Shown here piece after piece: positions 1-64,000 of a stretch of DNA of 64,000 nucleotides (its first letter is position 1; each line of letters starts with the position of its first letter). The position numbers and the translations under genes were made by a program. Origin of the DNA: Candidatus Latescibacterota bacterium (GTDB taxonomy: Bacteria > Latescibacterota > UBA2968 > GCA-2709665); assembly GCA_965219455.1 (NCBI GenBank), contig OZ244744.1, positions 4,736,001 through 4,800,000 of the forward strand. The letters run 5' to 3'. Below the pieces are notes generated by a model. That model was not told where the DNA came from. It did no database searches and saw only the letters and a program-made list of their open reading frames with translations.

Positions 1-210
1 TTCCGGTGGGGGAGACGGCTGCGAGATGTGGCGTGCCCGGATTCAAGATTCTGAGGTTTCGGTTTGATGTCTATGAGCAGACAAGAATGTCTGCTCCACC
101 TTTTCGAGCTTTTGTTCGAGGAATCGCTTGAGCGCATGACAAACCTGCTGCGCAGGTTCGGGCACTCCGGGACGTAATGTGACATTGGATGAAGAAACAG
201 TAACAATCAG

Positions 211-741
211 ATGAGACCGAACAGAACACGAGAATTACCACCAACGATCCGATCGGCTACGGCCGCTGACGCCGAGATGGTAGCACGGATTTATGTCGAT
301 TCGTGGAATGCTGGATTTGGCCCACTGCTGTCGCAGTCCGATAGAACTGTGACGCCATCCCTTGCTGATCGCTGGCGACATGATCTTGGTCAGGCTGTCC
401 CACGTCGTTGGTGGGTAGCGGAGCGCAGGGGTTCGATTGCAGGGTTTGCCGGCATCGGTCCCAGCCGAGATCCGGCAGATGATCATCTCGGTAAACTTGA
501 TACGATTGCAGTCGATCCGCCGTACTGGCGCGCAGGCATTGGCAAGGCATTGGCGTCTGTCGCTTTACGTTATCTGGTTGTAGACGGTTACGATGAGGCG
601 ATACTGTGGAGCGTAGAAGGTTACGAGCGAGGAATCGCTTTCTACGAGGCCTTGGGGTGGCGCCGAGATGGTGGGGTTCGAGATGAAGGACGACAAATTC
701 GCTTCAGGCGTGACCTTTCTACCTTACGAATGCCGATATAA
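211..741 (+). CDS. GNAT family N-acetyltransferase
   Basis: IRSAT..DA start, acetyl-CoA motif 'VDPPYWRAGIGKAL', 'FYEALGW'. Confidence 0.85.
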   Translation: MRPNRTRELPPTIRSATAADAEMVARIYVDSWNAGFGPLLSQSDRTVTPSLADRWRHDLGQAVPRRWWVAERRGSIAGFAGIGPSRDPADDHLGKLDTIAVDPPYWRAGIGKALASVALRYLVVDGYDEAILWSVEGYERGIAFYEALGWRRDGGVRDEGRQIRFRRDLSTLRMPI

Positions 742-978
742 CCCACGGCTTGGCCTGCCGGCAACCGTTTCTCGGGTTCGCAAACAGTGAAACGTTATTC
801 GCAATGGACTGGGGATGGATCCAGCGAAGTACTCGGCGACCTTTGGAACGACGTGGCGTCGTGCCGCACACCCACAAGCCGATCAACGATGCCCGCGGGC
901 ACGCCGTCCTGGATTTCAACGCCAGGCGCCGCCTTGGATCGCCGCGCCTGACGACCACATGCCACGGGACAGAGTGAT

Positions 979-1713
979 ATGTCCAGCGATCTTGTTAAGA
1001 TCCGCGAGGTCTGCCAGGCCTTCGTCAGGGGTCTTGCGGATATCCTCGATACGAATTTGCATGGCATTTACATGTATGGCGCATCGGTATTTCCGGACTC
1101 CGGACCAATACAGGATATAGACTGTCACGTGATCCTGGAGAGACGGCTGAGTGATCGGGACAAAGACGCAATCCTTCAACTGCAGAGAGATCTTTCGGAG
1201 CGTTTTCCGCCTTTGGGCGGTGAATTGGATGCCTATTTCATACTGCGCGAGGATGCCCTGGAGACGCTTCCGCCCGTCCACCAGTTGCAGCCCGATATGC
1301 GGGACGAAGCGTGGGCATTGCATTGCGCGCACGTCAGGGCCGGACGCTATATTACCCTCATCGGTCCGCCCCCAAAGGAGATCTTCCCGGCGCCATCCTG
1401 GGACGAAATCTTGACCGCTCTCAAGCACGAGTTGAAGTTCATCGAGCAGAACCTGCGATACCCGGACTATTGTGTCCTCAATATGTGCCGGATCATGTAC
1501 AGCGTACAGGAGCGGAACGTGGCCGTGTCGAAGTTTTCCAGTGGCGTCTGGGCTTGTGAACGGTTTCCTGAACGGAAACCCCTGATCGACGCGGCGGTGG
1601 CTTCCTACCAGGGCAGGGAGACGCCAGGTGAAGCTGAATTGCTCAAAACCGAGGTGGGAACCTTCGTCGAGTTCGGTACCGGCGTGTTTCACGAGCAGTC
1701 TCAAAACGCCTGA
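979..1713 (+). CDS. Aminoglycoside adenylyltransferase-like nucleotidyltransferase (DUF4111 C-terminus)
   Basis: 'GIYMYGAS...DIDCHV' Pol-beta motif; 'YCVLNMCRI...SK..G.WA' as in AadA/ANT(9)-like proteins. Substrate unknown. Confidence 0.75.
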   Translation: MSSDLVKIREVCQAFVRGLADILDTNLHGIYMYGASVFPDSGPIQDIDCHVILERRLSDRDKDAILQLQRDLSERFPPLGGELDAYFILREDALETLPPVHQLQPDMRDEAWALHCAHVRAGRYITLIGPPPKEIFPAPSWDEILTALKHELKFIEQNLRYPDYCVLNMCRIMYSVQERNVAVSKFSSGVWACERFPERKPLIDAAVASYQGRETPGEAELLKTEVGTFVEFGTGVFHEQSQNA

Positions 1714-1867
1714 TCCTGCGACCGCCCAGAAACTGCAATATCACCCACCGCCTACTGCCCGCCTGTCGACGCACGCTCATCACGCCACCAAACAGGCGCC
1801 ACCCGCGCCACCCCCCTCCAGCGTGTCGAATTCCAAACCGGTGGATCCGTAAAAACCGAATTTGTCC

Positions 1868-1896
1868 TTGACAGTCGATTGGTATTCCGCTATAAT
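1868..1896 (+). promoter_or_regulatory. Consensus sigma70 promoter with overlapping inverted repeat
   Basis: TTGACA (1868-1873), 17 bp, TATAAT (1891-1896); overlapped by ATTATA-N10-TATAAT inverted repeat upstream of the XRE gene. Confidence 0.8.
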
Positions 1897-1918
1897 TATA
1901 GCAAATATGATATAATTC

Positions 1919-2191
1919 TTGGAGGCTTTTGTGCCGTTCGATTGGTTGCAAATCAGGCAGTTTCGAAAAGCCGTCGGGTTCACTCAACAGCAGTTGGGAG
2001 ATATCCTGGAGGTTCCCCAGTCCACCATTGCTCGATGGGAGACCGGCAGGATTGCCCCCAACGCCCTGCACATCGGTCTGATGTGCGATCTCGGCAGGGT
2101 TCAGTCCATCGAACCGGAATTCTTCTTTCCGGCTTATTCACGGTTTGATCCAGACGAGCAATCACACAGAGAGAGGAGGAGAAACGGGTGA
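1919..2191 (+). CDS. XRE-family HTH transcriptional regulator
   Basis: 'IRQFRKAVGFTQQQLGDILEVPQSTIARWETGRIAP' HTH_3 pattern; start uncertain. Confidence 0.8.
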   Translation: MEAFVPFDWLQIRQFRKAVGFTQQQLGDILEVPQSTIARWETGRIAPNALHIGLMCDLGRVQSIEPEFFFPAYSRFDPDEQSHRERRRNG

Positions 2192-2523
2192 AACCCGTTA
2201 CTTTCACGGACGCGACCTTTGAAACCGAGGTCATTTCCTCAAATCGGCCCGTCCTCGTCGACATTGGCGCGAATTGGTGCGGACCCTGTCGCCTTATCGA
2301 TCCGATTGTAAAGGAACTGGCCGTTGAATACGCCGGGCGATTGAAAGTCGGAAAAATGGATTTCGACACCTCCCATTCGTCAGCAGTCCGGTTCGGCATT
2401 CATAGCCTGCCAACCCTCCTGCTCTTCAGGAATGGACGTGTCGTGGAACGCCTGGTTGGCGCCGTCCCGAGGCAACGGCTTGTCAATTCCATTGAGGAAG
2501 TGCTTGCGGATCCTCGCGAATGA
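2188..2523 (+). CDS. trxA: Thioredoxin
   Basis: WCGPC active site, 'SLPTLLLFRNG', 111 aa. Confidence 0.92.
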   Translation: MKPVTFTDATFETEVISSNRPVLVDIGANWCGPCRLIDPIVKELAVEYAGRLKVGKMDFDTSHSSAVRFGIHSLPTLLLFRNGRVVERLVGAVPRQRLVNSIEEVLADPRE

Positions 2524-3092
2524 TCACCTACGTAGAGGACACGTCGAAGTGGGAAGACTGGCAACGCGACTACCGGTTGGGTCTCATTCTGATCCTGCCG
2601 CCTCCCGACGTGGCGCGGGAGATCGACCTCCTGCGAGCCAGGTATGATCCCCGCTCTGCGGCCTGGTGTCCGGCGCACATTTCATTATCCGATCCGTTGA
2701 GCCGCGAAATGAGCCCCGCGCTTGCCGGCGAAATCCGCGGCGTCGTCTCCGGTGTCCAGCGGTTCACTCTCTATTACGGCAAACCGCACGCCTCGACGCG
2801 GTACGCCGGTGTCGCTTATCCCATAACGCCGCGAGAGCCGATCGAGGGCCTGAAACATGTCCTCCACGGCGCGTCAGGCTTCGCCGCCGAGGCGCATCGC
2901 AGGCGCCTCATAGCCCCGCACATAACGATTGCCGAGTTCATTTCCATTGACGAGAGCCTCCAGCTTTGCGCACGTCTCCAGGATACGGCGCCGTCGGGCT
3001 CATTCCTGTGCGACCGATTGGCATATATGGTCCCCGACCAGAATTTCCGGTTCAGCAAAAGGCTGACTTTCGTGCTTGGCGATTCGGTGTAA
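2520..3092 (+). CDS. 2H phosphoesterase (2'-5' RNA ligase family)
   Basis: Two HxS/T motifs (HISL, HITI); ATGA overlap with thioredoxin stop. Confidence 0.8.
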   Translation: MITYVEDTSKWEDWQRDYRLGLILILPPPDVAREIDLLRARYDPRSAAWCPAHISLSDPLSREMSPALAGEIRGVVSGVQRFTLYYGKPHASTRYAGVAYPITPREPIEGLKHVLHGASGFAAEAHRRRLIAPHITIAEFISIDESLQLCARLQDTAPSGSFLCDRLAYMVPDQNFRFSKRLTFVLGDSV

Positions 3093-3265
3093 GCATTCTA
3101 CCTTGTCCTGGACAGTTCTTATTCAGAATGTACGACAGGTGTTGCCCGACCTGATTTGTCAGATTTCACCGGATCTGGCTTTTGAGTTTTTATCCTGTCT
3201 ACTGTCCATCCATGTAAGTTACGCTTTGTGAATAAGGTGATTATGCACGGAGCCAGGAGACCGTC

Positions 3266-4342
3266 GTGAATATCGAAAGCATCGAAGTCATTCAGATCGA
3301 AACGCCGCGCTTCTACGGGCACGTCTCCGGACACGTGCTGATCAAGGTGCATGTGGACGACGGCCCCGTGGGCTTCGGCGAAGCATCGGACAGCCGGTGC
3401 GCCGACGTGCCGGCCCTGGCGCGGGAACTGAACGAGCAGTTGAAAGGCCGCGACGCCCGCCGCATCGTCGAAATCAACGACTTCGCCCGCGCCCGTAACT
3501 GGAACAGTACCGTCACCAACCCGCACGTGGCCAGCGCCGTGGACCTGGCGCTATACGACCTCAACGGCAAGGCTCAGGGTGTGCCTGTGTACCAGATGCT
3601 CGGTGGCAAGGTGCGCGACGCGCTCTACTGCTGCTACCCGATCTTCGGCTGGCAGGTGGTTGAGGACTTCGAGCGCACAGGCTCCTACCTCCAGCGTCTG
3701 GTGGCTCTGGGTCACCACCTGTTCCGCTACTACGTCTCCGGTGACGTGGATCTGGACGATCGTTTCCTAACCGAGATGAAGACCAGGCACGGCGACCGGA
3801 TCAGGCTCAAGTCCATCGACTTTTCGGGCCGCTTCCGCGACTGGCAGGAGGTGCTGCGCTACGGCGACAGGCTGCGGCATCACGACCCGTATCACTTTGA
3901 GCAGCCGACGTACGAGATGCGCTCCAGCGCGCAGTTCACCAAGCGCGTTGATCTGCCCGTAACCTGGCATATCGGCTCCCTGCAGCAGGCTTTGGAGGCG
4001 GCTGAACGCGGCGCCTGCACGGCCTTCAACGTGGCCTGCGTGTCCGGCGGCCCCACCCACGTCAGACGCATCCTGGCGGTGGGGGAGTCCGCCGGCATGC
4101 CTTGCCTGGTCGGCACCGACCAGGAATCCACGCTCGGCGTCAGCGCCCAGGTGGCGGTGGGCATCACGTCTCCCCAGGTCCAACTGCCGTGCGATCCGAT
4201 GGGACCCTTGCTTTACACCGCCTCGCCGGCACGGGAGCGCGTGCGGGCCGAAGGAAGCTACCTGACACCGTTCGAGGGACCCGGCCTCGGCGTCGAACTG
4301 GATGAGGACACACTGGCAGAACTAACCGTAACGAGGGCTTGA
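3266..4342 (+). CDS. Mandelate racemase/muconate lactonizing enzyme family protein
   Basis: 'SAVDLALYDLNGKAQGVPVYQMLGG', 'FEQP', 'GPGLGVELD'. Confidence 0.85.
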   Translation: MNIESIEVIQIETPRFYGHVSGHVLIKVHVDDGPVGFGEASDSRCADVPALARELNEQLKGRDARRIVEINDFARARNWNSTVTNPHVASAVDLALYDLNGKAQGVPVYQMLGGKVRDALYCCYPIFGWQVVEDFERTGSYLQRLVALGHHLFRYYVSGDVDLDDRFLTEMKTRHGDRIRLKSIDFSGRFRDWQEVLRYGDRLRHHDPYHFEQPTYEMRSSAQFTKRVDLPVTWHIGSLQQALEAAERGACTAFNVACVSGGPTHVRRILAVGESAGMPCLVGTDQESTLGVSAQVAVGITSPQVQLPCDPMGPLLYTASPARERVRAEGSYLTPFEGPGLGVELDEDTLAELTVTRA

Positions 4343-4345
4343 ACT

Positions 4346-5122
4346 ATGGACAATCTTCTGAAGATCAGCGACGACCAACTGGCGCACTTCGAGCGTAACG
4401 GGTTTTTCCTGGTGCCGAGCCCCTTCGGCGCGCGGGGGATGCGGCAGATCGACAACCGGCAGCAGGAAGTGGCGCCGGAGTGGGAGCGCACGGAGTTCCC
4501 CGCGGGCTGCAACCGGCTTGCCTGCCAGTTCCTGATGATCGGCGAACCGGTGCTGCAGATGGTGGAGCGCCAGGACCTGGTGGATGCGGCGCGGCGGATC
4601 CTGGGCGTGGAGGAGGTGCACGTGGGCGCCTGCGGCATTGGTGACGCCTCCAAGGCAGACAGTGGCGGCCGCCGGCGTGAGCGGCAGGTCTTGTGGCACG
4701 CGGACGGCAGTCCGGAAGTCCGGCAGGTTTCCTTCCGCACGGCCCTCGACCGCCACGACGCCAGCAACGGCCCGCTCCGTGTGCTGCCCGGCAGCCAGCA
4801 TCGTCCTAAGGAGGAGGTCGCGGCGGAGTTGCTCCAACTGGAACTGGCCACCGGGACCCATGACGAGATGCCGGCGCAGTTTTTCGCCCGCCACCCCCAC
4901 GAGGTGGAGGTTGTGCTCGACCCCCGGTGGACGCTGGTGTGGACACCCTCGTGCTGGCACGCCACAGGGCTGAAGACCGCGGCAGGTCCGAGGCGCGCGA
5001 TGGGCTGGAACTATTTTCCGCCGGGCGGCCGCACGCGCGACCTGACGGCGATCAAACACGTGCACCCGGATTGGCGTGACTGGTCCGAGGCGCGGCAGCG
5101 TCTCTGGGGCCTCGTCGATTGA
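4346..5122 (+). CDS. Phytanoyl-CoA dioxygenase (PhyH) family protein
   Basis: 'FERNGFFLV', WHAD iron motif, 'NGPLRVLPGSQH', distal WH and R. Confidence 0.8.
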   Translation: MDNLLKISDDQLAHFERNGFFLVPSPFGARGMRQIDNRQQEVAPEWERTEFPAGCNRLACQFLMIGEPVLQMVERQDLVDAARRILGVEEVHVGACGIGDASKADSGGRRRERQVLWHADGSPEVRQVSFRTALDRHDASNGPLRVLPGSQHRPKEEVAAELLQLELATGTHDEMPAQFFARHPHEVEVVLDPRWTLVWTPSCWHATGLKTAAGPRRAMGWNYFPPGGRTRDLTAIKHVHPDWRDWSEARQRLWGLVD

Positions 5123-5622
5123 CGGCCGAGCCAATGACAATGCTTATTTATATCAACGGTTCGATAAATTCCGGTAAATCGACCATCGGTCGGCTCCTGG
5201 CCGAAAGCCTGGCCATGACGGTCCACATCGAGGTCGATGACCTCCGGCACTTCGCCGGCTGTCTGAGTCTGTCGGATGCAGCTCCTTACTGTGTCGTGGA
5301 TGCGTCGACGTTGACGCGAAACTGGCTCGCGCGCGGGTTCAACGTCGTTGTCACGTGGCCGATTTCACAACGCGACTACGAGGTCTTCGAACGTGTGGCG
5401 ACAACTGCAGGCGTACCTATACACGCGGTTACGCTTCGACCGCCCCTCGGAGTCGCCATATCCAACCGGGGTCAGCGCGAACTGTCCGATCGCGAAAGAG
5501 CCCGCATACGCGAACAATATCACGCACCGCATATCGATCCGGGAATCGGAACGGTGATCGACAACAGCCGTCAGACGCCTGCGGAGACGCTGGCGGAAAT
5601 CCGTGTCGCTTTCGGCCTATGA
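5119..5622 (+). CDS. P-loop small-molecule kinase-like protein
   Basis: N-terminal Walker A 'NGSINSGKST', 'IEVDDLR'; start 5119 or 5134. Confidence 0.75.
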   Translation: MTAEPMTMLIYINGSINSGKSTIGRLLAESLAMTVHIEVDDLRHFAGCLSLSDAAPYCVVDASTLTRNWLARGFNVVVTWPISQRDYEVFERVATTAGVPIHAVTLRPPLGVAISNRGQRELSDRERARIREQYHAPHIDPGIGTVIDNSRQTPAETLAEIRVAFGL

Positions 5623-5695
5623 AGTGGGGAGGAAAGCGGTCTCGATATTTTAGCCTACGAGCTCCGTCCATCCCTGCGTCACACATGGAGACAAT

Positions 5696-6154
5696 ATGAA
5701 TGCGCCTATGGTGAAAAAAGCTTTCGCGTTCATCATAAGACGCAACGCAGCTGACAGATGCGAATTGCTGGTATTTGAACTCAAATCCATCGGCTACGAA
5801 TTCTATCGGCTTTCTGGGGGCAATATCGAAGCCGGTGAAACGCCGCTCCAGGCAGCGCGTCGTGAGACCTTCGAAGAGTCGGGAATCGAGAATCTGCGGT
5901 TCATCCGGAAAATCGGGACGACCCGATACTTCAAGCCCTACATCCAGTCAGACGTGGAACGAACGGACTTACTGTTCAATCCCGATGCCCACCTGCCTGA
6001 CAAATGGGAACATATTGGAACGGTCGGCCCCGAAGAAGGTGTCGTATTTGCTTATTCATGGATCTCCGCCGATTCCATATCGAGGGTGGATCCGGAGCTG
6101 CGCACCTTTCTGACGCCGGACCGCATCCCGGAACTTTTTCCGGAGCAGCCGTAA
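5696..6154 (+). CDS. NUDIX hydrolase
   Basis: Nudix box 'GGNIEAGETPLQAARRETFEESG'. Confidence 0.9.
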   Translation: MNAPMVKKAFAFIIRRNAADRCELLVFELKSIGYEFYRLSGGNIEAGETPLQAARRETFEESGIENLRFIRKIGTTRYFKPYIQSDVERTDLLFNPDAHLPDKWEHIGTVGPEEGVVFAYSWISADSISRVDPELRTFLTPDRIPELFPEQP

Positions 6155-6279
6155 CCTGGCCTGACGCGAGGTTTCTTGACCATTTCTTCTTTTCGACAAG
6201 AACTGACAATTCCTGCATGGAACTGCGTTCCGGGCGGGTGGTCATTGAATTCGGAACGACATAGAGTCTCCCCTTCCCG

Positions 6280-6352
6280 TTAACGTCCCCCATTCCCTTG
6301 CCCTTTTTCTTGCTTCGCCCAAGAAAAAGGGCGAAAAAGAAGGGCGCCGCTC
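6280..6352 (-). repeat. 73-bp hairpin repeat, copy 1
   Basis: Reverse complement of the core at 13068, 22873 and 59230; 13-bp stem GCCCTTTTTCTTG/CAAGAAAAAGGGC. Confidence 0.9.
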
Positions 6353-6976
6353 AGACGCCGCGGGGCTCCTTTTCCGCGAATCATTTCCCGGGTGAGAACA
6401 AGAGATCGGCGGCCTGCCGTCGAAACGGGTAACACTGAAGCGTGTTGCTGAACGGAAAAGCGCGGAAAAGCCCCATCAACCGCCACCGAGCGCTTGAAGG
6501 GACCGCACGAGTGCCGGTACGATAGTGATGTTCTACGATAAAGCGCGGAATCCCGGGACGCCTGGTTCTGGCGTACGAGGTTGCTGGTGAGCGGTTCGAT
6601 CCGTACAGCGAACAAACCCCCCACTCCAGAGCCGTACGCGCGAGGGGTATGACATATGGCAGGCGTTGGGGTCTCGTTGCGACTGAGGGTTAATTGGGGC
6701 GCGAAAAATCGAGGGTCGGGCGATGATTCCGGAAGCAAGTAGAATCGGCCGTGGTCATACCAGCGGCGATACGAGCTTTGGTTAATTCGCCCCTGGAACT
6801 TTCGAGATTTAATCACTGTCGAGGGTAAACATGCCCGGCAGCCAAATGGAGACCGACCGGTTGATTCGTGACGAAGTGGATGAAATTATCCTTCAATCTG
6901 AAAACAGACTTCGTGGGTTTTGTAAACAACAGGTTGTCGGTTTCCATCAAGTACGTCGCTCTATTGTGGAGGATTC

Positions 6977-7954
6977 GTGAGAGGATTTGAACTGTCGGAG
7001 AGGTTCTTTCGCGAGATCGGGCTCCCCGCGGTTGAGCGACGATTACCCGGATGTGTGCGGAGACTGGCCGTCGGCGTCGAGGTCGGATCACAAGCGCACA
7101 AGAACGACGACGACGTGTCGCGCGACCACGGTTGGGGACCGGGATTCACCGTATGGCTTGGCAGGGAGGACTTCGACGATTACGGCGAACGTCTGCAGGA
7201 AATACTGGATTCGCTACCTCAGGAGTACGATGGGTTTCACTGGGAAAATCCACCCGAGAGGACCTGCCGTGTCGTGGAAGTCGGCAGCTACATCAAAAGC
7301 GTGGTTGGATTCTCGGAGCCGCCTGAGTCGCCAAAGGATTGGTTGCGAATTCCGGAATCATATCTTTTCGAACTGGCTCCGAGCCGGCTCTTTCACGATG
7401 AACCCGGCTTTGTCAGTGCCCGCCTCAGAGCGTTCTCCAGGTATCCGGAGGATGTATGGAGGCAGCGAATGGGTGCCTGCCTGTCCTGGTGCTGGGAGTG
7501 GGGGCGGAAGCATCTCTTCCGGGCCGAGGCTCGGGGAGACCACGTGACCGCGTTTACCTATTGGACGAGATTCGCTGAGTACGCGATGAAGGTTGGTTTT
7601 CTGGTCAATCGGCGATATGCGCCCTATCACAAGTGGTTGTGGGCAGAGTTCAAGAAGCTTGAAGGTGTCGCCGTTGAGGTTTGTCCCTTGCTGCGGGAGG
7701 GATTCGCCAGGGCCAGTGGCAGGCGAGAACTGGTGGAGCGCATTGAGGCGATCTACATGGATGAACTCGAGAAGCTCGGATTTCCACCGCCCGCCCAGGT
7801 CACAACCCGGAGGACGGCCTATCCGGACAACAGATTATATCGATTTGCAGTTGACATACGCCGCGGTGTTGAGGATCCGGAAGTGAAGAACCTGCATTTG
7901 AGAGAAGAACTGGTCTATCCGGCAACGAGGGCCGGGTGGACGTGGTTTCGATAG
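6977..7954 (+). CDS. DUF4037 domain protein (nucleotidyltransferase-like)
   Basis: 'MRGFELSERFF', 'GS....DDDVSRDHGWGPGF', 'RYAPYHKW'. Confidence 0.75.
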   Translation: MRGFELSERFFREIGLPAVERRLPGCVRRLAVGVEVGSQAHKNDDDVSRDHGWGPGFTVWLGREDFDDYGERLQEILDSLPQEYDGFHWENPPERTCRVVEVGSYIKSVVGFSEPPESPKDWLRIPESYLFELAPSRLFHDEPGFVSARLRAFSRYPEDVWRQRMGACLSWCWEWGRKHLFRAEARGDHVTAFTYWTRFAEYAMKVGFLVNRRYAPYHKWLWAEFKKLEGVAVEVCPLLREGFARASGRRELVERIEAIYMDELEKLGFPPPAQVTTRRTAYPDNRLYRFAVDIRRGVEDPEVKNLHLREELVYPATRAGWTWFR

Positions 7955-8176
7955 ACTGCATACAGTAACCGGCGCCAGGATCCGTTTTGAGGGTTTCGGT
8001 ACATGCGCATCCGCGACCATTTGCTGCGCCGGCCCTGAACAAGAGACGTGTCGGGAACATCGAATGGGTGGCAACCTGACGATCTGGTTATAACATTTTG
8101 AAAAAATAAGAGATAAACCGTACTCGAACACTCACCGGACACCTTCCACGGGTGTCTGGATCTGATTAACGGAACC

Positions 8177-8866
8177 ATGTCAAGCGAATTCGATTTTGGT
8201 GGTGCTGTTCCCGCCTGGGGCCGGTGCGCGGCCGAATACGAGGCGTTCTTTGCGCTGTCCGACGTCCCGCCGTCCGCGCGCGTATTGGACTGTGGCGGCG
8301 GACCGTCTTCGTTCGCCGCCGAATGGGGCAAAACGGGGCGATTCGTTGTCGCCGTCGATCCCATTTACAGGTTTTCCGTCAGAGACCTGGAGTCCAATTT
8401 CGAACGGACGTCCGCGCGCATGCTGGCCGGAATGCGCACGGCGCGCGAACGGTTTCGGTGGGACCACTATGGGAGCCCCGAAGAGGTTCTCCGGCTGCGC
8501 CGCGACGTCCTGAACGCCTTCCTTTGCGATTTTCAATCGGTAACCCGAAGAGGTCGTTACGTTTCGGGGAGCCTGCCGGAGTTACCCTTCCGATCGAAGT
8601 CCTTCGATCTGGTCCTTTGTTCCCATCTGCTGTTTCTGTACTCCGCGGAATTCAACCTCGAAACGCACGTTTCCTTCCTCCTGGAACTGCTTCGGGTCGG
8701 GCGAGAGGTCCGGGTATTTCCATTGTTCGACCTGGCTGGCGAACCGTCGAGGCATCTGGACGTTACTATTCAGACCGTGCAAAGGTCGGCCGACGTCGAA
8801 CTGGTGTCCGTGCCCTTCCGGTTTGGGCCCGGTGATTCGAAAATGTTGAGGTTGACGCAAAGCTGA
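8177..8866 (+). CDS. Class I SAM-dependent methyltransferase
   Basis: 'VLDCGGGPSSF', 'LPELPFRSKSFDLVLCSHLLFLYS'. Confidence 0.85.
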   Translation: MSSEFDFGGAVPAWGRCAAEYEAFFALSDVPPSARVLDCGGGPSSFAAEWGKTGRFVVAVDPIYRFSVRDLESNFERTSARMLAGMRTARERFRWDHYGSPEEVLRLRRDVLNAFLCDFQSVTRRGRYVSGSLPELPFRSKSFDLVLCSHLLFLYSAEFNLETHVSFLLELLRVGREVRVFPLFDLAGEPSRHLDVTIQTVQRSADVELVSVPFRFGPGDSKMLRLTQS

Positions 8867-8919
8867 GACTTACGCCATGGCCTCAGGCTGGATGTTTGGC
8901 GCTGCGTCGCCGGGGTGCA

Positions 8920-8987
8920 CGGACCTCCGGTAACCGTTCCGCGGTTGGCAGGCGTTTACGTCGCCAGCGGACGTGGCACGTCAAAAT
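8920..8987 (+). repeat. ~68-bp direct repeat, copy A
   Basis: TCCGGTAACCGTTCCGCGGTTGGCA.GCGTTTACGTCGCC.GCGGAC recurs at 10342-10410. Confidence 0.85.
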
Positions 8988-9006
8988 GCCGTTTTCCTTT
9001 CGTTAT

Positions 9007-9165
9007 CAGTCCGTTGAAAAAGTTGCTCTGCAGGCGAGGCCGAGCCATTGTGACCGAAGACAAGGCGCGCGACCGAGTCGAATCGGGGGATTCGGGGAGG
9101 GGCGCAACACAGTAATTCGGCCACAAGAGCCGGCCGCAGCCCGGATGGTCTTTTTCAACGGGCTG
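9007..9165. mobile_element. MITE-like element, 159 bp
   Basis: 16-bp terminal inverted repeats CAGTCCGTTGAAAAAG / CTTTTTCAACGGGCTG (1 mismatch); non-coding interior. Confidence 0.75.
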
Positions 9166-9287
9166 TTAAGCAAAGATAAACCAGGACCTGCGTACTCAGA
9201 ATATCACTTGATGATTGTGCTTTGCCATAGTACACTTTGATAGACCTCTGCAGAGTCGACGAAAGATGAACGGCAAGGGAGTAAGCA

Positions 9288-9515
9288 ATGGACACGAAAA
9301 TGATTCAAATTCGCGTTAGTTCGGAGGCCGCTCATGCCTATGAAATAGCCACCGAAGCAGAACAGCGCAAACTGGATGCCCTGCTTAGCCTTAAGCTTAG
9401 TGATGTGGCGAGAACGAAAAGGTCTCTTGAAGAGGTTATGAGCGACATCAGCCGTAAGGCACAGGAACGAGGCATGACGCCGGAAATTTTGGAGTCAATC
9501 ATCAATGAACGGTAG
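9288..9515 (+). CDS. Putative antitoxin of PIN toxin
   Basis: 75 aa, GGAG RBS, overlaps the PIN gene; C-terminal 'ISRKAQERGMTPEILESII'. Confidence 0.7.
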   Translation: MDTKMIQIRVSSEAAHAYEIATEAEQRKLDALLSLKLSDVARTKRSLEEVMSDISRKAQERGMTPEILESIINER

Positions 9516-9942
9516 TGCTCGTTATGTCTTCGACACCAATGTGCTCGTTAGTGCACTCATATTTGAGGATTCAAAGCCTGGGCGAGCTTTTCGGCACGCG
9601 TTTCAGAACGGCGAGGTATTGTTATCCCTGACGACTTTAGAGGAAATAGACGAGGTGATGAGCCGTGAGAAGTTTGAGCGATATGTGACTGCCGAGGAGC
9701 GTGAGGAATTTCTCGAGGCGTTGGTTGGGCGGGCAATATTTATTGAACCTATTGAACAGATCAAGGTTTGTCGAGATCCCAAAGATGATAAATTCCTGGA
9801 ATTGGCTGTGGGTGGAGGCGCACGAATAATCATCAGCGGTGACGATGATCTGCTTAATTTGAGTCCCTTTCGCGCAATAGAGATTCTCAGGGTGGGTGAT
9901 TTCCTGACGCGGCTGCAAGGAGCCGAGTCTGACGACGAGTAG
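9505..9942 (+). CDS. PIN-domain toxin (VapC-like, PIN_3 type)
   Basis: 'VFDTNVLVSAL', 'CRDPKDDKFLELAV', 'IISGDDDLL'. Confidence 0.9.
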   Translation: MNGSARYVFDTNVLVSALIFEDSKPGRAFRHAFQNGEVLLSLTTLEEIDEVMSREKFERYVTAEEREEFLEALVGRAIFIEPIEQIKVCRDPKDDKFLELAVGGGARIIISGDDDLLNLSPFRAIEILRVGDFLTRLQGAESDDE

Positions 9943-10341
9943 CCTTGTCTTTTTACCGGAGTAAAGATTTATACGAACTCCCGCTGGATAGACTATCTAG
10001 CGGGAATTCTTTGTTTTTACTCGACATGAAGGATTTGTTATCGAGCAGATTTCCGTGGAAGCGGATTCCGATGCAAAAGCCGCTTATGCGAACATTCCTT
10101 TGGGAGACAGACGAATCATCATCTATGTTGTGCAATAGGGGTTGTCCCTAAAGTCAGGATGTCGTCGACATGTCGTGCAATCCCAGATCAGCGCGACAGT
10201 AACATGATGGGATATCATAGCGCGAATGGTATCGACTCCCAAATTATCCGGAAGTACCGAACAAGAATCGGCATGATGAGAACACCTGGAATTGTTTCAA
10301 GCAGACACATTCGACCAGGGTTCAATCAACGCTGATCCGCG

Positions 10342-10410
10342 CGGACGTCCGGTAACCGTTCCGCGGTTGGCATGCGTTTACGTCGCCGGCGGACCTGGCG
10401 CATCGAAAAT
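10342..10410 (+). repeat. ~68-bp direct repeat, copy B
   Basis: Near match to 8920-8987. Confidence 0.85.
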
Positions 10411-10423
10411 TGCGCCTTCGAAG

Positions 10424-10540
10424 GGTATAACGTATCACGTTTAACATTATCCGTTTAATATATATCGTTTAATGTTATCCATTTAATGAATTCCATTTAA
10501 CGCTTAATTTTTAACACTTGTCATTTAACGGAATTCGTTA
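10424..10540. promoter_or_regulatory. AT-rich 14-bp-period array of operator-like palindromes
   Basis: About 8 units (cgtttaacattatc, cgtttaatatatat, cgtttaatgttatc, catttaatgaattc...) forming TAAYG-N5-CRTT palindromes directly upstream of higBA. Confidence 0.65.
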
Positions 10541-10555
10541 TATATTTTATCGACA

Positions 10556-10836
10556 GTGCGATTCTTCATGTATACAGAGACCCAACGAATATTCCAGCGC
10601 GCCGTGCCGGAAAACACACGCCGACATTCCACTTGCCGAGTTTCTCCGGTTTCGCACGTTAAGTTGATAGTCGATGACGACACGGGTTGAGCTTCGAATT
10701 CCGTCAGCCAATCGCACTGCAACCTCCGTGCGCCCCGGCGATCCGGCACGGTATGCCAATCAGCGACCGATCTCGAATTGGTTTCACCTGCCGAACCGGC
10801 GGCTCCCGCGACGTTTGGATCGTACACGATCAACCT
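10556..10836 (+). pseudogene. higB: Decayed HigB-like (RelE superfamily) toxin
   Basis: Fragments in different frames (ETQRIFQR, ELRIPSANR, ISDRSRIGFTCRTGGSRDVWIVHD) resemble HigB killer-protein motifs; directly upstream of higA. Confidence 0.6.
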
Positions 10837-10848
10837 GGAGTCAGTTTG

Positions 10849-11154
10849 ATGCGCGATGGGGAAACGGTTCCTGTTCATCCCGGGAAAGTCTTGCTGGAAC
10901 AGTTTCTCAAGCCGATGAATCTCAGCCAGAACCATCTGGCGCTTTCGATTGCGGTGCCGCCGCGACGAATCAACGAGATCGTGCTGGGTAAACGCGGCAT
11001 CACCGCGGATACGGCGCTGAGGCTCGCCCGTTACTTCTACACGGCGCCAGGATTCTGGATGAAAATTCAGACGGACTATGAACTGGACGTCGCCGAGGAC
11101 GCGCTGGCTGACCGCCTGGACCGGGAAGTGCGTCCGCACGTGGGCGGGGGATAG
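10849..11154 (+). CDS. higA: HigA family antitoxin
   Basis: 'PVHPGKVLLEQFLKPMNLSQNHLA...RRINEIVLGKRGITADTALRLARYF...FWM..Q..YEL'. Confidence 0.9.
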   Translation: MRDGETVPVHPGKVLLEQFLKPMNLSQNHLALSIAVPPRRINEIVLGKRGITADTALRLARYFYTAPGFWMKIQTDYELDVAEDALADRLDREVRPHVGGG

Positions 11155-11354
11155 CATCTCGTTTCCGATGGCTGCCGGCGGTTTATCGAATGCGTCGACG
11201 ATATCGCCAAGGAGAGTCGCGCCGAACCTGGGCGCCGGTTCGCAGACCTTGAGCCGATACGGTATGAAAACCTGAAGGAACATACTGGAAAATGGGCAAA
11301 CTTCGCGTTACCGGAAGGCAATGGCCGCCCGTATGGTCGAAAGGATGGAATCCC

Positions 11355-12308
11355 ATGAATAACAAGACTCGCGCGGTTATTCTCGTGTCCGGCACGCGGA
11401 CGATCTGGTTTCTGCTCGCATTGATTTGCACCGTGATTGCGCCGTGGGGCATGGATTCTGCCTTCGCGGAAGGTCGTCCAGGATACGCGCGACTTGATAG
11501 CGCATCCGTAGCGGCCCGGTTGGTTATACCGGATTCCAGCCAGATGCAGGTGATCGAGACAATGGATGGCTCGTCGAACGTGGGACGCATCGTGCGCATC
11601 GGCGACGGTGAGATCGAATTCGAGACCGACCTGGGCGTCATCCGGATCCCCATTGCAAAGATCAAATACATAGAAACATTGCCTGCCGCTTCCGTACACG
11701 ATGGCGAGGTCTGGTTTAAAAATCCCAACGAAACGCGGCTGTTCTTTGCGCCGAAGGCGCGTACGCTGGAAAAGGGTACGGGTTATTTTTCGGTCTACTA
11801 TCTCTTTTTTCCAGGGTTTTCTCTGGGCATATCCGACCGTTTTACATTGGGAGGCGGGTTTTCGATCTTTCCCGGCGTGGATATGAACGAGCAACTCTTC
11901 TTTATCGCGCCAAAAATAGGGCTGGTACAGGATCGTACGTTTCAGCTCTCCACGGGCGCCCTTCTCGTACGTGTCCCCGATGGTGACGCCACTGTGGGCA
12001 TCGTGTATGGTGTGGTGACAGTCGGGGAACCCGATGCAAGCCTGACTGCGGGGCTCGGTTACGGGTTTAAAGACGGAGACCTGGCGGACCGTCCCATGGT
12101 GATGGTGGGCGCAGAGCAACGCTTGGGTCAACACACGGCATTGGTTACGGAGAACTGGATCTTTCCGGGCGTGGACGATCCCGTGGTCTCGCTGGGGCTG
12201 CGGTTTTTCGGCAGGCGATTGAGCGTAGACCTCGCACTTATCAACACGTTAGGGGAGGAAGCATTTTTCCCCGGCCTGCCGTACGTGGACTTTGTATATC
12301 GGTTCTGA
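11355..12308 (+). CDS. Exported protein, probable outer-membrane beta-barrel
   Basis: Signal peptide, amphipathic beta-strands, C-terminal 'FVYRF'. Confidence 0.6.
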   Translation: MNNKTRAVILVSGTRTIWFLLALICTVIAPWGMDSAFAEGRPGYARLDSASVAARLVIPDSSQMQVIETMDGSSNVGRIVRIGDGEIEFETDLGVIRIPIAKIKYIETLPAASVHDGEVWFKNPNETRLFFAPKARTLEKGTGYFSVYYLFFPGFSLGISDRFTLGGGFSIFPGVDMNEQLFFIAPKIGLVQDRTFQLSTGALLVRVPDGDATVGIVYGVVTVGEPDASLTAGLGYGFKDGDLADRPMVMVGAEQRLGQHTALVTENWIFPGVDDPVVSLGLRFFGRRLSVDLALINTLGEEAFFPGLPYVDFVYRF

Positions 12309-12350
12309 CGACAGTGTCTCAGGTTCTATATCCGGACGACAGGCGATTAA

Positions 12351-12914
12351 ATGACCACCTGCATGCGCAAGGTCTGCATCATCGGTTGCGGGGGCGCGGG
12401 AAAGTCCACACTGGCCGTCAAACTCGGACCGCTGCTGGATCTGCCGGTCGTCCACCTCGACGCCGCCCACTGGAAGCCCAACTGGGAAAAACCGTCGTCA
12501 GAGGAATGGCGGCGCCAGCACGCGGAACTTCTCAGTCGTGACGCCTGGATACTGGACGGGAACTACGGTGGAACGATGGGCGAGCGGATCGCCGCCAGCG
12601 ATACGGTAATCCTGCTGTCGCCGTCCCGCTTCACCTGTCTGTTTCAGGTATTCAAACGGGCGATCAGGCATCTGGGACGTAGCCGCGCGGACCTGAATCC
12701 CGGCTGCCGGGAGCAGTTGCCCGACCGGGAATTCCTGGAATGGATCTGGAACTACAACAGGACCCGCCTGCCGGACATACTGCATGACTTGGACCGGGTC
12801 AGGAACGACAAGAACATCGTGATCCTGCGGTCGCGAGCCGACATGGCAAGGTTTCTGAATGCTTTGAAGCGCGAAAGTCAGCGGCAGAATCGCAAATCCA
12901 AGCGGCTGTCCTAA
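12351..12914 (+). CDS. Adenylate-kinase-like 'DNA topology modulation protein' (FlaR family)
   Basis: 'IIGCGGAGKSTLA', 'HLD..HWKPNW', 'WILDGNY', 'GCREQ'. Confidence 0.85.
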   Translation: MTTCMRKVCIIGCGGAGKSTLAVKLGPLLDLPVVHLDAAHWKPNWEKPSSEEWRRQHAELLSRDAWILDGNYGGTMGERIAASDTVILLSPSRFTCLFQVFKRAIRHLGRSRADLNPGCREQLPDREFLEWIWNYNRTRLPDILHDLDRVRNDKNIVILRSRADMARFLNALKRESQRQNRKSKRLS

Positions 12915-13067
12915 CCGGTCCAACACCTTGCCGGCCGGTGGTGGAGTTGGGGGTTTTTCCGTGCAGATCCGTTCACCATCGCCGCATAATAGATCCATCT
13001 GCGCCCGTAGGGCACCAAGATTCGTGTGTACCATTGAGGTGATTCATGGAAAAACCGGCCCCGCGCC

Positions 13068-13140
13068 GAGCGGCGCCCTTCTTTTTCGCCCTTTTTCTTG
13101 GGCGATGCAAGAAAAAGGGCAAGGGAACAGGGGACGTTTG
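13068..13140 (+). repeat. 73-bp hairpin repeat, copy 2
   Basis: GAGCGGCGCCCTTCTTTTTCGCCCTTTTTCTTGGGCGATGCAAGAAAAAGGGCAAGGGAACAGGGGACGTTTG. Confidence 0.9.
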
Positions 13141-13279
13141 AGGGGTGCGACGGATCTACTTCACGGATAGCGAATCGCGGGATTCCGCCAACGGAACGAT
13201 GGCAATGATGGGTTGACGCATGTTCATTTCATGTCATTGGATTGAAGGCAGAGTCCGTTCAAAGAAATGGAGCGATCCG

Positions 13280-13912
13280 GTGAACACGAGGTTCCGCAGG
13301 GGGGATGCGATCCTCTACCGAGAACTTGACGAGAACGGACAACTTATCGACGTGAAGCCAGTTACTGTCGCGGAGGATTCCGAAGCACGACTCGCGCTCT
13401 GGCTTCCGCTGGGTACACCTGCCAAAAAGCCGGAATTGCGGCCCAATCGTCCGGGCAAAACGCGCGATTGGGTGAATGGATCCTGGGCATTGGTCGATTC
13501 GATCTGGCAATGGGCGGAGCTTCTCGTCATCGTCCGGCCCGGCGATTGTCAGGCAACCTGGGTGCGATGGTCTGCCGTTGGCGAGTTTCTCGGGTGGTAT
13601 GTAAACCTCCAGAGTAAATTGACGCGTACGCGGCTGGGGTTCGATTTCAGGGATCATCAGTTGGATATTGTTGTTGAACCGGACAGATGCTGGAAGTGGA
13701 AGGATCGGGATGAACTCGATCTTTCCGTCAGCCAGGGTCGAATGACACCCGAAGCGGGCAGAGCGGTGAGGAAAGAAGGAAAACGCGCCGTTGTAGAAAT
13801 CGAACGCGGCGCCGGGATATATTCAGAGGGATGGGAAAACTGGCGCCCCGATGCCTCCCTGCCGCGCCCGTACTTGCCGGCGGATTGGGACGACCTGTCG
13901 ATGTACGGTTAG
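13280..13912 (+). CDS. DUF402 family protein (FomD/Ntdp-like)
   Basis: 'GWYVNLQ', 'DHQLDIVVEPD...WKDRDEL'; GTG start with GGAG RBS. Confidence 0.8.
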   Translation: MNTRFRRGDAILYRELDENGQLIDVKPVTVAEDSEARLALWLPLGTPAKKPELRPNRPGKTRDWVNGSWALVDSIWQWAELLVIVRPGDCQATWVRWSAVGEFLGWYVNLQSKLTRTRLGFDFRDHQLDIVVEPDRCWKWKDRDELDLSVSQGRMTPEAGRAVRKEGKRAVVEIERGAGIYSEGWENWRPDASLPRPYLPADWDDLSMYG

Positions 13913-14118
13913 TACCGGAGTCCGGAAAGTGAGAAGGACAGGCTCAGGACAATGCTCAGGGGGCCGGCTTGGCTTCCGCGACTCCCCGGGGAGAGTGACG
14001 CGGATGTGAAGCGCTTGATTGCATTTCGCGAACGGACATCGCCAGCCTCGGGCCTTCACAGCGTGACCCTTTTTGGCACATGTATAAGGAATCACCTAAC
14101 CCTGACGTCCAGGCAGCG

Positions 14119-14438
14119 TGTCATGCTGAGCGGAGTCGAAGCATCTCCCGTCCGTTCGGGTGAATGTGGGGTTGTGCAGCGCGCAGAGGGGCCTGATGGA
14201 ACCGACACTTGTGTGCCATCCGATGCTGCAGTAGATCCTTCGTCAGCCTGACGGCCTCCTCAGGATGACAGTTTAGGCGAACGTGTCTCGGATACATCTC
14301 ACGGGGTGTTTTCGGGCAGCGTGTCATGCTGAGCGGAGTCGAAGCATCTCCCGTCTGCTCGATTGTCCATACGGCGGCAACACGGCTCCACCTGTTTGCG
14401 CGGACACATCGTCGGCCATTCGGGTCCTCAGCATGACA
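14119..14438. repeat. Two tandem REP-like inverted-repeat units
   Basis: TGTCATGCTGAGCGGAGTCGAAGCATCTC at 14119 and 14322, closed by CTCAGGATGACA (to 14270) and CTCAGCATGACA (to 14438). Confidence 0.8.
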
Positions 14439-14584
14439 GTATGGACTAAGATTTGAGGGGTACGTCTTTTGTACAGAGGAACCCGATGCCGGATTTCACA
14501 CGCCCAGCACGAAACTTCTGGGTATCCCGGGACGTTTAAGGGCGGGCACGGTCAACAACGAACCTCCAGAATCGGGAGAATTCA

Positions 14585-16666
14585 ATGATGCGTCGAATCG
14601 GAGCGTTGCTGCCAGCCGGGCTGGTGGCCGTCTGCGCCATGCTACAGTGTAGCCAACCCGAGAAAGCACCGCAGCCCCTTTCCGTTGCCAAATATACCGG
14701 CGACCTTCCCGGGTTGCAGTCGCGGGGCGTGCTCAGGGCGATCGTCCCCCTGGAACCCATCGCCTATATGCCCCGACAAGGCGAACAGGTGACACTCACT
14801 TACGATATCGCCCGGGAGCTTGCGGAAGCCCTCAATCTGAACCCGGTTCTCGTCCAGGTCGGAGATTTCTCCAAAATGACGGGAAAGTTGCTCGAGGGCG
14901 AAGGCGACATTGTGTTGGCCAGCCTGACCATCACGCCAGAACGCCAGGAGCGAGCCGCTTTCTCCGTTCCATATATGTACGTGGACGAATTCCTGGTCAC
15001 GAAATCGGGCGGCAAAACGCCCGAAACGATCGCGGACCTCGGTGGTATGGAGATCAGCGTGCGGAAGTCCAGTTCCTACCAGCGGACCCTGATCGAACTC
15101 CAGAAAAAAGTTCCATCGCTGCGGATCCGCCACGTCCCGGAAACGCTGAATATCGAGGCATTGCTGGACGGGGTCGCCCGGGGCGACTACGAGGCCACCG
15201 TATCCGACTCCCATCTTTGGTACGCCCTGTCAAGCTACTATGACAGTTTGACGACGCCGCTGGTGCTGGCCATGGATCGGCCGATCGCGATGATGATGCG
15301 CCCCGGAGATACGCTACTGAAAACCAAAGTGGATGAATTCCTCCTCGCCCAGCACTTTTCTCGCGAGCGGCAACACGAATTCACCGACGATCTCCCGGGG
15401 CTGATCGAGCGGGGCCGGCTGCGCATGATCACGCGCAACAACGCGATGACCTATTTCATTCACCGGGGCCTGCAGGTGGGGTTCGAGTACGAACTGATGA
15501 AAAAGTTCGCCTCCGAACATGGCCTGCGCCTGGAAATCGTAATCCCGAAATCCCATGCGGAACTGCTGTCGTATTTGAACGAAGGCAAGGGTGACGTGGT
15601 GGCCGCGGCTATGACCATAACCCCCGAACGACAGGCGGAGGCGGATTTCACGAGGCCGTATAACGAGGTGGAAGAGGTCGTCGTGGTGCGTGCGGACGAC
15701 GATTCGATTGCCAGCCTGAACGATCTGGCCGGCCGGACGTTCCACGTTCGCGCCAGTTCCTCATTTTTTAGTACTCTGACGGCGTTGCAAGATTCCGTAG
15801 AAGGACTCCGGATTGTCAAACTGCCTGATGACGTCGAGACCGAAGAAATACTGGCCGGGGTCGAGTCCGGACGCTATGACCTTACAATTGCCGATTCCAA
15901 CCTGCTCGACGTGGAGCGTTCGTACGGCCGCAGGCTCAGAGCCGCCTTCAGCATCAAGTCCACGATGTTGGGCTGGGCCGTGCGCAAGGACAACCCGGCC
16001 CTGCTGGCATCGCTTAACAAGTACATCAGGCGGGAAAAAGGCGGTCTTTACTTCAACATGATGAAGAAGCGGTATTTCGAGAACGAACGAGGGATTGCCA
16101 GGGCCAAAGATTCAACGCGTGTCGACTTGAGCGGACAGTTGTCGCCATACGACGACCTTGCCAAGAAGTACTCTCGACAGTACGGCCAGGACTGGCGCCT
16201 GATTACCGCTCAGATGTACCAGGAATCGAAATTCAACCCCGACGCCGTCAGTTGGGTGGGCGCAATGGGCCTGATGCAGGTGATGCCGAAAACGGGATTG
16301 CATTTGGGATTCACCGACCTGGAGGATCCCGAACAGGGCATCCACGCCGGCACCAAGTACATGTATCAACTGGTCCGGCGCTTCGATCTGGAGATTCCCA
16401 TGCAGTCGCGGATTCGATTTGCCCTGGCTTCCTACAACGTCGGCTACGGACATCTGCTGGATGCCCGCCGCCTGGCGCGCGAGATGGGACGGGACCCCAA
16501 CCGCTGGTTCGGCCACGTGGAGGAGGCGATGCGTCTGCTTTCCCAGCCGGCCTACTACGAACGGGCGCGATACGGCTACTGTCGCGGCGGGCAGCCCGTG
16601 CACTACGTCGAGAAGGTCCAGAGCCTGTACGACGCCTACGTCGCGGTCCTGGAAAACGCGCAATGA
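14585..16666 (+). CDS. mltF: MltF-like lytic transglycosylase with two solute-binding (family 3) domains and an SLT domain
   Basis: Signal/lipobox; two SBP repeats (GFEYEL, MTITPERQ); SLT motifs 'QMYQESKF', 'GAMGLMQVMP', 'ASYNVG'. Confidence 0.8.
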   Translation: MMRRIGALLPAGLVAVCAMLQCSQPEKAPQPLSVAKYTGDLPGLQSRGVLRAIVPLEPIAYMPRQGEQVTLTYDIARELAEALNLNPVLVQVGDFSKMTGKLLEGEGDIVLASLTITPERQERAAFSVPYMYVDEFLVTKSGGKTPETIADLGGMEISVRKSSSYQRTLIELQKKVPSLRIRHVPETLNIEALLDGVARGDYEATVSDSHLWYALSSYYDSLTTPLVLAMDRPIAMMMRPGDTLLKTKVDEFLLAQHFSRERQHEFTDDLPGLIERGRLRMITRNNAMTYFIHRGLQVGFEYELMKKFASEHGLRLEIVIPKSHAELLSYLNEGKGDVVAAAMTITPERQAEADFTRPYNEVEEVVVVRADDDSIASLNDLAGRTFHVRASSSFFSTLTALQDSVEGLRIVKLPDDVETEEILAGVESGRYDLTIADSNLLDVERSYGRRLRAAFSIKSTMLGWAVRKDNPALLASLNKYIRREKGGLYFNMMKKRYFENERGIARAKDSTRVDLSGQLSPYDDLAKKYSRQYGQDWRLITAQMYQESKFNPDAVSWVGAMGLMQVMPKTGLHLGFTDLEDPEQGIHAGTKYMYQLVRRFDLEIPMQSRIRFALASYNVGYGHLLDARRLAREMGRDPNRWFGHVEEAMRLLSQPAYYERARYGYCRGGQPVHYVEKVQSLYDAYVAVLENAQ

Positions 16667-16751
16667 GTGCGGAGTGTCGGCGGCTGAGCGCGGCCGGCGT
16701 GGTAGAACCGTGAATTGAAGTAAATTGTGATTTATCGCCGAAAGGTGAAAT

Positions 16752-17516
16752 ATGAACAGATTTCACCGCGCGAACCGGGCCCGCTGGAACCTGGGTGCGG
16801 CGGAATGGGCGGCAAGCCACGATAGACGCGGCACGTGGCGTATTGCCCACCGGCAGCCGGAGCAGGTCTTCCTCGGGCAGGAATTGGATTTGATCGGATC
16901 CGTGGAAGGCCGGGACGTCTGTGTTCTGGGCAGTGGCGACAATCTCGCGGTATTCGCATTCGCCGGAATGGGCGCACGGGTCACGTCCGTGGATATTTCG
17001 GTTGAACAACTGGCGGTGGCGCGCCGTCGCGCCGATGAACTGGATCTCAGTATAGAATTCGTGGAAGCCGACGTCACCGATCTGAGTTGCCTGAAGAGCG
17101 CCGGCTTCGACATCGTTTACACGGGCGGCCACGTGGCCGTGTGGGTCAGTGATCTGCGAACCTACTACAGCGAGGCTATCCGGATCTTGCGCAGGAAGGG
17201 GTTGTTCCTGATCAACGAGTACCACCCGTTCCGAAGAATATGGAAGGGATCGCATTCCTCACTGGAAGTCGGGTATAGCTACTTTGATAATGGCCCCCAT
17301 AAATACAGTGTCGCGGACGACGTGCAAGCCAAATCGTCTGAAGAGATGGTGCAATATGAATACCATTGGACGGTTTCCGAGTATCTCAACGCGGTCATCG
17401 AACGGGGCATTGACCTGATCAGGTTCGAGGAAATCGGGGATGAGGCCGAGGAGTGGGAGGGGGCTCCGCTTGGGGGTCTGCCCCAAAAGCTGTTGATCGC
17501 AGGCAGAAAGGCTTAA
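16752..17516 (+). CDS. Class I SAM-dependent methyltransferase
   Basis: 'VCVLGSGD', 'VTSVDIS', 'FDIVYT', 'EYHPF'. Confidence 0.85.
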   Translation: MNRFHRANRARWNLGAAEWAASHDRRGTWRIAHRQPEQVFLGQELDLIGSVEGRDVCVLGSGDNLAVFAFAGMGARVTSVDISVEQLAVARRRADELDLSIEFVEADVTDLSCLKSAGFDIVYTGGHVAVWVSDLRTYYSEAIRILRRKGLFLINEYHPFRRIWKGSHSSLEVGYSYFDNGPHKYSVADDVQAKSSEEMVQYEYHWTVSEYLNAVIERGIDLIRFEEIGDEAEEWEGAPLGGLPQKLLIAGRKA

Positions 17517-17663
17517 CTCCGGGAGGAATCCGTATTTGCAACAGGCGAATGCGCCAGCAATGGCTGTGGCCGATGCTGGCGTTTCTTTGTCTACCGTGTT
17601 CAGGTTCGGAAAGTAACGATTTTACACCTCAAGACGCCCGCTTTGCGCCGGTAAATTGTCAAA

Positions 17664-18677
17664 ATGAAACGCAATTTCAAATCTCGCGTCCTGGCGCGCA
17701 GACCTGCCACGCTTCCGAGCGTGATTTGCTTTGCGATGATGGCGGCGGTCGCCGCAGGTTTCGTGTGGGCCTGTAGCCAGGAGCGCACGACGGGATCCGA
17801 ATCAGTCAACCTCCCGCCGGATACGCGGATACAAACGCCGTGGCATCTGGTGAACGTGCACTTATACCCCACGAATGAACCGAACGACATCCAGTCCTAT
17901 TGCACGACCTTCCGCATCACCGGAAACCTGCCCGACGATATCAACGTGTATATATCCCCGTTCAACCAGCGGATCAATGGCATACGTTGCTACGGAGGCG
18001 TACAGACGCGAATCGACGGCTATTCAGACCGAGACCAGGTCCGAACATCCTTCGTTGTAAGGGACCGTGGCGCGATTTTCTCTCGATGGGAAGAGCGGAA
18101 TCCGGATGCGATCAGGCAGGCGCCGGGCGGCCTTATCAGGAGCGCGGGTTACGAGGGAGACTTCATCAGCGTGCGCAACGACTTCAGATGGACGAAGGGT
18201 TCCTATCGCCTCTGTCTGGTCAAGTCGGACGTTGTGGACGGAGCGCCGCTTCCCGCGAACTATACTGCCGATGATGTCGCGTACAGCTGGGGACGTTATG
18301 TGCATACCTGGGTACATATGGAAGCGACTGATCTGAGTACGGATGAAACGACCGTCGTCGGCGCACTCGCGTTCCCCGGAAGATCGCTCTCATTGCGAGC
18401 ATTGAACACGATATTCATTGAGATTTATGGCCACGGCGGGACCATTTCCACAAGGGATGTCCCTGGTTTCACCGTTTCCTTTTTAAATTTCCAGGTTGAC
18501 GGGAATAACCAGCAATTCGATCGAATCGTGGAAGTTACGAATCCTCTCGCCGTGCACGCTTCCGCCCCGGTGATGGCGCAAACACGGTACTTGAAGGATC
18601 AAGGCGCAATCGAAATTGAAGTTGGAAAGCACGTTGGAAAGACAGGGAAGTTCGTCAGAGAACTAATGGCCAACTGA
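17664..18677 (+). CDS. Hypothetical lipoprotein
   Basis: 337-aa ORF, hydrophobic stretch ending 'FVWAC', beta-rich; start uncertain. Confidence 0.55.
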   Translation: MKRNFKSRVLARRPATLPSVICFAMMAAVAAGFVWACSQERTTGSESVNLPPDTRIQTPWHLVNVHLYPTNEPNDIQSYCTTFRITGNLPDDINVYISPFNQRINGIRCYGGVQTRIDGYSDRDQVRTSFVVRDRGAIFSRWEERNPDAIRQAPGGLIRSAGYEGDFISVRNDFRWTKGSYRLCLVKSDVVDGAPLPANYTADDVAYSWGRYVHTWVHMEATDLSTDETTVVGALAFPGRSLSLRALNTIFIEIYGHGGTISTRDVPGFTVSFLNFQVDGNNQQFDRIVEVTNPLAVHASAPVMAQTRYLKDQGAIEIEVGKHVGKTGKFVRELMAN

Positions 18678-19089
18678 ACTTCGGCGTCCGGCCAGGGCAC
18701 ATTCCATCGCTCCTGGAGGAAGCGCGACAAGCCGATGTAACAGTCAGCGATCAAACATCCGGCTTGCGCTCACAAAGATTGTCTTCAGGAGAAAGTCCGC
18801 TCATGGAGTTACAATTGCGATAGCTCCACAGGACGGCATGGTTAGATCTTCCTTTTCGCAGGTGTGGTGGCTGTCTCCCGAAGAGAGATTGTCGATTTTG
18901 ACGCTCGCAAGCTCGTTTTGCTCGCCAACCTGACCAGGTATCCTGTTATGGACCCGTAAGTTGACTCCAAACCAATCTTGGATGATGATACTTTCCTCTA
19001 TTAGATTCCCCCGCTCCTTCGGCACCGTGTGCCGGGTACCGCGAACGTGCCTCTCACGGACCAGTCTCCGAAAAATTCGGAGCGGTTCA

Positions 19090-19923
19090 CTAATCCATCG
19101 GCCATGCCTTTTGGGAGGCCGCACATACCCATTTCTTCGAGGCACCCGCGATCATCCTGCTATGCCTTGCGCAGATTTCGTTGAAATGATCCACCCAGTT
19201 CGCTGACTGCTTTGAATTGGGAATCAGATTCACGAATAGTGTTGCGTCAGCATCTCTCATCGCAACTCCCAACGCGACATCGGGGGACAATGCCATCCAC
19301 ATCCTTTGTTCCGCAGGAATCCAATTCGGGTCGTCCCTTTTCTGCTTTTGGTTGTCCACTCCCAGCTCGGTATCACGAGAAACAAACGGTCCACAATCGC
19401 CTAAAACAAAGGTCGGAGCATCCACTTGACTGAATACCATGACCAATTCGCTATTCTGAATGAGCTTCGTGCTTTCCTCCCGAAAAACGGAAGCCATGTC
19501 TTCGCCGATTCTTTCAAATTCGATCTGGATCGCGTCCAACCCGGAAAAGAAATTTTCTCCCAACCATTGGGGGGACCGGTACGCCAAATGCAAAAGGAAC
19601 AGCCCGCAGGCTCGAATGTCATCTGAAATCGCCTTCACACAGGAAAGGTCGCCCTGATCGATCCCCTTCCGTGCCGCGCGGAGGACATTCTTCACACAGG
19701 CGTGGAAGAGATTCTCCGTCTCGGTAATTTGGGACTCCAAGGATTCTCCAATCTCCTTTGCTGCGTAATAATCTCTTCGTCTGAAGATGTTCCGTGGCTT
19801 GCTTTTGAAGGACTTCCTTGGAACCTTGCTGCCAACGTGAAGCATACCGTCTCGATCCGTGAAATTCTCAAGGAGCCATCTAGGGATCGTATGTTGCTGT
19901 TCCGATTTCATCTTCTTGTTCAT
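19090..19923 (-). CDS. DUF4238 domain protein
   Basis: N-terminal 'QHTIPRWLLENF', 'FVLGDCGP', 'LSPDVAL'. Confidence 0.65.
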   Translation of the reverse strand: MNKKMKSEQQHTIPRWLLENFTDRDGMLHVGSKVPRKSFKSKPRNIFRRRDYYAAKEIGESLESQITETENLFHACVKNVLRAARKGIDQGDLSCVKAISDDIRACGLFLLHLAYRSPQWLGENFFSGLDAIQIEFERIGEDMASVFREESTKLIQNSELVMVFSQVDAPTFVLGDCGPFVSRDTELGVDNQKQKRDDPNWIPAEQRMWMALSPDVALGVAMRDADATLFVNLIPNSKQSANWVDHFNEICARHSRMIAGASKKWVCAASQKAWPMD

Positions 19924-20648
19924 AGCGGTGGGTCCATATCCAATTATCAGGCCAATGAGAAACCGGGGATATACCCCAAAACCCGGGATGTGCGGAATAT
20001 ATGATGAATTCGCCGGACGGGTCGATAACCCGGCCTCAATTTCCATATACAGATAGATGTCTGAAAATGATAGGAAAAGGGTGGAAAACCGCGATGAATC
20101 CTTGCCAAGAGATCAAAAACCCGTCTGAGCCGATCCGCCTTAGCCCCAAAGGCCGATAACAGCCCATGAAAACCCATCGGGATTCCCCTTCCGGTGAACT
20201 TGCGCATCGCGAGGCCGAGATTGAAGCCATGCCCTTGAAAAACACAGGCGCTTGTAAATGTTGGTGTGGACGAGCAAGTGAGTTGGTCGTATATCCCCGG
20301 TTTCACGGTTATGAGCAAAACTGCGTTCCGCAGGCTTGGAGCGCCGTCGCTGGAGTCTCTTACATCACTCTACCCGAAGGTACCGTCGATTGACAGGAAG
20401 CACTGATGCTGAACAGCCGCGTGAATCTGGCCATCGCCTTCACCTGGCATGGAGGCGGGCGACGGCGATATCACAATCTTTAACCTTTGCGAAGCCACAC
20501 GCGGTGTCGCCCGAATCAGGATGGAAGGATTGGCCGAAAGGAGAGAGTAGGCAGAGGGGAAGGAGATATTCGTTATTGCACTTCGCCGACTGTAGCGCCT
20601 TGTAATTTGTAACACCTGTCGTTCTGATTGCGCCGTTCGTTCAGGATA

Positions 20649-21059
20649 TCACGCATCTGCGAGGTTCAGCTTCGCCCTCAAAGTGCGCCGCACGCGTCGC
20701 AACACCCTTACCGCGTTCTTTGAATCTTCGAAAGAGGCGTTTTCCCCGGGATAGCGAAATTCAACGCCATATGGATAGAGGAAATCGAGATCAGGTCGCA
20801 ATTTCTCGAGATCGGCATCCATATCCACAGCGAAATCCAATAGTGCCAGAAGATCGTGAATTTTCGGAAAATGAACGCGATGAAAAACCAGAAAAGCTTT
20901 GAGGTACTTTTCGATACACTGATGCGCGCAGAAACATACGTTGTCGGGAACAGGTTCCTTGCGTTTCCGAACCATCGTTGTGGCTGTGCGAAAGTCTTCT
21001 TCCGCTTTGTAGACCCACGCTTGTATATCACCTGGTTGATTCGTAGAGGGTGCGTCCAA
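20649..21059 (-). CDS. HEPN domain protein
   Basis: 'WVYKAEEDF', 'CFCAHQCIEKYLKAFL', 'PKIHDL', 'RYPG'; no ATG at the expected place, TTG at 21059 assumed. Confidence 0.85.
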   Translation of the reverse strand: MDAPSTNQPGDIQAWVYKAEEDFRTATTMVRKRKEPVPDNVCFCAHQCIEKYLKAFLVFHRVHFPKIHDLLALLDFAVDMDADLEKLRPDLDFLYPYGVEFRYPGENASFEDSKNAVRVLRRVRRTLRAKLNLADA

Positions 21060-21366
21060 GTTTGAAGATTTCCTCGAGAAATGGATCAAAGTTTCGCAAG
21101 CGGGTTTGAATCTCTTCCGGTGTACGCACGACGATATCCATCGCGACATATTTGGGACGACAGATGCGAGCAACAGCAGCACTGCGCGCTGCCGGACGCA
21201 TTTCTGTATCCATAATGACAAGCAGATCCAGATCGCTATCGTTCCTCGGCGCACCATAAGCATAGGAGCCAAAGAGGATGATTTTATCTGGATTGAAGTG
21301 ATCGACAATTCTTCTCGCGATCTCAACCAAGAGCGGTTCTGAAATTTTTTGTACTTTCGCATTCAT
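21028..21366 (-). CDS. Minimal nucleotidyltransferase (MNT) of MNT-HEPN pair
   Basis: 'IILFGSYAYG....SDLDLLVI'; overlaps HEPN gene. Confidence 0.9.
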   Translation of the reverse strand: MNAKVQKISEPLLVEIARRIVDHFNPDKIILFGSYAYGAPRNDSDLDLLVIMDTEMRPAARSAAVARICRPKYVAMDIVVRTPEEIQTRLRNFDPFLEEIFKLGRTLYESTR

Positions 21367-21609
21367 ACACTGAGCATTCCATGCACTAACGGCCAATGGT
21401 ATTGAACCCAGCGTCGAGATGGTCCTGACCTGGGTGGATCTTTCAAGCATATCCACTGAATTGTGGCGATTCAACTCTGGACATGCGTTGTTCAATCGAC
21501 ATGGTCCGGGTTCTACTGTCGAGTCGTGGTGAAGGTCTGAACGCCTGTGGGCCGGCAGTGTACGGCGTGTTACCTCGGGCTTCGGTTTCAGCGACGCCCC
21601 CGAAAGGCG

Positions 21610-21731
21610 TGGATCAGCCAGTATTCCGATGATTATTCGCTCTTCCGTAAAAAACCACTTGAAATCCCATAAAGTGTTGTCACAAACCTTGATGCAAGAT
21701 ACGCAATGCCTGGGCCAATCACAATCCACAC
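21610..21731 (-). repeat. Conserved upstream segment shared with both AAA-ATPase genes
   Basis: GATTATTCGCTCTTC..TAA...ACTTGAAATC...GCAAGATACGCAATGCC also at 32596-32707 and 47704-47816. Confidence 0.75.
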
Positions 21732-21840
21732 ATTTAATTGGCGCGACCGGCGAGTAAACATGGGGAATATAAGGATTATTGCAACCGTGCACGATTAGCG
21801 ATCAAATATCCGGCTTGCTGGAATAGCGCGAAAGGATGGG

Positions 21841-22550
21841 TTACTGGCGCCGGGGGACGTTGCCGTCGTAGGGTCGTTCGCCGCGCACCAGCATCCGGTG
21901 GGGATTCTCCAGGTCGGCGATTTCGTCCACGCTGTGGTAACCCACGGTCATACTCATCCGGGTGCCGTCCGTCTTGTTCTGTCCAACGCCGTGCATGATC
22001 ATGCTGTCGATGACGAGCATGCCGCCTTCAAGCATGGGCACGGGCAGGGCCTGGTCCAGGAGATTTCGTGTCCGCGCTTCGTCGTATAGACGGCCTTTGA
22101 CGCCCGGGAAATGGTGGGAGCCGGGCACGACCAGGGTGCATCCATTTTCCACGGTTGTTTCCTGCAGGTAGAAGATAACGGTGAAGATGGTCCGTGACCA
22201 CTGCCTGACGTCCCGGTGCAAGCCCTCCGGCCGGTTCTCCGAGGCCAGGCGGAGCGTGGCGTGGTTGTGCCGGTTCTTGATGAGTTCTATGTTGGGGCCC
22301 AGAATGGATTCCAGGGGATCCAGGACCAGTGGGCTGGAAGCCGTTTCGAAGAAAACGGGTTCTCTGCCCACCACGGCCGAAATGCGTACGACACGTCCTT
22401 CCCTGTCACGCACGACCGGTTGCACCTCTTCGCGGATGTGCTTCCAAATCGCCTTTTTGAGCTTTTCCACCTGTGCCCCGGGAGCCGGTTTTCCAATTTG
22501 AGGAAGCCGTTGTGGCGAAACAGGTGTACCTGCTCGGATGTGAGTGACAT
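21841..22550 (-). pseudogene. PhyH-family dioxygenase, frameshifted copy of 56234..56941
   Basis: 1-bp deletion near 22475 relative to the intact paralogue; N-terminus MSLTSEQ lies in a different frame from the body. Confidence 0.85.
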
Positions 22551-22671
22551 GGGGGTTTCTCCGGTTGGCGCGGGTGACAAAAGCAATCAGCGAACAGCGA
22601 ACTGCTGTTAGCTTAACCGTTTGGCGATACAGTCTGGCGATATCCAATCGCCGATGTACACGCCGTTATGT

Positions 22672-22695
22672 GGGCGACCGGCCGGTCGCCCCTAC
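22672..22695. repeat. GTAG-type REP palindrome (partial)
   Basis: GGGCGACCGGCCGGTCGCCCCTAC; also at 52721 and 59029. Confidence 0.75.
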
Positions 22696-22872
22696 ACATA
22701 CCGATCGGCGGTCCTGTTGCGACACCTCACGACCGCCCGGTGGATCGGAGGGGGCTTTTCCGCGCTATTCCGTTCAACAACATAGTCCGGGAATGCCTGC
22801 GCAGGCCGCAGGGCAACGGCTTCGCGTTCTTTCCACAGCGGTGGTTCGCGGAAAAGCAGCTCCGCGGCGTCT

Positions 22873-22945
22873 GAGCGGCGCCCTTCTTTTTCGCCCTTTT
22901 TCTTGGGCGATGCAAGAAAAAGGGCAAGGGAATAGGGGACGTTAG
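22873..22945 (+). repeat. 73-bp hairpin repeat, copy 3 (contains empty CGTTAG site)
   Basis: Same core; continues directly into GGAGTGGTGGAACTT. Confidence 0.9.
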
Positions 22946-23112
22946 GGAGTGGTGGAACTTCAACCTCACGGGTACCGAAACGCGGGCATTTCGACAAGCT
23001 CAGCGTAAACAACGCAAGCCACGCGACGAGACAGGACAAATCGGCGCCTGCCTGTGCGTGCTGCCTCACGCACGCAGACAGGGAAGCATGGTGACATCTA
23101 TCTGGGGCGATA

Positions 23113-23250
23113 CTAACCCACGGTCACCGCGACTCGGTGCATCGAATTATTGAGATAGCCTCGCGGGTTCCAGGCGATCGCGTGCGGCTGGCGCACGCAT
23201 TGCGAGTCGGTGGCCCTGGCCCAGACCTCGTAATACCCCTCCTGTGGGAA
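23113..23250 (-). pseudogene. Sulfite oxidase (SorA/SoxC-like) C-terminal fragment
   Basis: YYEVWARATDS...QPHAIAWNPRGYLNNSMHRVAV; longer copy at 62712. Confidence 0.7.
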
Positions 23251-23252
23251 TG

Positions 23253-23530
23253 CGACACTGCTGCGCGCAAAAACACACATTGTCGGGAACAGGTTCTTTG
23301 CATTTGCGAACCATTGTTGTGGCTGTGCGAAAGCCTTCTTCCTCTTTATAGACCCACGCTTGTATATCGCCCGGCTGATTTGTAGAGGGTGCGTCCAAGT
23401 TTGAAAATTCCCTCGAGAAATGGATCAAGGTTTCAAAAACGGGTTTGAATTTCTTCAGGTGTACGCACGACAATATCCATTGGGACAAATTTGGGACGAC
23501 AGATGCGGGCAACCGCGGCACTTCGCGCTG
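23253..23530 (-). pseudogene. Truncated second copy of the MNT-HEPN junction
   Basis: 'RSAAVARICRPKFVPMDIVVRTPEEIQTRF*' and 'NQPGDIQAWVYK...VCFCAQQC' match the 20930-21190 region. Confidence 0.85.
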
Positions 23531-23593
23531 AACTGTCCAGGGGCGGACGGACCGAGGTCTTGATCCGGGCGCTCAGTGTCGCCCTGCAGCTTG

Positions 23594-23961
23594 CCGCGTC
23601 GGCGCATCCGTCTGGAGACAGGATCAAGGAGACCCTTCGCAGGCGACAGGGTGAAATGCATGCGAGAATCTGCCCGGAATGTATATAAATACGGAAAAAG
23701 TAGATAAATACGTAAAATATTAATGATTGGATTAATATGAGTTAATAGTTATATTTTAAATTCTGCGTTTCGCGTGCCGGACGACAGGGCATTGTGATTC
23801 GTTGGTGAAGGGCTGACCAGCCAAATAAAGAGACCGTGGGTTGCCTGACCTGCCAGAGTCGAAAACCGACGGTTATCCAGGAAGGCGCACACCCTTTCTG
23901 TTCCTGGCGCTTTTGTTCCATGAGACAGGATGTGGCCCTCGTTCTGGAATATAGAGTTCCC
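23594..23961 (+). promoter_or_regulatory. Conserved 368-bp upstream leader, copy 1
   Basis: Near-identical at 32858-33225 and 47968-48335; AT-rich core followed by stem-loops. Confidence 0.8.
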
Positions 23962-24981
23962 ATGATGTCATTTCAAATGCAGCGACGGGCAATTGAGCGT
24001 TGTGCAACCCGACCGCGAACGAAATTACCTGCGACGAGGTTTTTCCGGCTCACATCCGGCATCGCGGGCCTATTGATCCTTTTGCTTCTGACGTCCCCGT
24101 GGTCGCCATCCACGCAGCCGGCCGGCTTTTCGCTCGCTCTGGACCTTGACGATGCCGCTGGCGACCAGGGCGTATCCTCTCTTGACGTCTCTCCCGACCA
24201 GGTGGTTTCCGTACAGATTTTAGGCACGGATATTCAGAATGCCAGCGGCATTTCCGTGCGCTTCCGATACGATGGGACCCAGGTTGCGTACGAAGGCTTC
24301 GACCTTGGCGAGGCGTTGCCCAATGCCAATGCGCTTGTCGAACAGGATTCGGATTCGGTCCGCATCGGGGTTTCGTCGTTGAGTGGATCGGCAACGGTGA
24401 ACGCGGGATTGATCGGCGCCGTGCATTTTCGCACCACGGCTTTGTTTTCAGATACGGAGATCTGGCTGGTAAGCGCGGAACTATCCCGGGGTGGGCAGCC
24501 GGAGACGATATCTCCCGCCCTCGGGGTCGCGCTGCAGGTGGCCGCGCCCGTTTCCCCGGACTTCGACGGCAACGGGCTTGTGGGTTTTTCCGACTTTGTG
24601 GCCTTTGCCGGCGCCTTCGGCGCCAGGAAGGGGGACGGGAAGTATGAGGCGGTGTACGATCTGAACACCGACGGCGGCATCGCCTTCGACGATTTCGTGA
24701 TTTTTGCTAAAGGCTTCGGCGATACAGTCAATCGCGCGCCCGCGTTTGGCGCCGCGCCTCCGGTCACGCGCTCAGTGGAAGAGAATACGCCGGCGGGCCA
24801 GCGCCTCGGCGATCCCGTCACCGCTACCGATGCTGATAACGACTCCCTCACGTACCGCCTGCGCGGCGTGCACGCGGACCGTTTTTTTCCATTGGCGCGG
24901 GCACGGGTCAGCTTGTCACAAAGGAGGGGATTGCCTACGACCACGAAGGCAGGGACGCGTATACCGTCACCGTGCGGGTGA
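23962..24981 (+). CDS. Modular surface protein 1, N-terminal part (signal, cohesin-like, dockerin-like); frameshifted at T7
   Basis: EF-hand pair DFDGNGLVGFSDF / DLNTDGGIAFDDF; homology to paralogues changes frame at 24882-24888. Confidence 0.8.
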   Translation: MMSFQMQRRAIERCATRPRTKLPATRFFRLTSGIAGLLILLLLTSPWSPSTQPAGFSLALDLDDAAGDQGVSSLDVSPDQVVSVQILGTDIQNASGISVRFRYDGTQVAYEGFDLGEALPNANALVEQDSDSVRIGVSSLSGSATVNAGLIGAVHFRTTALFSDTEIWLVSAELSRGGQPETISPALGVALQVAAPVSPDFDGNGLVGFSDFVAFAGAFGARKGDGKYEAVYDLNTDGGIAFDDFVIFAKGFGDTVNRAPAFGAAPPVTRSVEENTPAGQRLGDPVTATDADNDSLTYRLRGVHADRFFPLARARVSLSQRRGLPTTTKAGTRIPSPCG

Positions 24982-27911
24982 CCGACGGGCAGGGGGGCCG
25001 CGCCACGGTTGTGGTGGGTATCGCCGTGACCGACGTGGACGAACCCCCCTCCGGGCCGCCAGAGGGCGTGGTGGCGGCGCCTCGCGACACGGCATTGACG
25101 GTGACCTGGACAGCGGCGCCCGACGAGGCGGGCAAGCCTCCCGTGAGCGGATACGAGGTGACGCATCGGACCGGAGACGGCGGTGAATGGTTGGAAGGAC
25201 TGATCGTGGACAGCCGCACGGATACGAGCGCCATGCTGACCGGTCTGACCAACGAACAACTGTATCAGGTACGCGTGCGCACGTTGAACGACGAGGGCGC
25301 CAGTGAGTGGTCGATGACCGCATCTGGCGCGCCCACCGGGGGTCCGGAGGTGGTGGGTGTCATCCCCGACCAGAACCTGATCGTGGGCGGGTCCGCTGTC
25401 GGTGTAAACGTGGCAAACGCGTTTACCCGACCCGCGCAGGGGACGCTGAGCTACGCGGCGGCATCGTCTAATGACGCTGTTGCGACGGTGAGCGTGTTGG
25501 ATTCCATCGCCACGGTGCGCCCCGTGGGTGCGGGTCGCGCCACCATCACCGTGACTGCCGGCGACCAGTACGGCAACGCCGTGCAGACGGCCTTCTCCGC
25601 TGTCGTGACGCCACCGGCCCCACCACCGCCACCACCCCCGCCGCCAGGACCCATCGGGCCATTCCGGCCGCCACCGCCACGCCCGCCACCGCCGCCCCCG
25701 CCGGGTCCCAATCAGGCCCCGACCTTCGACGAGGGCCCGAGCGCCACCCGCAGCGTAGCTGAAAACACGGCGGCAGGTCAAAACATCCAGCATCCGGTGA
25801 GCGCCACCGATGCCGACCGTCACAGCCTGACCTATCGCCTCGGCGGGAACGATGCCGGTTCATTCGCCATCATCGCAAGCAACGGTCAGCTTCGCACCCG
25901 GGCGGGGGAGACCTACGACTACGAGACGAGGGTCAGCTATTCGGTGACGGTGGAAGCCGACGACCGCAACGGCGGCATTGCCGCCATTGACGTAACGATC
26001 CACGTGGCCGACTTCGACGAACCGCCCGAAGCTCCGGCGCGGCCCCGGGTCGAGCCGGCTTCTTCGACCAGCCTGACCGTGACCTGGACCGAGCCGGTCA
26101 ACATCGGTCCCGCCGTCGACGACTACGACGTGCAATATCGGACGGGCGCCGGCAGCTTCCTCCCCTGGCAACACAACACCGGCACGACCACGACGATAAC
26201 GAACCTGGAGGTGAACAAGCAGTACGAGGTACAGGTGCGTGCGACCAACGACGAAGGCACGGGTGCATGGTCCTCCTCGGGTTTCGGCGCCACCAGCGCC
26301 AATCAGCCGCCGGTGTTCGACGAGGGAGGCACCGCCACGCGTACCCTTGCCGAGAACACGCCCGGTGGCCACGACGTCGGCAACCCGGTAAGAGCGACCG
26401 ATCCCGAGGGCCGCGCGGTGACTTACAGCCTCTCCGGACGGGACGCAAGCGCGTTCACCCTCGACGAAGACAACGGTCAGCTGCGCACACGGAACAGCGT
26501 GGATTACAACTACGAGGTGAAAAATCGGTATGCGGTGACGGTGGAAGCAGCCGACGAGCAGGGCGGCCGCGCCACCATCGCGGTGACGATTGACGTAACT
26601 GATGACGACAACGAGCCGCCGGACAAACCCGATCCGCCCACAGTGTCGGCCTCGACGTTGACGAATCTGACCATAGGGTGGACAGAGCCGAGCAATACCG
26701 GTCCGCCCATCACCGATTACAATGTGCAATACCGTGAAGGGAGTAGCGGCGCCTTCACTTCCGTGTCACACGATGGCACGGGCAGGACCACGACGATTGC
26801 GAACCTGAAGTCGAACACCACCTATCAGATTCAGGTGCAGGCGACCAGTGATGAAGGCACGAGCCTGTGGTCGGATTCGGGCAATGGGACGACCATTGCC
26901 AACCAGGCGCCCACGTTCAGCGAAGGATCGAGCGCCACCCGCAGGTTGGCTGAGAACACGACGGGCACGCAGGACGTCGGCAATCCGGTAACCGCCACCG
27001 ACGGTGACGGCGGGACACTGCGCTACCTCCTTGGAGGCACGGACCAGTCCTCCTTCACTCTCGATGTGAACCAGCTTCAGACGGTAGCGGGCGAAACCTA
27101 CGACTACGAGGAGAAAAGCAGCTACGTCGTGACCGTGCGCGTAGAAGACGGTCAGGGCGGCAGCAATACCATCGAGGTGGCGATCAACCTGATAGACCAA
27201 CAGGAGCCGCCCGAGGCCCCGTCAGCACCCAGCGTCTCAGCGGCCTCATCAACCAGCCTGACCGTGACCTGGGATGAGCCGGCCAACACCGGTCCCGACA
27301 TCGGCGACTACGATGTGCAATACCGAGAAGGGGACAGCGGAAACTTTACCTCCTGGACACACAACAGCGCGGAACGCACCGCGACCATCACCGGTCGGAG
27401 CCCGGGCACGAGCTATGAGGTGCAGGTGCGAGCGCGCAACGACGAAGGCACGAGCGCCTGGTCCCCGTCGGGCACGGGAAGCACCGGCGCCAACCAGCCC
27501 CCGGTCTTCAACGAAGGATCGAGCGCCATCCGCCGCCTCGACGAGAACACCACGGGCGTGCAGGACGTCGGCGATCCGATAAGCGCCACCGACCCGGAGA
27601 ACACCCCCCTGACCTACGGCCTCGAAGGCACGGACAAAGATGCCTTCACCATTGACACGGGTAGTGGTCAACTTCGGACCAAATTGGATCAGACCTACGA
27701 TTACGAGACGAAGCCCCGCTATGTCCTGAGTGTCAAAGCAACCGACGGGCACGGCCGCGATCGCACCATCCTCGTGTTGATAAACCTGAACGACGTCAAC
27801 GAGCCGCCGGCGTTCACCAGCGACGCGGCTTTCGAGACGGTAGAAAATGCCACGACGGTCGGCGCAGCGGTCGCCCGTGATGAGGATAGTGCCGACAGCA
27901 TCATCGGCTAA
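24972..27911 (+). CDS. Modular surface protein 1, middle part (cadherin/FN3 repeats, poly-Pro)
   Basis: Cadherin motifs (ENT..G, ATDAD, YDYE, DVDEPP) alternate with FN3 motifs (LTVTW..P, Y.VQVRA.N.EG...WS); ends at an in-frame TAA. Confidence 0.85.
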   Translation: MRVTDGQGGRATVVVGIAVTDVDEPPSGPPEGVVAAPRDTALTVTWTAAPDEAGKPPVSGYEVTHRTGDGGEWLEGLIVDSRTDTSAMLTGLTNEQLYQVRVRTLNDEGASEWSMTASGAPTGGPEVVGVIPDQNLIVGGSAVGVNVANAFTRPAQGTLSYAAASSNDAVATVSVLDSIATVRPVGAGRATITVTAGDQYGNAVQTAFSAVVTPPAPPPPPPPPPGPIGPFRPPPPRPPPPPPPGPNQAPTFDEGPSATRSVAENTAAGQNIQHPVSATDADRHSLTYRLGGNDAGSFAIIASNGQLRTRAGETYDYETRVSYSVTVEADDRNGGIAAIDVTIHVADFDEPPEAPARPRVEPASSTSLTVTWTEPVNIGPAVDDYDVQYRTGAGSFLPWQHNTGTTTTITNLEVNKQYEVQVRATNDEGTGAWSSSGFGATSANQPPVFDEGGTATRTLAENTPGGHDVGNPVRATDPEGRAVTYSLSGRDASAFTLDEDNGQLRTRNSVDYNYEVKNRYAVTVEAADEQGGRATIAVTIDVTDDDNEPPDKPDPPTVSASTLTNLTIGWTEPSNTGPPITDYNVQYREGSSGAFTSVSHDGTGRTTTIANLKSNTTYQIQVQATSDEGTSLWSDSGNGTTIANQAPTFSEGSSATRRLAENTTGTQDVGNPVTATDGDGGTLRYLLGGTDQSSFTLDVNQLQTVAGETYDYEEKSSYVVTVRVEDGQGGSNTIEVAINLIDQQEPPEAPSAPSVSAASSTSLTVTWDEPANTGPDIGDYDVQYREGDSGNFTSWTHNSAERTATITGRSPGTSYEVQVRARNDEGTSAWSPSGTGSTGANQPPVFNEGSSAIRRLDENTTGVQDVGDPISATDPENTPLTYGLEGTDKDAFTIDTGSGQLRTKLDQTYDYETKPRYVLSVKATDGHGRDRTILVLINLNDVNEPPAFTSDAAFETVENATTVGAAVARDEDSADSIIG

Positions 27912-27965
27912 ACCCTCACCGGAGGCACCGACCGCGACCGGTTCGAGATCGACAGCGCAGGCGCG

Positions 27966-30305
27966 TTGACCTTCAAAGATGCTCCCAACTTCGAGGATCC
28001 CGCGGACAATGGCAGAAATAACTCATACATCGTGGTGGTCACAGCGACCGGCGGCGCGGGAGGCCGCGCCCTGACCGTAGCGCAGACGATCACCGTCACC
28101 GTCACCGACGTGAACGAACCGCCGGTCTTCACCAGTGACAATTCCCTGCAGGTCAAGGAAAACATCCGTTTTGTCGGCCCGGTAGTCGCCGAGGATGTCG
28201 ATAGTGGCGATGGCATCACCGGCTACGCGATCACCGGCGGAGCCGACGGGAGCCGCTTCGAGATCGCCGGCACGAACCAGTTGCGCTTCAAGGACGCCCC
28301 CGACTTCGAGCGTCCGGCGGATGCGGGGGGCGACAACGAAAACATCGTGGAGGTCACGGCGACCGGCGGCGCCGGGACCCGGGAGATGACGGGAACGCAG
28401 ACGATCACCGTCACCGTGGAGGACGTCGACGAACCGCCGGGCAGGCCTGATCCGGCGACGGTGAGCAACGAGACGGAAAACAGCATCACCGTGACCTGGA
28501 CCGAGCCGGCCAACACCGGGCCCGACGTCACCAATTACCATGTGCAATACCGCGACAGCGGCGCCTTCACCGATTGGCCGGACACCGGCCCGTCCCTGAC
28601 CCGCACGCTCACCGGCCTGCGCTCGGGCAGCACCTACCAGATCCGGGTACAGGCGGAGAACGACGAAGGGAAGGGTGCGTGGTCCAATTCGGCCAACGGG
28701 ACGACGCTCACCGGGCCGTCGCCAACTATAACTTTACTTCGAGGTCCCTATCTGCAGAGCGGGACGTCGTCGAGCGTCATCATCAAGTGGCGAACGGACG
28801 ACGCGACCGATAGCGTTGTGCGGTACGGCCTCGACCCGAACAGCTTGACGCTGTCGGCATCGAACGCCACCTCCACAACCGAGCACGCAGTGCAGCTCAC
28901 GGGCTTGTCCGCCGACGTCAAGTACTTCTATTCCGTGGGCACCTCATCGGTCACGCTGGCTGGCGGAGACAGCGATCATTTCGTCGTCACTGCTCCCGTC
29001 CCCGGGACGGCGAAGCCGACGCGAATCTGGGTCATCGGAGATTCCGGCACCGCCAACAGGAATGCCAGAGCCGTCCGGGATGCCTTTCTAAATTTCACGG
29101 GGTCGCGCGACCCGGACCTCTGGATCATGTTGGGCGACAACGCCTATGACGACGGAACCGACAATGAGTACCGGAAGGCGGTTTTCAATACCTACCCGCA
29201 GGTGCTGCCCAGGACCGTGCTCTGGCCGACGCTCGGAAACCATGACGGCCGCACAGCCGACTCAACCACCGAAAGTGGTCCCTATTACGAGATCTTTTCG
29301 CTCCCTCGCAACGGCGAAGCCGGCGGAGTCGCCTCAGGGACGGAAGCCTATTACTCCTTCGACTACGGGAATATGCATTTCATCTGCCTGGATTCCAAGA
29401 AAACCGACCGCTCGGCGGACGGGGCGATGATGACCTGGCTGGAAGCGGATTTAGCGGCGAACGACAGGGAATGGGTCATCGCGTTCTGGCACCACCCCCC
29501 CTATTCCAAGGGATCGGCCGACTCCGACGAGCAATGGGGCTCGATTCTCCTGCGGCAGAACGCCGTGCCCATTCTCGAGCGGTACGGCGTCGATCTGGTG
29601 CTCACCGGGCATAGTCACTCCTACGAGCGTTCCTATCTTATTGATGGCCATTACGAGCTGTCCGACACCTTTACCGACGCCATGGAGAAGAATCCCGGCG
29701 ACGGCAGCGCAACAGGCGATGGGGCCTATCAGAAGCCCGTGGCGGTTGGCGCGCCGCACGCCGGCGCCGTGTACGTAGTAGCCGGGACCGCGGGCCTCGT
29801 CAAACCAGGAGGGTCGCTGGACCACCCGGCGATGGCCGTTTCGATCAGGACTCTGGGGTCAATGGTGCTCGACGTGAACGGGCGCCGTCTTGACGCCATA
29901 TTCCTGGATAGTACCGGGAACATCCGGGACGACTTCACGATCCTGAAGGTCCCTGATACGATCTCGCCGCAGATTTCGTCGGTGCAAGCGCAAGGCACGC
30001 CCACCCAAGCGGTCGTCACTTTTTCCGAGTACGTTGAACAAGCCAGCGCCGAGACAGCCTCGAACTACGCCATCGACAACGGCGTGACCGTCAGTGCGGC
30101 CGGCCTGGGAGACGACGGCAGAACGGTGACTCTGACCACGACGCCCCTTACCCAGGGGATTACCTACACCCTTACGGTCAATAACGTTGTTGACCTGGCC
30201 GGCAATCCTATCGCTACCGATTCGCAGGAGCAGTTTCAGTACAACAACATCACGGGTTCTATTCAAGACGGAGTTGCGCCCACAGCGGGCTACGGGGAGC
30301 CTTAG
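27966..30305 (+). CDS. Modular surface protein 1, C-terminal part: cadherin, FN3, purple-acid-phosphatase-like metallophosphoesterase, Ig-like
   Basis: GDSG, GDNAY, GNHD and GHSH metallophosphoesterase motifs; in frame with the upstream ORF. Confidence 0.85.
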   Translation: MTFKDAPNFEDPADNGRNNSYIVVVTATGGAGGRALTVAQTITVTVTDVNEPPVFTSDNSLQVKENIRFVGPVVAEDVDSGDGITGYAITGGADGSRFEIAGTNQLRFKDAPDFERPADAGGDNENIVEVTATGGAGTREMTGTQTITVTVEDVDEPPGRPDPATVSNETENSITVTWTEPANTGPDVTNYHVQYRDSGAFTDWPDTGPSLTRTLTGLRSGSTYQIRVQAENDEGKGAWSNSANGTTLTGPSPTITLLRGPYLQSGTSSSVIIKWRTDDATDSVVRYGLDPNSLTLSASNATSTTEHAVQLTGLSADVKYFYSVGTSSVTLAGGDSDHFVVTAPVPGTAKPTRIWVIGDSGTANRNARAVRDAFLNFTGSRDPDLWIMLGDNAYDDGTDNEYRKAVFNTYPQVLPRTVLWPTLGNHDGRTADSTTESGPYYEIFSLPRNGEAGGVASGTEAYYSFDYGNMHFICLDSKKTDRSADGAMMTWLEADLAANDREWVIAFWHHPPYSKGSADSDEQWGSILLRQNAVPILERYGVDLVLTGHSHSYERSYLIDGHYELSDTFTDAMEKNPGDGSATGDGAYQKPVAVGAPHAGAVYVVAGTAGLVKPGGSLDHPAMAVSIRTLGSMVLDVNGRRLDAIFLDSTGNIRDDFTILKVPDTISPQISSVQAQGTPTQAVVTFSEYVEQASAETASNYAIDNGVTVSAAGLGDDGRTVTLTTTPLTQGITYTLTVNNVVDLAGNPIATDSQEQFQYNNITGSIQDGVAPTAGYGEP

Positions 30306-30309
30306 CTGA

Positions 30310-30880
30310 TTGGTTGCGATTACGGTGGGCGTTCGAGGGTATCGCCGCGCTGCTGAAAGACCCGATCAAGGGTTCCACACCACCGCAGCCGTCACCGTCG
30401 ATATCGGATTCTTGCCGCCACTGCCCTCAGACTATTTCGGATACATGTTGGTCAAATCCGCGGACTTGCCGCTGGAAGCAATTGCTGCCGAAGCCGTAAC
30501 GGTCTATCCGACGAGGCTCAGCCTGCCCGAAGACGGCAGCAACACCTGCTCGGTTGTGCTGAACGTGCAGCCAACCGCAGACGACGTGCAGGTCACTGTT
30601 CTGGAGATGCCCGACAATGCCAATGCCCCGCCGGTTTTCACCAGTGAATCCACCTTCGAGGTTGACGAAAACGAAACCATGGCCGGCACGGTAATCGCCA
30701 CGGATGCCGACGTCAGGGACTACGTCACCGGCTACGCGTTAACCGGCGGCGACGACCAGGCGCTGTTCTCAGTCAGCCGCCTGGGCGCTTTGACCTTCGA
30801 TGGAAATGGCGCGGGCGAGTGGTCTCCCTCCGCCGAGGCGACGCCCAGCAACAGGAGACCGACAGGGGAGAGCCTTTTCG
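30310..30880 (+). pseudogene. Decayed mosaic of surface-protein modules
   Basis: 'AAVTVDIG.LP.LPS...GY.LVKS.DLPLE', 'PVFTS...ENET..GTV.ATDAD.RD.VTGY' and 'EWSPS.EAT' match non-contiguous parts of protein 2. Confidence 0.7.
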
Positions 30881-31005
30881 CACCCGACGATCTGGTGGCT
30901 ACAGCCGGGGGCGCCGTCCCTGCGGTGTGCTGCTATGCGGATGTCGTGCCGCGCGTGGTCAGTTGTAAACCGTTCACTCGCCTTCACACGCCTTTCATGC
31001 TTCGC

Positions 31006-32553
31006 TCAGGCCTGTACGACCTCGAAAGCGGTAATATTGCGGGTGTTTTTACTGAACTCCACGGCTATCAGGTGGATTGGCTGGTTCAGGCTTCTATATT
31101 TGTCCGCGTATCCCTTTTCTTTTAATTGCGCCATCGCCGCCCCTTCTGATGCCATTTCAACCACTTTGAACTCGAACAGATAGACGTTGGCGTTGAAATG
31201 AACGGCCATGTCCAGACGCCCATGGCTGCTGCTGTCCTCCAGGGTGACGTCAAGCCCCAGTCCCGCGAAATAAGAGTAGAATACGCTGGCGTAGTAGCCC
31301 TCAAAATTGGCGATATCGTTGTTGGTGTACCATTCGTATGGGATGCTGGCAAAGAAGGCGTGGAAAAGGATTTCGAGGCCGGCGAAGTTTTTGGCTTCCA
31401 GCAGGCGATACAGATGCACGGTGTTCGCCATAAGACGCGTCGAGTCCTTCACCAGGTAGCGCAGCAGGCTCTCGTTGAGGCTCTGGCGCACTTCCCGATT
31501 GGGATAGCTCAGGCGATAGAGAAACTTGCCACCGAGGTTCTCGCCCTCTGTTATCGTGAGGTATCCGGTCTGGAATAAGAGTGCCTCAGTCGCTATGTGG
31601 TCAACGTCGAAGGCGGACAACAACTCGTCGCTGCCGATCATGTTATTGAGTTCAAGTGAACTGACGTGGCGTTTGAACAGGGTTTCGATGAGGAACGTGG
31701 GGGTGCCGGTCTCGAACCAGTAGGCGCCGAAGGTGCGCTTGTCGAAGAGCAGGAGGATGTCGAAAGGGTTGTACACCTTTTCGTCGCCCAGCCAACTATA
31801 GCCATTATACCAGCCGCGGATCTCGTCTCGATCCAGGCCGGGCAGTTCCGGCGCGAATACGGTGTCGAGGTCCGTCTCGGTGTAGCCACAGATAGCAGAG
31901 TAGCGCGGGTCAATGGTGATGTCGGTGAGGTTGTTGAGGCCGGAGAAGAGGCGAACTTTGGAAAATTTGCTGACGCCCGTTAGAAAGGCAAATTGGACGT
32001 GCGCGTCGCAGTCTTTGATGGTGGCGTACAGGCCGCGCAAATAGTCGCGGTTAGCGCGGGCAATCTCCGGGACTTCAAGCGCGTCCAGGATCGGTTTGTC
32101 GTATTCGTCAATGAGAACCGCCACGCGCCGTCCGGCTTGCACGTGAAGGATTTCCAATAGAGACGCAAAGCGTCCGGGAGCCGTTGCGTACTCGGAAACG
32201 ATCCCCGCTCGACGTTCAATGGCGGCGAGTTGTTCCATGAGGTTTGCCTGCAAGTAGCCCGGCTCACTGAAGTTGCCGCTGCCAAAACTGAGGCGCAGCA
32301 CGGGATGGGGCGCTTGCCAATCCCAGTGGTCATAGATGTCTAATCCCTCAAATAGCGTCTCGTTTCCTTCAAACAGTTCCTTCAAGGTGTCCAGAAACAG
32401 GCTCTTGCCAAAGCGACGCGGCCGCGACAGGAAGTAGTGCGTACCCTCGTTGAGCAGTTCCCGGATATAGGCCGTCTTATCGACGTAGTAGTAGTTCTGC
32501 TCCCGAATCTTGCGGAAGGTCTGAATGCCGATGGGCAGTCTGCGTTTGAGCAT
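31006..32553 (-). CDS. AAA-ATPase-like protein with C-terminal PD-(D/E)XK nuclease domain
   Basis: 'LPIGIQTF', 'YYVDKT', 'RPRRFGKS', 'LIDEYDKP', 'GRLDM....YLFEFK'. Confidence 0.92.
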   Translation of the reverse strand: MLKRRLPIGIQTFRKIREQNYYYVDKTAYIRELLNEGTHYFLSRPRRFGKSLFLDTLKELFEGNETLFEGLDIYDHWDWQAPHPVLRLSFGSGNFSEPGYLQANLMEQLAAIERRAGIVSEYATAPGRFASLLEILHVQAGRRVAVLIDEYDKPILDALEVPEIARANRDYLRGLYATIKDCDAHVQFAFLTGVSKFSKVRLFSGLNNLTDITIDPRYSAICGYTETDLDTVFAPELPGLDRDEIRGWYNGYSWLGDEKVYNPFDILLLFDKRTFGAYWFETGTPTFLIETLFKRHVSSLELNNMIGSDELLSAFDVDHIATEALLFQTGYLTITEGENLGGKFLYRLSYPNREVRQSLNESLLRYLVKDSTRLMANTVHLYRLLEAKNFAGLEILFHAFFASIPYEWYTNNDIANFEGYYASVFYSYFAGLGLDVTLEDSSSHGRLDMAVHFNANVYLFEFKVVEMASEGAAMAQLKEKGYADKYRSLNQPIHLIAVEFSKNTRNITAFEVVQA

Positions 32554-32857
32554 GCTTCCTCCCGGGGGCGATCTCCTCAAGGTCCACCACGAGACTGGAT
32601 CCGCCAATGTTCCGAAGATTATTCGCTCTTCTGTAATAAAATTACTTGAAATCGGATGAACTCCTTAGCGCAAGATACGCAATGCCCGGCCCGATCGCAA
32701 ACCACACCTGATAAAGGCAAGACGTTTGAGAATGCAAGCGGTACTGTTCATTTTTTCGTTGTCGCCGTCCACGCAGCCAGGCTGCCATTCCTCGGCCCGG
32801 GGGTTTCTGACGATAACCCTTCTACACCCTCGATGTCACTCGCGCCTGGCCTGAGAT

Positions 32858-33225
32858 CCGCGACGGCGCATCCGTCTGGAGACAGGATCAAGGAGACCCT
32901 TCGCAGGCGACAGGGTGAAATGCATGCGAAAATCTGCCCGGATTGTATATAAAATCAGAAAAAATAGACAAATGCGTAAAATATTAATGATTGGATTAAG
33001 ATGTGTTAATAGTTATATTTTAAATTCTGCGTTTCGCGTGCCGGACGACAGGGCATTGTGATTCGTTGGTGAAGGGCTGACCAGCCAAATAACAAGACCG
33101 TGGGTTGCCTGACCTGCCAGAGTCGAAAACCGACGGTCCTCCAGGAAGGCGCACACCCTTTCTGTTCCTGGCGCTGTTGTTCCATGAGACAGGATGTGGC
33201 CCTCGTTCTGGAATATAGAGTTCCC
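32858..33225 (+). promoter_or_regulatory. Conserved 368-bp upstream leader, copy 2
   Basis: Matches 23594-23961. Confidence 0.8.
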
Positions 33226-36200
33226 ATGATGTCATTTCAAAAGCAGCGACGGGGAATCGAGCGTCTTGAAACCCGAAGACGAACGAAATTTCCCGAGACC
33301 AGGTTTTTTCGGCTCACAGTCGGCGCCGCCGGCCTGATGTGCATGGCGCTGTTCATTTCCCCGTGGTCGTCGTCGACGCAGCCGTCCGGCTTTTCGCTCG
33401 CGCTGGACCTGGACGATGCCGGTGGCGACCAGGCGGTATCCTCGCTCGATGTCTCTCCCGAACAGGTTTTTCCTATACAGATTTTCGCGATGGATATTCA
33501 GAATGCCGCGGGCATATCCATGCGCTTCGGATACGATGGGACCCAGGTTACGTACGAGGGATTCGATCCCGGCGAGGCCCTGCCGAGCGCCCATGCCATC
33601 GTACAGCAGGATTCCACTTTCATCGGCATCGGCTTATCGTCGTTGAGCGGATCGGCAACGGTGAACACCGGCCTTGTCGGCACGGTGCGTCTTCGCACCA
33701 GCGCCGCCTTTTCGGACACGGAGGTGTGGCTGGTGCACGCCGAGCTTGCCCGGGACGGAGAGACCGAGGCAATATCGCCCGCCCTCGGCGTCGCGCTGCA
33801 GGTCACGGCACTCCCTTCGCCCGACTTCGACGGCAATGGGCAGGTGGGGTTCTCGGACTTCGTGGCCTTTGCCGGCGCCTTCGGGGCGCGCCTTGGCGAC
33901 GGGAAATACGTGGCGGCGTACGATCTGAACAACGACGGCGGTATCGGCTTCGACGACTTTGTAATCTTCGCCTTGAGTTTCGGCGAAGCTGCCAACCGGG
34001 CGCCCGCGTTCGCCGCCTCGCCTCCGGTGACGCGCTCTCTGGCGGAGAACACCCCGGCGGGCCGGCCCATCGGCGATCCCGTCATCGCCGCGGATGCCGA
34101 TGGCGACGCCATCACGTATGGCCTGCGCGGGATGCACGCGGACCGCTTTTCCATTGGCGCGGGCACAGGGCAGTTGCTGACAAAGGAAGGAATTGCCTAC
34201 GACCACGAGGCCAGGGACAGGTATTCCGTGACCGTGCGCGCCAGTGACGGGCAGGGTGGCCGCGCCACCGTTGTGGTGGGCATCGCCGTGACCGACGTGG
34301 ACGAGCCGCCCGGCGCGCCGCCAGAGGGGGTGGCGGTGGCGCCTCGCGACACGGCATTGACGGTGACCTGGACAGCGGCGCCCGACGAGGCGGGCAAGCC
34401 TCCCGTGAGCGGGTACGAGGCGGCGCATCGGGCGGCAGACGCCGAGGCATGGCAGGAGGGGCTGTTGGTGGAGAGCCGCACGGATACCGGCGTCACGATA
34501 GGCGGTCTGACCAACGAACAGCCGTATCAGGTACGCGTGCGCACGTTGAACGACGAGGGCGCCAGTGAGTGGTCGATGACCGCATCTGGCGCGCCCACCG
34601 GGGGTCCGGAGGTGGTGGGTGTCATCCCCGACCAGAACCTGATCGTGGGCGGGTCCGCTGTCGGTGTAAACGTGGCAAACGCGTTTACCCGACCCGCGCA
34701 GGGGACGCTGAGCTATGCGGCGGCATCGTCTAATGACGCTGTTGCGACGGTGAGCGTGTCGGATTCCATCGCGACGGTGCGCCCCGTGGCCGTGGGGCGC
34801 GCGACCGTCACCGCGACGGCCAGCGACCTGTGGGGCAACGGCGCGCGGACCACCTTCGACGTTGTCGTGACGACAGCGCCGCCACCACCCCCGCCGCCAC
34901 CACCCCCGCCCCCTCCTCCTCCGCGACGGCCTCCTCCTCCACGACCGCCGCCACCGCCGCCCCCGCCGGGTCCCAATCAGGCCCCGACCTTCGACGAGGG
35001 CCCGAGCGCCACCCGCAGCGTAGCTGAAAACACGGCGGCAGGTCAAAACATCCAGCATCCGGTCCGCGCCACCGATGCCGACGGTCACCGCCTGACCTAT
35101 AGCCTCAGCGGAACTGATGCCAATTCATTCACCATCGACACCAACGACGGTCAGCTTCGCACCCGGGCGGGGGCGACCTACGACTACGAGGTCAAGAATC
35201 GTTATTCGGTAACCGTGGAAGCCGACGACCGCAACGGCGGCACGGCCACGATTGGCGTCGCCATCCACGTGGCCGACGTCGAGGAACCGCCAGGGAGGCC
35301 GTCTGCCCCGAGGGTTGAGGCCGCTTCTTCAACCAGCCTGACCGTGACTTGGACCGAGCCGGCCAACACCGGCCCCGATGTCTACGACTACGACGTGCAG
35401 TACCGCAAGAGCGGCAGCTTCCTCCCCTGGCCGCACGACGGCCCCGGTACCACTACCACGATCCCGGACCTGGAGGTCAACACCCGTTACGAGGTGCAGG
35501 TGCGGGCGCACAACGACGAAGGCACGGGCGAGTGGTCATCCTCAGGCCGCGGCGCCACCAGTGCCAACCAACCGCCGGTGTTCGACGAGGGAGGCACCGC
35601 CACGCGTACCCTTGCCGAGAACACGCCCGGTGGCCACGACATCGGCAACCCGGTAAGAGCGACCGATCCCGAGGGCCGCGCGGTGACTTACAGCCTCTCC
35701 GGACGGGACGCAAGCGCGTTCACCCTCGACGAAGACAACGGTCAGCTGCGCACACGGAACGGCGTGGATTACAACTACGAGGTGAAAAATCGGTATGCGG
35801 TGACGGTGGAAGCAGCCGACGAGCAGGGGGGCCGCGCCACCATCACCGTGACGATCGACTTGGTCGATGACGACAACGAGCGGCCGGAAAGACCCGACCG
35901 ACCAACAGTAACGGCCTCGACGCTGACGAGTCTGACCATACGGTGGACAGAGCCAGCCAACCCTGGCCCGCCCATCACCGATTACAATGTGCAATACCGC
36001 GAAGGCAGCAGCGGCGCCTTCACTGCCGTGGCACACGATGGCACGGGCAGGACGACGACGATTGCGAACCTGAAGTCGGACACCCCGTATCAGATTCAGG
36101 TACAGGCGACCAGTGACGAGGGCACGAGCGAGTGGTCGCCATCGGGTAACGGGCGGACCGTCGCCAACCAGGCCCCCACGTTCAACGAGGGCGCGAGCAC

Positions 36201-37176
36201 CACGCGCAGGTTGGCAGAGAACACCACCGGGACCCACGACGTCGGCAACCCGGTAAGCGCGACCGATAGCGACGGAGGGACGCTGAGCTATAGCCTGGAA
36301 GGCACCGACGGGGCCTCCTTCACAATCGACGGCGACCAGCTTCAGACCCGGGCGAGCGTGACCTACGACTACGAGGAAAAAGCCAGCTACAAGGCGACCG
36401 TGCGCGCAGAGGACGGTCAGGGCGGCAGCAATACCATCGAGGTGGCGATCAACCTGATAGACCAACAGGAGCCGCCCGAGGCCCCGTCAGCACCCAGCGT
36501 CTCAGCGGCCTCATCAACCAGCCTGACCGTGACCTGGGATGAGCCGGCCAACACCGGTCCCGACATCGGCGACTACGATGTGCAATACCGAGAAGGGGAC
36601 AGCGGAAACTTTACCTCCTGGACACACAACAGCGCGGAACGCACCGCGACCATCACCGGTCGGAGCCCGGGCACGAGCTATGAGGTGCAGGTGCGAGCGC
36701 GCAACGACGAAGGCACGAGCGCCTGGTCCCCGTCGGGCACGGGAAGCACCGGCGCCAACCAGCCCCCGGTCTTCAACGAAGGATCGAGCGCCATCCGCCG
36801 CCTCGACGAGAACACCACGGGCGTGCAGGACGTCGGCGATCCGATAAGCGCCACCGACCCGGAGAACACCCCCCTGACCTACGGCCTCGAAGGCACGGAC
36901 AAAGATGCCTTCACCATTGACACGGGTAGTGGTCAACTTCGGACCAAATTGGATCAGACCTACGATTACGAGACGAAGCCCCGCTATGTCCTGAGTGTCA
37001 AAGCAACCGACGGGCACGGCCGCGATCGCACCATCCTCGTGTTGATAAACCTGAACGACGTCAACGAGCCGCCGGCGTTCACCAGCGACGCGGCTTTCGA
37101 GACGGTAGAAAATGCCACGACGGTCGGCGCAGCGGTCGCCCGTGATGAGGATAGTGCCGACAGCATCATCGGCTAA
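33226..37176 (+). CDS. Modular surface protein 2, N-terminal part (signal, cohesin-like, dockerin-like, cadherin/FN3 repeats)
   Basis: Same architecture as protein 1; ends at the same in-frame TAA. Confidence 0.85.
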   Translation: MMSFQKQRRGIERLETRRRTKFPETRFFRLTVGAAGLMCMALFISPWSSSTQPSGFSLALDLDDAGGDQAVSSLDVSPEQVFPIQIFAMDIQNAAGISMRFGYDGTQVTYEGFDPGEALPSAHAIVQQDSTFIGIGLSSLSGSATVNTGLVGTVRLRTSAAFSDTEVWLVHAELARDGETEAISPALGVALQVTALPSPDFDGNGQVGFSDFVAFAGAFGARLGDGKYVAAYDLNNDGGIGFDDFVIFALSFGEAANRAPAFAASPPVTRSLAENTPAGRPIGDPVIAADADGDAITYGLRGMHADRFSIGAGTGQLLTKEGIAYDHEARDRYSVTVRASDGQGGRATVVVGIAVTDVDEPPGAPPEGVAVAPRDTALTVTWTAAPDEAGKPPVSGYEAAHRAADAEAWQEGLLVESRTDTGVTIGGLTNEQPYQVRVRTLNDEGASEWSMTASGAPTGGPEVVGVIPDQNLIVGGSAVGVNVANAFTRPAQGTLSYAAASSNDAVATVSVSDSIATVRPVAVGRATVTATASDLWGNGARTTFDVVVTTAPPPPPPPPPPPPPPPRRPPPPRPPPPPPPPGPNQAPTFDEGPSATRSVAENTAAGQNIQHPVRATDADGHRLTYSLSGTDANSFTIDTNDGQLRTRAGATYDYEVKNRYSVTVEADDRNGGTATIGVAIHVADVEEPPGRPSAPRVEAASSTSLTVTWTEPANTGPDVYDYDVQYRKSGSFLPWPHDGPGTTTTIPDLEVNTRYEVQVRAHNDEGTGEWSSSGRGATSANQPPVFDEGGTATRTLAENTPGGHDIGNPVRATDPEGRAVTYSLSGRDASAFTLDEDNGQLRTRNGVDYNYEVKNRYAVTVEAADEQGGRATITVTIDLVDDDNERPERPDRPTVTASTLTSLTIRWTEPANPGPPITDYNVQYREGSSGAFTAVAHDGTGRTTTIANLKSDTPYQIQVQATSDEGTSEWSPSGNGRTVANQAPTFNEGASTTRRLAENTTGTHDVGNPVSATDSDGGTLSYSLEGTDGASFTIDGDQLQTRASVTYDYEEKASYKATVRAEDGQGGSNTIEVAINLIDQQEPPEAPSAPSVSAASSTSLTVTWDEPANTGPDIGDYDVQYREGDSGNFTSWTHNSAERTATITGRSPGTSYEVQVRARNDEGTSAWSPSGTGSTGANQPPVFNEGSSAIRRLDENTTGVQDVGDPISATDPENTPLTYGLEGTDKDAFTIDTGSGQLRTKLDQTYDYETKPRYVLSVKATDGHGRDRTILVLINLNDVNEPPAFTSDAAFETVENATTVGAAVARDEDSADSIIG

Positions 37177-37230
37177 ACCCTCACCGGAGGCACCGACCGC
37201 GACCGGTTCGAGATCGACAGCGCAGGCGCG

Positions 37231-40200
37231 TTGACCTTCAAAGATGCTCCCAACTTCGAGGATCCCGCGGACAATGGCAGAAATAACTCATACATCGTGG
37301 TGGTCACAGCGACCGGCGGCGCGGGAGGCCGCGCCCTGACCGTAGCGCAGACGATCACCGTCACCGTCACCGACGTGAACGAACCGCCGGTCTTCACCAG
37401 TGACAATTCCCTGCAGGTCAAGGAAAACGAACGCTTCGTCGGCAGAGTGGCCGCCGAGGACGTCGATAGCGACGACCACGTCACCGGCTACGAGGTCACC
37501 GGCAGGGTCGACCGGAACCGATTCGAGATCACCAACACCAACGAGCTGCACTTAAAGGAGGACCCCGACTTCGAGCGTCCGGCGGACGTCGGGAGCAACA
37601 ACCAGTACATCGTCGCGGTCACAGCGACCGGCGGCACGGGGACGAGGGAGCGACGGACGGAACAGAGGATATTCGTTATCGTGGAGGATGTGCTCGAACC
37701 CCCGGGCAAGCCCGATCCACCCACCGTGTCGGACGAGATGGAAAACAATCTGACCGTGACCTGGACCGAGCCGGCCAACACCGGTCCCGACATCGCGAAC
37801 TACCACGTCCAGTACCGCATAGGCAGCAGCGGTGCGTTCACCGATTGGCCGGACACCGGCCCGTCCCGGACCCGCACGATCACCGGCCTGCGCTCGGGCA
37901 GGACCTACCAGATCCAGGTACAGGCGGAGAACGACGAAGGGAAGGGCGCGTTGTCCAATTCGGTCAATGGGGCCACGCTCACCGCGCCGACGGTATCGAG
38001 CGTCGCGTTCACCTCGACGCCGGCCTCCGGGCAGAACAACACCTATAAATTGAACGACGTGATCGACGTCACCGTGACCTTCAACGAGGCGGTAACCGTC
38101 ACCGGCACACCGCAGATCGACCTGACCATCGGCTCCACCGTGCGCCAGGCCGACTATGAGAGCGGCTCGACCACGACCCAACTCTTCTTCCAATACACCG
38201 TGCAGGCTGACGACGAGGACGTCGACGGAGCGACCATCAACGCCAACAGCCTCAAGCTCAACGGCGGGGGCATCCGCAAGAACAACTCCACCATAAACGC
38301 GGACCTCGCGCACGGCGCGCAGACCAATCAATCCGGCCACAAGGTCGATGGCGTTGCCCCGGCACTCACCGAAGCAGAGGTGAAGGGCGACGAGTTGATG
38401 CTGGCCTACGAAGAGGTGCTCGACAGCAGTTCCCAACCGGCGACCGGCGATTTCGCGGTAGCGGTAGATAGCGAGGCACGGAGCGTCTCCGCGGTTGCGA
38501 TGAGCAGCAGTGAGGTGAAGCTCACCCTCGCCTCGGCCGTAACATCGGGCCAGGTGGTAACGCTGACCTACACGCCCGGGACCAACCCGATCCGCGACCG
38601 GGCGCAAAACCCGGCTATCGCCCTCACGAATCTGACAGTGGCGAACCAGACCCAGGACCCGACCATCAATATCTGCAACCGCACCGCGCAGGTGCGCGAC
38701 GCGATCGTCGCGGCTGCGCCGGTAAACACCTGCGGTGCTGTAACGGCGGACCATCTATCCGCGATTACCGTCCTCGACCTGGATAGCAAGGGCATATCGA
38801 CGCTGAAAGCCGGGGATTTTTCCGGGCTGACGGCACTGGAATCTCTCGACCTGTCTTGGAACAGACTCAACAGCCTGCCGCAGAATATCTTTTCCAACCT
38901 GTCGGCACTGGAAAAACTCAAACTGTATGGCAACCAACTCAGCAGCCTGAATGATGCGGATATCTTTTCCAGCCTGTCGGCATTGAAAAGTCTCGACCTG
39001 AGAGCGAACGGTCTTAGCAGCCTGGACGCGAATATCTTCTCCAGCCTGTCGGCTCTGGAAGTACTCTATCTGGGAGATGGCAACAACCTCAGCAGTCTGG
39101 ACGCGGATATTTTTTCCAACCTGTCCGCACTGGAAGAGCTCTACCTGAACGACAACGACCTCACCAGTCTGGATGCGAATATCTTCTCCAACCTGTCGGC
39201 ACTGAAAACACTCTGGCTGAATAGAAACGACCTCAGCAGTCTGGATGCGGATATCTTTTCCAGCCTGTCGGCACTGAAAACACTCTGGCTGAATAGAAAC
39301 GATCTCAGCACCGTGGCTTCAGGTGCGTTTTCGGGTCTGTCAGCACTGGAAACGCTTCGCCTGGACTACAACGACCTCAGCAGTCTGGATGCGAATATGT
39401 TTTCCGACCTGTCCGCACTGGAAGCTCTCTGGCTGCAGGAGAACGACCTGAGCACCGTGGCTTCGGGTGCGTTTTCGGGTCTGTCAGCACTGGAAACGCT
39501 CTATCTGGACGGAAACGATCTGCAACCAACCTCCCTGCCGGCGGGCGTATTTTCCAGTTTGACGGCACTGGAAACGCTTCGCCTGGACGACAACCAGCTC
39601 AGCAGTCTGCCGGCCGATTTCTTTTCCGGGCTGTCATCACTTCAAGAACTCTTTCTCAGCGGTCAACAATCCGGTCACAAACTCGGCAGTCTGGACGCGA
39701 ACACATTTTCCGGTCTCGCCGCGCTGACAAGGCTCCACCTGAACGACAACAACCTCAGCAGTCTGCCCGATGGCGTTTTTTCCGGACTGACCGTGCTTGA
39801 AGTGCTCATACTGGCGGGCAATACAGTCAATCCCCTGCCCATTACTGTTTCGCTGGAATCGCTTGCCAGCGGTCTATTCAGGGCCAGAGCGCACACCGGC
39901 GCGCCTTTTGCAATGACCCTCCCGCTCCAGGTGGTCAATGGCACGATCGGCAGTGGCGCCAGTAGCATCGAAATTCCCCAGGGCAGCATACAAAGCGCCA
40001 TCCTCACGGTTTCCCGCACCGCCGGCGCCACCGCTGCGGTCACCGTTGACATCGGCACATTGCCGGACTTGCCTTCGTACGACAACGGCTACGCGCTCGT
40101 CAAATCCACCGACCTGCCGCTGGAAGTGATAGAAGGGCTACCGGGTGTGACAGTATATCCGACGGTGTTGACCATACCGGAGGGCAATAGCGACACGTAC

Positions 40201-51300: not shown

Positions 51301-52625
51301 GGGAGGGGTACGGCCTGCTGCGGGTCATGGACCCGGACGAGCGGCCCCACCCGCGCGATGTGGTGATCTACGAGGCCCTGCCCAACGAGTTGCCCCGCGT
51401 GGCCGGCATCGTCAGCACCGTGCTCCAAACGCCGCTGTCACATGTCAACCTGCGCGCCATTCAGGACGGCATCCCCAATTCCTTCATCGCCGACGCGCTC
51501 GACAACAGCTCTATCAACACTCTCATCGGCGGCTACGTCCGCTACACGGTGACGGATAGAGGCTGGAGCCTGCGCGCTGCCACGCCCGCAGAAGTCGATG
51601 CCCACTACGAGTCTTCCCGGCCCGCCCATGAACAGATCCCGCAACGGGACCTCGATGTCACCAAAATCACGCCGCTCAGTGAGATCGGCTTCGATGACTG
51701 GGACGCGTTCGGCGTCAAGGCGGCCAACGTGGCGGTGCTGGGGACGCTGGGGTTTCCGGAGGGGACCGTGCCCGACGGCTTCGCGATTCCGTTCTATTTC
51801 TACGACGAGTTCATGAAGCACAACGGGTTCTACACCCGCATTGAAACCATGCTGGCGGACGAAGCTTTCCAGACGGACTTCGAAGCCCAGGCGGACTCAC
51901 TCAAGAAGCTGCGCAAGGCCATCGAAGACGCGGAGACGCCGGATTGGATCGTCTCGGCAATCGAGACAATGAATGAGTCTTTCTCCGAGGGGATCAACCG
52001 CCGCTACCGGTCCAGCACCAACAACGAGGACCTGCCCGGGTTCAACGGCGCGGGGCTGTACGACTCCAAGAGCCAGAAGCCGAGCGAGGACGAGAAGGAT
52101 CTCGCCAAGTCCCTCAAGGAGGTGTACGCCGGTCTGTGGAACTTCCGCGCCTTCGTCGAACGCGACTTCCATCACATCGACCACCTGGCGGCGGCGATGG
52201 GGGTGCTGGTGCATCCCAGCTACAGGGACGAACTGGCCAACGGCGTGGCCGTCAGCTTCGACCCCATCTACGGCAGAGACAGACGCTACTACGTCAACAC
52301 GCAGGTCGGCGAGGATCTGGTCACCAATCCCGACGCGCACTCGGTGCCGGAGGAAGTCCTGTTGAACCCGCCTTCTGTTTCTCTCCCTTACACCGTCCTT
52401 GGGACCTCCAACCAGGTGCCGCCGGGGCAACTCCTCATGAGCCGTGACCAAATGCGCCAGTTGAGAGAACATCTCGAGGTGATCCACGAGGAGTTCGCGG
52501 AGCTGTACGACCCCGCACCCGGTGAACCGTTCGCCATGGAGATCGAGTTCAAGATCACCAGCGACAACATCCTGGCGATCAAGCAGGCGCGTCCCTGGGT
52601 CTTCGGCGCCCAGGTCGATGAGTGA
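48336..52625 (+). CDS. Modular surface protein 4 (intact): shared N-terminus plus PEP-utilizer-like His-swivel and PEP/pyruvate-binding ATP-grasp domains
   Basis: 'TPLSHVNLRA', 'GVKAANV', 'VPDGFAIP', 'RSSTNNEDLPGFNGAGLYDS', 'MEIEFK', 'KQARP'. Confidence 0.85.
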   Translation: MMSFQMQRRGIERLEARRRTKFPETGFFRLALGVAGLVWLALFISPWSSSTQPSGFSLALDLDDAAGDQAVSSLDVSPEQVFPIQIFAMDIQNAAGISMRFGYDGTQVSYEGFDPGEALPDANALVEEDSTSVRIDVSSLSGSATVNAGWIGTVRFRTTAMFSDTEIWLVHAELARGEQEEAISPALGVALQVTALPSSDFDGNGQVGFSDFLAFGDAYGSRHGDETYRAKYDLNGDGGIGFDDLLIFAERFGDAVNRAPVFVAAPPVTRSLEENTSAGQPIGDPVIATDADEDSLTYSLRGAYVDRFSIGAGTGQLLTRDGVAYDHEASDAYSLTVRVSDGQGGRAVVAVGIRVTDVDEPPGAPGGVAVTPRNSALLVSWNAAPDEAGRPPVSGYEVTHRRGDAGDWQEALMLEGRGDTSVTITRLNNERTHQARVRSFNDEGASPWSEPVAGAPTAGPKVARGIPDQSLYTGGGNGRVNLAVAFTRPGGRPLSYAAASSDSTIAAVSVSDSMATLRPVAGGRVTVTATASDVWGNGAQTTFNVVVTSGPPPPPRPPPQPPSPPPPRRPPPPRPPPGPNQAPTFNDGSSTSRSVAENTLANQNVQHPVSATDADRHPLTYRLGGNDAGSFAINASNGQLRTRAGATYDYEVKNRYSVTVEADDRNGGAATIGVAIHSWPHDGPGTTTTIPDLEVNTRYEVQVRAHNDEGESEWSASGFGRICSEGDAPTPVEVTVTAVPIVVASTTDEYFVLYVRHDVDGATVEVPVLVKRGEAGTTALAENVAALPKERYRVEKYLVADPADVDGDCIDDLTELDTVGMNPVNPAAAIALTEGALAIPDLETFETLSLYGFVKFIVVGIDTHQPGIYFANTKTYEQHADFREALGFEWYEAIDGGFEYDPDLVAPDGNPGVYYYYLEPSYSFSLAARFYTVCAASMPLLEDNLAYHIRNYQLPHFQSDLPLFSESRIPLVFEEDIRRETTFLALNPGEGYGLLRVMDPDERPHPRDVVIYEALPNELPRVAGIVSTVLQTPLSHVNLRAIQDGIPNSFIADALDNSSINTLIGGYVRYTVTDRGWSLRAATPAEVDAHYESSRPAHEQIPQRDLDVTKITPLSEIGFDDWDAFGVKAANVAVLGTLGFPEGTVPDGFAIPFYFYDEFMKHNGFYTRIETMLADEAFQTDFEAQADSLKKLRKAIEDAETPDWIVSAIETMNESFSEGINRRYRSSTNNEDLPGFNGAGLYDSKSQKPSEDEKDLAKSLKEVYAGLWNFRAFVERDFHHIDHLAAAMGVLVHPSYRDELANGVAVSFDPIYGRDRRYYVNTQVGEDLVTNPDAHSVPEEVLLNPPSVSLPYTVLGTSNQVPPGQLLMSRDQMRQLREHLEVIHEEFAELYDPAPGEPFAMEIEFKITSDNILAIKQARPWVFGAQVDE

Positions 52626-52720
52626 TTCCGGCGGTGAGAGAGGCCAGCGGTGCGAAGGGCACGGCGGGCGGGAGCCGAAAGCAGGCGTGCCCGGGCCCGC
52701 CGCGACGCGGGCATCTCCGT

Positions 52721-52748
52721 GTAGGGGCGACCGGCCGGTCGCCCCTAC
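52721..52748. repeat. Perfect 28-bp GTAG-type REP palindrome
   Basis: GTAGGGGCGACCGGCCGGTCGCCCCTAC. Confidence 0.85.
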
Positions 52749-52777
52749 GCCATGAAGGCTGAACCAGGTATTGATAG

Positions 52778-54184
52778 ATGAAAATCTACTCTGGGTTTTT
52801 TCCCCTCGCGTTCGGCATCGCGTGCCTGGTGTGGCTGGTGCTGTTCATTTCCCCGTGGTCGTCGTCGACGCAGCCGTCCGGCTTTTCGCTCGCGCTGGAC
52901 CTGGACGATGCCGCGGGCGACCAGGCCGTATCCTCGCTTGACCTCATACCCGATCAGTCCTTTTCCATACAGATTTTCGGCAGTGATATTCAGAATACCC
53001 GCGGCATATCCATGCGCTTCCGATACGATGGGACCCAGGTTTCGTACGAAGGCTTCGACCCCGGCGAGGCGCTGCCCGATGCCAATGCGCTTGTCGAAGA
53101 GGATTCGACGTCGGTCCGGATCGATGTTTCGTCGCTGAGCGGGTCGGCAACGGTGAACGCGGGTTGGATCGGCACGGTTCGTTTTCGCACCACGGCCTTG
53201 TTTTCGGATACGGAGATCTGGTTGGTACACGCAGAACTTTCCCGGGGCGGAGGGTCCGAGGCAATATCGCCCGCCCTCGGTGTCGCGCTACAGGTCACCG
53301 CGCCGCCGTCCCCCGACTTCGACGGCAACGGGCTTGTGGGTTTTTCCGACTTTGTGGCCTTTAGCGACGCATACGGTTCCCGGCCTGGCGATGAAAACTA
53401 CAGCGCGAAGTACGACCTGAACGGCGACGGCAGCATCGGCTTCGACGACCTGCTGATCTTCGCCGAGCGTTTCGGCGATGCGGTCAACCGCGCGCCGGTC
53501 TTCGTCGCTGCGCCCCCGGTCACGCGCTCACTGGAAGAGAATACTTCGGCTGGCCAGCCCATCGGCAACCCGGTCATCGCTACCGACGCGGATGAAGATT
53601 CCCTTACGTACAGCCTGCGCGGCGCGTATGCGGACCGTTTTTCCATTGGCGCGGGCACGGGTCAGCTTCTCACCAGGGACGGCGTGGCCTACGACCACGA
53701 AGCGGGGGAGGCATATTCGCTAACCGTGCGGGTCAGCGACGGGCAGGGGGGCCGCGCCGGCGTTGGGGTGGGCATAGAGGTGACCGACGTGGACGAGCCC
53801 CCCGGCGCGCCCGGGGGCGTGGCGGTGATACCGCGCAACAGCGCCCTGCTGGTAAGCTGGAACGCGGCGCCCGACGAGGCGGGCAGGCCCCCGGTAAGCG
53901 GATACGAGGTGACGCACCGGAGGGGGGATGCCGGCAACTGGCAGGAAGCGCTGATGCTGGACGGCCGCGGGGATACCAGCGTGACGATCACGCGTCTGAA
54001 CAACGAACGCATCCACCAGGCGCGCGTGCGCAGTTTCAACGATGAGGGCGCAAGCCCGTGGTCGGAGCCCGTGGTCGGAGCCCGTGGTCGGAGCCCGTTG
54101 CGGGGGCGCCCACGGCGGGGCCGCAAGTGGCGCGCGGCATCCCGGACCAGAGTCTCTACACGGGCGGGGGTAACGGTCGCGTGA
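52778..54184 (+). CDS. Modular surface protein 5, N-terminal part; frameshifted by 13-bp tandem repeat
   Basis: Cohesin-like, dockerin-like, cadherin, FN3; homology changes frame at 54053-54098. Confidence 0.8.
   Translation: MKIYSGFFPLAFGIACLVWLVLFISPWSSSTQPSGFSLALDLDDAAGDQAVSSLDLIPDQSFSIQIFGSDIQNTRGISMRFRYDGTQVSYEGFDPGEALPDANALVEEDSTSVRIDVSSLSGSATVNAGWIGTVRFRTTALFSDTEIWLVHAELSRGGGSEAISPALGVALQVTAPPSPDFDGNGLVGFSDFVAFSDAYGSRPGDENYSAKYDLNGDGSIGFDDLLIFAERFGDAVNRAPVFVAAPPVTRSLEENTSAGQPIGNPVIATDADEDSLTYSLRGAYADRFSIGAGTGQLLTRDGVAYDHEAGEAYSLTVRVSDGQGGRAGVGVGIEVTDVDEPPGAPGGVAVIPRNSALLVSWNAAPDEAGRPPVSGYEVTHRRGDAGNWQEALMLDGRGDTSVTITRLNNERIHQARVRSFNDEGASPWSEPVVGARGRSPLRGRPRRGRKWRAASRTRVSTRAGVTVA
54053..54098 (+). 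repeat. 13-bp tandem repeat (AGCCCGTGGTCGG) x3.5
   Basis: Single unit at the equivalent position of protein 4. Confidence 0.9.
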
Positions 54185-56043
54185 ACCTGGCCATCGCGTT
54201 CACCCGTCCGGGCGGGAGGCCGCTGAGTTACGCCGCGGCATCGTCCGACAGCACCATCGCGGCCGTGAGCGTGTCGGATTCGATGGCGACGTTGCTCCCG
54301 GTGGCCGGGGGGCGCGTCACCATCACCGCGACGGCCAGCGACGTGTGGGGCAACGGCGCGAAGACGACGTTTAACGTTGTGGTGACATCGGGGCCGCCGC
54401 CCCCGGCGCGTCCGCCGCCGCCGCCGTCACCACCTCCGCCGCGACGGCCTCCTCCTCCACGACCGCCGCCGCCGCGACCTCCACCGGGTCCTAATCAGGC
54501 GCCAACCTTCAACGAAGGTGTGAGCACCTCGCGCAGCGTGGCCGAGAACACCCGACCGAACCAGGACATCCAGCACCCGGTCAGCGCCACCGATGGTGAC
54601 GGTCACCGCCTGACCTACCGTCTCAGCGGGGACGATGCCGGTTCCTTCGCCATTATCTCAAGCAACGGCCAGCTTCGCACCCGGTCGGGCGTTACGTACA
54701 ACCACGAGGACAAGGACCGCTATGAAGTCACCGTGGAAGCCGACGACCGCAACGGGGGCGCGGCCACGATTGGCGTCACCATCCACGTGGCCGACGTCGA
54801 GGAACCGCCGGAAGCGCCGGCCCGGCCCCGGGTCGAGGCAGCTTCGTCCACCAGCCTGACCGTGACCTGGACCGAGCCGGTTAACACCGGACCCCAGGTC
54901 GACGACTACGACGTGCAGTATCGGACGGGCAGCGGCAACTTTATCCCCTGGCCGCACAACAGCGCGGACCTGACCGCAACCATCACCAACCTGACCCCGG
55001 GCGCGAGCTATGAGGTACGGGTGCGCGCAACAAACGACGAAGGCACGGGCGAATGGTCGCCATCGGGCGTGGGGACGACACATGGCCGACTCATCAGCGT
55101 CTGCGATCGCGTGCCGCCGATACGCGAAGCGATCGTGAACGCGATTCCCGGCGTGGATGCGTGCGGAGACGTGTCGGCGAGCCATCTGGCGTCGATTGTG
55201 GCGCTGGACGTGAGACACAAGGATGCAACGGGACTGGATGCCGACGACTTTGCCGGTCTGACGGGCATGGAGGACCTCGTGTTGGAGCACGTCGATATAG
55301 GGGTGTTGCCCAACGCGGTCTTTTCCGGTCTGATCTCCCTGAAAAAGATCAAGATATACGACGCCTTTCTGAGCGAATTGAATGCCGGTATCTTTGCCGG
55401 CCTGCCAGCGCTCGAAACCCTCGACTTGCGCGCCAACTTCCTGACCACCTTGCCCGCAGGCGTATTTTCCACGCTGCCGAGCCTGAAGACAATCTCTCTG
55501 TGGGGCAACAGGTTGAGTTCCGTGGATGTCCGTGCTTTTTCGGGGCTGCCTGCGCTACGGAACCTCTCCCTGGCCGGCAACCAATTCAGCACCCTTCCTG
55601 AGAATGTGTTTTCCAATCTGCCGGCGCTGGAAAAGCTCTACCTGTCTTACAACCAATTCAGCACCTTGCCAGAGGGCGTATTTTCCGGGTTGGAAACCCT
55701 GAAACAACTCGATCTGGTTGGCAATCCCGTCGATCCCTTGCCTATTATGGTGTCGCTGGAACGCGCCGGTGCGGGCCAATTCAAGGCCAAAGCGCACACC
55801 GGCGCGCCCTTTGATATCGTTTTGCCGATCAGTGTCGCCAACGGCGCCATTGACGGTGGGACGAGCAATATCACGATCCATCGAGGCCGGGTCGAAAGCG
55901 ACGTCCTCAGGGTATCTCATACCGCTGGCGCAACTTCGGCCGTAAGCGTAGATATCGAACGGTTGCCTGCACTGCCACAATTCCATCAAGGCTATACTCT
56001 CGTCAAGTCCACTGCTGACTTGCCGCTGGTCGTTTTGGAATGA
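54058..56043 (+). CDS. Modular surface protein 5, C-terminal part (Ig, poly-Pro, cadherin, FN3, LRR)
   Basis: Cys cap 'CDRVPPIREAIV...C', ~24-aa LRRs, post-LRR domain homologous to protein 2. Confidence 0.85.
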   Translation: MVGARGRSPWSEPVAGAPTAGPQVARGIPDQSLYTGGGNGRVNLAIAFTRPGGRPLSYAAASSDSTIAAVSVSDSMATLLPVAGGRVTITATASDVWGNGAKTTFNVVVTSGPPPPARPPPPPSPPPPRRPPPPRPPPPRPPPGPNQAPTFNEGVSTSRSVAENTRPNQDIQHPVSATDGDGHRLTYRLSGDDAGSFAIISSNGQLRTRSGVTYNHEDKDRYEVTVEADDRNGGAATIGVTIHVADVEEPPEAPARPRVEAASSTSLTVTWTEPVNTGPQVDDYDVQYRTGSGNFIPWPHNSADLTATITNLTPGASYEVRVRATNDEGTGEWSPSGVGTTHGRLISVCDRVPPIREAIVNAIPGVDACGDVSASHLASIVALDVRHKDATGLDADDFAGLTGMEDLVLEHVDIGVLPNAVFSGLISLKKIKIYDAFLSELNAGIFAGLPALETLDLRANFLTTLPAGVFSTLPSLKTISLWGNRLSSVDVRAFSGLPALRNLSLAGNQFSTLPENVFSNLPALEKLYLSYNQFSTLPEGVFSGLETLKQLDLVGNPVDPLPIMVSLERAGAGQFKAKAHTGAPFDIVLPISVANGAIDGGTSNITIHRGRVESDVLRVSHTAGATSAVSVDIERLPALPQFHQGYTLVKSTADLPLVVLE

Positions 56044-56069
56044 ACTGCGGGGTGAATGGGACGGACTGC

Positions 56070-56236
56070 TAGTGTTCTGTCCCGGAAATAGGTTGCCTAA
56101 ATTCAGCCGACGAGTCGCCCGACCCGCAAGGCGCCTGAGCGCAGGCGACCTGCGTAGGGTCGGCGAGCGAATGCAACGCAGCGAGACGGGATGAATCGGC
56201 GGCCGAATGGTTAGATATTTTTGGGACAGAGCACTA
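56070..56236. mobile_element. MITE-like element, ~167 bp
   Basis: Terminal inverted repeats TAGTGTTCTGTCCC..AAATA / TATTT..GGGACAGAGCACTA; supplies the TAG stop of the adjacent PhyH gene. Confidence 0.75.
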
Positions 56237-56941
56237 CTTCCGGGGTACGTTGCCGTCGTAGAGTCGTTCGCCGCGCACCAACATCCGGTGGGGATTCTCC
56301 AAGTCGGCGATTTCGTCCACGCTGTGGTAACCCACGGTCATACTCATCCGGGTGCCGTCCGTTTGATTCTGTCCAACGCCGTGCATAATCATGCTGTCGA
56401 TGACGAGCATGCCGCCTTCGGGCATGGGCACGGGCAGGGCCTGGCCCAGGAGAGTTCGAGTCGATGCGTCGGCGTAGAGACGGCCTTTGACGCCCGGAAA
56501 ATGGTGTGAGCCGGGCACGACCAGGGTGCATCCGTTTTCCACCGTTGTTTCCTGCAGGTAGAAGATAACGGTGAAGATGGTCCGTGACCACTGCCGGACG
56601 TCCCGGTGCAACCCCTCCGGCCGGTTCTCCGAGGCCAGGCGGAGCGTGGCGTGGTTGTGCCGGTTTTTGATGAGTTCTATGTTGGGGCCCAGAAGGGATT
56701 CCAGGGGATCCAGGACCAGTGGGCTGGAAGCCGTTTCGAAGAAAACGGGTTCTCTGTCCACCACGCCCGAAATGCGTACGACACGTCCTTCCCTGTCACG
56801 CACGACCGGTTCCACCTCTTCGCGGAAGTTCCTCAAGATCGTCTTCTTGAGCTTTTCAACCTGTTCTCCCGGGAGCCGGTTTTCCAATTTGAGGAAGCCG
56901 TTGTGGCGAAACAGGTGTACCTGCTCGGATGTGAGTGACAT
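56234..56941 (-). CDS. Phytanoyl-CoA dioxygenase (PhyH) family protein
   Basis: 'LFRHNGFL', LHRD, 'ENGCTLVVPGSHH', 'MHGVGQN...R'. Confidence 0.85.
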   Translation of the reverse strand: MSLTSEQVHLFRHNGFLKLENRLPGEQVEKLKKTILRNFREEVEPVVRDREGRVVRISGVVDREPVFFETASSPLVLDPLESLLGPNIELIKNRHNHATLRLASENRPEGLHRDVRQWSRTIFTVIFYLQETTVENGCTLVVPGSHHFPGVKGRLYADASTRTLLGQALPVPMPEGGMLVIDSMIMHGVGQNQTDGTRMSMTVGYHSVDEIADLENPHRMLVRGERLYDGNVPRK

Positions 56942-56994
56942 TGGGGTTTCTCCGGTTGGCGCGGGTGACAAAAGCAATCAGCGAACAGCTGTCA

Positions 56995-58973
<1,979 letters not shown>

Positions 58974-59229
58974 GTTCTCAGCTTAACCGTTTGGCGATAT
59001 CCAATCGCCGATGTACACGCCGTTATGTGGGCGACCGGCCGGTCGCCCCTACACATACCGATCGGCGGTCCTGCTGCGACACCTCACGACCGCCCGGTGG
59101 ATCGGAGGGGGCTTTTCCGCGCTATTCCGTTCAACAACATAGTCCGGGAATGCCTGCGCAGGCCGCAGGGCAACGGCTTCGCGTTCTTTCCACAGCGGTG
59201 GTTCGCGGAAAAGCAGCCCCGCGGCGTCT

Positions 59230-59302
59230 GAGCGGCGCCCTTCTTTTTCGCCCTTTTTCTTGGGCGATGCAAGAAAAAGGGCAAGGGAATAGGGGACGTT
59301 AG
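59230..59302 (+). repeat. 73-bp hairpin repeat, copy 4 (filled site)
   Basis: Matches copy 3 up to CGTTAG, where the 3.26-kb element begins. Confidence 0.9.
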
Positions 59303-59518
59303 AGTCTTACAGTGTGACTTCTACGCAAAATGCGTAGATAATTATTCATGCTGCTTGTTTAGCCTCAATGCGAAAATAATGTTGATGAATTTCGGGGTAT
59401 TGAAGACTAAGCGAGAATGCGAATAAGTCTATATTTTTCAATAGGAAAAGGCCTTCCATTTTGGTATATTGGGAAGCGACAAACGACCCATTTAACCCAA
59501 AACGAAAGGCCACGTACA

Positions 59519-60898
59519 GTGAGACGAAAGAAAGCGGATTTGCACGCGCGTGTCAACGACAATTTGAAGATGGAATTCACCGGTGAAGGCCTCACCTCGT
59601 ATGCGGGTTTGGAACTGTTGATGCGATATTTGCGAAACGTGGATTGGAACAGGCAGTTGCGCCGTCACCTGGGCAGTGTGGGCTTTGGCGGCGATTTCGG
59701 TGTGGTGAGCCTGTGCCGTGTTCTGTTGGGTTTGCTGTGGGTAGGCGGCCGTCGGTTGCGGCATCTGGATTTCTTGAAAGGAGATCCCCTGCTGCAGCGG
59801 TTTTGCGGTCTGACGGATCTACCGACCCCCCGCAGCGTGAGTACGTTTCTGAGACGGTTTTCCGACAAGGGTCTCAACGCCCTGAAAGCCCTCAACGCCG
59901 ACGTGGTTGCCCATAAGATCAACCTGTTGCGCGCCCGAAAATTGACGATCGACGTGGACGGCACCGTCTTGTGCACCGGAAAACGCGTCGGCGGTGCCCG
60001 CCGCGGGTATAATCCGCATCATCGCAAAGTCCCCAGTTACTATCCGATCACCGCCTACCTGGCCGACAGTGGTCATTTTCTGGGCGTGCACAACCGGGCA
60101 GGCAACGTCAATGATGGCAGCGCCTCCATCCTGTTTCTAAAGGACGTGTTTTCCCAGATCAAAGAGACCTTGGGACACGCCTACACTCTGCGATTCCGCA
60201 TGGATGGCGCCTTTTTCAAAGAGGATGTGGTGAACACGCTCATCAAGAACAAGGCCTCGTATGCCATCAAGGTACCCTTCTGGAAAGGCCTGGACTTACA
60301 GCACAAAATCCGTCAATGCAGCAACTGGCAGCGCATCGAGAAGGGCGTCGACGGCTTCACGTCAACGCTGACGGTCAAAAAATGGAAACGCACCCTCAAC
60401 ATTGCCATCTTTCGAAAACGCGTGATGCATCAAACCCGAAAGAACTACCAGTTGGACCTGTTCGATCCCGATGATGGCACCTTCGAATACAGTGCGGTGG
60501 CTACCAATCTACCCTTCAAGTTGCGCGCGCTCTGGCGCTTCATGGCAGGCCGTGGTGCCCACGAAAAAGCCATTGGCGAACTCAAGACCGGACTTAGCTT
60601 CGATACCATCCCCACGCACCATTACCACGCCAATAGTGCCTGGCAACAGTTCGTCATTCTCGCGCACAACCTCCTGGTCAACTTCCAAATCGAAACCGGA
60701 CTCACAAAACGCAATCGCACCTTGAAAAATACCAACCGATGGCCGCTCAAATCCATACGTACTCTCCGGTTCGAGCTCATCAACCGAGCCGGACACCTCG
60801 TGCGACCCGAAGGGCGTCTAACCCTGCGCCTCCAACGCAACAAGCACACCGAAAAACAATACCGTAAAATCTGCAACGCGCTCCAGAAAGCCGCCTGA
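59519..60898 (+). CDS. IS1380-family DDE transposase
   Basis: 'LTSYAGL', 'IDVDGT', 'GYNP....SYYP', 'RMDGAF', 'RG.HEK.I.ELK', 'AN.AW.....LAHNL'. Confidence 0.88.
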   Translation: MRRKKADLHARVNDNLKMEFTGEGLTSYAGLELLMRYLRNVDWNRQLRRHLGSVGFGGDFGVVSLCRVLLGLLWVGGRRLRHLDFLKGDPLLQRFCGLTDLPTPRSVSTFLRRFSDKGLNALKALNADVVAHKINLLRARKLTIDVDGTVLCTGKRVGGARRGYNPHHRKVPSYYPITAYLADSGHFLGVHNRAGNVNDGSASILFLKDVFSQIKETLGHAYTLRFRMDGAFFKEDVVNTLIKNKASYAIKVPFWKGLDLQHKIRQCSNWQRIEKGVDGFTSTLTVKKWKRTLNIAIFRKRVMHQTRKNYQLDLFDPDDGTFEYSAVATNLPFKLRALWRFMAGRGAHEKAIGELKTGLSFDTIPTHHYHANSAWQQFVILAHNLLVNFQIETGLTKRNRTLKNTNRWPLKSIRTLRFELINRAGHLVRPEGRLTLRLQRNKHTEKQYRKICNALQKAA

Positions 60899-60899
60899 T

Positions 60900-62432
60900 T
60901 TATTTCACATTGAGGTTAATTGTAGGGTGTTGATGGTAAAGGGTCAAAGACAAGGCGAGTATTTTGTGCCCTTCGGGTGTGACGCGCCACCGTCTGGACC
61001 GTGGGATTTTTGCAATAAGGCCGCGGACGTGTAGGCGTTTGAGGCGGCGGCTGGTGGCATTGGCGTGCCGAGTGCGTTGCAGCAGGGATGCTGGATGTTG
61101 GAAGAGGTGTGTTCGGATGTCCTGGTTGCGGAAGCCCATCAGGGCGTGTTCGCCTTTCAACACAGCGGTAAACAGGGCGAGGTCGGCAGGGTCGGCGGGG
61201 TTGAAGCCCCGATAGGTACGTCCCTTGTGCCTGCGTGGCCGCGCCAGTGTGGTGAGGCTTTGATGTCCGGTAGCGGCGTCAGGGGCTGCGGACAGCGCCT
61301 GAAAGTAGCGTTGGTTGGCCGTCAACGAGATTTCCCGATAGCGGTAGAGGTTGGCCACGCCTTTGGCCATGGGATACCAGCCCATCACGCGTTGTCCTCG
61401 CCGTATGCCCCAGCGGCGGACCTTGAACTGCCTTGGATGGTTGATCACTGTTTCGACGCGTAGTACGCACCCGTGTTTGTCGTACATTTTAATCCAGTTC
61501 TCGCACATCCGGTGTTTGACTCTTGCGCCTTTGTGGCGTTTGTTTTTGAAGTCCGTGAGGACTTCGCCCTGAAAATTGCCGTGGAGTTTGCGGCCCAGGA
61601 AGGTCAAGATGTCCTGGGGAGAGAAGCACAGCACCGTGTGTCTGAGCAGGTTTTCATACAGCACCTTCAGGGCGTGGGGGCTTTGGAACATCACGTCGGT
61701 GGCGAACTCGGCCTGGTCAACGACCCAGTAGTAGTCCTTGCCCGAAAGCAGGTCGTTGAGCAGGGGGTTGACCTTGCGGGCGAACGCCGAGAGAATGCGC
61801 GGCCAATTCTTGCCCACAAAACGATCGGCAAAGCGTTGCGCCCGGTCCACATCGGCAATCCATAGAAAAGCGTTGTCTGATTTTTCATAGGCGATGCCGT
61901 GTTGCTCGAGCTTGCGCGCCAAGAACTCGTGGCCATTGAGACAGATCTGCACCACCAGCGGGAACCAGGACTGGATGCGGATATGCATCAACCCGAACTC
62001 CCGGTCAATCCAGTAAAAGTAGTAGCATAGGCATTTCCGTTGTGCGTTGATCAGGCGAGGCCTTCCTTCCCCTGGAACCAGCTTGAAACTCTGGCAGCCT
62101 TCCAGGGCCCGAAACACACAGACCAGGCCTTGCGTGATCCCATCGTGTTTTGCCAACCGTCGCGCTTCGTCCTCTTTCCTGATGGTGTTGCGTTGCAGAT
62201 AGATGAACGGGCGCTCGTGCTTGTTTGCCATCGCCTCCGCGTGGGCTTTGATCGTATCGGAATGCGTCATCACAAAACGCTTGAAGTCCTTCAACAATAA
62301 ACCCTGATTGCTGATGAACCGCTCCATCGCAGTTCCAAATCCCAGCGGCAGGTACCCTTTGAACAGAACCCGATCAAAACAGGATACCACTCCGGTGATT
62401 TATTCACTACATTGGTCCACGAAGTCTTTCAC
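60900..62432 (-). CDS. Uncharacterised mobile-element protein with Rep_trans-like motifs and C-terminal winged HTH; TAA at codon 11
   Basis: 'EFATD', 'KMYDK', 'LRVE'; wHTH 'LKRLHVRGLIAKIPRSRRWRVT'; AAGGAGG RBS before GTG 62432; open frame 60900..62390. Confidence 0.65.
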
Positions 62433-62711
62433 GGCGTTCCTCCTTCCATTGATGGCGGTGGGTACCACCATCATAGGGGATGAACGCCGTTTTGCATACC
62501 CTAAAACTATCTGCTCTTGACTACCACCTATTTGGTTGCGGCTGAGCAAAGCGAAGCCGCGTTAGGGAGTGGTGGAACTTCAACCTCACGGGTACCGAAA
62601 CGCGGGTATTTCGACAAGCTTGCTTCGACAAGCTCAGCGTAAACAACGCAAGCCACGCGACGAGACAGGACAAATCGGGCGGAAGCATGGTGACATCAAT
62701 CTGGGGCGATA

Positions 62712-62972
62712 CTAACCCACGGTCACCGCGACCCGGTGCATGGAGTTATTGAGATAGCCGCGCGGGTTCCAGGCGATCGCGTGCGGCTGGCTCACGCCGA
62801 GTGAGTCGGTGGCCCTGGCCCAGACTTCATAATACCCCTGCCGGGGAAAAGCGACCCTGGCGCGCCAGTTCTGCCACGCGTAAGTATTCACCGGTTCATC
62901 CAGCCTCGCCTCCATCCAGGTCGCGCCGAAGTCGATCGATAGATGCACGGCGTTCACCTTCCGGTCGCCGAG
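62712..62972 (-). pseudogene. Sulfite oxidase (SorA/SoxC-like) C-terminal dimerisation-domain fragment
   Basis: 'SIDFGATW.EARL..PVN.YAWQ.W', 'YEVWARATD', 'WNPRGYLNN'; catalytic domain absent. Confidence 0.75.
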
Positions 62973-63000
62973 GTGTCTCAGGGGTGCCGGATGGCCGGAT

Positions 63001-63888
63001 TCACTTGCCGAAAACCCTTTTGGCATTGAGTGTTAACGTCCAGTGCCGTGCGCCGGCGAACGAATTGTGGCTGGGGAAGTCTGGATCCAGGCTGTGCATC
63101 GGATGAATCGAATATTCCCCCCGGACGTCCATGCCGCCCGTCATAGAGTACGTCAGCTTTAATCCCAGCAACGTCCCGTCGCTCACCGCATAATCGGCCC
63201 CCGCGTGTACGCTCCCGGCCAGGACCACGTCCGAGAGGTCGGCGTCCTGGCGGCTGTTGTAGAAAGACAGCGGAGGATCGTAGGCCTGGCCGCTGCTGGA
63301 CATTTCCTTATGGTCGTCGGAATAGTGCGTGCCGGTCATGGCAACATGCGCCGCGCCTAGCCCGCCGCCGACGTAGGGTGAAATACCGTGCTGACCACCT
63401 GGAAGATCGTGGTATACGTTGAGCGAAAGCGAGCGTACGACAAAATCGTCGATCGAAGACCGGGTGTTGGACTCGATCGTTCCGCCTTCGCGGTCCTCCA
63501 TGGTCACGCCGTCGAAGTCGGTGACGCTTTGAAAGATCTGATCGATGTCGTTCTTTCGCTGTGCAAGCGCAAATTCCACGCGTTTGCGATCGAAAATACG
63601 CCCGATCGAGGCCCGGAAAGCGTATCCTCCGGCGGCCTCGTTATTGTAACGCCAACGGTATCCGGAAATTCGGGGAATGGGATCCAGATCGAAACATGCG
63701 TCGGTCGGATAACAGAATGTGTCCCGGTTCCATCCCTTCTGATCGATGTCGGACGCCCGATTCACGCCCAGCGTCGCGCCGACGTACCAGCCGGAGCGCG
63801 GCGGCCCGGGCTGCGCGCATACCCTCGAACTGTGAGAAAGCAACTGGAGTCCGAAAACGGTGGATAAGATGACCGAGAAAAGACGCAT
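63001..63888 (-). CDS. Outer-membrane beta-barrel protein (OmpA/opacity-like)
   Basis: Signal peptide, 'GWYVGATLG', 'LNVYHD', 'PYVGGGLG', terminal amphipathic strand. Confidence 0.8.
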   Translation of the reverse strand: MRLFSVILSTVFGLQLLSHSSRVCAQPGPPRSGWYVGATLGVNRASDIDQKGWNRDTFCYPTDACFDLDPIPRISGYRWRYNNEAAGGYAFRASIGRIFDRKRVEFALAQRKNDIDQIFQSVTDFDGVTMEDREGGTIESNTRSSIDDFVVRSLSLNVYHDLPGGQHGISPYVGGGLGAAHVAMTGTHYSDDHKEMSSSGQAYDPPLSFYNSRQDADLSDVVLAGSVHAGADYAVSDGTLLGLKLTYSMTGGMDVRGEYSIHPMHSLDPDFPSHNSFAGARHWTLTLNAKRVFGK

Positions 63889-64000
63889 GTAAATTCCTTC
63901 CTGAACCGCTGCGCGCGCGGAAAGATCGACCGCGGGGCCAGACGACAATATACAGTCGTGCTATTCTGAACAGATCTTTGAAATATTCTAAAATGGGATC

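Follow-up and report, generated by a model that had tools for sequence, protein, structure and literature searches.

An array of cohesin-dockerin-headed proteins in a Latescibacterota genome and its possible part in a non-cellulolytic surface display

The role of cohesin-dockerin pairs as the glue of cellulosomes is well understood, and beyond cellulose degradation the pairs are mostly a bioinformatic curiosity. In the stretch of 64,000 nt of a Candidatus Latescibacterota genome that was analysed here (contig OZ244744.1; hereafter the window), positions 23962..56043 hold an array of five paralogous plus-strand genes (g1-g5) and one stub, in which the same cohesin-dockerin head is followed by a different end in each gene. 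This raises the question of what such a head does when socket and plug stand side by side on every protein, and whether an array of this kind is a working device or the residue of recent duplication.

The array and its common head

The five paralogues, with a common head and stalk, had been outlined in an earlier note made from the letters of the sequence, and ORF maps and Pfam searches reproduced their starts, ends and shared parts (Table 1). Each gene opens with a signal-peptide-like segment, followed by a domain of cohesin fold, a dockerin of two repeats and a stalk of cadherin, FN3, Ig and poly-Pro stretches; the stalk families are Cadherin, fn3 and Big_2/Big_9 by Pfam, each long gene having four or five Cadherin and four fn3 stretches, and the poly-Pro runs can be read from the translations. 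In protein sequence the heads share 75-80% identity, far beyond chance. Beyond the stalk, the end of g1 matches Metallophos (67.5 bits) and Pur_ac_phosph_N, i.e., a purple-acid-type phosphatase, that of g2 matches LRR_8 (217 bits) and Peptidase_M8 (46.6 bits; the translation contains HExxH), and those of g3, g4 and g5 match CARDB (37.2 bits), PPDK_N (86 bits, a dikinase-like module) and LRR_8 (124.8 bits), respectively. The divergent ends named earlier are therefore present apart from Calx-beta, which gave no Pfam match in g3 at E<=0.01, and the Ig matches of g3 (Ig_3, fn3_6) fell under the Pfam cut-offs. The stub that had been reported is real as well. Neither the 226-nt gap between g2 and g3 nor the 153-nt gap between g4 and g5 holds an ORF, the window contains no multi-cohesin protein and no anchor gene, and the array genes showed no covalent anchor (LPXTG or similar).

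Table 1. Features of the array and its flanks, in window coordinates.
Feature	Position	Strand	Content and basis
Left copy of bracketing direct repeat	21850..23268		PhyH gene (Pfam PhyH) and ~0.7 kb; BLASTN
Conserved leader element before g1, ~130 nt	23832..23961	+	further copies at 33096-33225 (before g2) and 48206-48335 (before g4)
g1	23962..30305	+	head, stalk, purple-acid-phosphatase-like module 28755-29624, Big_5 29991-30236; two interruptions
g1 head	24121..24738	+	cohesin-fold 24121-24546, dockerin 24547-24738; alignment A2 and local HMMs built from it
Orphan remnant of a g2-like gene	30310..31122	+	post-LRR region and cadherin-like domain; BLASTP to g2, 57% over 89 aa and 52% over 95 aa
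AAA-ATPase_like + PDDEXK_9 gene	31006..32607	-	co-duplicated with the unit; Pfam
g2	33226..42576	+	head, long stalk, LRR ~38743-39810, leishmanolysin-like peptidase 41884-42423; one in-frame TAA 37174-37176
g2 head	33385..34002	+	cohesin-fold 33385-33810, dockerin 33811-34002; AF2 model, Foldseek, PDB sequence matches
g3, intact	42802..45924	+	head 42901-43518, cadherin, FN3, Ig, poly-Pro, CARDB 44527-44847, repeated beta-sandwich tail
Stub	45995..46099	+	decayed head fragment, first ~30 residues of the cohesin domain; truncated at the end of the AAA gene
Second AAA-ATPase_like + PDDEXK_9 gene	46118..47695	-	81% protein identity to the first; Pfam
g4, intact	48336..52625	+	head 48495-49112, stalk, region without a family, PPDK_N dikinase-like module 51708-52598
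g5	52778..56043	+	head 52877-53494, stalk, LRR ~55294-55701; frameshift at a 13-nt unit x3, 54053-54091
Right copy of bracketing direct repeat	56240..62865		interrupted by a group II intron (57021-58973) and by a segment of a DDE transposase (59417-60898 and neighbour)

The AF2 model of the head (pLDDT 87.8, pTM 0.69) has 11 strands in residues 8-144 and helices at 160-169 and 193-202. When it was searched against the PDB with Foldseek, solved cohesin-containing chains came out on top (3kcp and 4fl4 as the top rows, the A. fulgidus cohesin 2xdh at rank 16), with TM-scores of 0.6-0.74 on the target, and the first non-cohesin entry stood at rank 32. A cohesin fold has nine strands in a beta-sandwich, and a dockerin consists of two repeats of roughly 22 residues, each with a Ca2+-binding EF-hand loop and then a helix; two canonical loops, DFDGNGxVGFSD and DLNxDGxIxFDD, are present in all five heads, and the dockerin part matches PDB 2y3n_B at E 3.3e-6 as a single sequence and 1.9e-10 as a profile. 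In Pfam the heads of the window stay under the family cut-offs: the g4 head scored 18.5 bits against the Cohesin cut-off of 24.1, the window heads had no Cohesin match at E<=0.01, and g5 reached 19.4 bits against the Dockerin_1 cut-off of 22.9. Paralogues 46-48% identical to the window heads scored 36.9-37.8 bits, above the Cohesin cut-off, which was passed in 6 of the 49 relatives scanned, and the dockerin scores of two relatives (P0049 and P0094) were 27.3 and 34.8 bits. Matches of PDB X-Doc chains to the dockerin part had raised an X-module-dockerin dyad (type II) as a candidate; it was dropped, as the fold search groups the first domain with the cohesins and Pfam Cohesin matches the paralogues. 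For the head, dN/dS was 0.13-0.47 in all 10 pairs, which rules out positive selection on it. A Foldseek search was among the checks that the earlier note had suggested, and its assignment of the head is supported, with a cohesin fold (TM ~0.7 to solved cohesins) joined to a dockerin by homology.

The genome-wide system and the proposed display

The head is not special to the array locus. It was found in 31 of the 31 genomes of the order that were searched, with 1-40 matches each, and the cargo attached to it in relatives is very varied. Among the 150 best representatives, 120 are cohesin-dockerin pairs, in N-terminal, internal or C-terminal position, and others carry 2-7 cohesins and then one dockerin. 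Classical scaffoldins likewise carry both cohesins and a dockerin, and the starting point of the earlier note, that cohesin and dockerin are normally found on different chains, is too simple. In the genome itself, a dockerin HMM detected 111 ORFs, with the dockerin C-terminal in 58 and N-terminal in 30; 14 have the cohesin type of the array and ~98 are without it. Seventeen of the 111, hand-picked and hence a non-random sample, were scanned, giving 10 WD40 proteins, three LRR proteins, two peptidases, one cohesin with a CTD and one ORF without a family. A cellulosome would combine dockerin-tagged glycoside hydrolases with a multi-cohesin, CBM-bearing scaffoldin; no glycoside hydrolase was found among these 17 ORFs, and multi-cohesin forms occurred only in relatives. 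The genome also encodes six small ORFs in which a signal peptide is followed by a cohesin and a T9SS type A sorting domain. These are 60-88% mutually identical, and five of the six lie directly beside other cohesin-dockerin genes.

Since separate T9SS single-cohesin proteins and ~98 further dockerin ORFs exist, a hierarchy of anchor, adaptor and cargo fits better than a closed self-polymer, and we estimate at roughly 55% the probability that the array proteins are parts of such a non-cellulolytic surface display. Each protein has a signal-peptide-like N-terminus and a rigid cohesin-dockerin dyad, then the stalk, then the variable distal module; the dyad would act as an element of the genome-wide, non-cellulolytic system. 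The Ca2+-binding dockerin of the head may plug into a cohesin, most likely that of a small T9SS-sorting-domain protein, which would sit on the outer membrane; the head cohesin would then receive a further dockerin-tagged protein, which could be cargo or a second head, and the stalk would keep the variable end away from the cell. Each binding step, outer-membrane export and any host role are what we infer. The T9SS type A sorting domain (TIGR04183) was found neither in the last part of g1 and the second part of g2 nor in g3 and g4, and none of the genome's 22 matches to it lies inside the window; the five genes being without this domain and the window without an anchor gene, the proteins have no evident route across the outer membrane, a point against this display.

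The earlier note had proposed another arrangement, a Ca2+-dependent, self-assembling surface polymer. In this reading each head would engage, through its dockerin and in trans, the cohesin of its neighbour, and the paralogues would line up head-to-tail as a mixed filament that depends on Ca2+ and is either attached to the cell or free of it. The presence of a single socket and a single plug on every subunit would suit such a chain, and a precedent exists in R. bromii Amy4, whose cohesin binds its own dockerin and for which multimers are proposed (PMC4611034). Heads and cargo, moreover, have dockerins of one common consensus with all others of the genome, and both repeats are near-symmetrical. 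Two specificity classes, one for heads and one for cargo, are not visible in the consensus sequences; the sequence thus gives no sign of two specificities, and on that ground head-to-head binding is as likely as head-to-anchor binding. In classical scaffoldins, the chain's own dockerin targets a different cohesin, and it is these that the multi-cohesin, one-dockerin relatives resemble, which argues against a self-polymer, as do the dedicated anchor-type cohesins beside cohesin-dockerin genes at five other loci and the dockerin ORFs without the array's cohesin type, which would compete for the sockets. A two-copy complex prediction of the head (alignment A2) scored 0.00 against a mark of 0.42, a value that counts neither for nor against binding. 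On balance we regard the filament as unlikely.

Duplication, broken frames and possible decay

The array was built by segmental duplication and lies between direct repeats. By BLASTN, the left repeat matches the right one in three pieces, i.e., 21850-22598 with 56240-56989 (94.7%), 22629-22945 with 58986-59302 (98.7%) and 22940-23268 with 62560-62865 (88-89%). Inside the array, 31013-35268 and 46122-50366 form a segmental duplication of 83.9% identity; the AAA-ATPase/PD-(D/E)XK gene carried with it has only three copies in the genome, which rules it out as a high-copy mobile element. Identity between the units is mosaic and includes a block of ~850 bp that is 100% identical. Upstream of g1 and g2, 370 bp are 94-96% identical, and the coding part of the head 74-81%. 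A profile search (nhmmer) of the leader element found 15 copies in the genome, six of them directly before dockerin or cohesin-dockerin ORFs. The leader had no Rfam match at gathering score, its RNAalifold signal was weak (-19.5, no better than -23.9 for the reverse strand), and its spacing, on inspection by eye, is not that of the sigma-54 motif.

At the syntenic site, both of the two closest relatives fetched lack the array and retain head remnants only. C-termini fixed by locus across strains would have counted against the earlier proposal of interchangeable ends; in these two relatives the locus itself is not conserved, an outcome that favours the proposal. The array is young and recombining, and it displays a route of diversification through duplication, gene conversion, replacement of 3' ends that leaves orphans behind, and fast gain or loss from species to species.

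Three of the five genes (g1, g2 and g5) are interrupted, and only g3 (1040 codons) and g4 (1429 codons) are intact. The earlier note does not contain these interrupted frames. In g1 a frameshift lies at a T7 run (24882-24888), and an in-frame TAA at 27909-27911 corresponds to that of g2 at 37174-37176; both fall in the middle of a cadherin-like domain and represent a single common stop inside the 100%-identical block, aligned with a Tyr in an intact paralogue. The frameshift of g5 coincides with a 13-nt unit that is present three times at 54053-54091 and once in g3 and g4. Both frameshifts are thus in repeat tracts, and we speculate that the length of these tracts might change. Directly after the stop of g1, the orphan frame stays open for 271 codons. 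Short assembled contigs from four runs (38-431 nt among the pieces listed) were aligned to the locus, their depth being unusable for expression. Among the mapped differences listed, beyond which stand 150 further substitutions, there was no indel at 54053-54091 and no substitution at 37174-37176, cover of these sites being uncertain. Contigs from an RNA library matched g3 and g4 at 0-2 differences and so hint weakly at transcription. Apparent joints between repeated FN3/cadherin parts (e.g., 37390 to 50112) had foreign letters between their sides and were taken as paralogues or other organisms.

With three of five genes interrupted, part of the array may be dead, and the whole might have arisen incidentally, through recent duplication in a variable region rich in mobile elements, and be heading for loss, with little or no present function as a unit. 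Orphan fragments between the genes, the adjoining group II intron and transposase, and the absence of the array, but for head remnants, from the syntenic site of the two relatives would agree with such decay; two long genes are nevertheless intact, dN/dS in the heads is 0.13-0.47, the frames beyond the breaks are long and still open, so that the breaks are recent, the RNA-library contigs hint at transcription of g3 and g4, and the frameshifts sit in tracts of speculatively variable length, and we hold general decay to be quite unlikely. Very unlikely, finally, is a dockerin folded back onto the cohesin of its own chain, making the dyad a structural cap or an auto-inhibited module: the two domains adjoin each other throughout, ~5 residues being all that separates the last strand from the first Ca loop, and the pair is kept intact in 120 of the 150 best relatives wherever it stands, but so short a linker would hardly let the dockerin reach the sheet by which its neighbouring cohesin would usually bind one, sockets outnumber plugs in multi-cohesin relatives, and the model, at pTM 0.69, gives no clear sign of fixed inter-domain packing.

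Display through anchors, adaptors and cargo might also be put more broadly, in a form that we offer only tentatively. These Latescibacterota would carry their many binding proteins of eukaryote-like type (WD40, LRR, cadherin/FN3, YWTD propellers), together with some enzymes, on a plug-board of T9SS-anchored cohesins and dockerins, with the heads as chainable adaptors, and arrays would re-tool the coat by swaps of 3' cassettes, perhaps with on/off switching at the repeat tracts (T7 run; 13-nt unit x3). A closed genome sequence with more than 100 dockerins on binding-repeat proteins, small T9SS-tagged anchors and giant dyad-headed proteins makes a compact, testable case of non-enzymatic display in an uncultured phylum. 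One RNA library hints at a sponge habitat of the lineage. Should the hint be correct, the system would be relevant to the way in which sponge-associated bacteria present their eukaryote-like proteins, and it would offer a concrete display mechanism for those of symbionts. The literature searched showed no link between cohesin-dockerin display and symbiont eukaryote-like proteins, and PMC12993501 mentions neither dockerin nor cohesin.

Comparison with known systems

The constant N-terminal and variable C-terminal parts of the array, together with its orphan recombination fragments, recall polymorphic toxin loci (Rhs, CdiA). This likeness, drawn in the earlier note, holds for the architecture, and the lack of immunity genes remarked there also stands: no toxin domain is among the Pfam ends (Metallophos, Peptidase_M8, CARDB, PPDK_N, LRR), and no immunity gene was found, the g2-g3 and g4-g5 gaps being free of ORFs. 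The ends are ordinary enzyme and repeat domains, and the orphans are stalk and head pieces, in which the array differs from such loci. Fibrillar adhesins also combine a long Ig-like/cadherin/FN3 stalk with a distal functional domain, as the array genes do; the likeness is one of architecture and not of sequence family.

The array system is a variant of known non-cellulosomal cohesin-dockerin systems. Clostridial scaffoldins (e.g., C. thermocellum CipA, with cohesins and a C-terminal X-dockerin) resemble it in joining cohesins and a dockerin on one secreted chain and in the Ca2+-binding double EF-hand of that dockerin, and the relatives with 2-7 cohesins before one dockerin are similar to them. 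The array heads, in contrast, have a single cohesin without X module or CBM, and stand N-terminally on a long adhesin-like protein with an enzyme or binding end of its own; the phylum is different, and the 17 scanned dockerin ORFs include no glycoside hydrolase. In the R. bromii amylosome, Amy4 also carries cohesin and dockerin on one enzyme, and its cohesin binds, besides its own dockerin, those of other proteins, with multimerisation proposed (PMC4611034); its two modules lie C-terminally on a GH13 amylase and their binding was measured, whereas the array dyads are N-terminal and their binding is putative.

Archaeal non-cellulosomal cohesins and dockerins (A. fulgidus 2xdh; ANME, PMC9012536) are likewise not tied to cellulose degradation and sit on extracellular proteins of many, variable domains; they differ in lineage, cargo and anchor, the archaeal context being the S-layer. 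For the uncultured Ca. Stygibacter (Cloacimonadota), PMC8542988 proposes a cellulosome-like complex with a CTD-bearing scaffoldin, and as in our reading of the array, cohesin proteins with a T9SS-type CTD are proposed there as surface anchors for dockerin-tagged secreted proteins. That complex is built on a single large scaffoldin, which bears several cohesins and CBMs, and its hydrolases are tagged with dockerins; in the genome of the array the putative anchors are small and single-cohesin, the scanned cargo is mostly of WD40, LRR and cadherin type, and the dyads head giant proteins.

Domain layout and identity of the shared head

Five paralogous genes (g1 to g5) and one stub were found by ORF mapping on the + strand of the window, between 23.9 and 56.0 kb. 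The five proteins share an N-terminus made up of a basic stretch and then a hydrophobic stretch of ~20 residues, which we read, by inspection of the translation, as a Sec signal peptide. Behind this lie, in order, a ~142-residue β domain and a ~62-residue double EF-hand (together the head), and then the cadherin-like, FN3, Ig-like and poly-proline parts that form the stalk. The earlier note described C-terminal ends that diverge between paralogues, and Pfam matches bear this out except for Calx-beta in g3, for which there was no Pfam match at E<=0.01. The protein from g1 ends in Metallophos and Pur_ac_phosph_N, with motifs readable in its translation that we take to be those of metallophosphoesterases; g2 ends in LRR_8 and Peptidase_M8, and its translated sequence contains HEIGH; g3 ends in CARDB; g4 in PPDK_N (86 bits), with weak resemblance to PEP synthase and rifampicin phosphotransferase (NCBIfam); and g5 in LRR_8. 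The dikinase-like part of g4 (51425-52586) had a summed depth 10-40x that of the remainder of the stretch in contigs from three metagenome runs (1470-8104 vs ~20-400), implying that a near-identical module must abound elsewhere in those samples, be it in other genes or in other organisms; the source genome holds only one full and one partial copy.

The g2 head was modelled with AF2 from 33 aligned sequences (mean pLDDT 87.8), and the model consists of an 11-strand β domain followed by two helices. When this model was compared with the PDB using Foldseek, cohesin-containing chains ranked first, with the CipA CohI9-X-DocII chains 3kcp and 4fl4 at the top; the next matches were single cohesins with TM 0.6-0.74 on target, including the non-cellulosomal cohesin of A. 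fulgidus. The Pfam Cohesin model scores the window heads under its cut-off (the g4 head at 18.5 bits) and paralogues 46-48% identical to them above it. The second domain matched the solved dockerin 2y3n_B at E 3.3e-6 with a single sequence and 1.9e-10 with a profile, and has two complete Ca-loop patterns. Thus, by fold search and by sequence match to solved dockerins, the head domains had been rightly named cohesin and dockerin. A dyad of X-module and dockerin was ruled out by the fold search, in which the first domain is cohesin-like.

When the head was used to search 1.84 billion representative proteins, 3039 matched at E<=1e-3, 135 of them at E<=1e-30. Among the best 150 of the 3039, one cohesin and one dockerin occur in 120 (N-terminal in 90, C-terminal in 16, internal in 14), two cohesins and a dockerin in 10, and three, four or seven cohesins ahead of one dockerin in single proteins. 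A Pfam scan covered 49 relatives, the first batch of the 73 from these 150 that are 600-2300 residues long; Cohesin was above cut-off in six, cadherin and fn3 were frequent, and other families included LRR (16), CARDB (13), LDL-receptor class B propellers (9), WD40 (5), Peptidase_M8 (3), Calx-beta (2), FGE-sulfatase (1) and a pectate-lyase-like domain (1). All 31 genomes of the order that were searched contain the head; a genome has 1-40 matches, often clustered.

Features of the array and related loci (unprefixed coordinates are window positions; G000 is the source genome)
Feature	Coordinates	Strand	Remarks
g1	23962-30305	+	ORF map
g2	33226-42576	+	ORF map
g3	42802-45924	+	ORF map
g4	48336-52625	+	ORF map
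g5	52778-56043	+	ORF map
Stub	45995-46099	+	decayed head fragment, ~30 residues
Orphan piece of g2-like gene	30310-31122		directly after g1 stop; 52-57% protein identity
AAA-ATPase_like + PDDEXK_9 genes	31006-32607, 46118-47695	-	81% protein identity; co-duplicated with head genes
Direct repeats bracketing the whole array	21850-23268 (left), 56240-62865 (right)		include PhyH dioxygenase gene
Leader element, ~130 nt, conserved, reaching the start codon	23832-23961, 33096-33225, 48206-48335
Leader copies elsewhere	G000 1338906-1339038, 5327583-5327715, 5655982-5656114, and others
Small cohesin-T9SS ORFs	G000 703519-704343, 709001-709825, 3775111-3776028, 5268556-5269398, 5322676-5323608, 5660311-5661243

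Candidate anchors, cargo and a proposed assembly

HMMs built on the head, applied to stop-to-stop ORFs of the one-contig, 5.84-Mb genome, counted 111 dockerin ORFs (58 with the dockerin C-terminal, 30 just behind the N-terminus, the remainder internal) and 14 ORFs with the head's cohesin type. Seventeen of the dockerin ORFs, a non-random choice that covers the gene clusters, were scanned and comprised ten WD40 propellers, three LRR proteins, one subtilase, one matrixin with a lactonase propeller, one cohesin with a sorting domain and one ORF without a family; none of the 17 had a glycoside hydrolase. Two tandem clusters (G000 4388577-4415050, ~11 ORFs, and 3702895-3716885, ~6 ORFs) consist of ORFs ~700 residues long that carry their dockerin at the C-terminus, and the one member scanned per cluster was in both cases a WD40 propeller.

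Six small ORFs of ~240 mature residues, 60-88% identical to one another, encode a cohesin placed between a signal peptide and a T9SS type A sorting domain (TIGR04183, 33-41 bits vs a cut-off of 23). Pfam Cohesin was over cut-off in one of them (30.6 bits) and slightly below in two. We regard these proteins as candidate outer-membrane anchors. Five of the six directly adjoin cohesin-dockerin genes at other loci and none lies in the window, whose proteins are without a T9SS sorting domain. A PorU-like ORF in the genome scored below cut-off (213 vs 420 bits).

The most likely reading is a hierarchical assembly, in which we infer every binding step. Its components would be the cohesin of an outer-membrane anchor; the head as an adaptor, its dockerin plugging into the anchor cohesin and its own cohesin taking another dockerin; and dockerin-tagged cargo. 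The window proteins would then be adaptors fused to their own long stalk and distal module. This fits the series of relatives with n cohesins and one dockerin, the sorting-domain cohesins adjoining cohesin-dockerin genes, and the fact that dockerins far outnumber cohesins. Chaining from head to head, the self-assembling polymer of the earlier note, is one of several live options, less well supported than the hierarchical assembly. Head and cargo dockerins have one common consensus, which keeps such chaining in play, and experimental precedent exists in R. bromii Amy4 (PMC4611034). A permanent clasp in cis between the two head domains is a further possibility.

Duplication history, leader and gene breaks

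Self-comparison of the window revealed two duplications, 23594-28718 vs 32858-37989 (87.7%) and 31013-35268 vs 46122-50366 (83.9%), the latter taking in the AAA-ATPase_like/PDDEXK_9 gene, the intergenic leader and the head. A third copy of the AAA gene lies at G000 360474-362003. The orphan piece after g1 and the truncated stub behind g3, which stops where the second AAA gene has its 3' end, imply that new 3' parts and duplicated units displaced older gene parts. A group II intron (57021-58973; Rfam, RVT_1/GIIM) and a DDE transposase gene (59417-60898) interrupt the right-hand direct repeat. Two relatives, the closest of those fetched, share the flanking gene at 94% and 90% protein identity; at the syntenic site they hold a single PhyH gene with short head remnants only, and the array is therefore specific to this species or strain. 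Just left of the array, DUF4238 and HEPN-domain genes occupy 19090-21362 on the minus strand; one relative (G013) has counterparts of that stretch with pieces of head and of Ig/poly-Pro sequence scattered among them.

The leader occurs at 15 places in the genome. Six copies sit immediately ahead of dockerin or cohesin-dockerin ORFs, and others precede genes that themselves precede such ORFs. It is 92-96% identical among g1, g2 and g4, more conserved than the head coding sequence. It had no match in Rfam, and its predicted consensus structure is weak. It may serve a regulon of surface-protein genes as their shared promoter or leader.

While g3 and g4 are intact, g1 is frameshifted at a seven-T run (24882-24888), where g2 has C and four T, and g5 at a 13-nt unit present three times (54053-54091) and once in g3 and g4. 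Slippage can lengthen or shorten such repeat tracts; among the variants listed for the mapped contigs, none altered the length of either tract, though these contigs cannot reveal rare variants. One in-frame TAA each interrupts g1 (27909) and g2 (37174) at the same position of a cadherin-like domain. This TAA aligns with a Tyr of an unbroken paralogue (3115 residues) at another place in the genome, as well as with the Tyr in the motif's other copies within g2. The ~850-bp block containing the TAA shows 100% identity between the two genes, against 74-98% for their remaining sequence, so a very recent gene conversion transferred the stop between them. An array that is merely decaying is a possible reading of these breaks; head dN/dS was 0.13-0.47 in all ten pairs, those of broken genes included, so the family is under purifying selection and the breaks are recent.

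Habitat and comparison with known systems

Of the sequence words sampled from 44500-54300, 44-72% were present in contigs of three runs from three studies. An RNA library labelled 'sponge metagenome' yielded three pieces (175, 191 and 214 nt; 0-2 differences) that fell on the AAA gene and the tail of g3, while g4 was hit by shorter ones. This is no more than a weak hint of a sponge habitat and of transcription of the locus; DNA can occur in RNA libraries.

We found no literature link of Latescibacterota to cohesin-dockerin systems. LRR, WD40, FN3 and NHL proteins are listed in a paper on Latescibacterota that live with sponges (PMC12993501), and the words dockerin and cohesin are absent from its main text. 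Among known systems, cohesin and dockerin on one chain are the rule in scaffoldins. The enzyme Amy4 also has this arrangement (PMC4611034), non-cellulosomal cohesin-dockerin systems have been described in archaea (PMC9012536), and a CTD-anchored scaffoldin has been proposed in Cloacimonadota (PMC8542988). The array is a real feature and cohesin-dockerin systems as such are already known; its novelty lies in giant proteins with the dyad at the N-terminus, in the recombination history of the array and in the gene breaks.
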